Shown: positions 1 through 64,000 of the stretch, piece after piece
How positions within the stretch are numbered: position 1 is the first letter of the stretch
Layout of the letters: every line of letters begins with the position of its first letter
Assembly: GCA_001275005.1 (NCBI GenBank)
Contig: JWZX01003385.1
Coordinates: forward strand, 1-64,000
Direction of reading: 5' to 3'
From: Chrysochromulina tobinii
Taxonomy: Eukaryota
DNA length: 64,000 nt
Made by a program: the position numbers and the translations under genes
Notes under the pieces: generated by a model
Told to the model about the DNA's origin: nothing
The model's database searches: none
Seen by the model: the letters and a program-made list of their open reading frames with translations, nothing else

Positions 1-297
1 GGCGGGGGCGGCGGCTTCGGCGGCTTGGGCGGCGGCTTCGGCGGCGGCGTGGGCGGCATGGGCGGCTTGGGCATGCGCCCGGCGATGTTGGCACAGGCGC
101 GGCAGATGCTGAACAATCCAGCGATGGCCAATGGGCGGCAGATGATGAACAATCCGCAGATGATGGCGCAGGCGCAGCAGATGATGAATGACCCGCAGGC
201 GATGCAGCAGATCATGCAGATGATGAATCGGGGTGGCACTGACATGGGCGGCGGCTTTCGGGGTGGCTTTGGCGGCGGTGGGTTTGGCGGCTTTTGA
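1..297 (+). CDS. 3' end of a Gly/Met/Gln-rich protein with STI1/DP-like repeats (partial at the window edge)
   Basis: Repeats QMLNNPAM, QMMNNPQMMAQ, QMMNDPQAMQQIMQMM resemble STI1 motifs; GGF-rich tail; TGA at 295-297. Confidence 0.55.
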   Translation, partial: GGGGGFGGLGGGFGGGVGGMGGLGMRPAMLAQARQMLNNPAMANGRQMMNNPQMMAQAQQMMNDPQAMQQIMQMMNRGGTDMGGGFRGGFGGGGFGGF

Positions 298-742
298 GAG
301 TTTCTGGTGAGAAGAGCTACACACGCACTCGTCTCTTGAACTGAGTGGAGGAGCTGCCGCACGTACAAGTCGTCACAAAACGAGTCTGAACAGTATTTGT
401 TCTCAACAAACATTATATTGGCGCCATGGCGCGCGTTTCCGTGCAAGCCTCCTTGCGCGCGCGTCGGTGGACGCCGGAGCCACACAGTGAAAGCTAGCGC
501 CGGAATATGCAACCCGCGCACCCGATCCAGTCCACTCATCCGGCCACACTCGTTCCGTCAACCTCGGCTCCGGTCTCCGCTCTTTCTACATCGGCGGTGC
601 ACGTTGCGCGATTGATGCGGGTCGGGGCTTCCCGCCGTCCTCTCCTCCCTCGGTGGACTAACACACCGGCGGCGGCATGGGGGGCGGCATGATGGGTGGC
701 GGCTGGGGTGGCAACATGGGTGGCATGGGGGGGCGGTGCTGT

Positions 743-926
743 GCGAAAAGCCACCTCCACGAGGAGTTCCGTCGGAAAACACAAATGCATGCTACTAATG
801 TGCGGTGGAGTTACTGTACATGTAGTACACTCGGACTAATTGACTTCAGACTTGGACTCGGGCCGACGTGCACGTGGGTGGTAGTAGCGAAAAGCCACCT
901 ACGAGTTCCGTCGGAAAACACAAATG
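743..926. repeat. Two dispersed ~40-45 bp direct repeats
   Basis: gcgaaaagccacct(cc)acgag(gag)ttccgtcggaaaacacaaatg at 743-787 and 887-926. Confidence 0.85.
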
Positions 927-1192
927 GAGACTTTCCCTAGAATCGAATGTGGATGCTTCGCGATTGATTCATGACGACATGTTGATGAGTTTACCCGGCC
1001 CAGATCCTACCGCGACTTCGCGCCATTGTCCGCGGGCGGGCAATCACCGGCGGCACGCTCGCGTCACACGAACTGACGGCTGGAGCGCCCGAGGGGCGGC
1101 TCCACAGCACTTCTCACCTCTCAGGGTGTTCGTCAATAGGTCGCCGTGAGGAACACGGCTCTAGAGGAACGAAGCCGTGTCACCTGAAGAAT

Positions 1193-1319
1193 CTTCACAG
1201 CGACTCTTCACAGCGACCCTTCACTCGAGGGGCGGGGGCTCGTCGTCGGAGATGACTCTTCACAGCGACTCTTCACAGCGACCCTTCACTCGAGGGGCGG
1301 GGGCTCGTCGTCGGAGATG
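1193..1319. repeat. ~64 bp tandem duplication covering the stop codon of the minus-strand EF-hand gene
   Basis: tcttcacagcgactcttcacagcgacccttcactcgaggggcgggggctcgtcgtcggagatg occurs twice in tandem. Confidence 0.9.
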
Positions 1320-2386
1320 GCCCCGCCTTCTTGAGGTGGCAGCTGAGCCACCCCCTTAGCCTTCTGCACGAGGGGCTCCGACTTGGGAGAAGAATCCAAA
1401 TGAACGGGCTCCAACGGGAACGGTCCATACAACACGTCACTCTTATGATCAGCGTCCCCATTGAAGCGAAGGCAGGTGCCCACAGCCTTGGCGCCCTTCC
1501 CCACAGCCTTGGCGCCGTCCACCGTTGCCGCTCCGATGGCCTTGATGCCCTCGACAGACTGCGTGCCGATGAAGACGGCGCCATCTCCGATCGCCTTGAC
1601 GCCGCCCACGGTGGCCGCCACGCCCGCATCGACGTGTTTGCCGATGGCCCCATCCGACTTTTTATGCGGCCCGGCGCGCATGATGAGTTTGAACTCCGAA
1701 ACGCCGATCTCTCCTTCCTTATTACGAAGCCAGATCATGGCGTCCGCGGCCATCATCATGTCATCGACGGTCTTGTCGTCGAGGCCCTTGTCGTACACGC
1801 CCCGGATGTACGCCCTCATCTCGGCGGCATCGATGCTGCCGCTCTGGTTTGTGTCCACCGTGGCAAACGCCGCCTCTAGCCCCGCATCCGACTTGTCGAC
1901 GCCCTCGCCAAAGACGGCTTGGAAGCCCGCAGTCACGCCCGTCTTCTCGAGCCCTGTGGCCACGAGGGCGCCGGTGGCCTTGGCACCGTGGACCGTGGCC
2001 GAACCGACGACCTTGGCACCCTCAAGGCTCTTCTGGCCCACAAAGGTGGCGCCATCCACCGTCGCCGTGCCGACAGCCTTGGCGCCGTCCACCGTGGCCG
2101 CGCCGGCCTCGGCTATGTAAGGGCGACGGCTCAAGGGCGACGTGAGCTTGGCGCCAATCTTGCCGCCGCTCAGGGTCCCAGCGCCGATGGCCTTGACGCC
2201 GATTCCAACTGCCTTGACGCCGTCGAACGTGGCGGTTCCGACGGCCTTGATGCTCTCAACGGACTGCTCGACGACCTTTTGACGCCGGAAGATCTTTGAC
2301 GCCGGCTTGGGTTCCAGGAGAACCGGCGCAGGTTCTGGCTCCGGCCCTGGCTCGGCGAAGACAGCTGCTGAAAACTGGGCGTGCAT
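1286..2386 (-). CDS. EF-hand protein flanked by 11-residue amphipathic repeats
   Basis: EF loop DTNQSGSIDAAE; repeats GAKAVGTATVD, GATFVGQKSLE, GAKVVGSATVH on both sides; true start may differ. Confidence 0.75.
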   Translation of the reverse strand: MHAQFSAAVFAEPGPEPEPAPVLLEPKPASKIFRRQKVVEQSVESIKAVGTATFDGVKAVGIGVKAIGAGTLSGGKIGAKLTSPLSRRPYIAEAGAATVDGAKAVGTATVDGATFVGQKSLEGAKVVGSATVHGAKATGALVATGLEKTGVTAGFQAVFGEGVDKSDAGLEAAFATVDTNQSGSIDAAEMRAYIRGVYDKGLDDKTVDDMMMAADAMIWLRNKEGEIGVSEFKLIMRAGPHKKSDGAIGKHVDAGVAATVGGVKAIGDGAVFIGTQSVEGIKAIGAATVDGAKAVGKGAKAVGTCLRFNGDADHKSDVLYGPFPLEPVHLDSSPKSEPLVQKAKGVAQLPPQEGGAISDDEPPPLE

Positions 2387-2738
2387 GTGAAGGATGATTT
2401 TAAAGAACCATTTCGGGATTTTGCGAATGCATGTAAGTCAGTTTTGTCGCGTTCCCCACGCGCGCGCTCACCCCGGTCAATTCGCATCATGCGTTCATGC
2501 CCCGAGACACACACGATCACGAATACAGGTACAATATCCCTGATTAATCCCTGATCCAAGTTCACACAGCACCATCAAGGGAGCACCATCGCACGAGGTA
2601 CCGCCAACCGCTACACACCAAGTAGGTCACTTTTGACCCACATTTCACAGCCAATGGTTAACGAACCCCACAATTCTCACGCCACCGCGATCGCCACCAA
2701 ACCCACGTCGAACTTCGCAAGCGCGCGGCTTCTTCATC

Positions 2739-4054
2739 ATGGCGAAGGTGGCAGTAGTGCTCGTGATGAGCGCGCTCGTCTCGTCGGCGCACACGTTCCC
2801 CATCGCTTCGGCAGCAGCCAGCAAGCTGCGACAATCACTCACGCGCGGTCGGGCACTCGTCGTGGAAGTGACACAGCAGAGGGATTCCGAGGCCTGGAAA
2901 CTCGACGTGACCGAGCTGTCGGCGCGGCTGCGGGACGCAGGTGCGACGGCGCTCCTGGTCCCACCGCATTTGCTCGAGGCGGTACTGGAAGAGCAGGCCA
3001 CCGCCAAGGGCAATTTCCCTGAGCCGCTCCCAGTGCTCTGCACCATCGATGCGTCCGACGCGACGACGACGAGCGGCTCCACGGACGCACTCGGCGCGAT
3101 GAGCAGCGGCCGAGCTGCTGGCGTGGCCGTGCGCCATGCTGGCGAGCCCACCGTGGGACTCGCGTACGTGGCACGCATGACGGAGGACGCTGGGCTACCC
3201 CTCGTCGTCATCGCCTTGGATGAGTTCGCGCACGCGGCTGCGGTGGCGGCGGGCGCCGCCGCGGTCGTCTGCGACTACCAAATCGAGTCGTGTGCGAGCG
3301 CCTCGGCGGTTGGCGCCTCGGCGGTTGGGACGGCCGACGGGTCGACGGCGGTGAGTGCCTCCACGGAGGGATCGGCGGCGGCGGCGGGCGCAGCTCCAGT
3401 GCTCTTGGGCGCGTGGGGAGGGGACGAGGAGGAGATGTACGTGCTGCTCCTAATTGCGACGGATGGCCTCTGATCGGATCGGATGACCTCTGATTGCCTC
3501 TGAGGACCTCCGAGGACCTCTGAGGACCTCTGATTGCCTCTGAGGACCTCTGATTGCCTCTGAGGACCTCTGATGACCTCTGATTGCCTCCCTCATCAGG
3601 TACGATCTGCGCGACGCTGGGTTTGAGCCGATGCTGTTGATCGATGGGTGCCTGGGCGAGATCGGTGCGAGCTGATTACCTCTGATTACCTCTGATGGCC
3701 TCTGATCGGGCAAGAGGTGCTTGGCTGCGTGCGTGAGAGTGTTGTTACCACTGGAGAGTATTGGCACCACTGAGTCTTTCCGCGTGCTTCTGATGGCCTC
3801 TGCTTTGCTGCCCGGCAGGTGTGAACATGGGCTGGTGTGAATCGCGAGTGAAGCTGTTCCGTAGCAAGGCGTCTCGGCAGTGGGGTGGCTCGATGTTCGG
3901 TGCCACCTCTCAGGACTCGACCCCGGCCCAGCGCAACCCACGCCTGTGGGCACAGTCGCAGCGCCAGGCACGCGAGATGATGGATCACAGCGCGAGGTCG
4001 CGGGAGCTGCCACCTCCGAAGCTCAAGAGGAACACGGTGCTGGGAGGCCGCTAG
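2739..4054 (+). CDS. Signal-peptide-bearing, divergent IGPS (TrpC-fold)-like protein; 3 exons (2739-3436, 3600-3664, 3819-4054)
   Basis: Hydrophobic N-terminus; segment LRDAGATAL...EQATAKGNFPEPLPVLC; GT-AG introns 3437-3599 and 3665-3818 give a continuous frame to TAG 4052-4054; function tentative. Confidence 0.5.
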
Positions 4055-4183
4055 GACGTCTCCGCTCGGTTGCGTACAATGTAGACCTCAAACTTACTTA
4101 CTTTGGAAATTCCGCGTCGCGACGTTTTCCCCAACCCCGCGCGCCTTTTCCGAAGGCACGCGCGCGGCGCGCGTGCTTTTGGA

Positions 4184-7100
4184 ATGGGCGTGCCTGCCTT
4201 CTACCGCTGGCTGGCCGACAAGTACCCGAAGATCGTCGTCGATTGCATCGAGGACGACCCGGCCCACGGGCCGGTCGACGCGAGCCAGCCGAATCCGAAC
4301 GGCCACGAGTTCGACTGCCTCTACCTCGACATGAACGGCATCATCCACCCGTGCGCGCGCCCCGAGGGCCGGCCGCCGCCCGCGACGCACGAGGAGATGT
4401 ACGCGGCGATCTTCAAGTACATTGATCGCATCTTCTCGGTCGTGCGGCCGCGCAAGCTCCTCTTCATGGCCATCGACGGGCCAGCGCCACGCGCCAAGAT
4501 GAACCAGCAGCGCACGCGGCGGTTCAAAGCGGCCAAGGAGCGCGCCGACAAGGCGGCCGAGACGCTTGCGCTGCGTGCGGAGCTTACGGCGCAGGGGCGC
4601 GTGCCGCCGCCGCCTTCGGACAAGACTCCCTTTGATTCGAACGTCATCACGCCCGGGACTCGGTTCATGGCCGACCTCGCCCACTGGCTCCGGTTCTACA
4701 TCCAGCAACGACTGCACTCCGATCCGGGCTTCGAGGGCATTCGGGTGATCCTGTCGGACGCGTCGGTGCCAGGCGAGGGCGAGCACAAGATCATGGAGCA
4801 CATCCGTCGGCAGCGGGCCCTTCCGGGGTACGAGGCCGCCACGCGCCACGCGTGCCCGGCTGCGGCTCGCATGCAAGTGCTCACCACGGCGCCGTCTCTC
4901 CCTGATTAGGTACGAGGCCGACACGCGCCACGTCATCCATGGGCTCGATGCCGATCTGATCATGCTCGCACTCGCGACTCATGAGCCGGTACGCCGAGTG
5001 CATGCTGAGGACCTGCCTTGCATGCAACTGCTCACCACAGCGCTGAGGACCTGCCTCGCATGCAACTGCTCACCACAGCGCGCGCTCTTCCCCACTCCCC
5101 ACTCCCCACAGCACTTTTCAATCCTGCGCGAGGTCGTGCTCGACCGGAAGGCGCAGGAGAAGCAGAAGGAGAAGATCGCCAACGGCCACGTGCCCGGCCC
5201 GACGCCCCTCCAATTCCTGCACGTGTGGACGCTGCGTGAGTACCTGCAGCGCGAGTACTTCGAGGGGGTCGACTGGAGCCTGGTGCCTGCTTGATGACCT
5301 CCTTGATGACCTCCTCGATGACCTCCTGATGACCTCCTGATGACCTCCTTGATGACCTCGTGATGACCTCGTGATGACCTCCTGATGACCTCCTGATGAC
5401 CTCCCTGGGGTGGACTGGAGCCTGGTGCCTGGGGGGCTTCGACCTCGAGCCCAAGCCCTTGCATGCATGCGCTCACCACGGCGCCTCCCTCTTCCCCACA
5501 GGTGCCCGGGGGCTTCGACCTCGAGCGCGTCATCGACGATTTCGTCTTCCTCTGCTTCTTTGTGGGGAACGACTTCCTTCCACATATCCCGGCGCTCGAA
5601 ATCCGCGACGGCGCGATCGATATGCTCATCTACTCTTACAAGGCGTTGCTGCCCTCCCTCGGCGGCTACATCTCGGACGCGGGCCGCGTCCACCTGCCGC
5701 GGGCGGAGGCCGTGCTGCGCGAGGTGGCGCAGTTCGAGGAGGAGGTCTTCGAGCGCTCACGACGGCGCGAGGAGGGGCGAGCTCGCGCGCAGGCGGCACG
5801 CACGATGCAGGAGGGCGGGCAGGTGGCCCCGGGTGCCTTCGGGTCGCTCTACCCGCCGCGTGATAACGGCCAGAAGCTCCTGTGGAATGCGATGAAGGCC
5901 TTCGCCGATGCGGCCGTGATGGACGCCGTACTGCCCATCCCGGCTTCGTCCATTTCGTCCGGCTTCCACAAGGCGTCCTTCCACTTATACCTGACGCTGC
6001 TCAACCTGCACGACGCCTCGCAGCCCGACGGCTCCTTTTTGGTCAAATGCAAGCGCGCGCCGCGCAAAAAGGGCGCTGACGAAGCCGGCTTCGTCGAGCA
6101 TGCGAACGGTCTGCTAGGCGCCGAAGGGGTCGGTGCGGAGGGGGGGGAGGCGTCGGTAGAGTGCACTGTGGACGACTTCAACATGAGGCTCGCGCTGCGC
6201 CTGGAGAAGCTTGAGGAGGCGGCAGCGTCGCAGCCCGATGTGGTGCGTCACGCTGATGAGCACTCATGAGCGCTGATGAGCACTGATGAGCACTGATGAG
6301 CACTGATGAGCACTGATGAGCACTGTCCATCAGGTGCGGTACGGCGAGAGCGGCTGGAAGGAACGTTACTATGCGCACAAGCTGCAGGTGCACAAGGGGG
6401 ATGAGGCGATGAAGCGCTATGTCGTCGGGTGCTATGTGCAAGGCCTCTGCTGGACCCTAATGTACTATTACCAAGGGGTGCAGGACTGGGGCTGGTTCTA
6501 TCCCTTCCACTACGCGCCGTGTGCCTCTGATATCATCGGGTATGCGCCCTCACTGCCTATGCCCTCGCTGCCCTGTGCCCTATGCCTTGTGCCCTAGGCC
6601 CTCGCTGCCCTGTGCCCTATGCCTTGTGCCCTAGGCCCTCGCTGCCCTAGGCCCTCGCCATGCCCTCGCTGCCCTATGCCCTATGCCCTCGCCATGCCCT
6701 CGCCAGTGAGAACACCAGCTGCCCTCCTGAGCATGCCAGTGCTCACCACGGCGCCCTCGCTTCCCCACAGGCTCCACGAGTTTGCCGGCGGCCAGTTCAC
6801 ACTCGGAGCGCCGTTCACACCCTTCCAGCAGCTCATGGCGGTCTTCCCACCGTCCTCCGGCCATGCACTGCCGGAGAGCTACCGCACCCTCATGGTGATT
6901 GCGCCTGATTGCGCCCCTCATCCTGCGCCCCTGATTGCGCCTGATTGCGTCTGATTGCGTCTGATTGCGCCGCATCCTGATTGCGCCCCTCATCCTGCAG
7001 GTGCACCCCGCCTCGCCCATCATCGACTTCTACCCCATCGACTTCCGGATGGACCTCAACGGCAAAAAGTTCTTCTGGCAGGCGATCGCGCTCCTCCCCT

Positions 7101-8027
7101 TCATCGACGCCGCACGGCTGCGCGCCTCGCTCGCGCCGCTCGACACGACGCTCGAGGCCGAGGAGGCGCGACGAAACTCATTCGGGGCCGAGCTCCTCTT
7201 TGCGAGGGCTTCGTCACCGCTGGGCGCGCTCATCGTCGCTGCGACCGCTCACCACGGCGCTGCGAGCGCGGGAGCGCCGTGTCGAGCGCCACTCGACATC
7301 AGCCCGTACGTGCCGGGCTTTGGTGGCGCGCTGTCGTGGGCCGGTACGGTCGCCGATGGACCAATGATGACCGCTGATGACCGCTGATGACCGCTGATGA
7401 CCGCTGATGACCGCTGATGACCGCGTGGGGTGGGCCGGGCTCCCCACTCCCCGCGCATGCAAGTGCTCACCACGGCGCCATCGCCCCCCTCCCCCCACAG
7501 GTGACCGCGTGGGGTCGGCGGGCTCCCCGCTCCCCGCGCCGATCGGCGGCGACGCGTACGGGCTAGCGCCCTTGAAGGAATCCACGGTCGCTGGTGCGGA
7601 GTACACGCCTCCGGCCTACGTGACGCACGTGCCTCGACTGCTGCCGACGATCCACCTGCCGCCGATCGTGCTGCAGCCGCATGATCGCTGCCAGCTCTCG
7701 CGTGACTCCGAGGCGGCGTGCCGCTCCCTCGCCGCCCGCCTCGCGACCTATGGTCCGGGCAGCGCGGTACCCGTCGCGGTGGGCGGGCGTGGCGGCGGAC
7801 CGCGCTACGGCGGAGGCGGCGGAGGCGGCGGCGGCGGAGGCGGCGGCGGCGGCGGCGGCGGAGGCGGCGGAGGCGGCGGAGGCGGAGGCAGAGGCGGACG
7901 TGGAGGCGGCGCTCACGCCGTTGGCCACGCGGTGGCTCTGCAGGGCGGCTATTCACAGCAGGGCCACGCGGGGCTGCCGCCGCAACGGCACCGCTCGGCG
8001 CCGATGCCGCTCGGTGCACGACGATAG
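4184..8027 (+). CDS. XRN2: 5'-3' exoribonuclease 2 (XRN2/Rat1), 8 exons
   Basis: Motifs [81 protein letters not shown] introns 4828-4909, 4989-5111, 5283-5501, 6243-6333, 6540-6770, 6895-7000, 7344-7500 restore the frame; Gly-rich tail. Confidence 0.93.
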
Positions 8028-8226
8028 GGATGCTTACATGCATCCCCATTGGAGGTGAGTGGAGGCGAGGTGTCGGGTGGAGCGAGGGTGGGCAGAAAGT
8101 GGCCAATGCGGTGAGCAGAAACAGGCAAACGAAAGAGGGAGTTGCGGCTCTGCACTGTGCCGCTTCTGCCTCATATGATGTAATACTCGGTCGCGTCGGT
8201 TTCGCGTATCCACCGTTTGCGCGTTC

Positions 8227-10789
8227 ATGTGCGTTGGCTCCCGTTTTCCTTTCACAAGCGCCGTTTTTTCCTTTCACACCATCGTCCTGCTGCTCTTTAA
8301 GACGTGTTTCGCGATGCCGATTCAGCCGTGCCACTGCTTCTCCATGTGCACCGTAGATGAGGCACGCCAATTCCATCGCAACCTGCCCGGGCCCATAAAC
8401 CGCAGTAGCCCGTGGGCAGGCTACCTCAACGCCGTGTATGGCACCGAGGCTCGGCTGCCATGGCCATTCGATCTGCGTTCTCTCACCATGTTTTATCACA
8501 ACGACCGGCGCTGGAGTTCACGCCATCCAACGACAGAATGGCCGATGGCGACGTGCGCGCGGCGAGCACAGCCCGAGAGTAGGGGCCTGAGTTGGAATGG
8601 CCCGACGACGACAGTGTGTCCCTCCCACATATGCGCTCGCTGGACTGTGCCGCCGCCGCTGCCCGAGGCCGCTTACTCGGCGTCCGCTCTCCTCCCTCCG
8701 ATGATCCTACTGCCCGAAATCGGCAGGCAACCGCCAGACATCACCACGGCTGGCGCCTACTGGCCACTGCAGCCGGCGGCCCTTGGCGGGTACGCCGCCG
8801 CCGACGGGGCCGAGAGTAGCTCGCCGAACTCGTCCGTGCCGACGGCGAGCTTAACGCCCTCTCGAGTACAATGGGCCGCGACGCGATCTGGAGGCTGGGT
8901 CGAGGTGCTGCGGGAGCCCTCCGGCCTCGAAGGCCAGGCCGGGTACGGCTGCTGGTTCACGCCGGCGAGTGGCACAGGTGTGTGCTGGGTCCACGTGGAT
9001 TGATGGCTATTGATTGCTTTTGATTGGTTAACACCGGCGAGCGGCACCACAGGTGTGTGTGGGTCCAGATTGATTGCTACTTTTCGTTGATTGATGGCTA
9101 CTAATGGCTACTGATTACTCTCTCGGTTGCTTGTGATTGCTATCGACTGCTATTGATCGGTTCACCCCTGCGACCGGCGCAGGCATTTGGGTCAACGTGG
9201 GGCGCACCTGGGCAGTCGCGACCAAGCCGGAGCTATACCTGCCGTGGTCCGAGGGAGACCTCGTCGGCCGTTGGCTTTCCAAATTTGGGTTTCCACAGCG
9301 GCGTCTCGTCGAGGATCGAGATTTCGAGCTCAGCGTGAGCATCTGCCGCGCACACGCGGCCGCCGAGGCGCTCAAGACGGCGCGAGGCGGCGCGCTGAAG
9401 ACCGATCGATGCGAGGCGGAGTGGTTGTTGCGCCGCCGCCCTCCGAATGCGTCTGCGGCGGCGAGGAGGCCGACACCTTCCGTTTCGTCACCTTCCGTTT
9501 CGTCACCTTCCGTTTCGTCACCTTCCGTTTCGTCATCTTCTGTTTCGTCACCTTCTGTTTCGTCACCTTCCGTTTCGTCACCTTCCGTTTCGTCACCTTC
9601 TGTTTCTGCGCTGAGGCCGTTGCCTTCAGGGCCGCCGCTGGCCACGCTCCCTTCAGGCCCTTGTATGATGGCAGGTCATCAGTGGTCGTCAGTGGCAGGA
9701 CATCAGTGGTCATCAGTGCTCTCCTCGGGCCCTATGATAGGAGTGGTCGGCTCGTCGCAAAGCCCGCAGCATGCATGGAACCCGTTGCGCTACCGCCTCG
9801 TGCCGCATGCAATGTGCCGGCTGCACGATACGTGCCGCTGCACGCTCGCGGCTGCCGCGGCGGCATCGGACCCTAGTGCTCTTCCGCGACGCGCCCGGGA
9901 CGGCGCTCAGCACGACGCGGCGCCCGCCAGTCAGCCCACGGGGCATCCGCTCAACACGACGCGCTCGGAGGCTCTCTCGGGGGACGCTCATTGGCTCGGC
10001 TATCCCGAGATATTCCCATTTATGGCATACGAACTTGGCCTCGACAGCGTCCAGATTGGGCCGATCGCAGGCGGGGCGTACCGAGGCGACGCCTCTGTGA
10101 ACGGCCAAGGCGACGCCTCGGTGAGTGGCAGGGCTGCTAGTGCTAGTGCTGACAGTGCTGCTAGTGGCAGTGCTGCTAAAGCCGGTAGTGCTGGGAGTGC
10201 TGGTCCGGCTGCAGGAGCGGGCGGGCAATTAGGGCAATTAGAGCAATTAGGGCAGTTAGGTCAGTTAGGTCAGTTAGGTCCGGCTGCAGGAGCAGGCGGG
10301 CATGGCAGCCGCCGAGCTCGCCCTCTCTCGAGCGCAGCGCGTCCGCTCCCGCCCCCAGGCACCCCAGGCTGGCGGGCGGAGATTGTGATCACGACGGCTG
10401 CATGCATGGGGGCGCCCGTTAGGCGCATGCCCAAACTTGGCTGGCGGACTTGCTTGGATGGTTGGGTGGAGGTGCGAGCGGGCTACTTGGGCGACGATGC
10501 GAGCGGGTCCACGGTGGCTGGCCATCCCAACATGCATCACAATCGCGGGCGGCGAGAGAGCGGTGATGGCACGCGCCGTCAAGTGGGCGCCGTCGCGGGC
10601 GCTGGGCGTGCGTGTGACTGTGACCAAACCGCCCGCCTCCTCAACTGCGATGGCGCCCACTGGAGCTGCCGGCCCTATTGCAGGGCGCCACACCAGTCTG
10701 ACAGCGCTCGCCGCCAGATGCTGTGCTCCCGCGGGGATTGTGCCGGGTGCCAGTTCTGCGCGGCGCCTCGGGGCGTACTTCCGGTTTGA
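8227..10789 (+). CDS. Uncharacterised Cys/Trp-containing protein; intron 8978-9182
   Basis: ORFs 8227-9003 and 9137-10789 join via a GT-AG intron to give GYGCWFTPASGT-GIWVNVGRT; start uncertain; possible further in-frame intron 10203-10277. Confidence 0.55.
9474..9605 (+). repeat. 15-bp coding tandem repeat (SSPSV)n
   Basis: ccttccgtttcgtca repeated about 8 times. Confidence 0.9.
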
Positions 10790-11268
10790 TACCGACGGTC
10801 TGCGGACTGCGCAGTCGGCGCTCTGGATCGTTCTACGTTCACATCTGCAGCCGCTCACGGTTTGCGGAAACCGCAAGCTCACAGCCGTTTCACACAGGGC
10901 AGTAACCATGTGTTAGAAATCACACACATTCACATTCACACGTGTGTCGTGTTCTCTGTGGCCATCCGCTGGACATCTTCCTGTTTGTGCAGAAGCATCT
11001 TCTTGGGCGTTTCCAGCATGCTCCGATTACAATTGTGTCAGATAATTCACACCAATGGTTTAACCATTCACAATCAGAAAAATTTCTCGATGCGACGCCT
11101 GTGAAGTCCACCTCGTCGGGGACGATGAGCGATCTGCTGCGTCTCTCTGGCGACGGCTCCGGCACTCGTTGGGGCTTCAGGAGCGACGAAGAAGTGCGAG
11201 CCGGACCTGAAGATCATCGTGAGCCTGGGACTCCGAATCCCGTACCGGCGCGCTCACCTGAGAGGCCC

Positions 11269-12329
11269 ATGCCGCCCGATCCTGAGTACGGCACCTCCGA
11301 CTACTGGGAGAGGCGGTATGCTGAGCGCGTGGACGAGCAGACCTTCGAGTGGTATGGCAGCTTCGTCGCCCTCGAGGACGCGATCGTCGCCGCGTTGCCC
11401 TCGACCAAGGCTCTCATCCTGCACGTCGGCAACGGCAACAGCGCGCTGCCCGAGCGGCTCTGGGCGTGCGGGTACACGTGGCAGCACGCGAGTGACATCT
11501 CCCAAAGTGTACACCCAGCATGCGAGTGCTCACCACGGCGCGACTCTCGCTTTCCCCACAGGTACAAGTGGCAGCACGCGAGTGACATCTCGCCCACGGT
11601 GATTTCTCGTATGGCCGAGCGGACGAGGGACTGCGAGGGACTGCACTGGGCAGTGGAGGACGCGACTTGCATGCCGCACGCCATGGAGACGTTCGACGCC
11701 ATCATCGATAAGGGCACGTACGATGCGCTCGCGACCGGATCGTACCGCGAGAGGGCGTTGGTCTCCGAGGCGAGCTTGCATGCAGATTGCGACTGATGAG
11801 CACTGATGGCCTCCCTCATCAGGCGTGGCGGGTGCTCCGAGGCGAGCTTGCATGCTGATTGCGAGTGATGAGCACTGATGGCCTCCCTCATCAGGCGTGG
11901 CGGGTGCTCCGAGGCGAGCTTGCATGCAGATTGCGACTCATGAGCACTGATGGCCTCCCTCATCAGGCGTGGCGGGTGCTCCGAGGCGAGCTTGCATGCT
12001 GATTGCGACTGATGAGCACTGATGGCCTCCCTCATCAGGCGTGGCGGGTGCTCCGGACGGGTGGCGTATACATCCTGATCTCATCACTCGAGTCGACGGA
12101 GCTAGCCCTCGGTCCGCCTGCGTGGAGGCAAGGCGAGTGGCACGTGTCCAAGAGCAGAGTCGAGACGGGCATGGGGCGCAGGTGCTTCGTCTTTCGCGCC
12201 ATCAAGCGTCAAGGTACCACCGACGCGAGCTTGCATGCTGATTGCGACTGATGAGCACTGATGGCCTGTTCCATCAAGCGTCAAGGCACCACCGACGCGC
12301 AGCGAGAACAGGAAGTCAGCGCCACATAG
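11269..12329 (+). CDS. Class I SAM-dependent methyltransferase (METTL13 N-terminal / EEF1AKMT4-like)
   Basis: YGTSDYWERRY, FEWY, ILHVGNGNS, FDAIIDKGTYDAL, AWRVLRTGGVYILIS; introns 11472-11561, 11770-12038 (GC-AG) and 12214-12285; TAG 12327-12329. Confidence 0.85.
11770..12054 (+). repeat. 4 x 72 bp tandem array of (53-nt GC-AG intron + 19-nt exon-like piece)
   Basis: Unit gcgagcttgcatgc(a/t)gattgcgactgatgagcactgatggcctccctcatcag-gcgtggcgggtgctccgag starting at 11770, 11842, 11914, 11986. Confidence 0.92.
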
Positions 12330-12896
12330 AGCGATCCATTTTTGGAGTCGGGTTTGGGGCACGCGCTGTGTTGGCTGCGTGGCAGGCTGCTGCGGGCCGC
12401 TGCGGACGCCGCCGACGCCGAAACCGACGACGAAACCGACGAAGCTGACGAAACCGACGAAGCTGACGAAACTATGCGGGCTGCTGCAGACGCCGCCGAC
12501 GAGCCCTCGGAAGAGCAGTCGGAGCAGTTAGAACGCCTCCAAGCAGAGAGCCCTCACGCGGAGCGCCGTCACGAGCGCGTGGAGCGCCGTCACGAGCACG
12601 CGGAGCGATGGTTCAAGGAGGCGCGCACGGCGCGGCTTGCGGCCGAAGAGGTGCTGCGCACGGCGAACGAAGTGCTCGTCGCCAAGCTGAGCGAAGCCGC
12701 CGCCGGCGCCGCTGGCTGCCGCATGTCGGTAGTTGACAGTGGAATCCTCGGCTCTGCAAGTCTCCCCGTCACGTGGAAACTCTCACACTCAACAAAAGGA
12801 AAAACCTGCGGATTGAAGTGCCCAAAACGGCGGCCGGAGAAGTTTGTGGCGGCGATTTCTCCTCGCCGTCGTCTCCTCTGCGCTCGCTCGAGCAAT

Positions 12897-13550
12897 ATGC
12901 TCGCTCTCGCCGCGTTCGCTGCCGCGGCGCTACGACCTTCGGCCAGTCCGCAGCACTTCTCACGACGCGCTGCGGCTGCGATGGCCGGGCTCGGCCCCAT
13001 GCTGCTGCCATCTCAAGGTGCGCGCGCGCTCGAGGAGACCGTGCGAATGCCGGGGCTCAACGGCCCCGGCAAGAGCAAGACCTTCTTCTCCGATTTCGAG
13101 TTGAGCGCGACTGGCTTGCAGTTCAAAGATTACAAGCTCGGGGCTGGCGCCGCGCCAAAGGTCGGCGACAAGGTGAGCCTCGAGTGGACGGGCGTCACCG
13201 TAGGCTACCAGGGGCGGTACTTTGAGACGCGGAATAAGCCCAAGGGCGGGGCGTTTGCCGACGACGGTTTCCTGCAAGAGCCGCTCGCGTTCACGGTCGG
13301 GGGCGGCACGGTGATACCGGCGATCGACGAGGCGGTGCGAGGGATGGCGTTGGGCGGCATCAGGCGGATCATCGTCCCCGAGGAGATTGGGTACCCCGCT
13401 GACGGCTGGAAGAGGGTCGGCCCGAAGCCCTCGACGTTCAGCGGCCAGCGCGCGCTCGACTTTGTGCTCGCGTCCAAGGACTCGATGATGGACAAGACGC
13501 TCATGTTCGACCTGAAGCTTACAAGTGTGCGGCCGGCGGGGGTCCGCTGA
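12897..13550 (+). CDS. FKBP19: Thylakoid-lumen FKBP-type PPIase (FKBP19-like)
   Basis: Leader MLALAAFAAAAL...SRRAAAA; motifs GLQFKDYKLG, FETRNKPKGG, GGIRRIIVPEEIGYP, TFSGQRALDFVL, DKTLMFD. Confidence 0.85.
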   Translation: MLALAAFAAAALRPSASPQHFSRRAAAAMAGLGPMLLPSQGARALEETVRMPGLNGPGKSKTFFSDFELSATGLQFKDYKLGAGAAPKVGDKVSLEWTGVTVGYQGRYFETRNKPKGGAFADDGFLQEPLAFTVGGGTVIPAIDEAVRGMALGGIRRIIVPEEIGYPADGWKRVGPKPSTFSGQRALDFVLASKDSMMDKTLMFDLKLTSVRPAGVR

Positions 13551-13943
13551 CGCTGGAGAGTGGAGACACACTTGATAATGTAGGTGAGCCTTCGATAGTT
13601 CGGTCCAGCTCTGGTTTGGATATAGTTTCTCAAATACCTTGCTCGCAGTCGCGTCGCGCGTTTGAGGCCGTCGTGGCCTCTTTAGCGGAGCCGACGCCTT
13701 TCATCATTGTCGCTTTGAGACGTGAATGTACAATGTGGTGTGCGCTGGGGGGACCGCGACGAAACTGACTGACTGTCTGTGAGCGCGGGGAGACCGCGAC
13801 AAAACTGTCTGAGTGACTGACGGAATCTGTTAGCTGAAACTTGGAAAACTTGAGGAGGAAGACGTTTCATTCCGGGTCGTTTCGTTCGCACGAAGTCCGA
13901 CCGCGCGTGCGAGAGGTTCGCGCAGTCGGCCCTCGCCCCGAAG

Positions 13944-16900
13944 ATGGCGGCCTCCCCCATTTTGGTCAAGGAAGCTTTTGGGGTCAAGGTCCCGCGCCCT
14001 CGCGTGCTGCAATACTCCCCACCGTTACCCTTTGAGCGTGACAAGGCCGTGCCATTCGATACGAGCTTCTCGCCGGTTGGCATCATGGCCGACCTTGCCT
14101 CCATCCCTCCCGCGTACGGCCACAAGAACCTCCTGAAGGCGTGGGAGCACGGGGAGCATGCACGCCAGCAGCACTCGCCGCGACCTGGCTTGCCAGCCGT
14201 GCCTTCGACGCATGCGCCGCTCAAGCCCATCCGCCGCCTCGACTTTGGCGCCGACAGGCGGAGCATCGGCCTGCTGCAGGTGCGAGTGCCGTCGTCGTCA
14301 GAGGGCAGTGGTTACCCGGCGAAGCGTCCTTTCAGCCCGCCTATGCACCTCAAGCATCTCTTCGTGATGCCGCACTATTCACCGGAGCTGCGCGCCGGCG
14401 ACGCCCCGCCCTCGCCTCGCCTCTACCTGCCACCGCCAACGCCTCCCCAGTATGGCGTGCCGGTATCGAAACGCAAGCACTCGTCGCAACGGATGGCGAT
14501 TCCACACGAAGGCGGCAGCGTCGGGACCACGGGGGTGGCCTCGGCCCCACTCCTCACGGCCCACTACACGGGCAACTACACGCTCTCGTCGTCCCCTTCG
14601 CTGCCCATGCTACTGCCCTCAGGCCCGCGAAACGCCCCCAGTGGAAACGCCGCCTCCCCTCCTCCCCCCCAAGTTTCGTCACCGTATGGAGGACCCGAGC
14701 TCCCGAGGGCCGCGTGGTCCACCGGCGCCGTGGCGAGCACCGGTCGCAAGTTGACGCCCTCGTCGTCGCTGCCAGCGCTTCCACAGATCCATCCCAGAGC
14801 GCATGCCGATCCGACCCAAATTAGGCAAGACGCGTCTTCTGCTCTGGGCCGACCCAAATTAGGCAAGACGCGTGGAGAGGCTACGATGATGGCCACCGAG
14901 GCCACCGCCATGACGGAGGCGGATCTCGCCGCGATCTCGCCGCGATCTCGAGGCGATCTCGCCGCGATCCGGCTGCAGGCGGTGCGGCGGGGGCAAGTGG
15001 CGCGACGCCGCGCTGTGGTGAGCACTCGAGCGACTCAGCAGCACCTCGCCGCTGCGGCAGAGAAGTATGATCCAAATATGGGACGGCTGCCTAATATGGG
15101 ACGTCCAGCGCTGTGGGAGGCTCGAGATTCCCACAGCGTCGATGAGACCTCTGCGCGCCACCTCGCGGCCATCAAGCTGCAGGCCGCACGTCGCGGGCAC
15201 GCGCAGCGATGCAAGCTGCATGCGGCGCGCCCAGCCCTGCATGACGCGCCCGTCGCGGCGCATGCAAGTGCCCGGCACGGCGCACCGACGGCCTCCGCGA
15301 GTGTGAACGTGAGTGTGAACCCCATCGGCTGGGTGCGCGAGATGGTGGCGCCATTCGCTTGGGTGGTCTCGGATGCGCGCATTGGCCGACTGGAGCACAT
15401 GGCGGCGGGGGGGGGGCTGACCGTTGAAGAGCGTGCTGAACTCCTGGAGGCCGCGCGCACGATGCAGGCCATCCAGCGCAATGAGCGGAGCCAGGCCAGG
15501 GAGCACCGCCATCAGCCGTTGGGGGTGCCAACGGCCGCCCACGACGGCGCCCTGCTCCCGGATCGGCGTGCCAAGGGAGGCGCCCACCACGGCGCCAGCA
15601 AGGGCGCGCAGCACGGCGCGATGAAGGGAAGGAGGGAGGTGCGACGCGCCGTGGTGGGCGAACCGCCGCTGGGCGCTGCGACGGGCGCGACGACGGCGGA
15701 GGCGGCGGCGGTGCCGAAGCGGGCCGCGGACAAAGGCGCGAAGGACATCGCGGCTGCTGCTGCCCAAGACGGCGCCCAAGAGGCCAGGGTGTCCAAGGGC
15801 GCGCCCAAGACGGCGCCCAAGGCGGCGTCGGGAGCGGCGCCGAGCGCGGCGAAGGCGGCGTCCAGGGGCGCGCCCAAGACGGCGCCTCGAGGTGCGTCGG
15901 CAGCGACGGCGACGGCGGCGGCCATGGGCGCCGTCTTGGGCGCGGACGTCTCGAATGGGTTTGCAAGCAGCTTGGGACGCCACTTTTATGCCGTCAATGT
16001 GGATGCGGTCGTGGCGCATGCGGTCCACGAGGTTCTCGACTCCGTCGTGAGCTTGGGCATCGACGAGCACGCGAGCGCCGTCGCGGGCGCAGCCTTGGCG
16101 CCGAGCGTGGCGAAGCCGGCGTCCAAGGCCGCGTCCAAGACGGCGCCCAAGGCGGCGCCCAGCGCGGTGCCGAGCGCGGCGAAGCCGGCATCCCATGCCG
16201 CTCCCAAGACGGCGCCTAGAGCGGCGCCCAGCGCGGCGCCGAGCGCGGTGCCGAGCGCGGCGCCGAGTGCGGCGCCGAGTGCGGCGCCGAGTGCGGCCAA
16301 GTCGGAGGCGGAGGTGGCGGCGGAGGCGTCGGCGAAGGCGGAGCAAGAAGCGGCCGAGAAGGCCACGATCGCCATCCAAGCGCGCGTGCGCTCGAGCTTC
16401 GTCGCCAACGGCTATCGCAACGAGCTCAAAGCGCGCCGCGCGGCTGCCACGATCATGCAGGCCTCCTACCGTGGGCACACCGGCCGATCCGCAGCGGCCA
16501 AGCAGCTGCGTGTGGAGGCGCATGCGGCGGCGCTGGTACAGGCCCTCGTGCGCGGTCGCTCGGAGAGAAAGGTGCAGAAGCTCGCGGTAGCCGCCTCCGA
16601 GCCCTCCTCCGCCGAGCCCGCAGCAGCAAAGCCCGCAAAGCCCGTCATCTCCGAGTCATCTCCGAGTTTAGTCATCTCCGAGCCCACCTCCGCCGAGCCC
16701 GCAGCTGCAAAGCCCGCAAAGCCCGTCATCTCCGAGTCATCTCCGAGTTTAGTCATCTCCGAGCCCACCTCCGCCGAGCCCGCAGCTGCAAAGCCCGCAA
16801 AGCCCGTCATCTCCGAGTCATCTCCGAGTTTAGTCATCTCCGAGCCCACCGCCGTCGACCTCGTCACCCCCAAGCCCGACAGCACTGATACCACCGCCTT

Positions 16901-18971
16901 GGAGAACGCCCCTGCTGATACTACCGCCGCCAAGCTCTCCATCAGCAAGCGGGGCACCACCGCGCCCACCTCCGCCGAGCCCGTCATCGAAGCTGGCGTC
17001 GGACGACCTTCGGCGCCATCGGAGCCTTGGTGGCACCAAACCATGGTGGCAAAGGGCTTGGTGTCGCGACCGCGGAGCGCGCCACTACGCGACCCCGCCG
17101 CGCGTGAGGCGAACCTCTTGGCAGCCTCGCGCGCGTTGACGCTTCTTGATAAGATGCGATCGCAGGACGTCGCAGAGGCCAGCCGCCAGAGGCCAGTAGG
17201 CACACTGGCTGTCGAGTACGATCCATCGCCGTGCAAGTGCCAACCGAACACTGCTTCGTCCAAGGGGCTGGGAGGTTCGTCGAGCCCGACCTCCTTCGTT
17301 GTAGAAGTGCCGAGAGTGTTCGTCGTCGACATGCCGAGAGACGCCAAGCCCGCGACTATCGGCGTGGTGGAACTCGCTCGAGCAGTCCGGGACTCCAAGC
17401 CGGCGCCCAAGCCGCCGTCCAGGCCAAGCTCAGCAGTGAGCATCTCATCAAGCATCTCAGCAGCAAGCATCTATGCGCACATGAAGCACCGCGAGAACTC
17501 CTACATGGGCCTGCGCACCGAGATCTCCCTCGCGCGTGCACAAGCCGCGTTCAGCGGACGAGCACCGCCCAACTATAAGCCATGGCCTGGGCCAGCGCGG
17601 GCACGTCAGAGGCCCCCGAAGCCGGTCCAGCCACGCCCCAGCTCTGCAGTGCCACCGCGTCACGCGCGAGTTCGTCTACTTGCGTCTCATCTCTCTGACC
17701 TCGAGCGGCTCGAGACGATCCTCGATCGGACGCATGAGCGCAGCCTGAATCGACTCGAGCGTAAAGAGAAGGCACGACAGCAGATGGACGCGACCGCGCA
17801 AACGCAACCACTCCAACGGCCACTATCTTCCGGATCCGCACCATCGATCCAAGTGTCTCAGCGACCGTCTGACCCTGCAGCGACTCAGGCAGCGGATGGC
17901 GCCTTCCGTGCCGTGCGGGCCAGCCTCGACCAAAAGTTCCGCCGTGTCATCGACCTTTTCCGCGAAGTCGACGTGAACGACGACGGCGTGCTTAGCCGCG
18001 CCGAGCTCGCGGCGGTCTTCCAACGTGCGGGCCTCTCCGCGCATCACGTCGATCTGGACCTCATGTTCGCGACTCTCGACGCCAACACGGATGGAAAGGT
18101 CAGCTACGATGAGCTGCAGCGTGCGCTCCGAAAGGCACGATCGGACACCCAAGCCGCTTCAGAGGTTCGAAAGGCGCCGAAGGGCACGTCCCCACAGTCC
18201 CCACGCTCTCCGTCGCGAGCTGTTGCCGTACCGTCGCCAAAGCTGAGGCCCGTGCGCGAAGTGTACGCCACCTTTTCCGAGCTCGGCTGCGGAGCTCTAA
18301 CCAAGTCGTCGCCAACGCTCAGCTACGGCTCCTCGTGCTCCTCGCCGTCAGCACCGCACGGCCGTGGCGCCGTGTCGGTCGATGCCTTCGCAGGCTTTCG
18401 AACCAAGGCCCCAACTCAGGTGCAGAAGCACAAGGGAGAGCCTCCTGTGGAAGAGCCTCCTCTGGTTGCGCGTACAGGGAGCGTACCAGTGGTCGGACGG
18501 AAGCTCTGGGGTGCGCTCAGTGCCTCGAAACTGCAAGGGGAAGGCAATGTCACTTCAAAGTACTCGTCGATTGGCCACACGGAGACGCCGCCATGTGCGC
18601 CGCTCGCATCTTCGTATCCTGAGGCCGCGGCTGCGGCTGCAGCGGCCGAACGCCGTCGGGAGATGATGCCCGACATGGCCGTAAACGCCTTCCTGAGTGC
18701 CGCTGCTGATGCCCAGGGACGGCAGCCGGATGGTACGTCGGAGACCGCCGAGGAACGAAGGGCTAAATATGCGCGCGCCGTCGAGGACGCGATCTATTCG
18801 GAGAAGATGATGCGCGCTTGGAAGGACGATATCATCACCAAGCTTGCCGTCATTCCGGCAGACTGGGGGTCGATTGTGAAAGGCGCGCTCGCGAGGGGGG
18901 CGAGATCACCTATTGCTCAGGCAGCCAGCCCTAGCGGCAGCCGAGCGCAATCACCTTCTGCTCATAGCTGA
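13944..18971 (+). CDS. Large low-complexity protein with several IQ motifs and an EF-hand pair
   Basis: 1675-codon ORF; IQ-like LQAVRRG, LQAARRG, IQARVRS, MQASYRG, VQALVRG; EF loops DVNDDGVLSRAE and DANTDGKVSYDE. Confidence 0.75.
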   Translation: MAASPILVKEAFGVKVPRPRVLQYSPPLPFERDKAVPFDTSFSPVGIMADLASIPPAYGHKNLLKAWEHGEHARQQHSPRPGLPAVPSTHAPLKPIRRLDFGADRRSIGLLQVRVPSSSEGSGYPAKRPFSPPMHLKHLFVMPHYSPELRAGDAPPSPRLYLPPPTPPQYGVPVSKRKHSSQRMAIPHEGGSVGTTGVASAPLLTAHYTGNYTLSSSPSLPMLLPSGPRNAPSGNAASPPPPQVSSPYGGPELPRAAWSTGAVASTGRKLTPSSSLPALPQIHPRAHADPTQIRQDASSALGRPKLGKTRGEATMMATEATAMTEADLAAISPRSRGDLAAIRLQAVRRGQVARRRAVVSTRATQQHLAAAAEKYDPNMGRLPNMGRPALWEARDSHSVDETSARHLAAIKLQAARRGHAQRCKLHAARPALHDAPVAAHASARHGAPTASASVNVSVNPIGWVREMVAPFAWVVSDARIGRLEHMAAGGGLTVEERAELLEAARTMQAIQRNERSQAREHRHQPLGVPTAAHDGALLPDRRAKGGAHHGASKGAQHGAMKGRREVRRAVVGEPPLGAATGATTAEAAAVPKRAADKGAKDIAAAAAQDGAQEARVSKGAPKTAPKAASGAAPSAAKAASRGAPKTAPRGASAATATAAAMGAVLGADVSNGFASSLGRHFYAVNVDAVVAHAVHEVLDSVVSLGIDEHASAVAGAALAPSVAKPASKAASKTAPKAAPSAVPSAAKPASHAAPKTAPRAAPSAAPSAVPSAAPSAAPSAAPSAAKSEAEVAAEASAKAEQEAAEKATIAIQARVRSSFVANGYRNELKARRAAATIMQASYRGHTGRSAAAKQLRVEAHAAALVQALVRGRSERKVQKLAVAASEPSSAEPAAAKPAKPVISESSPSLVISEPTSAEPAAAKPAKPVISESSPSLVISEPTSAEPAAAKPAKPVISESSPSLVISEPTAVDLVTPKPDSTDTTALENAPADTTAAKLSISKRGTTAPTSAEPVIEAGVGRPSAPSEPWWHQTMVAKGLVSRPRSAPLRDPAAREANLLAASRALTLLDKMRSQDVAEASRQRPVGTLAVEYDPSPCKCQPNTASSKGLGGSSSPTSFVVEVPRVFVVDMPRDAKPATIGVVELARAVRDSKPAPKPPSRPSSAVSISSSISAASIYAHMKHRENSYMGLRTEISLARAQAAFSGRAPPNYKPWPGPARARQRPPKPVQPRPSSAVPPRHARVRLLASHLSDLERLETILDRTHERSLNRLERKEKARQQMDATAQTQPLQRPLSSGSAPSIQVSQRPSDPAATQAADGAFRAVRASLDQKFRRVIDLFREVDVNDDGVLSRAELAAVFQRAGLSAHHVDLDLMFATLDANTDGKVSYDELQRALRKARSDTQAASEVRKAPKGTSPQSPRSPSRAVAVPSPKLRPVREVYATFSELGCGALTKSSPTLSYGSSCSSPSAPHGRGAVSVDAFAGFRTKAPTQVQKHKGEPPVEEPPLVARTGSVPVVGRKLWGALSASKLQGEGNVTSKYSSIGHTETPPCAPLASSYPEAAAAAAAAERRREMMPDMAVNAFLSAAADAQGRQPDGTSETAEERRAKYARAVEDAIYSEKMMRAWKDDIITKLAVIPADWGSIVKGALARGARSPIAQAASPSGSRAQSPSAHS
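16597..16850 (+). repeat. 75-bp coding tandem repeat (about 3 copies)
   Basis: SEPTSAEPAAAKPAKPVISESSPSLVI repeated. Confidence 0.9.
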
Positions 18972-19455
18972 GGCAAGGGCTAAAAGGCAGCCAGCCCCTC
19001 GTGCAGCGAGTTATTTATAATGTTGATGAGTTCGCGCAGTTCGTGCGTGAACACGAGTCTCCGGACTGTCGGTCCCACGGACCTCGGGTTCGGCGCGCGA
19101 CAGACGCGCACACCCCGGCGACCCCGCCGCGCGCCCAGTCTGGTGTCTGTGAGCGGTCTGCGTCTCTGAGCGCCGTCCGCCGATGAACCGCCGATCCCGA
19201 TGGCGGATATGCACACCAATCACCATGATGCACACATTCATGGTGGTCCCGAGGCGAGTTTAAGACATGTAGGAATTTTTCCTAGGTCTCTCTTGTACAA
19301 GCATTCTGAGTGCTGGGCGAGGCCGCGCGGACGACGAGTGTGTTTGCCCGCAGCGCTCAGTACGGCGTTTGGAAACTTTTTGGCCGTAACGCACGCCACG
19401 CCCCACTTGTCCGAATCCCACCCTTTCCTAGGTCCAAAACACCGCGCGTGCAGAC

Positions 19456-21057
19456 ATGGCGGCTGTCGCTGCGAGGCTTGCGAAGCTGACTAGGAGGAGG
19501 GGTACTTCGCGTCCTGAAGGGGTCTCCTGGAATGTCTACAAGGCATTCACCAGGATCGACAGAGACGGCAGCGGCATCCTTGAATCGCACGAGATGGTGG
19601 CGTGCTTCGAGCAATTGGGTCGGGGCGTCACACAAAAGCAAGCTGATCGCTTGTGCAAAGAGTGCGGGCCGCTCGTCAATCAGAAGAAAGATCTCACGGA
19701 TGGGGATGGGAATTGTAACGCAGTCGACGTGTTTGGCTTCGCCATGCTGCAGTCAATTATCGATGAATTCAAGCCGCCCGAGCCCTTTTTGAGGCACTCT
19801 ATCATTTCTGATCTCGGTATCGTACGAGTCGACCCGGTTACAGGGTATGGTCGACCGCTGCCTTATCAAAAGGAGGTGCGCGAAGCCTACATGCACCCCA
19901 TTGTCGTGTGGTCCGTCGCGGTCGTCATCGTTGGCAATTTCGTCGTCAACATCCTGGAGAAGGAGTACGACCCCAACCCCAGGATGTTAAAGTACGAGCC
20001 CCTTTGGGACGGCTTTGACACCGCGTTCAATGCCATCTTCCTTGTTGAGCTGCTCTGGAACTTGTACGGCTTCGGCTTTGGGAAGCGCTTCTGGTACAGC
20101 GGGTGGAACGTCTTCGACTTTGTTATCACCGCGGTGGGCGTGGTCCTGTTGTCGGGCGTCTCAGGCCCCATTTCTCAACTCAAGCTGCTGCGAGCGTTCC
20201 GCGTCTTCCGCCTCTTCAAGCGGATCAAGTCGCTGAACAAGATCGTCGTCTCGCTGCTCGGGTCCGTTCCGGGCGTCGCGAACGCCTTCGTGATCCTCTT
20301 CATCTTCTTCTGCATCTACTCCATTCTCGCCGTTGAGCTCTTCCGCGACTTTGGCATCAACGGTACGTACCAGGTGGACGATCTAGGCATAGGCGAGTGG
20401 CAGCCCGAAAGGCATATTCTGGATTCGCATACGCCACGCGGCTACACCCACGGCATTGAGTACTGGGGCCTGTACTCGCGATCGATGCTGACGCTCTTCC
20501 AGATCATGACGGGCGATTCTTGGGCGGAGGGAGTAGCAAGACCGATGACGTTCGGATTGTACCAGAAAAGCACCTTCACCGTGTCCTTCTTCATGGTGAG
20601 CTTCTTCATCCTGACGAACATGGTGCTCGCCAACGTCGTCGTCGCCGTGCTGCTCGACCAGTTTGTCGCGCCGCCCCCCGCGGGCCTGAAAGACAGCGAG
20701 GTGACTGACCTCATCGTGTTCATCAAGGAAACGGTGAAAGAGGTCAGGCACGGCGAAGGAGGCGAGAAGCGTCCAGAGCCGGAAGCGGAGGCGGAGCCCA
20801 GCTCCTTGGACACAGGATCATGCCCCGAATCCCCAACGCAAACGCGTCCTGAGTTTTCGAAGGATGAGCGAGTCGCGAAGCTGGTCGAGCGTATGGAGCA
20901 GTCCCTGCTGCGCACCGAGCGCACAGACCAGTCGCTCCATCGGCTTGAGTCTAAGCTAGAGCAGCTCTTCGGACGCAAGGGAGTCATCGTCGGTGTGGGA
21001 ATTCTTCCGTCGAGCCGGCTCAACTCGACAAGGCCCCTCGATCCGCTTGAGGCATGA
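19456..21057 (+). CDS. Single-domain (1x6TM) voltage-gated cation channel, EukCat/BacNav-like, with N-terminal EF-hand
   Basis: EF loop DRDGSGILESHE; S3 WNVFDFVI; S4 LKLLRAFRVFRLFKR; pore TLFQIMTGDSWAE; S6 NVVVAVLLD; C-terminal coiled coil. Confidence 0.88.
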   Translation: MAAVAARLAKLTRRRGTSRPEGVSWNVYKAFTRIDRDGSGILESHEMVACFEQLGRGVTQKQADRLCKECGPLVNQKKDLTDGDGNCNAVDVFGFAMLQSIIDEFKPPEPFLRHSIISDLGIVRVDPVTGYGRPLPYQKEVREAYMHPIVVWSVAVVIVGNFVVNILEKEYDPNPRMLKYEPLWDGFDTAFNAIFLVELLWNLYGFGFGKRFWYSGWNVFDFVITAVGVVLLSGVSGPISQLKLLRAFRVFRLFKRIKSLNKIVVSLLGSVPGVANAFVILFIFFCIYSILAVELFRDFGINGTYQVDDLGIGEWQPERHILDSHTPRGYTHGIEYWGLYSRSMLTLFQIMTGDSWAEGVARPMTFGLYQKSTFTVSFFMVSFFILTNMVLANVVVAVLLDQFVAPPPAGLKDSEVTDLIVFIKETVKEVRHGEGGEKRPEPEAEAEPSSLDTGSCPESPTQTRPEFSKDERVAKLVERMEQSLLRTERTDQSLHRLESKLEQLFGRKGVIVGVGILPSSRLNSTRPLDPLEA

Positions 21058-21421
21058 CAAACGTGGACCGCCATACCAGAGTCGTCGAAGTTGAAGGCAA
21101 GCATTGAGCTCCGCGATGGGAGGCCACGGGCGCATCGATTGGCTTGGGCGCACGCACTGAGCGTTGATGTAGATGGCCGCGCCGGCTGCCTCCTAGACGC
21201 TTTGGGTGGTTCTGGATGCCTCAGGAGATCTGATCTTTTAGCCTGAGGACGTGGGAGCTGTGTACGGTATATGTGTGTATGAGCGGCATGTTTCTCGCCT
21301 GTGGATGCCCATCCAGTTGACTGCGCGTTGACGACGCACGCGTCGTTGATTTAAGCTGAATACAGTACACTCAACACTGAACTTGGCTAACCCAAATTGG
21401 CCCACCCGGCAAATTGACGAA

Positions 21422-22312
21422 ATGACAAAACCGAGCGTCGACACATGCAGTGTCGACGGTGGTAGAGTGACAGCAATACCCACGGCGGCGAGCATGACGT
21501 CGACCGAACGGAGAGGAAGCAAGGCCATTCGCGAATACGCCATCGCAGTGGGCACGGGCGCGCTGTTTGGCGCTACAAACACAATCGTGGGTCATCCATT
21601 TGACACGGTCAAGACAAAGATGCAGGCGCAGAGGGGCTTTGGAGGCTCCGTGCATGAAGCTGTTCGCACCATCGTGGCCACAGACGGCTTGCGCGGTTTT
21701 TTCCATGGCTGCATACCTCCGATGTGGGGCTCGGCCGTTTATCGCTCCGCTCAGTTCGCCGTGTACAACGAGCTGCATGGTGCTCTCGGATCGAGGCCAG
21801 CATTGCGTCAGCATGTAGACCCATTCGGTGTGGGCTCAGAAATGGAGCTGAGAGTCCCCATCGCGGGTGTGGTGGGTGCGACCGCACGCACGATCATCGA
21901 GTCGCCGATAGAGTACGCCAAGGTCAAAGGGCAGACTGGCCAGACATGGCGGTTTGGCGAGATCTATCAAGGTGCACATCTGCAGTGGGCGAGGACTGGT
22001 CCGATGATGACGTTTTACTTCTGCGCCTTCGACATGTGCAAGCGCAATGGGTACACGCAGACGGCACTCGGACAGTTCATCTCAAGCGGCTGCTGCGCCC
22101 TCCTGGGATTCTGGATCGTGTGGCCATTTGAGACGCTCAAGAACCGGGCGCAGGCGGGGATGGATTCGGTGCACAAGATGCCAGGTGGGCTGTTAGGGCT
22201 CTACCGCGGCATCGGTCCAGGCTCGGTCTCCGTCTTCCTACGCAACGGTGCGGCGATGATCGCTATGCAATTCGCCAATCGCAAGATCACCGAGTGGGGC
22301 CTGCGCGACTGA
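21422..22312 (+). CDS. Mitochondrial carrier family (SLC25) protein
   Basis: Three Px[DE]xx[KR] signatures: HPFDTVKTKMQ, SPIEYAKVKGQ, WPFETLKNRAQ. Confidence 0.9.
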   Translation: MTKPSVDTCSVDGGRVTAIPTAASMTSTERRGSKAIREYAIAVGTGALFGATNTIVGHPFDTVKTKMQAQRGFGGSVHEAVRTIVATDGLRGFFHGCIPPMWGSAVYRSAQFAVYNELHGALGSRPALRQHVDPFGVGSEMELRVPIAGVVGATARTIIESPIEYAKVKGQTGQTWRFGEIYQGAHLQWARTGPMMTFYFCAFDMCKRNGYTQTALGQFISSGCCALLGFWIVWPFETLKNRAQAGMDSVHKMPGGLLGLYRGIGPGSVSVFLRNGAAMIAMQFANRKITEWGLRD

Positions 22313-22506
22313 CTTCTATTGGGCGGGTCGACTGAGCCTGTGTGCGTTAACGTGTGTCCGCGTGGTGCGTTCTGCGTGCGGCGGGTAGCCGGGTAGGCCG
22401 CACGCCAGAGTGTGGCGCGTGCGCATCACGATCACCATCAGAGAGGAGTGTCCCGAGGCCCATACAGCGTTTCAGCTTTAGAAGCGGCGCGCGGTATGGG
22501 TAACCG

Positions 22507-23355
22507 TCACATGCAGACGCGAACCGCGGAACCCGCGCGCGCGGTGAGGCCACGTTTTGACTCTTGTGGCACGCACCGGCACAGCCGCCACTGATTGCCG
22601 CGCGCATGGCGACACAGAGAGAAACTCATCAGAGGACGCTCTCCGCGGCGACGTTCTCTAGGAGACTTGGCGGCCCACGAAAGACAGCCCTCTTCCTTGT
22701 CCTGGCACACCATCGAGCACACGCCGCACGACATCGGGCACTCTGCGTTCATCATGCCCGGGTTTTTGAGGCATTCGTCATCGAGCGCCCAGATGGCACA
22801 CGCCGTCTCGTTGTGGTCGACGCACTTGCCCGTGGCGCACTTGCCCACCTTGCAGCTGTTCGGGCAGGCCTTGAGCGCGTGGCCAGGGTTCTTCACGCAC
22901 TCGCCTTCACGCGACCAACCCGGACAGCTATCGTGCGTGTCGCGGCACGCGCCCTCGCACACGCCGCAACTGACGGGGCAGTGCATGTTCATGAAGCCCG
23001 GGTTCTCCTGGCACTGACCCTTCTTGGCCCAATGGTTACAGTTCGTGTGGATGTCGGCACAGCGCGGCGTGCACAAACCGCAACTGGTTGGGCATTCCCT
23101 GTGCATGAATGCCGTCGCCGTTGCGCACTCGCCGGCCTTCGCCCACGAAGCGCAGGTCTCATTTCGGTCGGAGCAGATCATGGTGCACACGCCGCACGAT
23201 TGCGGGCAGAGGGTCTTCACGTGCTCGCCGTTGGTGCCGTCGCACTCGCCGTCCAGCGCCCATGAGGAGCACGACGTGTCCTTGTCATTGCAGAACCCGA
23301 TCGTCGCTTCGACTCCCGAGAGCGTGACGAGGACGAAGACAGCGACGGTACGCAT
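22507..23355 (-). CDS. Secreted multi-ShKT domain protein
   Basis: Signal peptide MRTVAVFVLVTLSGVEA; five complete C-x-D...C..WA..GEC..N...M...C..SC..C units and a sixth partial one; 3' end uncertain. Confidence 0.85.
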   Translation of the reverse strand: MRTVAVFVLVTLSGVEATIGFCNDKDTSCSSWALDGECDGTNGEHVKTLCPQSCGVCTMICSDRNETCASWAKAGECATATAFMHRECPTSCGLCTPRCADIHTNCNHWAKKGQCQENPGFMNMHCPVSCGVCEGACRDTHDSCPGWSREGECVKNPGHALKACPNSCKVGKCATGKCVDHNETACAIWALDDECLKNPGMMNAECPMSCGVCSMVCQDKEEGCLSWAAKSPRERRRGERPLMSFSLCRHARGNQWRLCRCVPQESKRGLTARAGSAVRVCM

Positions 23356-23552
23356 GCGATGTCGCACTTCTCCTTCTCGAGAATGCTTCCTGGCGACTCT
23401 GTGCATGGCGCCTCACGAATTCCTAGGTTGTGCAATTGGCGGTCGTAGTCGTGTGCATGCAAGCTCACGTGGGGCCGCCCAAGACCCCAACCAAACGCGT
23501 CATGTCGAACGTACTGTCCCGGTAAGTTTACCGGTCATGTTTTCGGTGCAAG

Positions 23553-25913
23553 TTGTCGGAGCTGTTCGTGTCGCTCGCTCGCACACGCAGCCCGGAAGCG
23601 GGAACAATGGCGCGCATCGGGAGCCTATGCCCGATTGGCCTACCCGAAGCGAAGCAGCTGAGCACGTATGCCCTGCTGCCAATCACCGCAGCATACCGGT
23701 CGGGCATCGAATTGGCCAAGACCGTCGATCGTGGAGTGTGGTCTGCTAGCATGCATGATCAAATCTCCCCTATCCGACCAGAACTGCTGGCTCCAGAGCT
23801 TCGAGGAATGAAGGACTTTGAGCTCAAAATTTTGAGTCCACGGCCACACGTCCGTGCGCCTGGGGACCTGGCTGTTGCAACTCTTTCACAAGAGGGCGCA
23901 GGGTCACCGACACTATCACCTCGAGAAGGTGCAGAGGGTCAAGTCTGGGAGACCGAACTCTTCGGAATTCACCGAATCGAGCCCATCGCGCCTCGGAGTC
24001 TAAAACCACGAGAGTGCCGCCAACCACGCCGAGCTGACACGTGCGCAATAAACGCACCGACAAGCACACCAGTGACTGCCACTGGCGCCGCTGCTGACTT
24101 CGGCAGTAAACCGAAACGCGAGTTGGCACAGTGCGAGATGCCGAGGAGCAGTAGGTCCTCACGCTCTTCTTCCCGCTCTTCAAGATCCGCTGCCGCTGGT
24201 GCCAACGCTGTGAACAATTGCGGCACCCAAGCTATAACCCAACCTACCGGTAGCACCACTCCTCGGGGCTGTCCTGAAGACGAAGCTTGGCGAAGGGTCG
24301 TTTCGGCGGCTCAGATGGAGAAAGTGGAGGAACCTCAACTGCAAACTGGTGGCGCGAACTCCGCTCCTGTCGCTGCTGGCGTTGCGACCTCCAGTGGCGC
24401 CTTGCAGCCCCGCAGAGGCCCGAGGGCAGAGGCTTCACCGCGCATGCCAGCGCAGCTCGCCATCGTCTCAGCGCCACTGCCACCCCGGCGAGCTACCGGT
24501 ACTGCCACTGGGGACTTTGAGCCAGTGCCACCCGAGGACGCTGCGCCCCTCCCACCCCGGCGAGCCGCGATCCATTATGTCGGCTCAGTGTACACAGAGC
24601 CGTATGTGGAGCCGGCCGTCGCGCAGAACCGTATGGAGGTGGCCGTCGCGCGTGCTGTCGGCGCTCCTCGTAGCAGCCTCCCCGCGGGCGCTGGTCGAGC
24701 CTCGGGCCGCAAGCTGTCGCCGCGCCGTCCACCACACGCTGCGGACATCTCGTCACAGAAAGGAAGGCCTTTGCCGACACAGCCGTTACAGCCTACACAG
24801 CTGACCAAGGGAAAGGCTTCGCCCCGACCGGTCGTAAACGCCTCCTTGTCGCCCCCTTCGTCGCCCTCTTCGTTGCGCCGTTCGGCGGCGGCGGCGGCGG
24901 CGGCGGCGGCGGAGGCGGCGACGGCGTTGGCGGAGTTGGCGGCGGCGTCGGCGTCGGCGGCCTTCGGGGCCGTGGCCACGGCGCCATCTGCCATTGCGGA
25001 GACTGCGGAGATTGCGGAGATTGCGGAGATTGAGGAGATTGAGGAGGGCAAGCCCGCGCGGCTGCCTATACTGCCTCCGTCGAGCCTACGCCAATGGGCG
25101 CGCCAACGGGTGATCAAGGACGAGGACTTGCCCGCGTGCACTTTCAACCCGGGCGAGGTCATCATGTTCGGAGGCTCCGCACAAGAAAGGGCGGCTCTCG
25201 GGCGGATGCTGGTTCGAATGGGAGAGGCGCATACCTTCAGCCGGCACGCGCCACGAGCGCGCGCGTTGGGCAGCCGAGGCGCTCTCCTGAGCAGCAGAAG
25301 CAACCGCAGCAGCCGCGGCTGCCGCAGCCGCAAAGCCTCTCGGCAAGGTTCCCCGGAGGGCCTCTCGGGGTGCCATTCTAGGCAAGGATCTTCGGAGGGC
25401 CTCTCAGGGAGCCATTCGGCACGTGAAGCCTTGCCTAATTTGGCACCAGAGCCACATGATGGCATCAGAGCTCCTCGACCGCCTGTGCACAGCGATGCAG
25501 CCATCGCTGCCGGACCGTGGCCGCCACGACCGCCTCCGCACCCGGCACCGCCGATTTCGGGCGGAGACACCAAAGTATACCGTCGGCTGCCAAAGTTCGG
25601 CATCCAAACCGCTAACTTGCAGCCCGACCAGTGGCACATCGAGTCGGCCGCCTCGCCCGCAGCCGCCGCGATGCTGCCGCCGCCTCTGGAGCGGTTTGCG
25701 AACGCAGGCCGCGCCAGTGGAGCCCGTGCGGGGCGGCCCATGCTGCATTCCGTCGAACAGGCGTCTCCGGCGCTCACGTCCATGCAGGGCGCCCTGCGAG
25801 CGCGGCAGGTGAAGGATGTGGTGGAAGGATACGAATCTGCTGGCGGCGGTGAAGATCAAGATGCCATCGCTGGTTGGCCATCAGCTTGGTTAGTACAGCC
25901 GACTGTAGCTTAG
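23553..25913 (+). CDS. Uncharacterised low-complexity protein
   Basis: 786-codon ORF, Pro/Ala/Ser-rich; no recognisable domain. Confidence 0.5.
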   Translation: MSELFVSLARTRSPEAGTMARIGSLCPIGLPEAKQLSTYALLPITAAYRSGIELAKTVDRGVWSASMHDQISPIRPELLAPELRGMKDFELKILSPRPHVRAPGDLAVATLSQEGAGSPTLSPREGAEGQVWETELFGIHRIEPIAPRSLKPRECRQPRRADTCAINAPTSTPVTATGAAADFGSKPKRELAQCEMPRSSRSSRSSSRSSRSAAAGANAVNNCGTQAITQPTGSTTPRGCPEDEAWRRVVSAAQMEKVEEPQLQTGGANSAPVAAGVATSSGALQPRRGPRAEASPRMPAQLAIVSAPLPPRRATGTATGDFEPVPPEDAAPLPPRRAAIHYVGSVYTEPYVEPAVAQNRMEVAVARAVGAPRSSLPAGAGRASGRKLSPRRPPHAADISSQKGRPLPTQPLQPTQLTKGKASPRPVVNASLSPPSSPSSLRRSAAAAAAAAAEAATALAELAAASASAAFGAVATAPSAIAETAEIAEIAEIEEIEEGKPARLPILPPSSLRQWARQRVIKDEDLPACTFNPGEVIMFGGSAQERAALGRMLVRMGEAHTFSRHAPRARALGSRGALLSSRSNRSSRGCRSRKASRQGSPEGLSGCHSRQGSSEGLSGSHSAREALPNLAPEPHDGIRAPRPPVHSDAAIAAGPWPPRPPPHPAPPISGGDTKVYRRLPKFGIQTANLQPDQWHIESAASPAAAAMLPPPLERFANAGRASGARAGRPMLHSVEQASPALTSMQGALRARQVKDVVEGYESAGGGEDQDAIAGWPSAWLVQPTVA

Positions 25914-26350
25914 AGTACACTGGTCCCGTCGGTGAGTGAGTGTTCAGTGTACATTTTTTTCACGTCAGGACACTATCCGCACAGCCGCGCATGAACCACA
26001 AGAGACGGCCACCGAGTCCGAGACGAGAAGTGCGAAGCCCAACGATCGAATGCACAACGCGCAACGCTTGAGGCGAGGATGGAACGATGCTCGATGGATC
26101 TCCACGGACCACGCTCCTGGGCGACGCTCCGGCTCGGCGCACGGGGCGGTCGGGGGGGGGGCCACGGGCGCGGATAAAACTAAGAGAGAGATAGAGAGAG
26201 ATTTGGAGAGGGGTGAGGACCCAATAAACACACTACACATTTCACAGCCATTTGGTCGCCTTCTCGCGAGCCAATCGCGCACTTTTGTCCATCCACTTTG
26301 ACACAATCGCGTGAATGACGACTGACATTGGGAGGACGACGGCTCGCCCA

Positions 26351-29300
26351 ATGGCTGAGTTGACCCTACCCTCCAAGTTCAAGACTCTTTGGCAGCACTG
26401 CTCCGCACTCTCGAATGCAAACTACTGGGTCAGTGTGGATGGGCTCGGCAATGCGGAGCTGGAGGACGACATGCGCTCGGCGGCTCACGTCGTGCATGGC
26501 GGCATGCTGCACAAGTTCCGCAAGTCTGGCCGCGAGAAGCCGCACCGGCGTTTCGTGCGCGCGACGGGCGGCACAACTGCCCCGGATGGACGGCGCTCAC
26601 CTGTCGTGCTCCAGTGGGACAAGAAGGCCGCGCCGGTGGTGCGTGCTGACGAGCAGGTGTACGAGTCGTGCTTCCAGGGCGGCCCGGCACCGGACGCCCC
26701 TGGTTGCTTCCAGGTCATCCTCGACAAGCGGATGGTCTTCCTCGTCGCCGACTCCGCTGAGGAGAAGCAGATCTGGGTGCTTGGTGACCCTAAATGGAAC
26801 CCTAACCCCAACCCAAACTCTCACCTTAACCCGAACCCGAACCCTAACCCTAGGTGCGCGGCATTAACGCGCTCGTCGCCCAAGGGATCTGCATGCTGCA
26901 GCGTGACGACGAGCGGCTGGGCGCCGAAGTGGCCCCCGACGGGCCGGGCGAGTGGAGCGCAGTCGTTGATGCCGAGACTGGCGCTGTCTACCTTCGCGAC
27001 TACTCGAGTGCGAACGAGCACTGGATCGTTCCCAACCAGAGTACGCTCTCGATCCGCAAGGCTGACCCATGATGACCGATGATGACCTCTGAAGACCAAT
27101 TATGACACCCGATGACCTCTGATGACCTCTGATGACCTCTAATGACCTTCCCGCTCAGGTGCTGCCGGGCTGCCACCGCCGCCACAGGCCGCTGGCCGGT
27201 CGGGTGCACGCCCACCGCCGCTGCCGCCCGAGGCGTACGAGGCCGAGCCGGACCAGAGCGCCAAGAGCGAGGTTGGAGACTATAATGAGGGCGAAGGCCC
27301 AAATATGGACGGAGACCCAAACATGGACGGATACCCACGCGGCAATTCGCGCCTCACGCGTCCGTGCTCATCACAGCGCGCGTGCCTGGAGAGCGCACCC
27401 GCGCTCAAGCCATCGGTGCTCCGCACAGCACTCCCGCCGCCGGGGCTCACGGAGGAGGCGCCGCGCCGTGATGATTCGCACGTGCGGGATCCGCTGGCTA
27501 ATTGGATGATCAATCAGGCCGAGGAGCGCGCGCGCGTCTTCCGCGACCTGCAGGCTCAGGTGGACTGATTGCCTCTCTGATGGCGTGCATGTGATTGCAA
27601 TCGATTGGCATCCCTGAGTGCCTCCCTGCGGGCTTGCATGCTGGTCTCCATGGTGGGTCCTGATGGCCTCCAATGGCGCCTGATGGCCTCTGATGGCTTC
27701 GGATGACCTCTGATGACCTCGGATGACCTCGGATGGCCTCGGATGACCTCTGATGACCTCTTATTGACCTCTGATGACCTCTGATGACCTCTGATGACCT
27801 CGAGTCCGCAGGTGGACGACGAGGAGGAGCGCCGGAGAGTCGATCTCGAGGAGGACGAGCGACGCCAGCGCGAAGTAATCAGGGAGGCAATCAGGGAGGT
27901 GAAGGGCAGGGAGCAGAGGCAGCGCGAAGCCGCCGACGAGGCCGAGAGACATCGCCGGATGGCGGAGGAGCATGCGATCGCTCAGGCCAAGTACTGAGTA
28001 CCTCTGATTACCCCGGATTGGCACTGATGGTCCCTGAATGCTCAAATGAGCACCCCTGATTACCCCTGATTGCATTGCAAGGCATGCAGGTTCAAACAGG
28101 ACAAGTACCTCTGATTACCCCTGGATGCACCTGGTGGTTTGCAGGTACGAACAGGAAAAGGCTGCCTGGGAGGCGGCTGAGAAGATTCGACACACAGCAA
28201 CGGCGACCGACCAGCTGCAGGGGGCGTTGATGACACGGGACGCGCCCACGCTGCGAGCTGCGATCTCGACGTACGGGCCGATCCTCGAGGACGCCGGAGC
28301 GTCGTCCCGGGCGGACTTGGAGTTGGCCAAGGAGTACCTGACGAAGCTCGATGCCGCAGCGGCCACCTTTGCCAGGCAGTACGCTGGATGACCTGATTGA
28401 GCCTGACTGCCCCTGAGTAGCCCCTGAGTACGTTGGATGGCCTGATTGAGCTCGGGCGGGGAGATTGAGCCGCTGAGTACGATGGGTTGCTTCGTACGAC
28501 TCAGCCGTCTGAGTGCCCGCTGAGTGCTTGCTTTCGGATCAAGGCGTGCTTGCTTTCGGATGCTTGCAGGTACAACGCGGCAGTTGCAGAGCTCCACCAG
28601 CTGACCCATGCGGACGTGTCGCAGCTCGAGGCCGGGGCGACGTTGACGAGACTCGGCCACGTGGCGGAGCGCGCCGCGGCGCTCGGCGCACCCGAGGATT
28701 TGATGCATGCAGCGCAGGTGCGCGCGAATGCGCTGCATGCAAGCCACGTGGAGCTGCTGCACGCGCGCGCGCGCGCCGAGGCGGAGGTGCTCGACACGGC
28801 GCGCGCGACGCATGCCATCGGGATCGTGGGGGCAGACGCATTGCGCGCGGCGCTCGCACACGCCGCCTCGGTGCAGCTCGAGGGCGAAGTGCTCACCACG
28901 GCGCAGGCGACGCTCGAGGCGCTCCTTCGTGCCGAAGCCGAGCGTGAGCTTGAGCACGCCGCGGCGACACGCGCGCTGGAGGAGGCGACAGCGGCGGCAC
29001 AAGCCGAGCTCATGCGAGCTGCGGAGACGGGTGAGACGCTGCGTGAGTTTGGACGCTGCGCCACCCTCCATGAGGCCCTCCAACGCGCTCTCGCTCATAA
29101 TCTCGCTGTGCCCGTCGAGCGCCGTGTCGAGCACCGTGGGGCCGAAGAGGCGCGGCAGACGCTGATCTCCCTCGAGCTCGCCGAGCGTGCGCACCTCGAC
29201 GAGGTGCGCCCGGGATTGCCACTGAGTGCCCTTGATTGCATCGCTCATTCACCATGAGGCAGTCTCTGATGGCCTCTGATGGCTTCCCACTAGCATTCCA

Positions 29301-30854
29301 CAGATGGCCTCTCAATTGCCTCCCTCATCAGGTACGGCTCGCCTCCGAGGCCCTCCACGTGGCGCTCGCGAGGGACGACGAGGAGGCGCTCGCCCTCTGC
29401 ATGCCCCACGCGCTGCCCCTACGCCCGTACATCTCGCTGATCTCGCCGGGCCTGATCGAGACCGCGGAGCAGCGCATGCATCTGCTCGCGACGGCGCGTG
29501 CCACGAGGGCGCTCGAGACGGCGCTCGCCCATGCGGAGGAGATCGGAGCCGAGAGCGTCCCCGAGGGCGCGTGGGCGGCGCTCGAGACGGCGCTCCGGCT
29601 GGCCGAGCGGGTGGGCTTGCAAGGGTTGCTCGTGCGCAAGGCGGCGGCCAAGCTCAAGGAGATGACCGAGGCCGAGGAGGCGGCGCGGCGGGAAGCAGAG
29701 GCACTCGAGTACCTTCGCCAGGCAGAGGCAACCAAACGTGAGCAGGCGGAGCGCAGGCGACAGGTAACGTCCTCTGATGGACTCCTGATGGACTCCTGAT
29801 TGGCTCATGATGGACTCCTGATTGGCTCGTGCTGGACTCCTGATGGACTCCTAATGGACTCCTGATGGACTCCTAATGGACTCCTGATTGGCTGATGATG
29901 GACACACTCATACTGGCCTTCATGCTTGGCTCATGTGGTTGACCTCGTGATGATTGACCACTTGATGACCTCGTGATTGGCCTGGTGATGACCTCGTGAT
30001 TGACCTCTTGATTGTTCTGGCAGGAGGAGGGGAAGAAGGAGAAGGAGAAGGAGGCGCGCCGTCGTGAGCGCAAGGAGGCCGAGCGAGCGGCGAAGATCAA
30101 AGAGGACGATGCACTCACGCGCGCTGCGGCGGCGCAGTCGTGGAGCATGCACACCGCCCCCGATGGACGCAAGTACTATCACAATCCGATCACCAGCGTG
30201 ACCACGTGGGACATGCCCGACGAGCTCAGGGCGAGATCGAGATCGGACGAGCTCAAGGAGCGGCAGGCAGACGAGGCGGCCGCCTCCCCGGCTCCACGGT
30301 CAAGCCACGCCTCCTCGAGCACGGCCGTGCAGCAGCCCCCGACCGAGGCGCCGCGGGCTGTGCAGCAGCCCCCCACCGAGGTGCAGCAGCCCCCCACCGA
30401 GGTGCAGCAGGCAGCATACGTCTCTCGTGTGGGCAAGCTCGATGGCGGCGACCACGACGGCGCCTCTCGTGTGGGCAAGCTCGATGGCGGCGACCACGAC
30501 GGCGCCTCTCGTGTGGGCAAGCTCGACGGCGGCGACCACGACGGCGCGACCAACGACCCGTCGAATACGAGCGCGACCAAGGTCGAATATGAGGTCGAAT
30601 ATTCGAATATGAGCGCTAGGCAGCTCCGAAAGTTTTGCGCAGCGCGCAACGTCGAAGTCCCCGACGGCGCGGGTGTGGAGCAGGTGCGCGTACTCGCGCT
30701 CGCCCACCGGAACTTGCCCCCCGTGACGTGGCAGCGCACCAAGGCGCCCGACGGCCGCGACTACTACTACAACCCGAGGACCAAGATGACGAGCTGGACC
30801 AACCCCGAGCCACTCGTCTCGGACCAGCCATCCTGCCATGAGTCAGCTAGATGA
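26351..30854 (+). CDS. PH-domain, coiled-coil and WW-domain protein, about 8 exons
   Basis: PH-like GGMLHKFRKSGREKPHRRFV...EEKQIW|VRGIN; WW domains WSMHTAPDGRKYYHNPITSVTTWDMP and WQRTKAPDGRDYYYNPRTKMTSWTNP; introns 26777-26853, 27041-27158, 27560-27811, 27991-28144, 28379-28569, 29204-29331, 29764-30023. Confidence 0.75.
26777..26853 (+). repeat. Intron made largely of degenerate telomeric (CCCTAA)n repeats
   Basis: gtgcttggtgaccctaaatggaaccctaaccccaacccaaac...ttaacccgaacccgaaccctaaccctag. Confidence 0.8.
30423..30547 (+). repeat. 3 x 42 bp coding repeat
   Basis: SRVGKLDGGDHDGA repeated three times. Confidence 0.9.
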
Positions 30855-31315
30855 GGGCGCGCCCGTCGTCTCGTGGGAAGGGGGAGGGCGGGATTTGTGG
30901 CAGTGGGGGGGAGGGGGTGTGCGCGCGTGGCAATGACAACTGCTGAGACAAGAGCCAAGACCAATTGCAATACCTGTCGCGGTGTCTGGATTGCAGAACA
31001 ACGGGAACGTCGCCCGCGTGTCTCGTCTGTGGGCGGCGGCAGCGCGTGAGGTGCTTGCCGTTTTCGTCTCGTGGTAGCGTAGAACGGCCGCGGCAGCCGG
31101 ATTTTTTTCGAAAGGCGAAAGGCGAAAGACGAAAGGCGAAAGACGAAAGGCCACGATTCCACAATGACGATCCGCGTACCACGATTCCACAATGTGATGA
31201 ATCGGTCAAGTCCGCGTTACACGAAGCTGACTCGCCCCCGGTCACCTACACAGGTCACCACCCCTTGCAGATGCGCCATTCGGGGCCATTAGAGGTCATT
31301 AGGGGCCATGAGAGG

Positions 31316-32787
31316 TCACCACCCCTTGCAGATGCGCCATGTATCGATGATCGTGCGGTCGGTCGGCTCGGCGACGACGTACACGTGCTGGTGCTGGTGC
31401 GTCGCGGCGCACGAGTGGTGCGGCGCGATGGCGAGCAGGCTACCAATCGGGTACCGAGCGTACTCGAGAGGAGCGCCATCCGCCGTGCTCACCTCACCGC
31501 ACTCCTGCTTGAGATTGGAGATGCAATTAGGGAGGCAATCAGGGAGGCAATCAGGGATCATCATCTCACCTGCTTGAGATTGGAGATGCGTAGCTCGGGG
31601 TGCTCGGGGAACCCGCCGTAGCCGGTGGCAGCGCCCTGTCAGAGGTCATTAGGGGCCATTAGAGGTCAGTCCAGCCGTCCGAGGTCATTCGAGGCCATTA
31701 GAGGTCATTCGACGCAATCAGAAGCGATTCGCACTCGGGTGGAGCATCCTGTCATTAGAGCCATTAGAGGTCATTCGAGGCAATCAGAGGCGATTCGCAC
31801 TTGGGCGGAGCATCCTGTCATTAGAGCCATTAGAGGTCATTAGAGGCAATCAGAGGCGATTCGCACTTGGGCGGAGCATCCTGTCCAGCCACAGTCGATG
31901 AGGAGGGTGTTCGAGGACGGGTAGTGACCAACGACGCGAGTGAGGACCCTGACTGCCACGTCGCGCACCGCACACGTGCCGAGCGCCACTTGCGTCATGT
32001 CATAGTACAGAAAGTTGCCCGGGTGCATCTCGTCGATCCCATCGAGGTGACTCGGGGCAAGGCTGCACGTGGGAGTAGACCCAACTCCCGCCCTTGGCAC
32101 ATTGAGGCCGATGGAACGCAGCTTGGTCGCGAAGCCCACGGTGACGTCGCGCTCCTGCTCGGCAATGCGCACGATCTCGGCCGCGTTCGCCGCGTCATAC
32201 GAGTGGCCGCCATGCGTGTAGATGCCCGCGAGCGTCGTCACGCCGCTCTCCGCGAGCATGTGCACCAGCGCCACACTCGACGGATCGTTGGGATCGCAGC
32301 CATCGCGGTGGTACCCGCAGTCGACGCCCACGAAGACGCTGAGCGGGCGCGCGAGCATCTGCTCACGCACCTCGGGCCGTGACAAGCGCGCGATCAGAGC
32401 GGCCGCCTGCTCAGCGTGGTCTATCATCACGTGAAATTGTGCAAGCCCAGCGTGCAGCTTCTCCACGTCGTCCACCTTGTCGGCGGTGAGTGGCACCGCG
32501 TAGAGGATGTCATCGAAGCCAGCATCCGCAAAAAACTTGGCCTCAGCAATCGTGGAGACGGTCACACGCCGGCGCGTCCCGCCAGTTGCAATCACCCCTG
32601 CTTCAACCGTCTTGCAAGTTTTCAGGTGCGGCCGCAAGGAGCAGCCTAGTTCCTCTGCGCGCACTCGCATTCGTGCCGCGTTCGCTTCCAGCGTAGAGCG
32701 ATAGCACACTAGCGCAGGCGTCCTAACGTCGTCGAGCGTTAGTGCCTTGATAACGACGAGAGTCGAGAAGATGAAAGCAAGCAGCAT
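31316..32787 (-). CDS. D-serine dehydratase / D-threonine aldolase-like PLP enzyme (alanine racemase fold), 3 exons
   Basis: TPALV, LRPHLKTCK (PLP lysine), DCGYHRDG, YTHGGHSY, GSTPT, EMHPGNFLYYD, KQ|ECG, PHHSC, W...KGW; introns 31636-31866 and 31505-31569. Confidence 0.85.
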
Positions 32788-32895
32788 GTTCGGCCAAAGC
32801 AGCACAAGCGCTTCGAGGGTTTGTGAATTCACAGTCCACCTCAAGCGCCGTTACGGGCACATCTGCGTCACACCAAAACACCGCGGCAACTGCCA

Positions 32896-34740
32896 CTACC
32901 GTACCGCATCCGATGCCATGTGCGAGGCGAGCTTGGGATCCACGAAGCCGTGCATGCACGCCATCAGCTCATCCGCTGTGGCCTCCTCCTGAGCCGTCTG
33001 CAGGGCCTGTAGGGCTGCCTCCGCCGAGGGGTGCTCGCTGAGCAAGAGCCACGGCCTCGAGCGGAAGCACTCGACGAACGCCACGCAAAAGTGCGCCCAG
33101 CGCACGATGAGCGTTGCGTCGAGCGATCCGTGGAATCGACGAAACTCAAGGGTGCCGTGCTTGCGGATCGCCATCAGGTTGATCGAGCACTGGCGTGTCA
33201 GTGCCTCTGCGGGGCTACTCAGTCCAAAGAGGCGTCCGATCTTGTGCTGCTCCGAGAGCTCCTCGAAGCCGTCCGCGTGCACCACCGTCCACACCGCGCG
33301 CACGAAGCTCGGCACATCGTATCTCGCTCGCATCTCGGCATCTGAGATCATCTCCGGGTTCATCTCCGGGGCCTCTGCTGCAGCATCGCCCGCAACGGCG
33401 CTCGCACTTGTGGCAGGCCTCGGACCCTCTGCGGCAGAGTTGCCACTGGAAGGCATCCCGATGTCTCCAGCGTAGACCCATGGGTCCTCGAGCGAGCCCA
33501 TCTCTGCACCCGTCGCGAGCAGCGGCGCGCACGAAGGCTCGCTCCACATCCACGAGCGAGCAAACCGGAGCGTCACCTGATCGAAGCGGATCCACGCGAA
33601 CAGCACGCCGAGCAGCTCCACGGCGCTCAGAAGGGTGCCTCCCGCAGCGGGGTTGCGCACATTGACGTGGACGTGGATCGCTGTTGCGGAATGGCCCACG
33701 GCCGAGATCGAGGTCGCCGCTGCACCCGTCGAAGCAAGGGCCCCGCTCACAAATGCGGCAATCTCGAGGGCTGCGTCGGCCACAAAGCGCAGCTCGTGGG
33801 GCGGCGACGGCGATTGGAATTCGGACTTCATGATCGCGCCGCGCCGTAACAGCATGTGCAGGCTGCGCATTCGCGCATCGGCTCGAACGCGTGGATCGCT
33901 GATGGTGTTGAGGCCTTCGGTCGCCTCCAGCATGCGCTCCGCCAACCCCTCGGGCGTCGCTAAGATGGCTGGATCTATGGTAGCGGTCCAGGCCTCGCAG
34001 CGCCGCAGCGCAGAGCGCAGTGGCTCAAGGGAAGCATGCCCGTCAGGTGCTCCGGCGGTCGGTTCAAGCAAATGGTGGAGCGCCGCACGCATCTGCGCGA
34101 CCTTGAGAGAGTTGCCAATCGCATCACGCGCAGCCTCCGTGAGGTACTCGAGCTCAAGACCGAAGCCTCGCGCGAGCGTGGCCGGGTGCGCGGGCAGTGG
34201 AGGCGCGCGGGCCTCGGCGGATTGGATGTGCGAGAGGAGGCTCCACGCGTCCATGGGCGAGCAGAGCACGGGATCAAAGGTGGCGGACTCTGCCATTGAA
34301 ATCGAAGTGGACGGCTTGGCACCCAACGGTGGCAGCACTAGCCCGTGCAAACTGGCGCCGGCTGTCGGTGGCGCCAGCACATGGAGCCAGCGAGAGCCAC
34401 CGTGCCATCGCAACTCGGCCAGGTACGAAGTTCCTGCGCATGCACCATGCCGACCAAACTTTACGCTAAGAGGTTGCGAGCACTCGCCGGTCACACCTGA
34501 CACCTCCTTGCCGAGTAAGCGAATGGTAAGCCGGCACGAGCCGTGCCAACGAACGGCGGATCCCCACTCGACCCAAACGGCCATTTCAGGAGCATTGAGT
34601 AAAGCACTCCGCGCATCAGTTGGGAGCAGTTCCTGCTGCATGGACAGAGCTTGCGGGCACGAGCATCGAAGGAATGGTGCGCCATCGTAAAAGTTTGAGC
34701 AGATATCGCCGACACGGTTAGCTGGCAGGTCGTCGTTCAT
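32896..34740 (-). CDS. Putative amidoligase (COOH-NH2 ligase, Amidoligase_2-like)
   Basis: Motifs FGLELEY, EFQSP, IHVHVN, SINL...HGTLEFRRFHGSLD, W..FC..FV. Confidence 0.75.
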   Translation of the reverse strand: MNDDLPANRVGDICSNFYDGAPFLRCSCPQALSMQQELLPTDARSALLNAPEMAVWVEWGSAVRWHGSCRLTIRLLGKEVSGVTGECSQPLSVKFGRHGACAGTSYLAELRWHGGSRWLHVLAPPTAGASLHGLVLPPLGAKPSTSISMAESATFDPVLCSPMDAWSLLSHIQSAEARAPPLPAHPATLARGFGLELEYLTEAARDAIGNSLKVAQMRAALHHLLEPTAGAPDGHASLEPLRSALRRCEAWTATIDPAILATPEGLAERMLEATEGLNTISDPRVRADARMRSLHMLLRRGAIMKSEFQSPSPPHELRFVADAALEIAAFVSGALASTGAAATSISAVGHSATAIHVHVNVRNPAAGGTLLSAVELLGVLFAWIRFDQVTLRFARSWMWSEPSCAPLLATGAEMGSLEDPWVYAGDIGMPSSGNSAAEGPRPATSASAVAGDAAAEAPEMNPEMISDAEMRARYDVPSFVRAVWTVVHADGFEELSEQHKIGRLFGLSSPAEALTRQCSINLMAIRKHGTLEFRRFHGSLDATLIVRWAHFCVAFVECFRSRPWLLLSEHPSAEAALQALQTAQEEATADELMACMHGFVDPKLASHMASDAVR

Positions 34741-34905
34741 ATTGAGAGTATGGCTGTCGGTCGGTCAAGAGGTCAAGGAGCGCGTGTGTCGCGTCGGCCC
34801 TTCATTTTGCGTTGCGACGATTCCTCCATAAGGCAAGTCGATCCATTTGGCCTTCACAGTCTGTCCGATGCGGATGCTCAGACAAGGACTTCATGATGTG
34901 TCGAG

Positions 34906-37290
34906 ATGGCGGCAAAGGAGCGGTTATTCTTTCCGAACTCTTGTAACGTCATGTCGGCTGGACCCTCTCCTCTGCCCACTCTCGCGGAGAGCGGGGTTCG
35001 GGTTCGGGTGACATCAGATAGCGCACAGGAGACGTCTGCCAGGGAAGTATCGGAGTTGCCATCGCCGCATTTCGGGTGGAAACTGCTCCGCGCGAATTTC
35101 GATGAGGATGAGCTCGCGGCGTCCTGGTCAGAAGTGATGACGAGTGCCCGGGATGCAGCAGCAGCCGCGCGTGCAGCCGCCGCGGCGGCGGCAAAGCGAC
35201 CGCCGCCGCCGCCGCCAAAGCTGTCGGCACTGCCTGCGAGCCTTTCACCTCCAAAAGGGGTTCCCTTGACCCACGCTGTGCCTGCTGCCGATGAGTCAAC
35301 GGACGTGTCGCACTGGAAGTGGGCTTTCAAGGCGCTCGAGCAGCGCAACCGTGAGCTCCTGAGCGAGAACACGGCCCTGCACGCGAAGAACAAGGAGCTC
35401 GAGAAGCAGTCGAGCTTGGTGCAAGCAGCGCTGAACGCTGCGGTCGAGGCGAAGCTGCCTGCGCAACGAAGTGGTGGAGTCCTATCGCCACGCCGGCCAT
35501 CCGTCGCATTCCTTACGGATGGCGCCAGCCCCGGCGCTGAGTCGCCTCGTGTCGTCATCGTCGTCGGTGGCGGCGGCAGCGGCGGCGGCGGCGGCGGCGG
35601 CAGCGGCGGCAGCTTTGCCACCCCGGGCGGCGCAGCCTCGCGCGCGGCGCGGGCGGCGCGCGCGCTGCCAGCACTACCAGAGCCGGGATCGGGCAGCCGG
35701 GCAGCCGGGTACGCGGCCAGACACGCCGGGCAGAAAGCCTCGCCGTCGCCGCCGCCGCCGTCGCAGAAGAAGCCAGAAGAAGGCGCAGCTTCCATACCGG
35801 TAGCTACTAGGGCTCGGTATGGTGGCAGAGCGAAGGAAGACATGGGAGGAGGAGGAGGAGGTGGATTGCCTCCGCTGCCGACGCCGGGTCGCGGGCGGCG
35901 GGGCGCGCCCGAACCTGTCGGGCCATCTAAGGATGCTCGTGCGCGCGCGTATGCTGCCAAGCAGCGCGAGCTTCTACGATGGCGCGCCGAGAGGCATGCT
36001 CGCGTGCAGCTGGACGAGGAAGGGGACGAAGCCAACGACGCCGCTCATCAGGCCGATGACGAGGCCGGCTCGCCGAGTCCAAAGCTCAGCGTGCCGCGCC
36101 GGCGACAGCAGCCTCGGCCGTTGCAGGCGGTCACCGGGGCGCAGCCGGGAGAGTCGCAGGCGCCGGCGCCACCGCCTCCGCCAGCGCCGAGGTCCGAAGC
36201 ACCGGCCCGTCGATACATTCCACCGCCCGAGGGTCGTAAGCCGAAGCCAAAGCCCGTCGCCGCACCCGAGCCTGCGGATACCTTCGTCGATGACTCAACG
36301 CTCTCATTCGACGAGTTCACTGCGCTCGTGGCCACCCTCGAGCCCAAGCGCGACTTTTCCGACGCGGACCTCTCGCGTCGGTTTGATGAGCTCAAGCCGA
36401 GTGCAGACGGGCGCGTGTTTGCGCAGGACGTGCGACTCACCTTGCTCTGGGAGGCATTGTCGCGCAAGGCCGGGCGCGTGATCGACCTCTTCCGAAAATG
36501 GGACGACGACGGCTCGGGTAGCGTCGATGCAGACGAGTTCGGACGCGCACTCTCGCAGCTTGGATTCGTATTCTCGTCCAGGGACACCGCATTCATCTTT
36601 GAGCACCTCGACGTCGACGGCTCGGGAACGGTCGACTACAACGAGCTCAACTCGCGGCTGCGCCCAAAGACGATGGCCCGGCAACTGTACAAGCTGCGCA
36701 CCGACGCGAGTCTCAAGCGCGGCGCCGCGCGCATGAACCTTCAGGGCGGCAAGCAGACTTTGGACCTGTCGCCGGGCGCGCCTCCCGTGCAGGAACAGAT
36801 CCAGGCGATCATCATGGCCAATCGGCTGCGCATCCTCGATACCTTTCGTATGTGGGACGTGGACGGAGACGGCGCCATCTCTTGCGAGGAATTTGCCGAC
36901 GCCTTCGCTGCCCTCGGCTACGCCGCGGCGCGTGCGGACCTCGATGCGGTCTTCGACCGCTTTGATCAGGACGGCTCTGGGCGTGTGGACTACCTTGAGA
37001 TGTCCGCGCAGCTCCGTCCAGGTAAGCGCCACCACAACGCGCCACGACCACAACGACCACCAGCCGCCACGCCCGCCGCCACGCCCGCCGCAGCGCCTGC
37101 CGCAGCGCCTGCCGCAGCGCCCGCCGCTGGCCCCGCCGCTGGCGCCGTCACTGGCGAAAGTTGTAGCTCTCCGCAGAACGCGGCGGCGGCAGACCAGGCA
37201 AGCACCGAGGCCGCTGCAACCGACGGGCTACCTGCCGTAGACGCCTCGGCTGAGGCGCCGCCCGAGGCTGCGGAAGCGCTGCTTGAATGA
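34906..37290 (+). CDS. Coiled-coil plus multi-EF-hand calcium-binding protein
   Basis: EF loops DDDGSGSVDADE, DVDGSGTVDYNE, DVDGDGAISCEE, DQDGSGRVDYLE. Confidence 0.85.
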   Translation: MAAKERLFFPNSCNVMSAGPSPLPTLAESGVRVRVTSDSAQETSAREVSELPSPHFGWKLLRANFDEDELAASWSEVMTSARDAAAAARAAAAAAAKRPPPPPPKLSALPASLSPPKGVPLTHAVPAADESTDVSHWKWAFKALEQRNRELLSENTALHAKNKELEKQSSLVQAALNAAVEAKLPAQRSGGVLSPRRPSVAFLTDGASPGAESPRVVIVVGGGGSGGGGGGGSGGSFATPGGAASRAARAARALPALPEPGSGSRAAGYAARHAGQKASPSPPPPSQKKPEEGAASIPVATRARYGGRAKEDMGGGGGGGLPPLPTPGRGRRGAPEPVGPSKDARARAYAAKQRELLRWRAERHARVQLDEEGDEANDAAHQADDEAGSPSPKLSVPRRRQQPRPLQAVTGAQPGESQAPAPPPPPAPRSEAPARRYIPPPEGRKPKPKPVAAPEPADTFVDDSTLSFDEFTALVATLEPKRDFSDADLSRRFDELKPSADGRVFAQDVRLTLLWEALSRKAGRVIDLFRKWDDDGSGSVDADEFGRALSQLGFVFSSRDTAFIFEHLDVDGSGTVDYNELNSRLRPKTMARQLYKLRTDASLKRGAARMNLQGGKQTLDLSPGAPPVQEQIQAIIMANRLRILDTFRMWDVDGDGAISCEEFADAFAALGYAAARADLDAVFDRFDQDGSGRVDYLEMSAQLRPGKRHHNAPRPQRPPAATPAATPAAAPAAAPAAAPAAGPAAGAVTGESCSSPQNAAAADQASTEAAATDGLPAVDASAEAPPEAAEALLE

Positions 37291-37709
37291 GTACGATCAC
37301 CATCGTGAGCGAGTTCGTCTCCGGCGGCTACAACTGCTGTGAACTGAAGTATCCCGAGCGTTCGAGGGCGAGGCTTTCCAGCGCCCATGCCGATAGTCGG
37401 TCAAAAGGTGTGCTTGTCGCGGCTGTGTGTTCGTACCGACCGTGAAGAGGCTCTAGTCGTCAGCAAAATATATCGTGAGGTTGGTGAGAATATTCAATAT
37501 ATCGGCGCATTTAATCAAACAGTCGTCGCGAGATACAGCCTAGGTGCGGTGGGACTCGAGTCTCGACAGTCGACTGTGTAGACAAGCATGAAGCAAGAAC
37601 CGGGTGGGCGGTGGCGGACCGACCGTCCGGAACTCCAGCTGCACCGCAGCAGCGCCAAACGGACCCGACCCTGTGCACCGACCCCATCAGAGGGTAACGG
37701 TCGGCTCCA

Positions 37710-39230
37710 TCATCGATCCGTAATGCCCATGAGCACGACGCCTTCCAACAGGCCCTCGGGCCTGCCCAGAGCCTCGCCGCCGCGGCGTCCACGTCCTTGA
37801 AAGTGGCCACGCGATGCTTGCTTATGGAACGAGCGTTGAAGCCGTGCTGCTGCTGCATGTGCCTCGATGCCATATGTGCTCTCTCCCGCAGCGTGCTCCT
37901 GCGCGTCGCGTCTGCCTAAGAGCTCCTGGAGCCACTCCCTCACCTCCCCTAACCAGCCAATCGTGCCCTCCATCTGCGCCGCGGGCTGCGCCTCGCGCAC
38001 GATGCGCTGAATCTCGACCATCTTGTGAGCCTCCTCGAGGTCCTCGCGCGAGACGATCGCTTGGATCTGGCTCTTGAGCTGCGGGTGCTCCCGCATGACC
38101 TGGATGAGCTCTGGCATGGGAAGCCCGGCGGCCTTGGGCTGCGTCGCTTTTGTGTGCGGAGTGTTCAGAAGCAATGGATTCTTGAGTATCTCCCGCGATG
38201 CTGGCCGCTGTGTACTGTCTTTCGTGACCATGGCGGCTAGTAGGCCGCATAGCTCGAAAGAGTAGTGGGTACGCAGTGATTGGAGGTCGAGTGGTTGTTT
38301 GCAGATCACGCGCATCAGGTTCATCACGTACGCTGCGCCCTTGGCCTTCACAGCCTGTGATGGAGACGTGCGGGCAATCAGTGAGGTTGAAACAAAGAGC
38401 CGTAGGTCAAGCGGGTCAGACGAGCCCAGCAGACGAGCGTGGCAGGGGAGCATGGCCGCGGGCATATATATATATGGGCTTGCCTGGTCTGTCCAGGGAG
38501 GCTTCAGTGCCATGACGTGGTACAATGTGCAGCCTAGCGCCCAGATGTCAGCGCCACGATCGTATGCAAGGCCCTGACAGAGCTCCGGGCTCATGTACAG
38601 CGGAGTGCCGCACTGAGTCTGCGCTTGCATGTGCGAGGCCGTCAGGGACTTTGACATGCCAAAGTCGCCGATCTTGATGTCGTCCTCCTGTGTTAGCAAG
38701 AGATTGGCTGGCTTTATGTCCCTGTGAAGCAGCTTCAGATGATGGTGACAATATTCGAGTGCAAGAAGGCTCTGTGCAGCCCACTTGAGGACCACGAGCT
38801 CTGGAAAAGGGCATGCTGGGCGGATTTTTGCTTGTCGCTTTATCCGAGTGTCAAGGTCGCCACCTTCAGCAAACTCCATGAACATGTATAGCGACAAAGT
38901 AGACTCCTCGAGGTAGGATGCATGGTACTCGATGAGATGGGGGTGGTGCAGCTTCTTCAGGCAGTTGATTTCTTCAACCTGACGAACAGCTGCACTGATG
39001 CTTAGCCCGCGACACGGCACCTCCTTCATCACGAGCTTCTTGCCAGTCATGCGATGGACCACGAGGAAGACCGTCCCAAACGATCCCGCTCCGAGTTTCT
39101 TCAACTTCTTGTACGCCTTGGCATTTTCTGGCTCATCGTGAACGGGTGAGGTTTGGCTCTCTGGCAACTGGACGAACGCTGGCGCATCGAAGGACACCTG
39201 GCGCGGTGGCGCCGCTGGCTGTCGTCGCAT
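37710..39230 (-). CDS. NIMA-related (NEK) Ser/Thr kinase with C-terminal IQ-like motif
   Basis: GAGSFG, VMKE, HRDIKPAN, DFG, GTPLYMSPE, DIWALG; probable in-frame GC-AG intron 38355-38483. Confidence 0.9.
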   Translation of the reverse strand: MRRQPAAPPRQVSFDAPAFVQLPESQTSPVHDEPENAKAYKKLKKLGAGSFGTVFLVVHRMTGKKLVMKEVPCRGLSISAAVRQVEEINCLKKLHHPHLIEYHASYLEESTLSLYMFMEFAEGGDLDTRIKRQAKIRPACPFPELVVLKWAAQSLLALEYCHHHLKLLHRDIKPANLLLTQEDDIKIGDFGMSKSLTASHMQAQTQCGTPLYMSPELCQGLAYDRGADIWALGCTLYHVMALKPPWTDQASPYIYMPAAMLPCHARLLGSSDPLDLRLFVSTSLIARTSPSQAVKAKGAAYVMNLMRVICKQPLDLQSLRTHYSFELCGLLAAMVTKDSTQRPASREILKNPLLLNTPHTKATQPKAAGLPMPELIQVMREHPQLKSQIQAIVSREDLEEAHKMVEIQRIVREAQPAAQMEGTIGWLGEVREWLQELLGRRDAQEHAAGESTYGIEAHAAAARLQRSFHKQASRGHFQGRGRRGGEALGRPEGLLEGVVLMGITDR

Positions 39231-39389
39231 AGCAGAAGGGTTGCCGTGCGTCTCCCTGCAACACGGTGCTCGCTTTTCCTGAAAACCTTGGAGAACCTAA
39301 CTTCATGTTTCACCACGTTCGTTGGCCGCGTCATCTTTTACAGCGGTCTTTCCTGAAGGGGAATTCGAGACCGGTTTCTTCTTATCAAC

Positions 39390-41159
39390 ATGTGGGCCCT
39401 CTTGATAGGACTAGGACTGCTCGCTTTGATCACGGTGCTCGCAGTTTTCGGCGTCGTACATCGGCGCTCATCAGCTATCCGCCGCCGTGAAGATCTGAGG
39501 CCCCTCCACCCGAACGGGTCCTTCTCGCTCCGCCGCGCCTTTGGCGTCCTCCTGCAGAGCTCCGGCCGCAGGAGCACTCGCCGGACCCATCCGCCGTGGT
39601 ATGCTGCGCCGTCGCGTGGCCCGGGCCGCATCGTGCGCACCTCGAGTACCCTCTCGTTGAAGGACATCGATAATGTAGCGGCAGACGACAGCTCCGACGA
39701 TGGTATCAACTCCGATGTCGAGGACGCACGCGACATCGAGGACTCGTTCGGCGTGCCCCCATCCGCGAACGACGAACCGTGCGCGCCTTCGCGCGGCGAC
39801 GCGCTGCTGTGCGCGGTGCCTCCGGAACTCTGGGTTGACGTGCTCTGCGCCGCGGGCCCGCACGCGGTCCGCGCCCTGCGCGTCACGTGCCGGCAGATGC
39901 ACAGCCATCTCGACGGCGCATGCTTTTGGCAGTCGCTGTGCAAGCGCGTCTTCGCGCCGTGGGCGGTGGCGCTGCAGCCCACCTCGCTCGGCTGGGAGCT
40001 GGCGGCGCGCCCGGGCGGCTCCTTTTTCAGCGCTCCCCAGCACAACCTGGGCCGCGCATGGCGGCTTCGGTACCTCACGTGCTGCCGTGATCACCACACG
40101 CTGCGTCAGGCGGCCAGTCATGTGGGCTACCGGCCGCCTCCACCGCCCGCACCGGTGGCGCGCCGGCGCCCGCCCGCGCCGCCGCCGCCGCCGCCGCCGG
40201 ACGCATTCGCGGATGGAGCGGCAGCCAACGGCTCGAGCGGAGATGAAACAACTGATGAGACCGAAGAGGGGCCTCGTCCAACTGCCGCCGGCTCGGGCGC
40301 GGCCGCCTCGTGTGTCGCGATCGACCTCGAGTCGAGTGGCGGGCTGCCGAGCGATGAGACGGAGGACGAGGCGGTGGGCCGCGGCGGCGGCGGTGACGAG
40401 GCGTCCGAGGTGGCGGCCCTGGCGGCGGCAGCCTCGAGATCTGAGCTCGACCTCGAGATCTCGATCTCGCCCACCGAGCTCGCCGAGCTCGGTGCGTCCA
40501 CGGCGTCTCTTCACACCATGACGTCTCTTCACACCATCGGCGACGAGCCATCGACCATCTCGAGCTACCTGCCGCACCTGTTGCTCATGGCGTGCCACGC
40601 AGCGGAGTTGCCCTCATTACGGCAGTCGTGGGGAGGGCGAGGGCCCTCAGCGGCACAGGTGGCTCGTGCCCTGATGCGAGAGCAGCAGCCGCGTATCGAG
40701 ACGCTCGTGGCGCTCGTGGCACGCTCGTGCCGCACGCAGCGCCGCCTCGTCCCAGTCTGGCGACGGGCGCGCGTCGATGAGCTACCGGAGATTCCGCTGC
40801 CCGACGGCAGCGGCGGCGGCGGCAGCGGCGGCAGCGGCGGCGGCGAGGACGAGGACGAGGATGAGGACGGTGGCAGCGGCCGCATCGGCAGCGGCCGCAT
40901 CGGCAGCGGCGCTGGCGGCAGGTGCGCCACGCGCAGCGGCCGCGTGCGACAACTCCTTAGCTTGCTCGCGCACGCGGGGGCGGGGCCGCCCGAGTGCTGG
41001 GTGGCGCACCTCGCCAAGGGCGGCGGCCAGGGCGCGGGCGCCGATGGGCTGCTTCCGTCCACGGCAGTCGCGCGCACGACTTGCTGGATGCTCGTCGTGT
41101 CGACGAGCCGCCATGCCGTGTGGCTCGACTTCCTCATGCTGAGGCAGGAGGGCTGGTAG
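39390..41159 (+). CDS. N-terminally membrane-anchored protein with an F-box-like segment
   Basis: Hydrophobic N-terminus; LLCAVPPELWVDVL...LRVTCRQMH...FWQSLC resembles an F-box. Confidence 0.55.
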   Translation: MWALLIGLGLLALITVLAVFGVVHRRSSAIRRREDLRPLHPNGSFSLRRAFGVLLQSSGRRSTRRTHPPWYAAPSRGPGRIVRTSSTLSLKDIDNVAADDSSDDGINSDVEDARDIEDSFGVPPSANDEPCAPSRGDALLCAVPPELWVDVLCAAGPHAVRALRVTCRQMHSHLDGACFWQSLCKRVFAPWAVALQPTSLGWELAARPGGSFFSAPQHNLGRAWRLRYLTCCRDHHTLRQAASHVGYRPPPPPAPVARRRPPAPPPPPPPDAFADGAAANGSSGDETTDETEEGPRPTAAGSGAAASCVAIDLESSGGLPSDETEDEAVGRGGGGDEASEVAALAAAASRSELDLEISISPTELAELGASTASLHTMTSLHTIGDEPSTISSYLPHLLLMACHAAELPSLRQSWGGRGPSAAQVARALMREQQPRIETLVALVARSCRTQRRLVPVWRRARVDELPEIPLPDGSGGGGSGGSGGGEDEDEDEDGGSGRIGSGRIGSGAGGRCATRSGRVRQLLSLLAHAGAGPPECWVAHLAKGGGQGAGADGLLPSTAVARTTCWMLVVSTSRHAVWLDFLMLRQEGW

Positions 41160-41353
41160 GTAGGCTTCTCAGATTTCTTGAAAGTGCGCATGGTACTTAG
41201 TTAAGTGAAAAGTATAGCGGGTCCTCACCAGATCCGCCCAATGCTCCGCTGATAAGCGCCTGCGACGCGCTCAACGCGGCGCCCAAGTTGGCGCGGCAGC
41301 GGGAAGGTCCATTGCGAGTCGCTTACCACGTGGTGGAGACGGCGCCGAGCGCG

Positions 41354-41844
41354 ATGTCAAAGACTGCTGAGGACCACAAGGCGGATGGCAACAAAGCCTT
41401 CCGCGGGGGTGAGTACGCCGAGGCTGTGCGCAGCTTCACCGAGTCGCTGCGGCTCAACCCGCATGATGCCCTCGTTCTCGGCAACCGCGCTGCAGCTTTC
41501 GACAAGCTGGGCGAGCATGAGCGCGCGATCACGGACTCGATGGCGTCGCTCCGGATCGACCCAACATATCTCAAAGGCTATTTTAGGTTGGCGACGGCGT
41601 ACATCGCCGTCAACCGGCCGCGCGAGGCGCTCGAAGCGGTGAAGCAGGGTCTCATGATCCAGCGCACCAATAGCCAGCTGAGGCAGCTTGAAGAGCAGGC
41701 GACAGCGATGATCGCAGCGCAGGATGGGGCAGAGGAAGACGGCGAGGTGGACGAGGAGGATGACGAGGACGAGGACGAAGACGAGGACGACGAGGACGAC
41801 GAGGACGACGAGGACGACGACGACGACGACGATGAGGGGTATCT

Positions 41845-41886
<42 letters not shown>

Positions 41887-43644
41887 GCAGCACTCGCAGC
41901 CGATGGACACGAGCAGCAGTAGCCGTACGCGAGCACGGGTGCCCGCCGAGAGCCCCGAGCCGGCCGCGCCGTCCGACCCGGCCGAGGCGGCAGAGGCCGC
42001 CAAGGCGCGCGGCAACGACCTGTACAAGCGCGGCGAGTACAGCAACGCTGTCGACTACTACTCGAAGGCGGTGCGGCTGCAACCCACGAACGCTACGTAC
42101 CGGATCAACCGGGCGGCGGCGGCACTGATGCTCGAGCGCGCGGAGGACGCGCTCTCGGACTGCCAGGCGGCGCTCGAGTCCGAGCCGACGAACATCAAGG
42201 CGCACGTTCGAGGGGCTAAGGCCCGCATCATGCTTGGTCAGCTGTCCGAGGCGCGCCGGCACCTCGAGCGGGCAGCGACGCTGCCCACCGCCGACGCGAC
42301 AGTCGCGACGGAGCTTGCGGGGCTGGGCGAGCTCGAGGCGTCGCTCAAGTCCGGAAAGGAGGTGCTAGAGCAGGCGGGTGGCGCGGCTGCGCGGGAGGCT
42401 TTGAGGCTCTTCACCTCGCTCTCGCAGCGCTGCCCTTGCTCCGAAACGGTCGCGTGCCTGCAGATGGAGGCGCTCATGCGGGCACGTCCCGACCAGGGGC
42501 CGCAGCAGGTGGTGGCCGAGTCGGCGCGCTGGCTGCGCAAGTCGGCGGACAACCCCGGACCTGCTCTGCGTGCGCGGCAAGAGCCTGTACAAAACAGGCC
42601 AGCTCGAATCGGCTCTCAAGCACTTTGCAGAGGCGCTGCGGCAGGATCCGGACCACTCGGCGTCTCGTCAGATGCGAGCTCAGCTTCGTCAGATCGAGGA
42701 GGCGAAAAAGGCGGGGAATGAGGCCTTCTCTGCCGGCCGGTACGCCGAGGCGATCCAAAAGTACACCGAGGCACTCGAGATCGACCCCGAGAACGCTGAC
42801 CTGAACGTGACGTTTTGGACGAATCGAGCGACGGCGCGCTTCAAGAACGGCGAGTACACGGCGGCGGTGGCGGATTGCGACGCGGCGCTCGCGGCGGCGC
42901 CGCGCCACATCAAGGCGCTGCTGCGGCGCGCGGCGTGCAAGCTCGAGCTCGAGGACTACAAGGGCGCCATCAGTGATTACGAGGAGGCGCAAGCCATCGA
43001 GCCAGAGGACCAGACCATCCGCCAGGGGCTGCGCAACGCGAAGCTCGAGCTCAAAAAGTCAAGTCGCAAGGACCTGTACAAGGTGCTCGGGATCACGAAG
43101 AACGCGACGGACCACGAGATCAAGAAGGCATATAAGAAGAAGGCGCTCGAGTGCCATCCGGACCGTTTGGGCAGGTCTGATGGCCCCTCATTGCCTGCTG
43201 TTCCGCATGCTGATTGCCCTCCCTCAATGCATGCTGACCTCGAGCATGCATCCGGACCGTCTGGGCAGTGCCCTGATTGCCCTCCCTCATTGCATGCTGA
43301 CCTCGAGCATGCATCCGGACCGTCTGGGCAGTGCCCTGATTGCCCTCCCTCATTGCATGCTGACCTCGAGCATGCATCCGGACCGTCTGGGCAGTGCCAC
43401 ACCCGAAGAGAAGGCCGTCGCCGAGAAGCGGTTCAAGGAGGTAGGCGAGGCGTTCGAAGTCCTCTCCGACCCAGCGAAGAAGCAGCGCTGGGATAGCGGG
43501 GAGACTCTCGACGAGCTCAACGGGAACGGCGGCGGGCGCGGCGGCGGCGGCTTTGGCGGCATCGACCCGTCGGATCTCTTCCGCGCCTATGCGCAGCAGG
43601 GCGGCGGTGGCTTCGGCCGGGGGGGCGGCTCCCGAGGCTTCTGA
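41354..43644 (+). CDS. DNAJC7: DnaJ subfamily C member 7 (TPR repeats + J domain); apparent +1 frameshift near 42556, intron 43175-43394
   Basis: TPR clamps KADGN, KARGN, KKAGN; J domain DLYKVLG...HPDRLG|SATPEEK...FKEVGEAFEVLSD; acidic tract and polyQ at 41750-41886. Confidence 0.88.
43209..43398 (+). repeat. 3 x 63 bp intronic tandem repeat containing copies of the upstream exon end
   Basis: ctcgagcatgcatccggaccgtctgggcagtgcc at 43239, 43302, 43365. Confidence 0.92.
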
Positions 43645-43880
43645 CCACCAGGCGCAACACGGACGAGACTGGCCGTTTGTCTCGTAGCGCGCGGACGGGC
43701 GCGCGTGTCTGTTGGGACAGTTGGGGCATGCTGCAGGGATTTGTACACGACCGACGCTGAAGCGACTCGCTCGGCAAGGCGCTCGTAATCCCGCGTGGCG
43801 CGATGACGTGCATAATTTGGCGTGTCGACGGCTCGCCGCGTGCTCACCGCCTCATTCGTTAGGATAACTATTCGACGCGA

Positions 43881-45622
43881 ATGTCGACTTCGTGTGAACG
43901 TCAAATTGAAACGCCCGTGTCGAGCGACGAAACTTCTCGCGACGCGACATGGGCTGGGAGTTCCCACCACTGGCCGCGACGGAGTCGCATGAAAAACGCG
44001 CAAGAGCTCATCAGCACGTGGTCAGGTCTTCCCGAGTGCTCGCTCGTCGTTTTCCGACACTTGCAGAAGACGGGCGGTTCGTCCATCGTGCGTGCCTTCC
44101 ATGAACTGGAGCGCGACATGCTATGGACCATCTACGGCTACTGGAGCCCATGTTGGCAAGGCCGCTCGCAGCTCGTGGCCCGTGGGCGAATGCGCTGGCT
44201 GCGCATCGTGCGAATGCTCGGCGAGCGCGCCAACTCGTCAGCCGCAGGCACACGCATGCCGCAGAGCTGGCTGCGCGAGTTAGAGTCCATGCCATGGCCG
44301 ACGCGAATGCTCTTCCATTTGCACCATCCAGACTCGATGGTCTGCGGTGGTCTCGAGTCTGTGCAGGCGGAGCTTGCCAAGCTGCGCCCGGTGTTACCTG
44401 CGCTGGGCTGCCGCGTAACCGTGGCCATGGTCGTGCGCGAGCCATGGTCCTTTTTTGTGAGTTGGTACTATTACATTGGCGCCGCACGCTGCGGCTGGTG
44501 CACCTTTGAGCGCTTCGTCGCGCTCAACCCGAACGCACAGTCGCACTTGACGCTGGGCGGCGCGCCGCGCATTTACAGCGACAAGCTGCGTGCGCAGCAT
44601 GCGCGGCACGACCCTGTGCTGCTCGCGCGCGTGCACACGATCGTCGCAGGCATCGACGTGATCGGCGTGACTGAAAGGCTTGACGAGTTCATGCTCGAGC
44701 TGTGCGACGCTGCCGGGCTGCGCGTGTGCCCGAGGCTGAGCGTGCGCAACGTGCGCAGCCCAGGGGCGGCCTTGGGCGCGCTGCGGGAGGTCGCGTTGCG
44801 CGCCAACGCCTCGGTGCTCGACGTACGCCCTGACGAGAGCTCAGGCTCGTTACACCGACGCGCGGTTGCGGTCGCTGGCTGGCTTGACGAGGCTCTGTAC
44901 AGTCTCGCCTCGACTCGTGCGCGCCGTCGTGGGCAACCGGACCGCGCGAGGCTCGAGGCGTGGCGGATGCAGCCGATGTTCGAGAGTAGCGGCTGCTTCG
45001 GTTTCGCGCCCGTCACGGCGCCCGCACACAGCGCGCGCAAGATGAAGCCGTCCATCGCATCTTCAGCCCGTTCCATATTAGGATCAGCCCGTTCCGAGGC
45101 CATGACGAGTGCGTTCCCCGTGGCGCCCAGAGACGGTGCGGGTGGGCGCAAGGAGAGCCAGGGCGTCTTCGCCGTGCCGTTTGAGCACACGTCGTCCCGA
45201 CAGCACGCCTTCGCCCTCGAGTTGATGCAGAACCTGAGCGTCGTTCCGATGGCAGAGCGCGAGCAGGTGAAGCGCGAGCTGCTACGATTCCAGGCCGAGC
45301 ACGCATGCAAGTGCTCACCACGGCGCCCCCCTTCCCCCCACAGGTGAAGCGCTCGCTGCGCGAACAGCTGCGATGCGCTGACGTGCGTGCGGCGCTGGCG
45401 GGTGTGGGGGCGCGGGCGACGCGCGACCTGCCCGCCGTCCTGCGTCCATGGTTGCTGCCAGAGCGTGCGCAGCCACTGCAGCAGGGGCACGGCGGCGAGC
45501 TGGCCGGGTCTGGAGATTGGCGCGAGATCGTGCAGCACCAGGGCGAGCTCGTCGCCATGTGCTGCACGAAGGTACACTATGCGCATGCGCCACGTTTGGA
45601 TAAGGCGAGCTGCTCGACGTGA
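43881..45622 (+). CDS. Sulfotransferase-family protein; intron 45267-45343
   Basis: 5'-PSB-like FRHLQKTGGSS; 3'-PB-like VVREPWSFFVSWYYY; IGVTERLDE; start uncertain. Confidence 0.75.
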
Positions 45623-45984
45623 GCCTCTTTCTCGACGTTTTAACGACGTAGTCGTAGAGACGGCCGGTCGGGGACGAGTGGTGTACCGGGTCGTACGGTT
45701 GCGTGTGGCGTGTAGGGGCGAACGAGAGTCGAGAGGAAGAATGCCTATTTCGAGCGTTGGGGAGGCTCAGAGATAGATACCTTCACGCTTACGACGTAGA
45801 ACTGCACCGCCACCCTAGAGTGCTAGAGGTACTATCAGAGATACTATGTAAACTTCAGGGTCAGAGCATTGGGCCAATGATTCGTCGGATTCGGGATAAA
45901 CTGAAAACTCGCGGCGACGGCGTGTTTCCCCTGTGGCCGGCAGGTGCGGCGAAGGTACAGGTGTGGGTTGACCACGGGTCCATG

Positions 45985-46575
45985 TTAAATCTTCCATCCA
46001 GCGTGTCCGAGCCCCTGCAATTTCGGTGGCGCTCGTCGAGAATGCACCTCCTGCGCGGATAGCCTCATCCCACGCTCAACCTCATCGCGGGCCGCCCGCA
46101 CAAGGTCGGCAGAGGTGTCCACTGGCGTGGGCAGGTACAGAGCGCGCTGCTGATTGGGCGACCGATATGTTGGTGAGCTGTCGCCCAGGTGTGCCGTGGC
46201 TGCCGCCATCACCTCCGCGCGCGCCATCAGCCGCTGCTCGCGCGCACCAATGATTGACCGCAGCGGTCCTACGCGAGCAATGTTTCGTCGCAGGAAGTCA
46301 ACATTCTCAGGCGGTGGGTCTACTCGAGTTGCCAGCGACGCCTTCAGGCCCGCAATCATCTTCATGTTGTTCGCCACGATGTGGTCCGCGACGGCCGTCA
46401 CGGCCTTGGCCCGCCGGACATGCGCTTCACAATCCTCCTTTTGCTGCCGCAGCGCCTCGCGCTCCTGCTCAGCCCGCGTCTTGCCCGCGCCGTAGGCCGG
46501 CCGATTGGTGGCGTAGGTCGCATACGGCGTCATCGAGTGTTCCATCGAGCAGAGTGGCATGCTGGTGAGCCACAA
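45985..46575 (-). CDS. Hypothetical protein
   Basis: 196-codon ORF with a helical coiled-coil-like segment; no recognised domain. Confidence 0.4.
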   Translation of the reverse strand: MWLTSMPLCSMEHSMTPYATYATNRPAYGAGKTRAEQEREALRQQKEDCEAHVRRAKAVTAVADHIVANNMKMIAGLKASLATRVDPPPENVDFLRRNIARVGPLRSIIGAREQRLMARAEVMAAATAHLGDSSPTYRSPNQQRALYLPTPVDTSADLVRAARDEVERGMRLSAQEVHSRRAPPKLQGLGHAGWKI

Positions 46576-46788
46576 GGTGCGGCACGAACAGCTTTCGAGC
46601 GCCCGGGGACTGGGCCTGGAACAAGCCTTCGAGGGAGGCGGATGGCAGTTAGAGTTTCAAGTTTCGACTTACCGGTAAAAAGACACCGGGGGGAGCCGGG
46701 ACACACACGGTAAAAAGACACGGGGGGAGCCGGGACACTCACGGCACACCGGTACTATTGTCAGACTTATAATCATATCAGTGACTGC

Positions 46789-47943
46789 TCACACAGGCCC
46801 CCTCCGTAGCATCTCCTCGGCCACCGCTGAGGGTGTCAACACGCCCACGTCCGTGATCAGCAACGTGATCAGATGGGGAGGCGTCGCGTCGCGTCGCGGC
46901 TCTTCCAGCATGATGGCTGTGGCGCTGCCAGATGCAGATACCCCCCCCGCGGCCGCGCTGCTCGTGCTCCTGGGCGGCATCGGCGCCGGCCTGGCACGCG
47001 CCCTTGTCTGCGCCGCCGCATCCACGTGGTGCGTCGAAGAGAACGCGTAGTGCGCTGCCACCGCGTAAAACGGGCGTCCATGCGCTTGCGCGGCGTAGGC
47101 CATGGTGAGCGTGCCCACGGGTGCGAGGACACCGCCATCGCCCAGGACGGCGTGCGCGCCGCACAGCACCAGCCGGCACTGCGCCATGCAGCGTGCCACC
47201 GCACCTGGTTCGATGATGCGCACAGGGACGCCTGCCTGCATGAGCTCGCTCGCGGTGCGGTGGCCGTCGCCGTCGGGCCGGCCCTCAGAGACGACGAGCG
47301 TGAAGTGCGCCTGCGCGGCCGTCCGTAGCAGCAGCTCCGTCACGTGCGGGCAGTAACCGTGGGTCAGCACACACGAGACCGCACCCGAGGCAGCGCCTGG
47401 TAGGCCGCCTGGGAGTGCTGCTGTCGCCAGGCTGCCAATCGAGAGACTCTCCAACGATGCTGGCATGGCGCTACTCGAGCTGTTGCGCTCTCGGGCGGGG
47501 GAGGCGATGCAATCGTCGAGGCTCGCGCTTCGCCCGCTCGCGCCGCGCAGCAGCGAGCCGAGCAGGCTGCTGCCGTTTGCTACCACGCGGCATGAGCTCT
47601 CCCCAACCAACTTCAAATAGCGATCGCTGCGCTGCTGCAACCAATCATGCAAGGCGCCACCATCAGTGGACGCACCCGATGGCACCGGACGCAGCATCAG
47701 CTCGAGATACGCTTGGCAGCCGAGCAGCACCTCATTGCGCCGTTGCTCGCTCGACTCGGCGGAGATCAGCTGGTCAGCAGCCGCACGGAGGCGCACCTGT
47801 GTGGCCAGCAACGTGAGCTGCGGTGCGCGGCAAGCATTGCGCATCTCGAGCGCGAGCGAGTGCATGGCTGCCACCGCGGGTGGTGGTGCCACCGGCTCCT
47901 GCACCACGACCGTAGTCGGCTCTTGCGAGCTGTGGGCCACCAT
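46789..47943 (-). CDS. EIF2B1: Translation initiation factor eIF-2B alpha-like subunit
   Basis: VLTHGYC, VSEGRPDGDG, VLCGAHAVLGDGG, GTLTMAYAA...PFY, DATPPHLITLLITDVGVLTPSAVAEE. Confidence 0.82.
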   Translation of the reverse strand: MVAHSSQEPTTVVVQEPVAPPPAVAAMHSLALEMRNACRAPQLTLLATQVRLRAAADQLISAESSEQRRNEVLLGCQAYLELMLRPVPSGASTDGGALHDWLQQRSDRYLKLVGESSCRVVANGSSLLGSLLRGASGRSASLDDCIASPARERNSSSSAMPASLESLSIGSLATAALPGGLPGAASGAVSCVLTHGYCPHVTELLLRTAAQAHFTLVVSEGRPDGDGHRTASELMQAGVPVRIIEPGAVARCMAQCRLVLCGAHAVLGDGGVLAPVGTLTMAYAAQAHGRPFYAVAAHYAFSSTHHVDAAAQTRARARPAPMPPRSTSSAAAGGVSASGSATAIMLEEPRRDATPPHLITLLITDVGVLTPSAVAEEMLRRGPV

Positions 47944-48461
47944 GAAAAGCGCAGGTGTGAACACAAGTTGGAAGAAATTGTGATGCCCAAAACTTCGAAG
48001 TGTCTTCCTAGTGCACGGCCAGATACAGGACGAGAGGAACAGAGGGCGGATAGAGGGCGGAGGCCGAGGCGGCCAGTGCGCAGTGAGTGAGTGAGTGAGC
48101 ACTCACTCACGAGGCGGCCACAGTGCTGCAGCGCACGTGGAGGCAGCGCACGCTCAGGCGCACGGCTCGCCAGCCAACTCCTACTCCACGTCCTACCGCC
48201 GACGCGCGACGGGGCCGCGGCAATACTCACGACTCAGCGCGCAAACGGCTTGCACCGGGCGCTGACGGCGAGCAAGGGACGGCGAGTCGCACCTTAGTCG
48301 ACACGTACATGCACGTGAGCCACGCGCTGCATCAGCACACCAGCCCCGTCTGCCGTCACGCCCGTGACGACGCGTCGTCGAGTCCGCGCGTCGGTGCTCG
48401 ACGTGCACTGAGCCAGCCGGGCGGCGCGTCGCTAAACCTAGAGCGATTCTTATGGGTCCCA

Positions 48462-49787
48462 TCACTTACCCCCCGAAGACAACTTGACCACTCCTGGCGT
48501 GGCCACCATCCCCTTGCCACGATAGGATGGGGCCCTGATTTCCCGAACGTTCAGGTCGGAGAGAGACTCGTGCGAGCGCCACTGTTTGAGGAAGCGATTT
48601 GTCGCGCGGCGCACATCGGCCGCCTCCAGCTCGGCACACTCGCCCCAGTACTTGTCGACGTCCTCTTCCTCGTCGCTTTTGTACACGACCGCGTCCGCGG
48701 GCCGGCGGACGGCATCGAGGGTTGTGAGCAGGCGGTTGTTGAACGCGCACTGCATCGCGTTTCCGGGCAGGTCGTTGGGCGGATGTACGCAGGGGTCCTC
48801 GAGGGCTCGTGAGACAATGTCGAGGGTCACGTAGGAGGTGCTCGTGATGAACCCCAGGAACGGGCCGACCCAATAGTTGGGGGCAATGCACGTCTTATCC
48901 GCGCCGCAGTTGGCGAAGTGCGCGAGGACGAGAGGGAAGACGACGATGAACAAATATGTCATGGCCGTGACGGCCTGCGTGTACGGCCACGGGAAGGGGA
49001 TGTCCTCGATCTTGCGCGCCTGCCGCATCCCGATACTCCCGTCGCCGAGAACCTGCCAGTAGCGCGAGAGCACTGGCGGGTCCGAGCCCAGACCGCCGTC
49101 GCAGCGCCGCTGTGCGCTGATGTGCATGATCTGGGCAAAGATGAAGCCGACGCGGTCGGCACTATTCTCGAGCGTCTGGATCTCGGACTCTGTGAGGCCA
49201 CCGAGCACCTCGAGCTGCTGCCACTTGGGGTCCGCACGGCTCGATGGCTGATTCATGCCGCCAAACGCACCCGGCCCCATCGGCACCGACGGCTTGCGCC
49301 CAGCTTCCGGGGCCTCCACCAGGTTGCTCAGGCTGTCATCGCGGCGCACGTACTGCAGCGCGAGCGCGTGACAGAGCGAGTAGCGGCGGGCCATGAGCAT
49401 CTGGTACCGCCGCCGCACCTCGAGCCACTTCGCGCCGGCCTCGCCATACTCACGCTTGTTAGTGTTGATGAGCTCATCGAAGGTGATGGCTTCGGTGAAC
49501 GCGTCGCCCCACTTGCCTGACATCAAGGTGAGAGCGGTGGCGCACTCCCAGAAGCGGTTGTACGCAACTTGGGTGCGGAAGACAAGCGCAAACGCCGAGA
49601 TGTACGCAAACGGCTGGAATGGGTAAGGGTGCTGCATCAGGTTGCTCAAAACCGACGCGGGCACGAACAACTCGATCAGGAGCGTGAAGATGGCGGTATA
49701 CAGCCCAAAGGGAATCGCCTGGGGGATGGCCGAGCCTGTCAACCGAAACATGTGCAGAAAGGGCGTGCCTTTGCGGTAGATCAGCAT
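48462..49787 (-). CDS. Bestrophin-like anion channel
   Basis: ALVFRTQVAYNRFWE, KIEDIPFPWPY, LEDPCVHPPNDLP; four hydrophobic segments. Confidence 0.85.
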   Translation of the reverse strand: MLIYRKGTPFLHMFRLTGSAIPQAIPFGLYTAIFTLLIELFVPASVLSNLMQHPYPFQPFAYISAFALVFRTQVAYNRFWECATALTLMSGKWGDAFTEAITFDELINTNKREYGEAGAKWLEVRRRYQMLMARRYSLCHALALQYVRRDDSLSNLVEAPEAGRKPSVPMGPGAFGGMNQPSSRADPKWQQLEVLGGLTESEIQTLENSADRVGFIFAQIMHISAQRRCDGGLGSDPPVLSRYWQVLGDGSIGMRQARKIEDIPFPWPYTQAVTAMTYLFIVVFPLVLAHFANCGADKTCIAPNYWVGPFLGFITSTSYVTLDIVSRALEDPCVHPPNDLPGNAMQCAFNNRLLTTLDAVRRPADAVVYKSDEEEDVDKYWGECAELEAADVRRATNRFLKQWRSHESLSDLNVREIRAPSYRGKGMVATPGVVKLSSGGK

Positions 49788-50354
49788 GGTTGCTGGGCGG
49801 CCTGAACACGGTTGCGCAGGTGAAGAAGATCGGCACTCGGCAGCTTCGCGTGAATATGCAGAGCGTCGTGTTGGGCGACATCTCGACGCCGCAGAGAGGA
49901 CTCGTCTGCCCCCTTTTGTTCCTGACCAGGTTTAACCAGGTTTACTGTAACTATCGATTATCCAAACATGTAATGAGGTTTTCAGCCCAAAAGCCCGCGT
50001 GAATCTTATGAATCGACATGAAATATCGACCGACTGACCCTTCAAAGCACGAGGGCCCAAAGCTAACAACAGAGACGGGGCGCTGGAGAGAAAGATACGG
50101 TAAGGGCTGGCAGGGGTGATGCTCGATTGCTTCGTTGGCTGCGCTGCGGCCGCCCGCCTCACGCGCCACGAACATCTGGTCGACGGTACGACGCCTCTCC
50201 CTCTGGTCGCCCGGGCATTCACACACGCAAAACGCAAAACTCGCTCCACTATGTGTGTAGTGTACAAACAATGGCGCGTACGATATTTTGCGCCCGTACT
50301 TGTAAGCGAACGTATACATGTAACGATGTGATGACTTTTGATGTCAACGACCGA

Positions 50355-53287
50355 TCATGCAGTCAACTGAACTACCAATAATTTCCCCTTCGACGTGGCC
50401 CTTTTGATTATAGGGGGCGTTTGTAGAGGCGGCACTTGGGGCCTCTCAGCTGGAGGTGAGGCTTGCCGCGCAGCGGGGAGCGAGCCTTGCCGCGGTGTCC
50501 TGGCAAGGGGCTCGGTGGCTGATGCGTTCTCCGAGCGGTCTCCGATGCGGTCGGTTGCCAAGCCAGCCATTGCCGAGGGTACATGCTGCGCCGTCGGCAG
50601 TGGCAGCCTAACATGGCCTTCTACCGCTTCCTGGAGCGCAAGAAGCTGCGCCGAAAGTGCTCGCATGCCATCGACGACCGTTGTGTCGAGCGCATGTTGC
50701 TTCTGTGTGACAGCCTGCAGCTCGATCTGCAGCTTGGCATGGGCCTGCTCCAAAAGCTTCTCCATCTCCACCAGCGGCTCCGCCTGCATCAGCGCCGCCC
50801 GTCGTATCTTTTGCGCTCCGAAGAGCCTCGCGGCCTCCTCGATCTCGATCTGGTGCGCCTTCTCCTCTCGTTCTTTGGTGATCCGCTTCTCTCGCGTCGA
50901 CTCGCGGCGTCGCGCTTGCGACGACTTATCTTTCGAAATCCGTGATATTTGCCGTCGGGAGACCGATCGCAACTGCGCATCGACCACAGCCGGAGTAGAC
51001 TGCATATCGACCACCTCTGATACCGTTTCATTGTTGCCGTCATCCATCCACCACTCGCTGGTCTCCTTCACACCCTTCGAGTGGCGCCCAAGCGTGCCCA
51101 CGTGCGTGAGGCCGGGCTTGCCGTACAGAGGGTAATTGCGCCCAAAGAACGTCAGCCCTTGCCCGAACATGGCGAGCTCCGCGGCGTGCACGATCATGCG
51201 GCGGCATGCCCAACGTAAGCGCACTCGGTCCAGTTTCTTACTCAGCTCGGGGAGGCTCGCGAAGATGGATGCGAGGGACGATGGATCCATCACGTACAGT
51301 GTGATGTAGCTCATCGCTAGAGCCGACACATGCAGCTGAAGCGACTCGTTGCCCAGTAAGATGTCCTCTCCCCATGCCACCGTCGCGCGCTTCACTTTGC
51401 CAGCGTAGAGAGCGACGCCGCGATTCAGTATGTACATGTAGCCCGGCGGCACGTGCTCACCTTGCGGCAGCATGAGCAGGCGCAGCTTGCTTGCCAGCTC
51501 GATCTTGAGCACGGGGTGTTGCTCATGCACATACCACACGCAATCGAGACGATGCGCCGACACGTTCATGGCCACCTCGCCTTGGAGAGACTGTGTGGGC
51601 ATGGGGCAGTCACACACACTCTCAGAGCCCAGCGCAGTCAGAGGGCGCACAGTCAGAGCGCAATGACAGCGCGCTGTCAGAGCGCGATCAATCCTCACAT
51701 CAATCTTCTCATCTCACCGGCGAGAAGAGATCCATCAAGACATGAGCCTTGTGTTCCTTGAAGGCTTCGTTCGCCTCAAAGATGTACTCGCGCAGTCGGT
51801 AGCGGAGGAAGCTTGGCAGCCCCGCGTCATGCATGAACGCGTTGAGGGTGCTCAATCGCTCCCGCTTCTCTCGCGTATCCGGATCGATGGACGCCGCGAG
51901 CCCGCAGAAGGTGCCCACCAAATTGGCCCAAAGGAGTCCGCCGAAGAGGACCATGCACGTACAGACTGCGCGGGCACACAGGACGTGGGTTGGTGCGCTG
52001 AGTCAGGTAAGAGGTCAGACGGACCTGAGTGCTGAGACGGACCTCAAGGTTGGGCACAGCGCGCACACAAGCGGAAGGTAGGGCATGCAGCCAGTATGCA
52101 GCCAGGGAGGGGATCTCGATAGGGCATGCAGCCAGGGAGGGGATCTCGATAGGGCATGCAGCCAGGGAGGGGATCTCGACTCAGAGTGTCACTCCACAGC
52201 ACACTCTATCTCCACTCACAACTCAGGCTCACGCACTGATTTGTTCGACGCTGTTATGGCGCGAGGCGCTCACGTCACCGTAGCCAACGCTCACGATTGT
52301 CACCGTCGCGAAGTAGATCGAGATGATGTACGACTCGAAAGCGCCCTTGCATATGGTGCCGCCCGAGCACTCGAGCGCATTGCAGCTCTGAAAGTCGCAC
52401 TGCATGTTGGAGGGGCAGGTTGCGAGCAGAGCTCGGGCTTCGACAGGGCTGACTGTGCACGCCGATCCCGCGTCCTGCACGCCGCTCCCAGAGTCTCCCT
52501 CGAAGCAGAGTGGAGTGCAAAAACCGATGGTGCCCAGCCAGGTGCCAAGTGGATTAAAGCTTGCCTGGAGGCCCCATATGCATGCAAACCAATGGATCGT
52601 CGTCAGAATCGACACAAGCGTCTGTACCAGGCCGAGGTACGCGTAGTTGATGCTCATGCGCTTCTCCCAGCGCAGCAGCATGCGCGAGCCGCGCAGGAGA
52701 CGTATGAGCTTGATGAGACGAAGCGCACGCAGTGAGCGGAGTGCAAAGAGGTCGGGAGTCGCGTTGTCTCCGCCGCCGCCGCCGGTGATGTCAAGAACAG
52801 AGGTGGCGATGGCGAGCAAGTCGAGCAGAAACCACCACGATGTTGAATAATGAAAAACAATCTCTCGCGCGTTGAAAACCCAACGCTTGCCCGAGCGCTC
52901 GATGATGTTATCCTCTTCATACCCCAAGCAAAACTGCAGGAGCATGTCACTGAGAAACACGCTGTCGATGGCGCGATTCACCAAGAAGAGAACGTTCGAG
53001 TCACGCTCGTCGGGAGGCACCGGCGACAAGAACCCGACCTCGAAGGGTGTGACGAAGGCGGTGAATATGAGGGCGAGCGACGCTATGAAGTCCCAATAGC
53101 CGATGCCCCGGCTGGTCCGCGGGTCTATGACCCATGGCATTCTTGTCGCAGTGTTCGGGTCGGTCTTCTTCTGGTGGTACATGTTCAATAGTTTTGTGCG
53201 CGTGGTTTCCTTGCTGAGCTTCTTCCCCTTGTGCTGATGCACTCCCTCTACGCGCATGATTTCGTAGTCGTGGGTCGTGCCGGGCAC
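50355..53287 (-). CDS. Voltage-gated K+ channel with C-linker/cNMP-binding domain (KCNH/CNG-like), 3 exons
   Basis: S4 LRSLRALRLIKLIRLLR; filter TIVSVGYGD; C-linker LNAFMHDAGLP..LR.RLREY; YMYILNRG...WGED; introns 51966-52236 and 51591-51717. Confidence 0.88.
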
Positions 53288-53608
53288 GTAGGAGAGCAGG
53301 TCGGTGTTGCTGAATTTTGGGTTGGATGCGTGCGATGTTGATTAAATATGGCTTTTGGGTAATTATCTTTACGGCGTGCATGCACCTGTAGCTGGTCGAA
53401 TCAGGTTGGCGCGATTGGCCGGATGCACGTTGTGCGTCCGTGCCCAAACTTCGTCGTGAACATCGGCCAATTTATTGGAAGTTTGCTCGATGCCCCTGCG
53501 CGCGATTTTTGCTCAACTTCGTGGCGAGGTGCGTCCCAATCCGCGTGGCTCGCCGCTGCGGCTCACCCATACGCCGCGGACGAACAGTTTGGTGATTACC
53601 ACATTGCC

Positions 53609-55324
53609 ATGGCACCTAAGAAGGACAAGCTCAAGAAGGACGTGACCAAGCTGCCAGCATCAGGTGCCAGCTCGCACCGCAGCGACGCCCCGAGCCATCG
53701 TGGCGACACCCCGAGCAAGGAGAAGAAATCCAGCCGCGGCAAAGCCGAGAAAAAGGGTAAGAGCGAGAAGAAGAAGTCTGCGTTGGACACTGTCTCAGAG
53801 GAAGGCGTGCTGGAGCAGGAGACCTCCCGGGTTGAGCCGCTGAACGAGCTGCTCGCCCCTCTAGAGGAGCTGCTCGAAGCGAAGCGGGCCGAGCTTGGCC
53901 AGGTGGAGAACGAGCTTGAGAGCATCAATGAGGAGCTCGAGGAGCCCGAGGAGCCCGGCGGCGGCGGCAGCGTGCCGGACGAGGCCACGCCACGCAAACT
54001 GGTCCCCTCGGAGTCCTTTGTCATCAAGCGCACGCAAGCTATCAAGATTTGGAAGAGCTTTGCGAACGCCAAGCTCGCCGAGATGGCCTCGAGCCTGGAC
54101 GCGGCGCTGCACAACGACGAGAAGCTGCGCACGCTGTTTGCGCACATGGATGCGGACCTGGGCGGTAGCATCGACAAGGACGAGCTCAAGGGCGCGCTCG
54201 ATGCCGCAGGAAAGAAGGTCACCGACGAGCAGCTCCAGCACATGTTCGACCACGCGGATGAGGACGGAGGCGGCGACATCGATTACGACGAGTTTGCGAA
54301 AGTGGTCAAGGGCGTCAAGGCGAGCAGGGCCGCCTTCATCATTGAGCGCGGCGTGCGCCGGCATCAGGAGGCGGCGACCAAGAAGCGGACGAAACTGACT
54401 ATGGAGGAGCTCGAAGCGGCGCTTCGGAGGGCCCTGCTCACCAAGACGCCCAAGGAGGTACTCGCCGAGTTCGATGTGAACAAGAACGGGGTGATCTCAC
54501 GCGCCGAGTTCCGCGATGGCGTGAGTAACATCCTCAAGCTCGAGTTCAAGCCAAAAGACCTCGACGCGCTCTTCGACACGTTTGATCACAATCGTGACCA
54601 CAGCATCGACATCAACGAGCTACAAGAGAGCTTTAAGAGCCTCAGGGAGGTGACCAAGCGAATCAAGGCACAGGTGGCCAACTTGCGCGCGCAGCGCGCG
54701 AAGCTCAAGACGGCGCTAGTCGTGCTCGAGGCGCGGCGCGCCGACGTGAGCGCCGTGACGCAAGCTTCGTTCGACGAGGACGCTCTGCTGGTTGCACACC
54801 GTTCAGCGCAGCGCGTGGACGCGAAGGTGGGCGCGGTGCTCAACGGCCGGATCAAGTCCGAGAGCAACCCGAAGGGCGTGTTCTCCTTCGAAGATATGGT
54901 CGCGAAGTGGGATAATCGGCGCAAGGTGGAGGGGTTCATGGACCTGGACGAGTTCACAACGCTCGTCAAGGCTGAATTGACGGCCAGCAAGTCCAAGCTG
55001 ACGGCTGCACAAACGTTGTTTAACTTGGGGCAGACGGCGCTCGATCAAAGCGAGATCCAGGCGCAGTTTGCGGCGCTGGACCCGGAGGGCACGGGGAGCA
55101 TCCAGATTCGGCAGAGCCTCAAGAGGATGATAGACGCCGAGTTCGCACGTGCAGGCAGGGATGCGGCCCTCGTCACCTCATGCGCGGAACGCAAGGCGGC
55201 AGCTCTCGAGGCGCAAGCTGCCTTCAAAAAGCTCGTGTTTGAGTTTGTGCAGCAAGAGCAAGAGGCGGCGGATGCGGCGATGCAGACCCCGCTAGCGCTG
55301 GCGGACGCTGCCGAGATCAACTGA
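53609..55324 (+). CDS. Multi-EF-hand coiled-coil protein
   Basis: EF loops DADLGGSIDKDE, DEDGGGDIDYDE, DVNKNGVISRAE, DHNRDHSIDINE. Confidence 0.85.
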   Translation: MAPKKDKLKKDVTKLPASGASSHRSDAPSHRGDTPSKEKKSSRGKAEKKGKSEKKKSALDTVSEEGVLEQETSRVEPLNELLAPLEELLEAKRAELGQVENELESINEELEEPEEPGGGGSVPDEATPRKLVPSESFVIKRTQAIKIWKSFANAKLAEMASSLDAALHNDEKLRTLFAHMDADLGGSIDKDELKGALDAAGKKVTDEQLQHMFDHADEDGGGDIDYDEFAKVVKGVKASRAAFIIERGVRRHQEAATKKRTKLTMEELEAALRRALLTKTPKEVLAEFDVNKNGVISRAEFRDGVSNILKLEFKPKDLDALFDTFDHNRDHSIDINELQESFKSLREVTKRIKAQVANLRAQRAKLKTALVVLEARRADVSAVTQASFDEDALLVAHRSAQRVDAKVGAVLNGRIKSESNPKGVFSFEDMVAKWDNRRKVEGFMDLDEFTTLVKAELTASKSKLTAAQTLFNLGQTALDQSEIQAQFAALDPEGTGSIQIRQSLKRMIDAEFARAGRDAALVTSCAERKAAALEAQAAFKKLVFEFVQQEQEAADAAMQTPLALADAAEIN

Positions 55325-55549
55325 GATCGTGCCCGAGACGAGATCGTATAGCCGAGCATTCGCCATGACAGAACCTCAGAAGCATGTTTGGAAGGGGTGG
55401 GAACTTGGCAACGTGCAACGTGGAATGAGAGTCCCAGCCGTGGCGTGTAGCCATGGGTGTGGACGACGTAGCGTCTTTCAAACTGTTTCAGAATCGGCCA
55501 AAAGCAAAACATAAACTTTCGCGATCCTTCGCGGCGGCAACTCACACAC

Positions 55550-58500
55550 ATGGACGGCAGGAGGGCGTCGCCCCTCACTATCGGGCGGCCCGAATGGGAT
55601 ATCTTCCTCGTGGACGCTTCAGAGGATCGGCTGTACCATGCCATTGGATCGGGCCCGCTCCACGGCAAGGCGTCGTTGCTGCTACGTGGCAAACGTGGAA
55701 GCCCTAAGAGCTCAGAGTTAAGTATGGCCACAGGTGCGCCGTCATCGCTCCCACGCTTGGCCTTTCCTGGCGTCGCCGGCACGCCTGCCAAGGCAAAATC
55801 GGACGATCAGCCAACCAAGGCCAAACCGGTCTCACTCACCAAGAGCACGCCAGGCAAGACCAGCAAGGCCGGCAAGGCCGGTAGGACCAGAGAGACGTTG
55901 GAAAGTGAGACACGGGACGATGTGCGGTACACGAGCGCCGTGCGTATGCAGAAGATGCAGCGCGGCCACTCGACGCGCCTAAGGCTGCGCGCCGAGCACC
56001 TGACTGTTGAGGATGCTCGCGCCGTCACGAAGATCCAGGCAGTCGCGCGCGGTCGCATGGTGCGCAGGCGCGAGGCGGCCAAAGAGGCGGCGAAGCAGGC
56101 CAAAGCAGCGACGAAGCTGGCCACAGTGATGCGGGGTTAGCTCGAGCGACGCGCGGTCCGAAAGGCCAAAGAGATCATCGAGCTCGAGGTGACGAAACTG
56201 GTGCGGCAGGCAGAGGAGCGGGCGGCACACCAAGCGAGTCTCGTGTCCAAGGGGCGAAAGGCGCAAGCGGAACTGCATGCCCTGGTGGCGTCGACGCAGC
56301 AGGGCCCCAACGCCAGCTGGTCCGAGAGCATTGGGATGCGCATGCGTGCGGCTGAAGCGACGCGTGACAAGCAGTTGGAACTATTGTACAAGGAAAAGAA
56401 GGAACGCGCGCTGGTGGAGCTGTTGCAGATGGTGGCGGAGTCGGAGGAGGCGGTGGCCTCACGGGAGGTCCACACGGCCACGGCGGCGGCGGTACAGGGT
56501 CGGTTGCTCGGTCTCGTGAGCCAGGCGCAGACGGCGATGGCCGCTGAGGCCGAGGGTGGTCGGAAGGTCAACGAGGGCGCACGTCGTTGCGCGTTGCACG
56601 ACCTCGTCTCACTCGCCAAAGTGGAGGCCGAGGCCGAGGCGGCCGCCGAAGCCGAGAGGATGGCGCGCGCCAAGTCGGAGGCCGTGCTCGGCCGGCTAGG
56701 GATCCTGCTCTCGCTTGTGCAGACGCTCGTGCAAGCGGCGGCGACGATGCAGCTCGGGGCGACGCAGGAGAAGCTGCGCGAGATCGTGAAGCTTGCGCGG
56801 AGCGTCGGGGAGGCTGAGCTCGCTGAGGCCGCGGGCGCCGAGGCAGCAGGCGCCGCGGCCGATGCAGCGGCCAACGCGGCGGCGGTGCGCGTGCGGCTCC
56901 ATAAGCTGGTGGGCCTAGCACAGGAGGTGGCGGCGGCGGCGGGGGATGCAGTGCCGAGGGAGCTGAAGCTACGCGAGCTCCTGAGGATGGCTCAGGAGGT
57001 ATGCCGGTCTCAGAAGGCCAGCGAGGCCGAGGCGACCGAGCGCGCGAAGGCGTCCGCCGTGCGCTCCTGCATCCCGAAGGCGACCGCTGAGGCGCAGGCG
57101 CTGGTGGCAGAGGGAACTGATGCGTAGCGGGAGCAGCTCCGCTCGCTGGTCGAGATGGCGAGTGAGGTCAAGTTGCGGGAGATGGCCGATCATGCTGCAC
57201 GCGAGGTGAACGCCAAGGCCGCCGGCGTACGCACGCAGCTTGCCAACCTGCTCAGCGCGACCAAAACAGCCAAGGCTGAGGACGCCAGTGGAGTCCATTC
57301 TTCCACCGAGCTGGGCGACCAGATGAGAGAGCTCATCAGCCTGGCGAAGCAAGTGGCCAAGGCGGAGGTGGCGGCCGAGTCGGAGGCGACCAAAGCGGCG
57401 GAGGCGGCGGAGATGGCAGCGTGTGCCAAGGCGGTTGCGGTTCACGGGCACCTCGAGGCGCTCGTTCGCGTCGCCGCGGCAATCGCCGACTCGGACGACG
57501 TGCGATCGCCGACGGCAGATCCGCAGTTCAAGCAACTCGCGCTGCAGCTTCGTGTGCTCGCGCGCGAACTGCTACGTATGGACGGCGACGCGGACGCCGA
57601 AGCGCGCGCCGTGCTGGGCGAGCACGTGGGTGGGCCGCGTGCGGAGCACCTAGGCGAGTTCATCCTAGGGCCGAAGGCGTCGGCTTTGCGTAGCAAGCTG
57701 CAACACCTTGTAGCGATGGCGAGCGCTTGCGAGCTAAGAGTGGCGAATGACATGACGCTCGTCTCCCGCGCCGCCGCAGCCGGGGCCGCCGCCGCCCTCG
57801 CCGTAGCCGCCCTCCCTGGCTATCTCTTTTCTGCCGCCACAAGTAAAGCCAGCGCCCTCCCTCGCGCCGCCTCCGTGGCCGCTGGGGACATTCGAACCCT
57901 TCCCTCCGGCGAGTCCGCCGAGGGGGCTACGGTGCAAGAGCAGCTGCGCGCGCTCTTATCTCTTGCCATGGAGGTGGCTCGAATGGAGAATGAGCTCTTC
58001 GGCGTCTCGGACATCGAGGCGGCGGCCAACGAGGCCATCCAGAACACGTTGGGAGGGAGCTCGGAGGCCAGCAAGTTGGCCAGCCGTGTGCTCTCCGCGG
58101 CCACCACTCGCATGGCCGCCCAGCGTGCCAAGGCAGCGACCAAGATCGAGGCGGTCTGCAGGGGAAAGCACGCGCGCAAGGAGGTGGCTGAGGGGCTCAC
58201 TAGGCAACAGCTCAAGCTCCAACGGTACGTTGCGTTCACCGGAGGCGAGGCTGGCATGGGCGGCCTGCTCAGCGGCGGCACTGACAGTTTCCTAATTTGG
58301 GCGGCCACGCGCCCCACGGTGGCGTACCCCGAGGTGATCCTGAACGATCTGTTCTCGCAGCGCAAGACGTGCGTCGCGCGGCTGCGCACGAACTCCGACC
58401 TGACGCGCCTGCTTCGCAACGGAGACTACTATGTTGCCGTGCCAGAGCAGGGCGGCGAGGGAGGGGCCGGCGCAGGGCCCCTTCTGACGTACAAGCAGGC

Positions 58501-59173
58501 ATCGGATGCGACGGTGCCGGGGTCGGCGGAGGCCAAGGCAGCGATCACGGCCGTCGTGGCGCACGAGTCGGCGAACGCGTACGACAACTCGCACAAGCCG
58601 TGGCGCGTGCCCGCCAACACCAAGAGTGCTCCGCCCGTGTACAAGGGTCAGCACCTGCTGCTGCGCTGCTGGGCCATTGAGTCGCATGCCGAGTTTGGGT
58701 CGGCGTGGCGGAGCCCTAATATGGGAAGCCACCTTGTGACGCCCAACATGCAGAAGGCGTGCGGCATCGAGGTGCACGACGCCTCCGATGTGCAGCGGCT
58801 CTACGACCGGCTGTATCCCGATGACGACCTCACTGAGATCCTGCCCAAGCCCGATGCGGTCATCTGCCACGTCGTCGAGCTCGTCGCCGAGCTCTCGCTA
58901 CCACACGAAGCCACCGCAGCATCCACGCGAGACTACAGAGTGACCAAGGCACTCGAGCCGAGCACACAGGCCATCCTCGCGAGTAAAGAGAAGGCCAAGA
59001 AGAAGAAGAAGAAGGTCCTCAAGGCACTCCCCGAGCCGCTCCCATCCGGTGCCGTTGCCGCCCCCGAACCGCCGCCCTCAAAACGATCACCAACGACGTC
59101 CATGACGGCGGCCAAATCGCCGACGGCCAAAGCGACCCCCAAAGCGACCCCCCCGCCGAGCTTTCGCCGATGA
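55550..59173 (+). CDS. IQ-motif / helical-repeat protein interrupted by two in-frame TAG codons
   Basis: ORFs 55550-56140, 56189-57127 and 57155-59173 share one frame, separated only by TAG at 56138-56140 and 57125-57127; IQ motifs MQKMQRG, IQAVARG, IEAVCRG. Confidence 0.6.
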
Positions 59174-59728
59174 GAGGACTGAAATGAGAGTCGAGGGTCT
59201 CTCTCGGCGTATCTTGGACAGGAGGTGTACCTGAAGGTGGATCCTCTAGGGACACAGGGGGTTCCGGTTCCCAGTGCAAGAACCAAGATCGGCTGAAGAT
59301 CGGTTACAGATTGCAGTAAGGTAGTACCGGCAATGTGCGTCGATAGGACGTAGGTCATTCCGCTGTCTCATTCGTCATTGAAAAGGACGGCTTTTTACGA
59401 AAGCTCGTTCGGGATATACGTCGGGGTAAATTATTATTTCGTCAACCGACGAACCCGACGAACCCGACGAACCTGAGCACCCGTACGCGCCAAAGTTCTC
59501 AACTTGTCGACCGTTACGCGTTTTAGACGAGCGGAGCGCGGATCGTTTGGCTCGTTCGTCACGACTCAAGTTCAAGACGCGTTTCGACTTTCATCAACTC
59601 CGGGTTCGAGGGGAACTCGTAAAAGAAACGAACTGTGAATGATCGTGGGATCGCGAAAAGGAAGGAAGGCGAGAGAAAAGCCCAGGCTTTCGATCACGTC
59701 GCCCGACGGCCTTTCCGAGATCCTCACA

Positions 59729-60523
59729 ATGCAGTTCAACCGTGCACCGGCGGACCGCGTGTGCAAACCGTGCGGGCCGCAGCCGCTGGTGGAGAAGGCC
59801 GCATCCTCAACGTCCGTCTCGGATCAGCAGCTCGAGGCGGCTTACGAGATTATCCTAAGGGCAATCGGCGAGGATCCCAGTCGCGAGGGCTTGAGGAAGA
59901 CTCCTGCGCGCGCGGCCAAAGCGATGCGAGCACTTACGTCGGGGTATTCCGTCGAGCCCAGCGAATTGGCGCGCGACGCACTCTTCACTGTCGAACCTCG
60001 AAGTGAAGAGCCGCTTGGGATGGTCGTCGTGGTGCGTTACCCCTATCTTTCGCCTATCTTTCGCCCATGCACTTTCGCCCGTATGCACGACGCCACATTC
60101 TAGCTCACCCTCGCATTCGTCTCGGCTGTCCCTCCTGCTCGCAGCGCGACATCCGAATCAACTCCTTGTGCGAGCACCACCTGCTACCCTTTTACGGCCG
60201 GTGCCACATCGGCTACCTGCCCGACCGCGCTGTGCTTGGCCTCTCGAAGTTTGCGCGCGTGGCGGACGTGTGCGCGCGCCGGCTGCAGATGCAGGAGCGG
60301 CTCACAGAACAGATTGCCGACGCGCTCATGGAGGCATCAGCAGCGCGCGGCGTGATAGTAGCAGTCGAGTGCGCACATATGTGCATGTGCTCTCGTGGCG
60401 TCAAGCAGACGGAAACAACGACGTTCACGGCGGCGCCAGCGCGGTGCCTTCGCAAAGGATGAGGCGCTGCGCCGCGACTTTTGGCAGCAGGTCAATCCGG
60501 GCACGCCCACATCGCGACTGTAA
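59729..60523 (+). CDS. GCH1: GTP cyclohydrolase I; intron 60032-60144; apparent +1 frameshift near 60436
   Basis: [54 protein letters not shown]; canonical tail [14 protein letters not shown] lies in the shifted frame. Confidence 0.9.
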
Positions 60524-60660
60524 CCATGTTGCGGTGGCGCCACGCATCGCTCAAATCGAGGGTGTGGTTTTGTTCCAAGTTGTTTTTCCCGGTCTCTCGA
60601 GGTGAGGCGGCCGAACTCCTTTCACGATTCACTCCTTAGTTCAGAATTCACAGCACAAAT

Positions 60661-61365
60661 ATGCGCTGTCAGGCGCTCACCATCGCGGTCACGCTCGTTG
60701 CGGGCGACGGCGCCAGCCTAAGCAAGGTGAGCACGCGTCCTGCCGATGGTTCGCCACGTGTGAGCAGCAGCAGCAGCAGCAGCAGTAGCATTTATCATGA
60801 GCTGAGTGCCATTTCGCAGCGCCTTCTTGTTCAGCACCAAAATGCGCAGCAGCAGCAACACCAGCAGCAGGAACCGAATGCGCCGCCGCCACATGCGCCA
60901 CCGAGCACTATGACTCCAGCAGACGTAGACGCTACTACTTACGACGATTCCGTCGCCATGACGTACGATGCGTATGGAGGGGATGAGGGTGAGGGTGAGG
61001 AGCTGGACGATGCCGCCTTGGACGGCCACCTGTACGAAGACACGCTCAAGGACGAGCTGGACGTGGACGATGAGCGTCACGAGCCCATTCTGAAGACGGC
61101 AGTCGTTCTCGTCGCGCTGGCGATGCTCTTCATGGGATGGCGCATGCATTGCAGCAGCAACGCCTCAGCGGGCGATGCATACTCAGGCGTCGGCGGAGGG
61201 CGGCACTCACCATTTCCGTTCGACGCGAGCGACGATTTGGATCTCGACGATTTTGGCGACTCGACGCGGCGGCATCGGGCGGACCCTCCACCCAGACGAA
61301 CGGCTGACGCGCAAGATGTTGTCTCGGTTGTGCCTATGCCTCGAACTCACTGGGACATAGAGTAA
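60661..61365 (+). CDS. Single-pass membrane protein with signal peptide
   Basis: N-terminal hydrophobic segment, polySer/Gln, acidic region, TM segment AVVLVALAMLFMGW. Confidence 0.55.
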   Translation: MRCQALTIAVTLVAGDGASLSKVSTRPADGSPRVSSSSSSSSSIYHELSAISQRLLVQHQNAQQQQHQQQEPNAPPPHAPPSTMTPADVDATTYDDSVAMTYDAYGGDEGEGEELDDAALDGHLYEDTLKDELDVDDERHEPILKTAVVLVALAMLFMGWRMHCSSNASAGDAYSGVGGGRHSPFPFDASDDLDLDDFGDSTRRHRADPPPRRTADAQDVVSVVPMPRTHWDIE

Positions 61366-61991
61366 TTACATGTCACGCTCTTGTCTGTTGCTTGACGAGA
61401 TGATAAAGATACCATTTCCTATAACCGGCTTGCGGTTGTAGCCTCTCGGCCTCGCTCTGAGGGCCTGTTTTTTCTGCTTCTGGATTCTGGATTGACATTG
61501 GACTTTGCTCTTTGGACGATGTTTCATTTCACATTTGATAATCATTATTTGTTTCTGCTTGTGGTTCTGCGCGCGCTCAACAGCTACATTTCATTGGCCG
61601 ATCGCGCGCGTCCGGGGTCCGGCGCCCGCGGCCTGCCGTCACGACATGTTGACGTCGGTCAGAGAAATAGAAAGCGAGATCTCCCCCGTTTGTGCCAAAG
61701 AACCACTCCACCCGACTCCACCTGCGCTGGGGACGTGCATGCTCACACATCTGTTGCATGGGACTCACTACACTCTTGCCGACCACGCCAAGAGGTGTAC
61801 CCTTTACTCCGCCGGACTTGTACTCTACTGTACTTGTATACTAGAGACATGAAAAATAAATTCAATAGAGGTGAGCCCTGTTCTAGCCTGGACCCCTTTT
61901 ACGTACCGCTGTATCGCGCCGTTTTGAGCAAACGTCCTGCGGCACCGTGTTTTCCATCTCGACGCATCTCGGTAGTCCACTCCGACGAGAA

Positions 61992-64000
61992 ATGATCTAT
62001 CCGACCGCCCGCGCCATTGCCCTCGGACTGCTGTGCGCTCCGACGGCGGCCCTACTGCTCGGGCCATCGCCGGCGCCCGTGTGCCGTGCGTCGCCGCGCG
62101 CCGCGAGCGCGGCCCTGCGCATGGCGGAGGGCTTCACGAGCAAGGAGGAGCTGCTGCTCGTTGACGAGGTGGATCGCAGCGGCGTTGAGGTTGATGCGAC
62201 CAGGGAGTCGGTGACGGCAGTGGATACGTCTCTGGTCAATGCGGTCAAGTGGACGCCGTCGGCGCGCGGTGAGCCCGGCAAGACGCCGCGCGACCTCGCC
62301 TTTGGCCCCATCAAGGCCTACTGCGCCGACCTAAAAGAGGTGAAGCGGCGGCCGACGCGCACGGTCGAGTGCGGCCCGATCAAATTTGGCTCGGAGCACC
62401 GGCTCGTGCGCCAGACTATGGCGACGACGCTCACCTCCGACGTAGAGGGCACCATCGAGCAGGTCATCCGCTGCGCCGACGAGGGCTTCGACCTCGTGCG
62501 CGTGACGGTCGTCGGCATGAAGGACGCGATTGCGTGCAAGAAGATCCGTGAGGGCCTCGACGCGCGCGGGTACAATATCCCGCTGGCCGCTGACATGCAC
62601 TTCGCGCCCAAGGTCGCGCTTGCCGTCGCCGACGCCGTCGAGAAGATCCGTATCAACCCGGGCAACTTCGTGGATGGGCGCAAGACGTTCGAGACGATGG
62701 TGTACGAGACGGATGAGGACTACTTCAAGGAACGCGCCTTTTTCGTGGAGGCATTCACGCCGCTCGTGAAGAAGTGCAAGGAGCTCAACCGGTGCATGCG
62801 CATCGGCACCAACCACGGCTCGCTCTCGGCGCGCGTCCTCTCCTTTTACGGCGACACGCCGCGCGGCATGGTCGAGAGCGCGATCGAGTTCGCCGACATC
62901 TGCCGCTCGCTCGACTTCCACAACTTCGTTTTCTCGATGAAGGCGTCCAACCCGCTGGTGATGGTGCAGGCGTACCGGCTGCTCGCGGCCGAGATGGACC
63001 GGCTCGGCTGGGACTACCCCCTCCACCTCGGCGTCACCGAGGCGGGCGAGGGTGAAGATGGGCGAATGAAGAGCGCCATCGGCATCGGCGCTCTCCTCGC
63101 GGACGGTCTGGGCGATACGATCCGCGTGTCGCTCACGGAGGACCCCGAGTTCGAGTACGCGCCGTGCAACCGGCTGGCCGAGATTGCGGACGCCAAGCTC
63201 TTGCCCTCCGCGCTGGCCACCCAGCGCGCCGTGCCTCCGTACGTCGACATCCGCGACATTACCTCGTTCGCGCGCCGCTCGGGCCGCCTTCCAGCTCAGA
63301 AGGAGGGCGACACCTTCGACTACCGTGGGCTGCTCAACCGCGACGGCTCGGTGCTGTCGGCGGTGACGGCCAAGGAGCTGCGCGAGCCGAACACTCTGTA
63401 CAACGCTCTTGGGTGCAAGACCGTCGTCGGCCTCCCCTTCAAGGACATTGCGACCTCCGACACGCTCATGCTCCGCGAGCCGCCGGCTCTCGATGACGAG
63501 ATCGCGCGCCGCACGCTCAAGCGGCTGATGGACGTGGCGGTGCTGCCGGTCGTGCCCGCGGATGCGCTGGCCAAGGCCCCGATCGAGGGCGCGGTCGCGC
63601 TCATGTCCCTCGACGAGGCGGCCTCCGGTGCCAAGAAGCCCGCGTGCGCGTCGCGCGTCGTCCTGTCCGTGCGCGGCGACGAGTCCGCAGAGCTGATGAA
63701 CAAGATCAAGGGGATCGAGCACGCGTTCGTGCTGCTCGACCCGCCCCCGACGCTCTCGCGCCTGCACGCCGCGCGCCGCCTCTTCAGCCTCTTCGGCGCG
63801 CTCAACATCGACTCGGCGGTGATCCATCATTTCCGTCCCGTCCCGTCGGACAGCAGCGAGCTCGCCCTCCAGATGGGCACCGAGGTGGGTGGGCTGCTCG
63901 TCGACGGTCTGGGCGATGGCGTGCTCGTCGAGCCGCAGACGCCGGGCAGCTTCGAGCTCAGCATGCTGCGCACGGTCTCATTCGGGCTCCTTCAGGGAAG
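61992..64000 (+). CDS. ispG: 4-hydroxy-3-methylbut-2-enyl diphosphate synthase (GcpE), plastid-targeted; runs off the window end
   Basis: Open frame from ATG 61992 with bipartite leader (MIYPTARAIALGLLCAPTAAL...); VRQTMATT, PLAADMHF, KIRINPGN, RIGTNHGSLS, FSMKASN, YPLHLGVTEAG, DGLGDTIRVSLTEDP; absent from the ORF track because no stop falls in the window. Confidence 0.95.
   Translation, partial: MIYPTARAIALGLLCAPTAALLLGPSPAPVCRASPRAASAALRMAEGFTSKEELLLVDEVDRSGVEVDATRESVTAVDTSLVNAVKWTPSARGEPGKTPRDLAFGPIKAYCADLKEVKRRPTRTVECGPIKFGSEHRLVRQTMATTLTSDVEGTIEQVIRCADEGFDLVRVTVVGMKDAIACKKIREGLDARGYNIPLAADMHFAPKVALAVADAVEKIRINPGNFVDGRKTFETMVYETDEDYFKERAFFVEAFTPLVKKCKELNRCMRIGTNHGSLSARVLSFYGDTPRGMVESAIEFADICRSLDFHNFVFSMKASNPLVMVQAYRLLAAEMDRLGWDYPLHLGVTEAGEGEDGRMKSAIGIGALLADGLGDTIRVSLTEDPEFEYAPCNRLAEIADAKLLPSALATQRAVPPYVDIRDITSFARRSGRLPAQKEGDTFDYRGLLNRDGSVLSAVTAKELREPNTLYNALGCKTVVGLPFKDIATSDTLMLREPPALDDEIARRTLKRLMDVAVLPVVPADALAKAPIEGAVALMSLDEAASGAKKPACASRVVLSVRGDESAELMNKIKGIEHAFVLLDPPPTLSRLHAARRLFSLFGALNIDSAVIHHFRPVPSDSSELALQMGTEVGGLLVDGLGDGVLVEPQTPGSFELSMLRTVSFGLLQG

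Follow-up and report, generated by a model that had tools for sequence, protein, structure and literature searches.

In the Emiliania huxleyi genome paper, tandem repeats of 10-11 bp are reportedly concentrated in introns and strongly stranded, and a role in splicing is said to have been suggested for them. Those repeats are like the ones described here in belonging to a haptophyte with a GC-rich genome and in being intronic, strand biased and 10-11 bp long; we know of no account of their unit sequence, acceptor register, flanking exon copies or antisense coding inserts. The source of the branch point and splice sites of new spliceosomal introns is a long-standing question; so far it has been answered by Introner transposons or by isolated, rare repair inserts. 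According to the accessible sections of Gozashti et al. 2022 (PMC9860276), Introners have been found in a Chrysochromulina MAG and make target duplications of 3-9 bp, the Chrysochromulina example having one of 4 bp. In Daphnia, break-repair intron gain (Li et al. 2009, as reported in excerpts of PMC3296678) leaves direct repeats around a filler that by chance can be spliced; the same excerpts describe this filler as miscellaneous, often mitochondrial, and report that repeats are not enriched in Drosophila (19/77 vs 26/100). Amphioxus mirage minisatellites are presented in the accessible portions of PMC3087553 as length-unstable tandem copies across exon-intron boundaries, and the excerpts of both PMC3087553 and PMC3296678 name the Rogers model of intron gain by tandem duplication of an AG/GT exon segment.

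In the 64-kb window (the whole stretch of Chrysochromulina tobinii DNA analysed here), the initial annotation had listed nine intronic arrays of ~10-bp branch-like, stop-containing units. TRF recovered all nine at the coordinates given (3482-3584, 5292-5404, 6253-6325, 6896-6971, 7365-7424, 27070-27148, 27680-27801 and 29774-29903 on the plus strand and 31642-31846 on the minus strand), and the motif CTRATKRCC occurs 60 times in the window against 2.94 expected and a top of 8 among 100 shuffles. The assertion that introns are filled with such units holds for 18 of the 24 introns modelled in the window, the other six having no such array. All 18 arrays are sense to the host gene, as expected if orientation flips with it, and eight genes show clean reading frames once introns are removed. 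If retained, 17 of the 18 array introns would present an in-frame stop and 16 stops in all frames, one intron short of the claim that any retained intron terminates translation. An assembly artefact is rejected, since the stretch 2600-5346 is reproduced by four pieces of DNA contigs from run X1 without a single difference. RNA cover consists of contigs only and spans 2600-6230, with the arrays from 6243 onward outside it; these contigs join 3663^3818 (an intron with an array), 4826^4909 and 4987^5111, and unspliced contigs are also present.

Stranding and splice-site register recur in a wider sample of 680 kb (the window plus related loci), where our own gene finder, which missed or shifted several window introns, supplied the majority of intron boundaries beyond the window. 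At least two sense units were found in 237 of 374 predicted introns, about two thirds of a sample enriched for arrays. Among 291 arrays, 183 could be strand-resolved on both flanks, and 176 of these are sense and 7 antisense, upholding the proposed strand bias relative to transcription; of these seven, L004 is located within a transposon-like repeat, and two more consist of other units. The mosaic units of 9, 10, 11 or 12 nt stand in register with the 3' splice site (peaks at -17, -27, -37, -47, -57 and -67), and introns ending in CATCAG have an A at -17 in 29 of 39 cases, which bears out the yUnAy-like unit at branch distance. Going by position, only the last unit sits at what would be branch distance. 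The units are evenly spread along the intron, reaching 100-200 nt from the AG, and two introns, 5283-5501 and 7344-7500, have an array that stops 84-106 nt upstream, another cassette giving CTCAC at -27/-32; neither observation supports redundant branch points as the purpose of the arrays. This family B cassette is a fixed, nonrepetitive 24-nt sequence with 60 copies in 680 kb and a DNA depth ~100x single copy. The terminal motif CCCTCATCAG has 172 copies at ~700x single-copy depth and is followed by GT or GC, a donor-like exon start, in 128 of them. Inverted ends of 5 nt (CTGAT..ATCAG) are confined to the terminal 20-mer, and a hairpin appeared in two of five intron ends folded without shuffle control. 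CTGATGA also resembles C/D boxes, a likeness rejected because common unit variants break the motif.

Stops in all frames do occur in 202 of 215 array introns; dinucleotide shuffles give 166 of 215, leaving the proposed purpose unsupported, and an array-free, stop-free intron of 3n length (4989-5111) is spliced. Array introns show no avoidance of 3n lengths (78/73/64 modulo 3), and the 3n count of B-only introns (4/21) is unusable, as the gene finder absorbs stop-free 3n introns. Periods not divisible by 3 had been expected in introns rather than exons; period 10 is indeed exonic in 5 of 275 cases and periods 9, 12 and 15 are mostly exonic, an agreement that is circular, the label exon being barred to any array with a stop. 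Of the 275, 172 lie in unmodelled gaps. CG has a density of 50 per kb within array introns and of 125 per kb within exons. YAG reaches 54.5 per kb on the antisense strand vs 7.9 on the sense strand; because so YAG-rich a strand presumably cannot form an intron, this would be a simpler cause of the strand bias. Selection alone may be insufficient to cause the 25:1 sense bias or the array-poor divergent gaps (0 units in 20 kb by two models, 27 units in 38 kb by a third).

Copies of exon junctions within introns, together with antisense inserts, form an anatomy beyond the observations of the initial annotation. A junction copy lies anywhere in 102 of 243 array or cassette introns (control, 12), and 141, more than half, have none; at least five of the nine arrays listed earlier lack one (3437, 6243, 6895, 27041, 27560 and 29764 score <10). 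Duplications anchored at a splice site, 8-53 nt long with a median of 17, occur in 51 of 251 predicted array or cassette introns (shuffled mean 0.9, maximum 4), and array-free predicted introns have copies anchored in 8/103 and anywhere in 17/102. Where the acceptor is stereotyped, the next exon is copied from its first base in 51 of 118 introns vs 1 of 116 controls. These 51 exon-start copies lie at or near the donor (29), behind a second acceptor motif (9) or internally (13), and later boundary duplication accounts for part of them. That direct repeats flank arrays agrees with the insertion event supposed earlier.

Two introns are listed in an unknown-protein gene (2739-4053, plus strand). 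The first, with predicted splicing (3437..3599), runs from a family A array (3462-3590) into the stereotyped 20-mer CTGATTGCCTCCCTCATCAG; its first 5 nt equal those of the following exon, and its DNA depth is ~86,000-96,000 vs 120-140 for single copy, with loose ends at 3601. The second (3665..3818) holds an array at its 5' end (3672-3706) and is spliced in RNA contig X16 record 24 and unspliced in X13 record 10. The gene for the XRN2 5'-3' exoribonuclease (4184..8027, plus strand, 944 aa) has seven introns, all junctions of which agree with haptophyte homologues with zero extra residues. Splicing of 4828..4909, made of a 22/23-nt copy of the downstream exon start and a B cassette, is confirmed by RNA, as is that of 4989..5111, which carries two tandem B cassettes. 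The composite intron 5283..5501, around which RNA contigs end at 5281-5287 and resume at 5501, passes from an 11-bp array (5292-5404) through a 44-nt duplicate of the exon-exon junction around it to a B cassette, and 7344..7500 likewise joins its array (7365-7424), a ~40-nt downstream-exon copy and a B cassette. A 10-bp array with a CATCAG end lies in 6243..6333, an unrelated 7/16/37-bp repeat and a B cassette lie in 6540..6770, and the donor GTGATT of 6895..7000 is the first array unit.

Further predicted introns on the plus strand show the same elements. At 8978..9182, called on reading frame only, a TTGATTGCT-type array goes with a duplicated exon end and donor; a 29/30-nt downstream-exon copy and a B cassette form 11472..11561 (3n, stop-free); the GC-AG intron 11770..12038 comprises four 72-nt mirage-type copies of array, acceptor and exon start; and a 29-nt junction duplication at 12214..12285 gives both splice sites, with array filler between. 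Telomere-like (CCCTAA)n fills 26777..26853, C-strand sense. Intron removal opens a 1107-aa frame in a PH/WW-domain gene (26351-30854, WW domain detected), whose six predicted array introns within 27041..30023 lie at 27041-27158, 27560-27811, 27991-28144, 28379-28569, 29204-29331 and 29764-30023. A DnaJ-domain intron (43175..43394) is built of 63-nt tandem units and ends in a 19/20-nt upstream-exon copy, and 45267..45343 combines a 14/16-nt downstream-exon copy with a B cassette. On the minus strand, a sense array at 31252..31340 lies between 28-nt direct repeats (period 61) that duplicate the host gene's last codons and stop; the predicted intron 31505..31569 owes its acceptor to the end of the upstream exon, copied perfectly over 20 nt, and its donor to exon G plus array TGAG; and 31636..31866, predicted in an alanine-racemase-domain gene, holds three 66-nt copies of exon end, donor and array.

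Antisense arrays are in-frame exonic inserts between direct repeats of 18-29 nt. Where a flanking repeat can be recognised, the period is 3n in six of six cases (75, 78, 75, 69, 48 and 63) and the arrays lie in open frames; over the full set of 185 repeat-flanked clusters, periods are spread evenly modulo 3 (62/56/67). The window example is a 9-bp minus-strand array at 10202..10302, inserted in frame between 26-nt direct repeats with period 75. A clean flanking repeat is missing from three antisense arrays: 9669..9718 (minus, 24-nt period, within the open plus frame 9137-10786), the two copies of a 12-bp variant at 27877..27899 (minus, in frame, exonic) and L027:1209. The arrays in open exonic frames at 9669-9718, 10223-10278 and 27877-27899 were absent from the initial annotation.

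Comparisons between loci suggest that the XRN2 introns are lineage-specific, with homologue frames crossing the intron sites. Homologues P0001 (84%, 7.9-kb contig) and P0013 have one frame through the first three sites and unrelated tails, and P0005 a single frame across sites 2-5; from contig extent and tails, we infer that all three are unspliced genomic frames. In the only orthologous pair (L016/L062) the introns are shared and no empty-site allele was seen, and the aligned parts of the paralogue pairs L023/L070 and L067/L068 have no introns. Whole-unit length differences of 60 and 10 nt (L004/L037) and 56 nt (L016/L062) agree with the earlier suggestion of slippage, here still ongoing, and these last two loci also differ in boundary copy number. 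When all loci are compared with one another, the matches are array-only pieces of 70-88%, and intron bodies differ. Neighbouring introns have a common dominant unit in 5 of 106 cases vs 5.8 by chance and share rare 12-mers in 9/210 vs a background of 144/17131; on these counts the idea of a local donor is weak. B cassettes cluster in neighbouring introns at about chance (3/119 pairs), no donor locus for the filler was identified in the ~0.7 Mb sampled, and viral contigs gave 0 matches to two units.

We lean, with considerable reserve, towards an origin in which a genome-wide family of 10-11-base filler is inserted with a target duplication of 10-50 bases, sense inserts becoming introns, antisense ones surviving only in frame, and slippage then enlarging them. 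An exon would first suffer a staggered break or a pair of nicks; repair would put in filler, whose most likely source is intron-end sequence already present, as DNA or RNA, and a direct repeat would flank it on either side. In the anatomy observed, sense filler brings the terminal CCCTCATCAG acceptor together with CTGAT at -17, or else a B cassette with CTCAC, and the duplicate fills in the missing site, either as a GT/GC donor in an intron that opens with a copy of the next exon or as a YAG acceptor in one that closes with a copy of the previous exon, its donor then being exon G plus unit TGA. Selection would sort the products, exact sense inserts turning into introns and antisense inserts, YAG-rich and stop-free, persisting only as in-frame coding inserts. 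Units and boundary copies, each as a whole, are then added by slippage and unequal exchange. The branch point is predicted in the last unit; units upstream of it, like the stop codons, are probably by-products with no more than a softening effect on intron retention.

Such an origin shares features with each described system. Introns here resemble Introners, in the accessible account of these, in that a repeated intron-making sequence occurs at unrelated sites, carrying one splice site and obtaining the other from the target duplication in either arrangement. Introners are alike along their whole length, whereas only the terminal 20-mer, the 24-nt cassette and the unit are common here, so that recurrence at many unrelated sites applies to parts of the intron and high whole-intron similarity is missing; a duplication of 8-53 nt (median 17) likewise departs from the short fixed 3-9 bp of DNA-transposon-type Introners. 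Direct repeats flank the insert as in break repair, but here they are strongly enriched, and one recurrent, splice-signal-bearing filler family takes the place of the filler in the excerpted reports. Boundary-spanning tandem units of variable number occur at three window arrays and in L016/L062, as in mirages; mirages, as far as the accessible text describes them, copy an existing boundary without a genome-wide filler family or antisense inserts, and they do not account for every exon copy, as 9 of 51 stand behind a second acceptor, nor for the antisense inserts. The Rogers model, as named in those excerpts, is matched by splice sites from duplicated exon (both at 12214-12285) and differs in that foreign filler between the copies here gives the branch point and usually one splice site. 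A variable duplication, fixed 3' end and ragged 5' end, as in non-LTR retroposons, characterise CATCAG- and B-type introns and not those ending in an exon copy, and at the 3' junction the inserts end in CAG beside the duplicate, with neither poly(A) nor a simple tail.

That old introns were merely remodelled in place, by motif slippage, mirage boundaries and anti-YAG selection with no intron births, seems to us rather unlikely. Clear mirage arrays (11763-12055, 31684-31885 and 43210-43398, also L015 and L064), the variable boundary copy number of L016 and L062, the YAG asymmetry and a 3'-site phasing that fits growth from the terminal unit all speak for it. It cannot, however, yield antisense arrays between 18-29-nt exon repeats, it needs a second deletion for introns opening exactly with an exon copy (29/51), and it leaves aside the recurrence of one unit family and a fixed 24-nt cassette at unrelated loci and the homologues that appear to be without XRN2 introns. 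We consider unlikely a dedicated template-reiterating polymerase, telomerase-like or a reverse transcriptase, that writes units de novo, acceptor end first, on the broken template strand, and give the same low standing to its broader form, in which a telomerase-like reverse transcriptase of Chrysochromulina-type haptophytes heals transcribed exons at staggered breaks and most introns arise de novo from one enzyme and one short template. The fixed 3' register with a ragged 5' side, dominant units that neighbouring introns do not share, the telomere-like intron at 26777-26853 and TTAGGG on the other strand of unit variants at 10223-10278 and 31275-31309 would all suit it. Mosaic units of four lengths would not, nor would the many inserts without the terminal 20-mer and the nonrepetitive B cassette inserting alike; rare 12-mers shared above background point to copying, and no enzyme or template turned up, with Rfam on 3400-6200 returning three weak matches, all far under gathering scores. 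In a telomerase-like reading, the 10-nt units hold branch point, donor precursor and, inverted, acceptor.

It is quite improbable that selection maintains the arrays for a function, as spare branch points and as a source of stops in every frame by which retained introns would be directed to decay, even though the sense bias, the fit of CTGAT/CTAAT to yUnAy, the stop excess over shuffles and the even length classes agree with it. In the accessible text of PMC4028052, intron retention is common in Emiliania, with premature stops in nearly all checked cases, and unspliced RNA contigs occur in the present organism. Even unit density and arrays far upstream of B cassettes argue against it, as do a mostly compositional stop effect and the splicing of array-free, stop-free introns, and exon copies and antisense inserts are left unexplained. 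We regard as highly improbable that the 10-11-bp period is a chromatin signal like nematode PATCs, with incidental splice signals: the period equals the helical repeat, CG is depleted in array introns and a precedent appears in the available part of 10.64898/2026.08.08.743475, but a DNA-shape role needs no register with the 3' splice site, and spacing between neighbouring introns (148 pairs) has no clear periodicity.

The unit and the exon copies are apparently undescribed in haptophyte introns. Literature searches brought up no account of either, and the accessible parts of PMC4580454, PMC12480563, PMC8775090, PMC4226036 and PMC3152781 mention neither the unit nor haptophyte exon copies; the Emiliania genome paper and its supplement may bear on this. 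Here a single repeat family occupies about two thirds of predicted introns, its insertion footprints are apparently still readable, and failed antisense outcomes kept in coding sequence provide a built-in control. Culture-type samples with DNA and RNA runs make empty-site alleles and lariats testable. For annotation, stop-free antisense frames over arrays are called as spurious proteins (54 matches), and a Chrysochromulina parva gene model (P0138) contains the same array, with an apparent flanking repeat, read antisense.

The window is GC-rich eukaryotic DNA, and the arrays of 10-11-bp units (family A, ctgatgacct type) that the initial annotation placed in its introns are a real feature: TRF recovered all nine at the positions claimed, and the window holds 60 copies of CTRATKRCC where 2.94 would be expected. 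Removal of 24 modelled introns leaves clean frames in 8 genes; 18 of the 24 hold at least three sense units, and retention of 17 of these 18 would bring in an in-frame stop. Pfam domains run on across the exons of the exoribonuclease gene XRN2 (4184..8027, plus strand; best named relatives in Prymnesium parvum, Chrysotila carterae and Diacronema lutheri), and all seven junctions fit an alignment of 14 homologues, with no surplus residues wherever a homologue spans the site. RNA contigs, compared with 2600-6230, contain the spliced joins 3663^3818, 4826^4909 and 4987^5111; others run unspliced across 3638-3766 and 5258-5346 and may represent retention, pre-mRNA or DNA. In DNA sequencing run X1, summed depth at the first array is ~86,000-96,000 versus 120-140 in unique DNA, and the common sequence stops at 3601, directly past CAG|GT; the intron end is thus a genome-wide repeat. 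Other short repeats occur in further probable introns (38355-38490, 51591-51717, 51966-52230, 60032-60144). Elsewhere, a minus-strand EF-hand-like gene carries a perfect 65-nt tandem duplication close to its 3' end (1192-1319), a TPR/DnaJ gene shifts frame at 42557-42603 with no obvious intron (frameshift or assembly slip), and single stops at ~56138 and ~57125 interrupt long coiled-coil/IQ-type frames (55609-59170).

A metagenome scan with three units returned at least 130 loci, giving with the window a 680-kb non-redundant sample selected for arrays, without selection on strand. Family members make up 291 of its 326 period-10/11 arrays scoring at least 50. With strand called from the coding potential of both flanks, splice terms excluded, a self-trained model resolved 183 of the 291 (176 sense versus 7 antisense) and a window-trained model 117 (111 versus 6). 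Phased to the acceptor, the units place an A at -17 (67), -27 (52), -37 (39), -47 (35), -57 (33) and -67 (24) in 215 introns, despite an even density over intron length. Stereotyped acceptors end in ..CCCTCATCAG or ..TTGCATGCAG, or comprise the family B cassette GCATGCAAGTGCTCACCACGGCGC (24 nt, non-repetitive, 60 copies, C-rich tract next), which lies always in sense at 4870, 5021, 5059, 5462, 6732, 7456, 11519 and 45304; CTCAC precedes the acceptor by 26 to 34 nt in 13 of 15 family B introns. The cassette has GCATGCAAG in common with certain family A fillers (11770, 12214), namely with their start read in inverted orientation. Few arrays between divergent genes hint at gene-body targeting, depending on the model (0 units in 20 kb under two models, 27 in 38 kb under a third).

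The initial annotation had missed a further part of this anatomy, namely that many introns repeat sequence from the exon beside them. Agreement of two or more of four parameter sets gave 374 predicted introns, 258 with units or cassette and 251 after flank and length filters. Splice-site-anchored duplication occurs in 51 of the 251 (shuffled mean, 0.9), and a junction copy anywhere in 102 of 243 (control, 12). Two layouts recur: either a next-exon copy opens the intron and filler supplies the acceptor (11472, 45267 and the RNA-confirmed 4828-4909), or a previous-exon copy closes it and the donor joins exon G to unit TGA (31505, 43175). At 12214-12285 both splice sites derive from the duplicate, and we read the composite introns 5283-5501 and 7344-7500 as two inserts in succession. 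Exon-start copies in 51 of 118 stereotyped introns lie at or near the donor (29), behind a second acceptor (9) or otherwise internally (13). Some exon copies also occur in predicted introns without arrays, the long copy is absent at five of the nine initially annotated array loci, and part of the signal comes from mirage-type duplications of the boundaries that arose afterwards.

The same units also lie antisense within open frames. All six such arrays with a recognisable flanking repeat have a period that is a multiple of three: 75 (window 10202), 78 and 75 (locus L051), 69 (L111), 48 (L013) and 63 (L002, tandem); three more lack a clean repeat (window 9669 and 27877, L027). With no stops but 54.5 YAG per kb versus 7.9, the antisense strand is codable yet not intronic. 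Such frames are called as spurious proteins with EVIRGHQRSS-type repeats (database records P0121-P0174), among them that of a family A repeat in a Chrysochromulina parva gene model. This occurrence and the XRN2 relatives point to a haptophyte as the source of the window, probably a Chrysochromulina-like one. An exonic 81-nt tandem repeat at 16595-16858, with an 11-nt doublet (GTCATCTCCGA) inside its unit, is possibly another in-frame filler insert.

Since duplicating an intron end locally cannot place filler in inverted orientation between two exon repeats, the simplest explanation is an insertion that duplicated its target, and we somewhat favour copied filler inserted with a long duplication and then filtered. 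We infer a staggered break into which copied filler would go, the target being duplicated at length, and a selection filter that would sort the inserts. Gain would be recent, and remodelling of old introns is judged unlikely. Three homologues span the XRN2 intron sites as one frame, with unrelated tails at the end; the 7.9- and 11.6-kb contigs of two suggest that these are genomic calls made without splicing, in which case the XRN2 introns are lineage-specific. An empty-site allele was not directly observed. Arrays in near-identical copies differ in length by whole units. Reiterative synthesis de novo, close to the polymerase proposed initially, seems quite improbable. In a comparison of 189 introns out of the 251, which excluded the short loci and 25 loci whose record names are of other types, rare 12-mers are common to neighbours modestly above background (9/210 versus 144/17131), and dominant units are not shared beyond chance (5/106 versus 5.8). 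A transposon-like element with AAAACAC-rich ends and different flanks in its two records (L004:190-1790, L037) carries a family A array with length differences of 60 and 10 nt.

The interpretation first proposed is partly supported. The last unit is plausibly placed for a branch point, but redundancy is unproven: in the composite introns the array stops 84-106 nt before a cassette that carries a CTCAC itself. That selection keeps redundancy is decidedly doubtful, and a role in chromatin very improbable indeed. Stops in all frames characterise 202 of 215 introns, but already 166 of 215 after dinucleotide shuffling, and an RNA contig shows splicing of an intron of 3n length with neither stop nor array. 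Stop codons may still help, given the frequent intron retention described for Emiliania (PMC4028052).

The insertion anatomy of exon copies and filler had no account in the literature searched. Emiliania introns with strand-biased 10-11-bp repeats were reportedly noted by Read et al. 2013, so the initial observation is probably known in outline. Introners (repeated intron-making elements) likewise recruit one splice site from a target duplication but are defined by whole-length similarity and a short fixed duplication, both lacking here (PMC9860276); break-repair filler introns have flanking repeats in common with ours (PMC3296678), and amphioxus mirages, minisatellite copies spanning exon-intron boundaries, resemble the secondary duplications (PMC3087553). 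Telomere-like CCCTAA/CCCGAA introns, C-strand sense and including CTAAC, occur at 26777-26853 and in L007:930-1245, possibly as telomerase-healed breaks that became introns.

What the first reader, a model, noticed from the sequence alone, without database searches (positions are those of the whole stretch)
4828..45343. Candidate intron-generating system: introns bounded by long direct duplications of the host exon
Seen: many introns begin with a copy of the next exon's start, or end with a copy of the previous exon's end. Examples: 4828 gtacgaggccgccacgcgccacg vs exon 4910 gtacgaggccgacacgcgccacg (22/23); 11472 vs 11562 (29/30); 12200 vs 12272 (27/28, spanning the splice site); 31505-31569 ends in a 21-nt copy of the upstream exon; also 45264 vs 45341, 43175-43394 and 8978-9182. 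The duplicated exon text supplies the GT and/or AG, and a short insert supplies the branch point and pyrimidine tract, so splicing is scarless. Established: described introners (e.g. Micromonas, Aureococcus) have short target duplications, and tandem duplication or double-strand-break repair are proposed routes of intron gain. Inference: this is an active insertion or repair process with variable, unusually long (about 20-30 nt) target duplications that builds working introns.
Basis: partly seen in the sequence, partly recalled or inferred. Interest (0 to 1): 0.85.

Follow-up and report, generated by a model that had tools for sequence, protein, structure and literature searches.

The report
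Introns that seed new introns
In a single-celled alga, many introns hold a long copy of the neighbouring coding sequence beside a shared splicing signal, and some are present in one copy of a gene but absent in another, likely because DNA repair copies the splice signal from an existing intron, often a nearby one, into a new break.

Summary
Confirmed and extended. The window is haptophyte. 11 of 29 modelled introns hold a long copy of flanking exon (control 4/812). RNA contigs bridge two such introns of Xrn2. There 137/215 cassette introns carry a copy of the next exon's start (control 0.5%), median 28 nt, maximum 48, supplying the GT. Two empty/filled site pairs show insertion with a single target copy in the empty version. 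One insert is identical to a neighbouring intron's 3' end. The best match is a neighbour in 24.6 of 121 cases against 1.9 expected, and some recipients carry pieces of the donor's own exon copy. Xrn2 and D-serine-dehydratase relatives read through these positions. Best mechanism (0.55, inferred): microhomology template-switch repair of staggered breaks using existing introns as templates; reverse-transcriptase routes remain open. This is not a fixed-TSD introner. The scan noted the footprint before on other DNA of this genome (e1-2577349); I found no published description.

The parts
4184..8020 (+). Xrn2 5'-3' exoribonuclease gene, 7 GT-AG introns, host of 6 cassette copies (end approximate)
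4828..4909 (+). Type A intron: 23-nt copy of next exon (gives GT) + spacer + cassette 4869-4892 + pyrimidine tract/AG
   Evidence: RNA contigs bridge it; absent in unspliced ORFs P0002, P0006, P0011
4989..5111 (+). Intron with two tandem cassette copies (5020-5043, 5058-5081), no long exon copy
5283..5501 (+). Compound intron: 11-nt repeats, 44-nt internal copy of the exon-exon junction (5407-5450), cassette 5461-5484
   Evidence: RNA contig X15 bridges it
6540..6770 (+). Intron with cassette 6731-6754, no long exon copy
7344..7500 (+). Intron with 39-nt internal copy of next exon (7418-7456) abutting cassette 7455-7478
8978..9182 (+). Intron ending in a decayed 24-nt copy of the upstream exon (gives AG), second copy inside
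11472..11561 (+). Type A intron: 30-nt copy of next exon + cassette 11518-11541
11770..12038 (+). GC-AG intron expanded as 72-nt tandem units, each 55 nt of intron + 17 nt of next exon
   Evidence: (D9, D12)
12214..12285 (+). Intron with both splice sites from a 29-nt duplication; its insert matches the neighbouring intron (11771 vs 12226, 41 of 46), a likely local donor
   Evidence: D12
31246..31319 (-). Intron with a perfect 27-nt internal junction-spanning copy, D-serine dehydratase-like gene
31505..31569 (-). Intron ending in a perfect 20-nt copy of the upstream exon (gives AG)
31636..31866 (-). Intron of 66-nt tandem units holding the upstream exon end; shared by all 15 listed unspliced calls at 93-99.6% protein identity, absent at 64%
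   Evidence: (D18)
43175..43394 (+). Intron of 63-nt tandem units ending in a 20-nt copy of the upstream exon (gives AG), TPR-DnaJ-like gene
   Evidence: (D17)
45267..45343 (+). Type A intron: 16-nt decayed copy of next exon + cassette 45303-45326

Best explanation
New introns here consist of a 10-48 nt duplication of the host exon around a short piece matching another intron, and they likely arise when a staggered DNA break in an exon is repaired by template switching: a broken end would anneal by 2-9 nt of microhomology to an existing intron, copy about 45-80 nt of its splicing signals, and rejoin, duplicating the overhang. Shown: duplication, shared cassette, empty versus filled sites, donor-recipient identity, enrichment of neighbouring donors, junction microhomology. 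Inferred: the break, the polymerase, and whether the template is DNA or RNA. Selection keeps events in which the duplication and/or insert put GT/GC and AG in register, so the mRNA is unchanged. The insert may carry the 3' site (type A), the 5' site (type B) or neither. The direct repeats then let whole units expand in tandem. Each new intron becomes a new donor, so the cassette spreads without needing to be a transposon.
For: Duplications: 137/215 vs 0.47%; second intron family 43/95 vs 0/8734; lengths continuous, median 28, max 48. L073 carries an 81-nt insertion with a perfect 34-nt duplication where L050 and L032 have one target copy. Its 47-nt insert matches, among 346 cassettes, only the intron about 520 nt away in the same gene (0-1 mismatch) and one unlinked copy. 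L068 has the empty site of L055's triple unit and cannot be a pop-out of it, since it matches the exon copy at one marker and the intron copies at the other; the rare cassette variant occurs only in that gene (5 of 346). Best match is a neighbour <3 kb in 24.6/121 vs 1.9 expected. Recipients carry pieces of the donor's own exon copy: L065 2426>728, L054 10000>12534, L093 16681>15511. The L054 donor lies in the adjacent ORF, and donors lie both up- and downstream, which favours DNA proximity. Microhomology >=2 nt at 16/21 flush junctions vs 14% chance. Both insert ends vary; no stable fold; no Rfam match near a gathering score. Coding regions also show tandem duplications.
Against: Most cassettes have no close local match (similarity >=0.8 in only 7 of 193 pairs <3 kb), identical inserts also occur at unlinked loci (L036/L114), and variant sharing within 1 kb was not significant (400/5000 permutations), so much copying is in trans or its donor is lost. 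Orientation is 96 sense to 4 antisense, which fits an RNA template as well as selection. The type A geometry (constant 3' end, variable 5' end, variable duplication) is also that of target-primed reverse transcription. The microhomology count is inflated by anchoring on exact cassettes (my rough estimate of the fair null is about 25%). The polymorphisms rest on assemblies, not reads, and L055/L068 may be paralogues. No genome was available to look for POLQ or a reverse transcriptase.
Confidence: 0.55

Rival explanations
1. A reverse transcriptase acting in trans makes the copies, either by target-primed reverse transcription on intron-containing RNA (SINE-like) or by RT template switching on pre-mRNA followed by recombination.
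For: Constant 3' end with variable 5' end and variable duplication in type A; strong sense bias; same-gene donors would follow from a shared transcript; RT template switching is a proposed route (PMC3443670).
Against: Type B and both-sites-recruited introns have the other end or no end constant; no poly(A) or repeat tail; one donor is in the adjacent ORF; neighbouring introns are retained in the polymorphic pairs.
Confidence: 0.27
2. The introns are old, and the exon copies are secondary: local slippage or repair at existing splice junctions duplicates flanking exon into the intron and homogenises the branch-point region.
For: It explains part of the data: 16 of 134 copies begin right after an older-looking 3' site; unit copy number varies between versions of a locus (L037/L099, L049/L079); intron 31636-31866 is fixed down to 93% protein identity.
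Against: Empty sites in open reading frames with one target copy; relatives read through the positions.
Confidence: 0.1
3. A classical non-autonomous DNA-transposon introner (MITE-like) moved by a transposase.
For: Haptophytes, including Chrysochromulina MAGs, carry many introner families (PMC9860276 supplement); high-copy shared cassette.
Against: Duplication length is continuous 10-48 nt rather than fixed 3-9 nt; no fixed ends or terminal inverted repeats; donor-specific exon pieces are carried over.
Confidence: 0.05

Closest known systems
Introners / ILEs of Symbiodinium, Polarella, Aureococcus and Chrysochromulina MAGs (PMC9860276; bioRxiv 10.1101/2020.10.14.339549; passages seen)
   Same: Repeated intronic sequence; one or both splice sites recruited from a target duplication; scarless splicing; recent gains.
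   Different: Their duplications are fixed per family and 3-9 nt, often with TIRs, and copies are similar end to end. Here duplications are 10-48 nt and variable, only a core is shared, both ends vary, and donors are other introns with a cis bias. The Chrysochromulina example has a 4-bp TSD and carries the 5' site.
Daphnia pulex neointrons from staggered double-strand breaks (PMC4202315; passages seen)
   Same: Direct repeat of the adjacent exon at the opposite intron end; presence/absence polymorphism; internal repeats from repeated events.
   Different: Repeats are 4-12 bp and insert sources mostly unknown there; here repeats are about three times longer and the insert is traceable to existing introns.
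Tandem genomic duplication model of intron gain (PMC3443670; passages seen)
   Same: Duplicated exon text supplies GT and/or AG.
   Different: That model has no foreign insert; here a 45-80 nt insert supplies the branch point and tract.
Intron transposition by reverse splicing (Oikopleura, Micromonas IEs; PMC4122922, PMC4540971; passages seen) and RT template switching (proposal cited in PMC3443670)
   Same: An existing intron is the source; sense orientation.
   Different: Reverse splicing inserts a whole intron cleanly; here only part is copied and the target is duplicated.

Membership tests
DNA-transposon-derived introner (MITE-like) | Many introns share sequence across unrelated genes | tested here: met
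   9 cassette copies in the window vs 0 expected; 202 copies in 101 loci after collapsing
DNA-transposon-derived introner (MITE-like) | Similarity over the whole element with fixed ends | tested here: not met
   copy end lies from 35 nt before to 6 nt into the cassette; tracts vary
DNA-transposon-derived introner (MITE-like) | Fixed short TSD (3-9 nt) | tested here: not met
   continuous range, median 28, IQR 22-36, max 48
DNA-transposon-derived introner (MITE-like) | Terminal inverted repeats | tested here: not met
   no end pairing beyond shuffles in 4 folded examples, z from -1.07 to 1.21
DNA-transposon-derived introner (MITE-like) | Autonomous transposase partner in the genome | not testable with these tools
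   no genome held
DSB-repair neointrons (Daphnia type) | Direct repeat of adjacent exon at the opposite end | tested here: met
DSB-repair neointrons (Daphnia type) | Presence/absence with single target copy in the empty allele | tested here: met
   L073 vs L050/L032; L055 vs L068, from assemblies only
DSB-repair neointrons (Daphnia type) | Dependence on an end-joining pathway | not testable with these tools
   needs genetics; microhomology at 16/21 junctions is indirect
Tandem genomic duplication | Intron made only of duplicated host sequence | tested here: not met
   47-nt foreign insert in L073
Reverse-splicing intron transposition | Whole intron inserted without target duplication | tested here: not met
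   partial copies plus long duplications
SINE / non-LTR retrotransposition (TPRT) | Variable TSD, constant 3' end, 5' truncation | tested here: inconclusive
   met by type A, not by type B (7/16 with upstream copy) or 12214-12285
SINE / non-LTR retrotransposition (TPRT) | Derivation from a tRNA/5S/7SL-type RNA and a partner LINE | tested here: inconclusive
   no Rfam match near gathering score on one type B copy; partner not testable without a genome

The most novel reading that the evidence does not exclude
Introns beget introns without any transposon: ordinary break repair copies the splice signals of existing introns, preferentially neighbours on the same DNA, into exonic breaks, giving a self-amplifying, genome-wide and still active route of intron gain in which donor-to-recipient pedigrees can be read from the sequence.
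Probability: 0.45. Interest if true: 0.93.

Novelty: new variant of a known kind. Interest (0 to 1): 0.82.

Why it matters
The source of most newly gained introns is unknown (stated in PMC4202315 and PMC3443670). Here source, target and footprint are all visible, with empty and filled versions of the same site, at a scale of hundreds of loci. It joins the break-repair and intron-transposition models in one testable process. Searches that need end-to-end intron similarity would likely miss it (C. tobinii is listed with 0 families in PMC12130899's supplement; whether this alga is that species is unknown). It makes DNA versus RNA templating directly testable from population genomes.

Tried and rejected
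No whole genome held and the metagenome records had no handles, so no search for POLQ, reverse transcriptase or a master locus. Viral contigs gave 1 cassette hit and 0 for the second family. A degenerate pattern in prokaryote genomes gave 24 hits taken as chance and not used. Rfam and folding gave no RNA-gene or hairpin origin. Replitrons (PMC10288648; variable TSD, fuzzy ends) were considered and rejected: they have fixed short terminal repeats, and the variable TSD was seen in one family of 2-bp scale. An RT-switch artefact in the RNA contigs was rejected for 4828-4909 because retention of 82 nt breaks Xrn2 and homologues are colinear after removal. An assembly artefact for the repeats was rejected because DNA contigs cover both copies. 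The first family-2 control was inflated by intronic 'exons' and was redone; the first type B attempt picked a tandem array. One search's neighbour test was biased by exact-match anchoring and tandem units and was replaced. Repeats among loci near L054 were a kinase gene family, not a retroelement. Table 5b of read laying (joined form in other runs) was not given.
Full report
Organism and genes. The window is eukaryotic, about 63% GC. Xrn2 exon 1 has its closest named hits in Prymnesium parvum (74%) and Chrysotila carterae (73%), so it is a haptophyte; the genus is unresolved. No genome is held. I modelled 29 introns by hand in 11 genes; all are GT-AG or GC-AG and leave an open frame across the junction. 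Xrn2 with 7 introns gives 944 aa. RNA contigs laid on 2500-6265 bridge four introns, including 4828-4909 and 5283-5501 (3 RNA runs, 1 DNA run; contigs, not reads).

Observation. 11 of 29 introns contain a flanking-exon copy scoring >=12 against 4 of 812 mis-paired controls; 18 do not. Some copies are in register at the boundary (4828, 8978, 11472, 12214, 31505, 43175, 45267); others lie inside compound introns or tandem arrays of [intron + exon piece] units of 63, 66 and 72 nt.

A shared cassette. A 24-nt motif containing a CTCAC branch-point-like site (the branch-point reading is from general knowledge) occurs 9 times in the window, 0 expected. Of 294 distinct copies, 282 had enough flank and 215 had their own 3' site; 137 of these carry a copy of the next exon's start upstream of the cassette, against 0.47% of shuffled pairings. 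After dropping 17 redundant loci and collapsing tandem units (220 to 202 copies), 134 of 198 examined were in register: median 28 nt duplicated, IQR 22-36, maximum 48; unit length median 76; 94.5% identity; 33 perfect; donor GT in 103 and GC in 13. A second family ending in CTCATCAG shows the same footprint, 43 of 95 against 0 of 8734. Sixteen copies in 11 loci carry a constant 5' module with their own GT, and 7 of them end in a copy of the upstream exon (control 16 of 226). So the insert can bring the 3' site, the 5' site or neither.

Gain, and recent. Ten overlapping locus pairs were aligned. Two show a whole intron present or absent. L073 has an 81-nt insertion with a perfect 34-nt duplication inside an open frame where L050 and L032 (38 mismatches apart over 11 kb) have one target copy. 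L055 has three 86-nt units where L068 has a single target; L068 matches the exon copy at one two-base marker and the intron copies at the other, which no deletion between repeats can give, so it is the older state, though it may be a paralogue. Several pairs differ only in unit copy number, and the rest share their introns. In relatives, ORFs called without splicing (P0128 runs into the window's own intron) read through the positions. P0002, P0006 and P0011 cross Xrn2 sites 215 and 242 and then run into non-homologous tails, read as their own introns. Full-length D-serine-dehydratase-like ORFs on contigs up to 143 kb cross all three sites of that gene. Against very recent origin of everything: intron 31636-31866 is shared by all 15 listed calls at 93-99.6% identity.

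Donors. The L073 insert matches only the neighbouring intron of the same gene (0 mismatches in L050/L032, 1 in L073) and one unlinked copy, among 346 cassettes; the L055 variant is confined to that gene. In the window, 12226 matches 11771 at 41 of 46. Across loci the best match is a same-strand neighbour within 3 kb for 24.6 of 121 cassettes, 1.9 expected. Non-consensus pairs share variants in 27 of 108 against 631 of 4676 (20 of 5000 permutations); the 1-kb test alone was not significant (400 of 5000), and identical inserts also occur at unlinked loci. In L065, L054 and L093 the recipient contains a piece of the donor's own exon copy, joined at 5-9 nt of shared sequence; the L054 donor is in the adjacent ORF. 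Microhomology of >=2 nt is seen at 16 of 21 flush junctions against 14% chance, with an ascertainment caveat. Orientation is 96 sense, 4 antisense, 189 unscored.

Mechanism. Shown: duplication, copied insert, local donor excess, microhomology, empty sites. Inferred: a staggered break whose overhang becomes the duplication, template switching to an intron, and selection for in-register GT/GC and AG. The lower bound on unit length (about 64 nt) is likely spliceosomal; the 48-nt ceiling is likely mechanistic, as I searched 70-100 nt. I give DNA-templated repair 0.55 and reverse-transcriptase routes 0.27.

Comparison. Published introners have fixed 3-9 nt duplications (PMC9860276, passages, supplement rows; bioRxiv 10.1101/2020.10.14.339549, passages, supplement not seen). 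PMC12130899 (passages; supplement rows; files 13-14 not searched) lists 0 families for C. tobinii and an E. huxleyi family with 10-bp terminal direct repeats, the nearest hint. Daphnia neointrons have 4-12 bp repeats and unknown sources (PMC4202315, passages). PMC3443670 (passages) reviews the models; PMC4122922 and PMC4540971 (passages) cover reverse splicing; PMC11782384 (abstract) reports 4-30 bp repeats near introns generally; PMC10288648 (passages) covers Replitrons. Ten full-text searches found no description of this system; the library lacks most subscription papers, and the full introner sequence sets were not seen, so the cassette could be listed there.

Verdict. Real, genome-wide and still active intron gain with long variable target duplications and intron-templated inserts. 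It works like a cross between an introner and break-repair gain but fails membership of fixed-TSD introners. Interest 0.82.

Noticed in passing
window 26777-26853: Intron filled with telomere-like CCCTAA-type repeats that supply branch point and AG; hints at telomerase-type fill-in as another intron source (telomere likeness is from recall).
   Followed up: no
window 3437-3599, 27560-27811, 29764-30023: Many introns are arrays of degenerate 10-11 nt repeats shared genome-wide (very high depth).
   Followed up: partly
window 15260-15283 and about 28888-28905: Cassette-like text inside apparent coding sequence, in frame; possibly exonised remnants (second one seen by eye).
   Followed up: no
window 31246-31319: Intron splits the last codon of the gene, one base before the stop.
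   Followed up: partly
window about 42555-42565: Apparent one-base frameshift in the TPR-DnaJ-like gene, seen by eye only; assembly error or collapsed intron.
   Followed up: no
L055:1228-1252: Cassette antisense to the local gene, near its 3' end, flanked by a 17-nt repeat; would favour a DNA-level process.
   Followed up: partly
window 16588-16878; L032 vs L050: Tandem duplications also occur in coding DNA (81 nt x3; a 39-nt polymorphic duplication), so local duplication is general in this genome.
   Followed up: partly
L079:396-764 vs window 41344-41712: 97.8% identical copy of the TPR gene's start elsewhere in the genome.
   Followed up: no
L001: One cassette near the end of a contig in the viral collection, probably host DNA.
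   Followed up: no

Follow-up and report, generated by a model that had tools for sequence, protein, structure and literature searches.

Introduction

Introners place many similar, precisely spliced introns in unrelated genes, and their similarity generally runs along the whole intron. DNA-transposon introners of the MITE type have terminal inverted repeats and a fixed 3–9-bp duplication. In Symbiodinium and in Polarella classes 4/5 and 6/8/10, introners are described as supplying the 3′ splice site themselves, while the 5′ site comes with a target duplication, again fixed at 3–9 bp (PMC9860276; bioRxiv 10.1101/2020.10.14.339549); the element itself is the intron, often with inverted ends. The introners of marine Chrysochromulina are described as having a 4-bp duplication, no terminal inverted repeats and a carried 5′ site (PMC9860276), and the survey in PMC12130899 lists no introner families for C. 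tobinii. Intron gain has also been traced to tandem genomic duplication and double-strand-break repair (PMC3443670). The origin of new spliceosomal introns is a long-open question, and the repair, reverse-splicing and transposase routes differ in testable predictions.

Here we analyze introns in a 64,000-nucleotide stretch of C. tobinii DNA (the window), together with metagenome loci that carry the same motif. In this family, a shared module almost certainly lies between two copies of a 13–50-nt piece of host exon. The pairing of a shared half-intron with a variable exon copy indicates a likely copy-in process that generates new introns.

The family resembles introners in placing similar introns precisely in unrelated genes, but the exon copy and linker, about 36 nt of a median 79-nt intron, are locus-specific, and only 40–50 nt or so are common to its members. 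In contrast to MITE-type introners, the duplication is variable and terminal inverted repeats are absent. With the Symbiodinium and Polarella introners, as described, the family shares an acceptor given by the element, a donor given by the duplication and a message of unchanged length, whereas the duplication here amounts to nearly half of the intron. The marine Chrysochromulina introners are likewise haptophyte introns of about 70 nt without inverted ends, with the geometry of the mirror form described below; they are set apart, by their published description, through their 4-bp duplication, against one of 14–50 nt here.

The gains in PMC3443670 are similar in that a duplicated exon yields a splice site and direct repeats flank the gain. 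Here, however, a foreign repeated module brings the branch site and the second splice site, no AGGT target is needed (AG precedes the donor in 30/74 cases) and events of this kind are found at a great many sites. An intron made wholly of exon between doubled AGGT sites was rejected, since it is the shared module that provides the acceptor and the branch site. Replitron-1 of Chlamydomonas, as described in PMC10288648, has an exact end at a dinucleotide, a fuzzy end, a variable duplication and a fixed orientation, a geometry that the cassette would fit. It differs in its size (0.9–3.6 kb versus 40–80 nt), its short direct terminal repeats and its Rep gene, which has no counterpart among the window open reading frames; the cassette is also gene-biased. 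Group II retrohoming (PMC3280974) and the Micromonas R-loop model (PMC4540971), as set out there, share an exact 3′ join, a ragged 5′ join with microhomology, extra bases and a coding-strand bias. Unlike these, the present introns are spliceosomal, involve no ribozyme or reverse transcriptase and carry a long exon duplication. A SINE-like non-LTR insertion is disfavored in that the tails are C-rich rather than A-rich or simple-repeat.

Results

Cassette A in introns of the window

Cassette A comprises a 24-nt core with a branch-like CTCAC, a pyrimidine tail and AG. The eight sites of the original prediction were confirmed, all on the + strand, at 4869, 5020, 5058, 5461, 6731, 7455, 11518 and 45303, with 0, 2, 2, 2, 1, 0, 1 and 0 mismatches to the 24-mer, respectively. 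At 4869 the site stands and the letters of the tail were corrected, its end being CTGATTAG, not CCCCACAG. No 24-mer match appeared in 100 shuffles. A ninth match at 15260, with three mismatches, lies inside a long reading frame and has no acceptor tail. Because the cores at 5020 and 5058 are a tandem pair within one intron, the eight cores occupy seven introns, five of them in XRN2. The GCATGC and GCTCA boxes are better conserved than the remaining core. GCATGC is conserved like the branch box (12/450 changes versus 54/300 in the spacer) and is found in 6/29 type-B intron ends, compared with three occurrences in 11.5 kb of coding DNA.

The XRN2 gene (4184..8012, + strand), whose predicted identity is supported by a Pfam XRN_N match, encodes 944 amino acids once seven introns are removed, and it is colinear with haptophyte orthologues at all junctions that these cover. 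The comparison with RNA contigs spanned 4100–6240, which includes three cassette introns, and all three are skipped exactly. Intron 1 (4828..4909, 82 nt, GT-AG) consists of an exon copy (4828–4850), a linker (4851–4868), the core (4869–4892) and the tail with AG (4893–4909). Its copy is identical to the start of the next exon (4910–4932) at 22 of 23 positions, and the intron is skipped in the X1 and X7 contigs with a 12-letter fit on either side. Intron 2 (4989..5111, 123 nt), skipped in the same two contigs, has its own donor arm, tandem cores (5020–5043 and 5058–5081; 38-nt unit) and a tail; alignment found neither an exon copy nor a match to the spliced junction. Intron 3 (5283..5501) is composite and corresponds to a 219-nt skip in X7, its full length. 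It contains 11-nt repeats (5292–5404), an exon-junction copy (5407–5450) with 41/44 identity to 18 nt of upstream and 25 nt of downstream exon, the core (5461–5484) and a tail.

Intron 5 (6540..6770, 231 nt), inferred from reading-frame colinearity with orthologues, holds local repeats, the core (6731–6754) and a tail, with no clear exon copy. Intron 7 (7344..7500, 157 nt), also composite, is placed by junction alignment and reading-frame colinearity; its 10-nt repeats (7365–7424) lead into a copy of the next exon's start (7418–7454), followed by the core (7455–7478) and tail. Introns 4 (6243..6333, repeat type B) and 6 (6895..7000, repeat type), both placed by reading-frame colinearity, are cassette A-free internal controls with no core at up to three mismatches. 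All seven introns lie on the + strand.

Two further predicted cassette introns lie on the + strand outside XRN2. In a methyltransferase-like gene, removal of a 90-nt intron (11472..11561) leaves an open frame; its next-exon copy (11472–11501, 29/30 identical to 11562–11591) is followed by a linker, the core (11518–11541) and a tail. The predicted methyltransferase identity of this host has weak Pfam support, under the cut-off (E 0.0015). The second, a 77-nt intron (45267..45343) located by exon-copy alignment, has a next-exon copy (45267–45282, 14/16 identical to 45344–45359), a linker, the core (45303–45326) and a tail; its host, predicted to be a sulfotransferase, has no Pfam match.

The 5′ halves had been considered unrelated to each other, and mutually they are, but it had been overlooked that in five of the seven introns they are copies of the adjacent, next exon of their own gene. 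What varies on the 5′ side is duplicated host exon rather than a truncated element.

Census of the family

A metagenome scan for the core returned at least 136 non-redundant sites in unrelated host genes, well beyond a handful of copies, and the family probably occupies thousands of places in this alga, a cultured type. A direct duplication across the core is present at 93 of the 136 listed sites, compared with inverted flank similarity at 4/136, which argues against terminal inverted repeats, and with 4.7% at random window places. In 83 of 111 acceptor-tailed copies, the duplicate begins at the base after the AG and supplies the GT donor; its length ranges from 13 to 50 nt, with a median of about 30 (29.5 in 74 clean cases). 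The landing sites are donor-like, with the exon after the intron starting with GT in 77/83, and the reading frame is open across 70/74 joined junctions. Tails are C-rich and 74/111 end in CCCCACAG; such a tail is missing from 32 of 143 cores. Relative to coding flanks, 114/136 sites are in sense orientation, 17 antisense (many of them close calls) and four weak.

The left edge of the shared element clusters 0–11 nt before GCATGC (quartiles 1–11 nt). Four or more nucleotides of donor arm are kept in 7/74 cases, and few acceptor-type copies are cut inside the core. The original prediction likened the family to 5′-truncated, template-copied insertions; the mostly clustered edge agrees poorly with the spread of a truncation series. 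Beside the acceptor-side form there are core-only forms and a donor-side mirror form, which consists of donor arm, core and a copy of the end of the previous exon and follows AG in 12/14 cases. The variable 3′ side of the mirror and core-only forms argues further against simple 5′-truncated retro-insertion. None of 14 mirror forms exceeded the 99th percentile of a null that was itself contaminated by tandem copies.

At the median, the retained piece starts about 20 nt ahead of the presumed branch A, a distance made up of 14 nt and a 5.5-nt linker. The donor-to-core distance is 36 ± 7.6 nt and exceeds 50 nt once, versus eight times expected from independent parts. Events are often nested at a single junction, as at L020, L025, L068 and L110. 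Where the copy reaches the core, 4/6 joins show microhomology of 2–9 nt (p 0.004, small n), and L055 has a 6-nt GCTCAC join. The duplication footprint recurs in a second repeat family, in 6/18 acceptors.

Mismatches between copies number 24/536, 27/538 and 44/541 at the three codon positions (p 0.01), which fits ageing of both copies, so that error-prone copying at birth is unneeded. Templating of linkers from local sequence was rejected, with no excess once alignment gaps were allowed (inverted matches 5.9 versus 6.4 nt in controls). A hairpin was likewise rejected: neither the core nor any of four window introns folds better than its shuffles, with z-scores for these introns, two of whose references began 1–2 nt inside the intron, of −0.01 to −1.75.

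The exact 24-mer has no match in GTDB genomes and one in viral contigs, at the end of a chimeric-looking contig; 55 of 56 viral 16-mer matches lack the rest of the module, and a 30-nt arm-plus-core pattern has no match in either collection. An Rfam search of 10 kb gave nine matches at E ≤1, all under the gathering score, with none on the core and no U2.

Movement between genes and probable intron gain

The cassette has moved between unrelated genes: two of them (L017 and L122) contain an identical 51-nt cassette, which, together with the number of sites, supports the predicted portable acceptor module over a transposon that spans the whole intron. In addition, 47 nt of L099 recur at 94% identity within an intron of an apyrase gene (L055). 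Among same-gene pairs, 7/70 exceed 99% of 11,687 cross pairs in similarity, at least one of the seven (L022) being a tandem copy of one site; these similarities indicate local spread of the module within genes. As a class, linker and tail show no significant joint inheritance across genes (p 0.79–0.89), and only single pairs show sharing; an earlier signal (p 0.018) was discarded since it had included same-gene pairs.

A close relative's XRN2 protein (P0002), 84% identical over the aligned 482 amino acids and encoded on a 7.9-kb ENA contig, has a frame that continues without a break across the positions of XRN2 introns 1–3 and ends in a non-homologous tail. Its uninterrupted frame at these positions suggests, subject to the manner in which P0002 was called, that the introns were probably gained, and ENA proteins do read into these introns. 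Between strains, L096 has an extra 33-nt duplicate and 10-nt acceptor tail that are absent from L044, the sole acceptor-ended insert difference among five aligned strain pairs, which could also be a loss. On this protein-level evidence and one strain pair, we consider it probable that the cassette introns are gains.

Each intron preserves traces of how it was made: one end is exact, the other is ragged, and the copy of the landing site is dated. Because screens for whole-intron similarity would miss such introns, intron gain may be undercounted. The duplications also blur the mapping of splice junctions.

Discussion

We favor repair-synthesis copying as the route that makes these introns, with confidence that is about evenly balanced. 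At a break or stalled end, repair synthesis would copy the module out of an existing intron, presumably from a DNA template and by a theta-like end-joining polymerase. Via microhomology, synthesis would then probably rejoin the gene at a point upstream by a few tens of bases, the first exon copy would become the GT donor and splicing would restore the message. Selection would eliminate unspliceable products, and return through AG|GT microhomology would favor donor-like targets; as the exon after the intron does begin with a donor-like GT, the family would drive its own expansion. All three architectures, and the footprint in the second repeat family, are expected of a general repair route. POLQ is described as making templated insertions of 2–35 bp, with homology up to 2–5 kb distant (PMC4183433). 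Against this route stand the almost always exact AG end, the narrow donor-to-core distance, for which it has no explanation, the two of seven window introns that have no exon copy and the lack of class-wide linker and tail co-inheritance. Moreover, blind repair would leave many neutral intergenic or antisense copies, and the sense bias therefore fits a splicing-linked route equally well or better.

Such a route could be partial reverse splicing, which we regard as possible but rather unlikely. A spliceosome that still holds an excised intron would ligate the intron's 3′ AG to the sense strand displaced in an R-loop. The upstream 3′ end freed in this way would be extended across the next 13–50 nt, giving the copy, and the trimmed intron RNA would be end-joined to it. 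This predicts the exact AG join and ragged 5′ join, the sense and gene bias (66/74 and 114/136) and the local spread. The start of the retained piece also lies near the stretch that U2 proteins cover. Full reverse splicing at R-loops has been proposed for Micromonas introners (PMC4540971) and is favored in PMC10996645, and linear group II introns are described as giving an exact 3′ join and a ragged 5′ join that requires polymerase theta (PMC3280974). According to PMC10996645, however, there is no known case of spliceosomal reverse splicing into DNA. The duplication step is our addition, with no duplication wording in the main text of PMC4540971 or PMC3280974, and extra steps are needed for the mirror form, the core-only form and the intron 3 copy that spans the donor. 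In a wider version, a transposase-free, self-feeding footprint route would have produced thousands of introns in one algal lineage, a proposal we hold just as tentatively.

A non-autonomous element moved either by an HUH transposase of the Replitron type or by a non-LTR reverse transcriptase is unlikely, although its insertions would have an exact end opposite a fuzzy one and a target duplication of variable length. Replitron-1 insertions are described as following RG and as having one end that is fixed, another that is fuzzy and derives from the flank of the parent, and duplications that vary (PMC10288648); the position of the mirror form after AG resembles this dinucleotide targeting, and a supplement lists a Replitron-like fragment for C. 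tobinii itself. LINE duplications are reported as variable and sometimes long (PMC9977147), and conservation of GCATGC to the level of the branch box would suit an element. Yet no transposase or reverse transcriptase family is found among 30 window open reading frames, and the cassette has neither terminal direct or inverted repeats nor poly(A). The exact end may be either end of the intron, Replitron insertions prefer intergenic DNA, and inheritance of the fuzzy end is not significant as a class.

It is more doubtful still that old introns were merely rewritten, one arm being replaced during repair by exon from spliced mRNA or cDNA with no gain. The frequent nested events, the copy of a spliced junction in intron 3 and a constant donor-to-core length like that of the 30-nt donor arm would agree with rewriting. 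P0002 and other relatives nevertheless read through the positions, donor-like GT exon starts at this frequency are unusual for inherited junctions, and whole cassettes are common to unrelated genes.

That the motif is a mere extended branch-point/U2 consensus of the species in old introns is highly improbable and already largely refuted, for although the extra conservation of GCATGC and GCTCA and the presence of GCATGC in type-B ends suggest that the core may in part serve as a splicing signal, the core is absent from two of the seven XRN2 introns and from other repeat-type window introns, has no Rfam family match and leaves the duplications unaccounted for.

A longer parent element, suggested by shared peptide tails, was also rejected, since P0134, P0135, P0137 and P0138 seem to represent different frames at a single locus. 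Gene callers that leave these introns unspliced make the module a recurring false peptide in protein databases.

Cassette A copies in the window and their host genes

The original prediction had placed the 24-mer core of cassette A at 4869, 5020, 5058, 5461, 6731, 7455, 11518 and 45303, and all eight copies were recovered there on the + strand with 0–2 mismatches; the 24-mer was absent from 100 shuffles of the window. These cores occupy seven introns; XRN2 contains five of them, and a methyltransferase-like gene and an unassigned gene contain one each. With seven introns removed, XRN2 yields a 944-aa frame that is colinear with its orthologues wherever these cover the junctions, the closest named proteins being those of Prymnesium parvum (74%) and Chrysotila carterae (73%). 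The RNA comparison covered three of the seven cassette introns: contigs of both runs X1 and X7 skip introns 4828–4909 and 4989–5111, and a 219-nt skip in an X7 contig corresponds to intron 5283–5501. The RNA runs containing the sequence are freshwater and mixed-culture; together with the XRN2 matches they mark the organism as a haptophyte. It may be a Chrysochromulina, judging by intron style and by the GC content of C. tobinii, given as 63.4% in PMC4580454. A further copy of the core, with 3 mismatches and lacking an acceptor tail, lies at 15260–15283 within a 1675-aa reading frame and represents either chance or an exonised copy.

The 5′ halves of these introns, earlier described as mutually unrelated, do differ from one another, but five of the seven hold a copy of the host gene's own next exon; they differ because each copies its own host. 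The first 23 nt of intron 4828–4909 match the next exon at 22 positions, the first 30 nt of intron 11472–11561 at 29, and the first 16 nt of intron 45267–45343 at 14 (all + strand). In introns 5283–5501 and 7344–7500 the exon copies are placed behind added repeats, and none was found in introns 4989–5111 and 6540–6770.

Copy number and duplication at metagenomic sites

The shared core in introns of unrelated genes is real and multi-copy. A count of the 24-mer had been proposed as a check, and an exact metagenome scan returned at least 132 stretches and at least 136 distinct sites; among the matches listed, 153 exact matches in L001–L133 (the stretches holding the exact core) reduce to 136 with 100-nt flanks and distinct downstream sequence, including some tandem copies at one site. 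Ten loci were sampled twice within the 132 stretches listed, so that 8646 pairs divided by 10 gives about 860 exact-core sites; with an exact core in three of the eight window copies, the total may reach a few thousand, both figures being rough and drawn from mixed strains with uneven sampling.

At 93 of the 136 listed sites, a direct repeat across the core scored higher than 99% of 3000 mismatched pairs, compared with 4 of 136 for inverted repeats and 4.7% at random window places. A pyrimidine tail and AG follow the core in 111 of 143 copies (the 136 listed metagenomic and the seven window copies), and in 83 of these 111 the alignment of an upstream copy begins at the base directly following the AG. 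Within this group of 83, GT is the exon start in 77, and intron length is 57–135 nt (median 79). Removal of nine copies (without a GT/GC start, more than 70 nt away, or tandem) left 74 clean cases, in which the duplicate measures 13–50 nt (median 29.5) and the linker 0–33 nt (median 5.5).

Landing sites and conservation of the core

In the clean cases, 66 of 74 inserts are sense to the coding sequence and 70 of 74 leave an open frame across the joined junction. All 136 listed sites comprise 114 sense, 17 antisense, 4 weak and 1 unscored, compared with 152 sense to 148 antisense at random places, and neighbouring copies inside one locus share a strand in 85 instances and oppose in 3. The landing sites look like donors: G precedes GT at 58 of 74, compared with 160 of 546 coding GTs, and a purine occupies +3 at 64 of 71, compared with 265 of 546.

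Across 75 imperfect copies, changes affect 12 of 450 positions in the GCATGC box and 10 of 375 in the branch-like GCTCA; the corresponding counts are 54 of 300 for the spacer and 57 of 675 for the remaining core positions. Type-B introns, a second repeat-built family, contain GCATGC as well, in 6 of 29 ends. Together, these patterns make it probable that both boxes have a function, either as splicing signals or as a recognition site, with descent explaining the identity of the core as a whole. The presumed branch A is 21–47 nt away from the intron end, with a median of 27.

Movement between genes and intron gain

Loci L017 and L122, unrelated genes by their reading frames, have 51 identical nt in common, comprising linker, core and tail. 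In the apyrase (GDA1/CD39) gene of L055, one intron (625–795) holds 47 nt of L099 (191–236) at 94% identity. This piece is another gene's exon end and donor; we take the source gene to be myosin-like, and its 36-aa translation had no Pfam match. One base of the L055 copy agrees with the intronic rather than the exonic copy in L099, which may point to an intronic source. Copies within one gene resemble each other more closely than copies from different genes: 7 of 70 same-gene pairs exceed the 99th percentile of cross pairs (p 0.006; at least one a tandem copy), the neighbours L011 and L072 among them. Linker and tail show no cross-gene co-inheritance as a class, which counts against a simple fuzzy-end model.

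P0002, a protein from a 7.9-kb ENA contig, shows 84% identity over 482 aa of XRN2 and continues through the first three XRN2 intron positions before a non-homologous tail. Since ENA proteins elsewhere read into introns, P0002 is probably an unspliced call from DNA lacking these three introns. Among five aligned strain pairs, one differs in that L096 has an extra 33-nt duplicate with a 10-nt acceptor tail relative to L044; in both strains the core is antisense to a gene, presumably related to family-A DNA polymerases, and lies at its end. From P0002 and this strain difference, both of them indirect pointers, the cassette introns appear quite likely to be gains.

Other forms and the second intron family

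In a mirror form (L055, L099, L103, L126, L133), the intron's own donor arm and core are followed by a terminal copy of the last part of the previous exon, and the AG comes from this copy. Its arms are preceded by AG in 12 of 14 cases, and a 14–50-nt copy is present in 7 of 14, although tandem copies spoiled the null test. Core-only inserts between two copies occur in L010, L034, L067, L125 and L132, as do copy-plus-core arrays among the listed loci.

Type-B introns, built of 10–11-nt TGAT-type repeats in 18 window clusters, show the same exon-copy footprint at 6 of 18 acceptors, and their repeats are often stacked with cassette A at one junction, in the window and the loci. At 11763–12055, four head-to-tail copies are present of a 72-nt unit that comprises an entire type-B intron and about 20 nt of exon. 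An intron of the TPR-DnaJ gene has a 63-nt unit three times (43210–43398), each unit including a copy of junction-flanking exon sequence. This gene is divided between overlapping frames 41354–42721 and 42672–43496 (around 42555–42720), perhaps by a one-base assembly error. Another intron holds telomere-like AACCCT repeats (26798–26852).

Origin of cassette A introns

Cassette A introns behave like introners, but they do not share the whole intron and their duplication is not short: published introners have duplications of 3–9 bp (PMC9860276), or 3–8 nt in Polarella (bioRxiv 10.1101/2020.10.14.339549), whereas those here span 13–50 nt. We therefore regard them as a variant of the introner kind, of greater interest than initially described. 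C. tobinii was among the genomes screened for introners, and PMC12130899 lists it with 0 families in its supplement. The motif strings had no match in the literature texts searched, and no title on such an architecture emerged from searches that covered non-subscription papers.

We favour templated copying during repair, to which we give an even chance. Repair synthesis would switch template to an existing intron and copy the module out of it, and the copied end would rejoin the gene upstream through microhomology; survivors would be products whose duplicate begins with a usable donor. Such copying would account for every form described above and for the type-B footprint, as well as for nested events, local spread and the observed microhomologies (2–9 nt at 4 of 6 joins; GCTCAC at the L055 join). 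POLQ is described as making templated insertions of similar size (PMC4183433), and intron gain by tandem duplication and break repair is reviewed in PMC3443670. For the exact AG end and the scarcity of intergenic copies, repair copying must invoke selection and local templates, and it offers no explanation for the narrow donor-to-core distance (36 ± 7.6 nt). All three features are better explained by partial reverse splicing into R-loop DNA, which we nonetheless consider unlikely, as this chemistry lacks demonstration and the mirror and core-only forms need additional steps (reverse splicing is covered by PMC4540971, PMC10996645, PMC4122922 and PMC3280974). Mobilisation by a Replitron-like or retro-element partner (Replitrons are covered by PMC10288648 and PMC9977147) is more doubtful still, none being present among 30 window ORFs.

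The core in unusual contexts

In L070 (17–51), a core in inverted orientation meets a forward half at GCATGC, and the two form a palindrome. In L018 and L106, from two strains, the exact core lies apparently in frame within coding sequence, without duplication or tail. The final few hundred bases of L159 (4554 nt), a contig filed as viral, resemble haptophyte intron sequence with a cassette, and the contig is probably chimeric. Environmental gene callers have run into arm-plus-core introns, so that the spurious peptide LIATDDLPCMQVLTTA recurs among the database proteins P0134–P0141.
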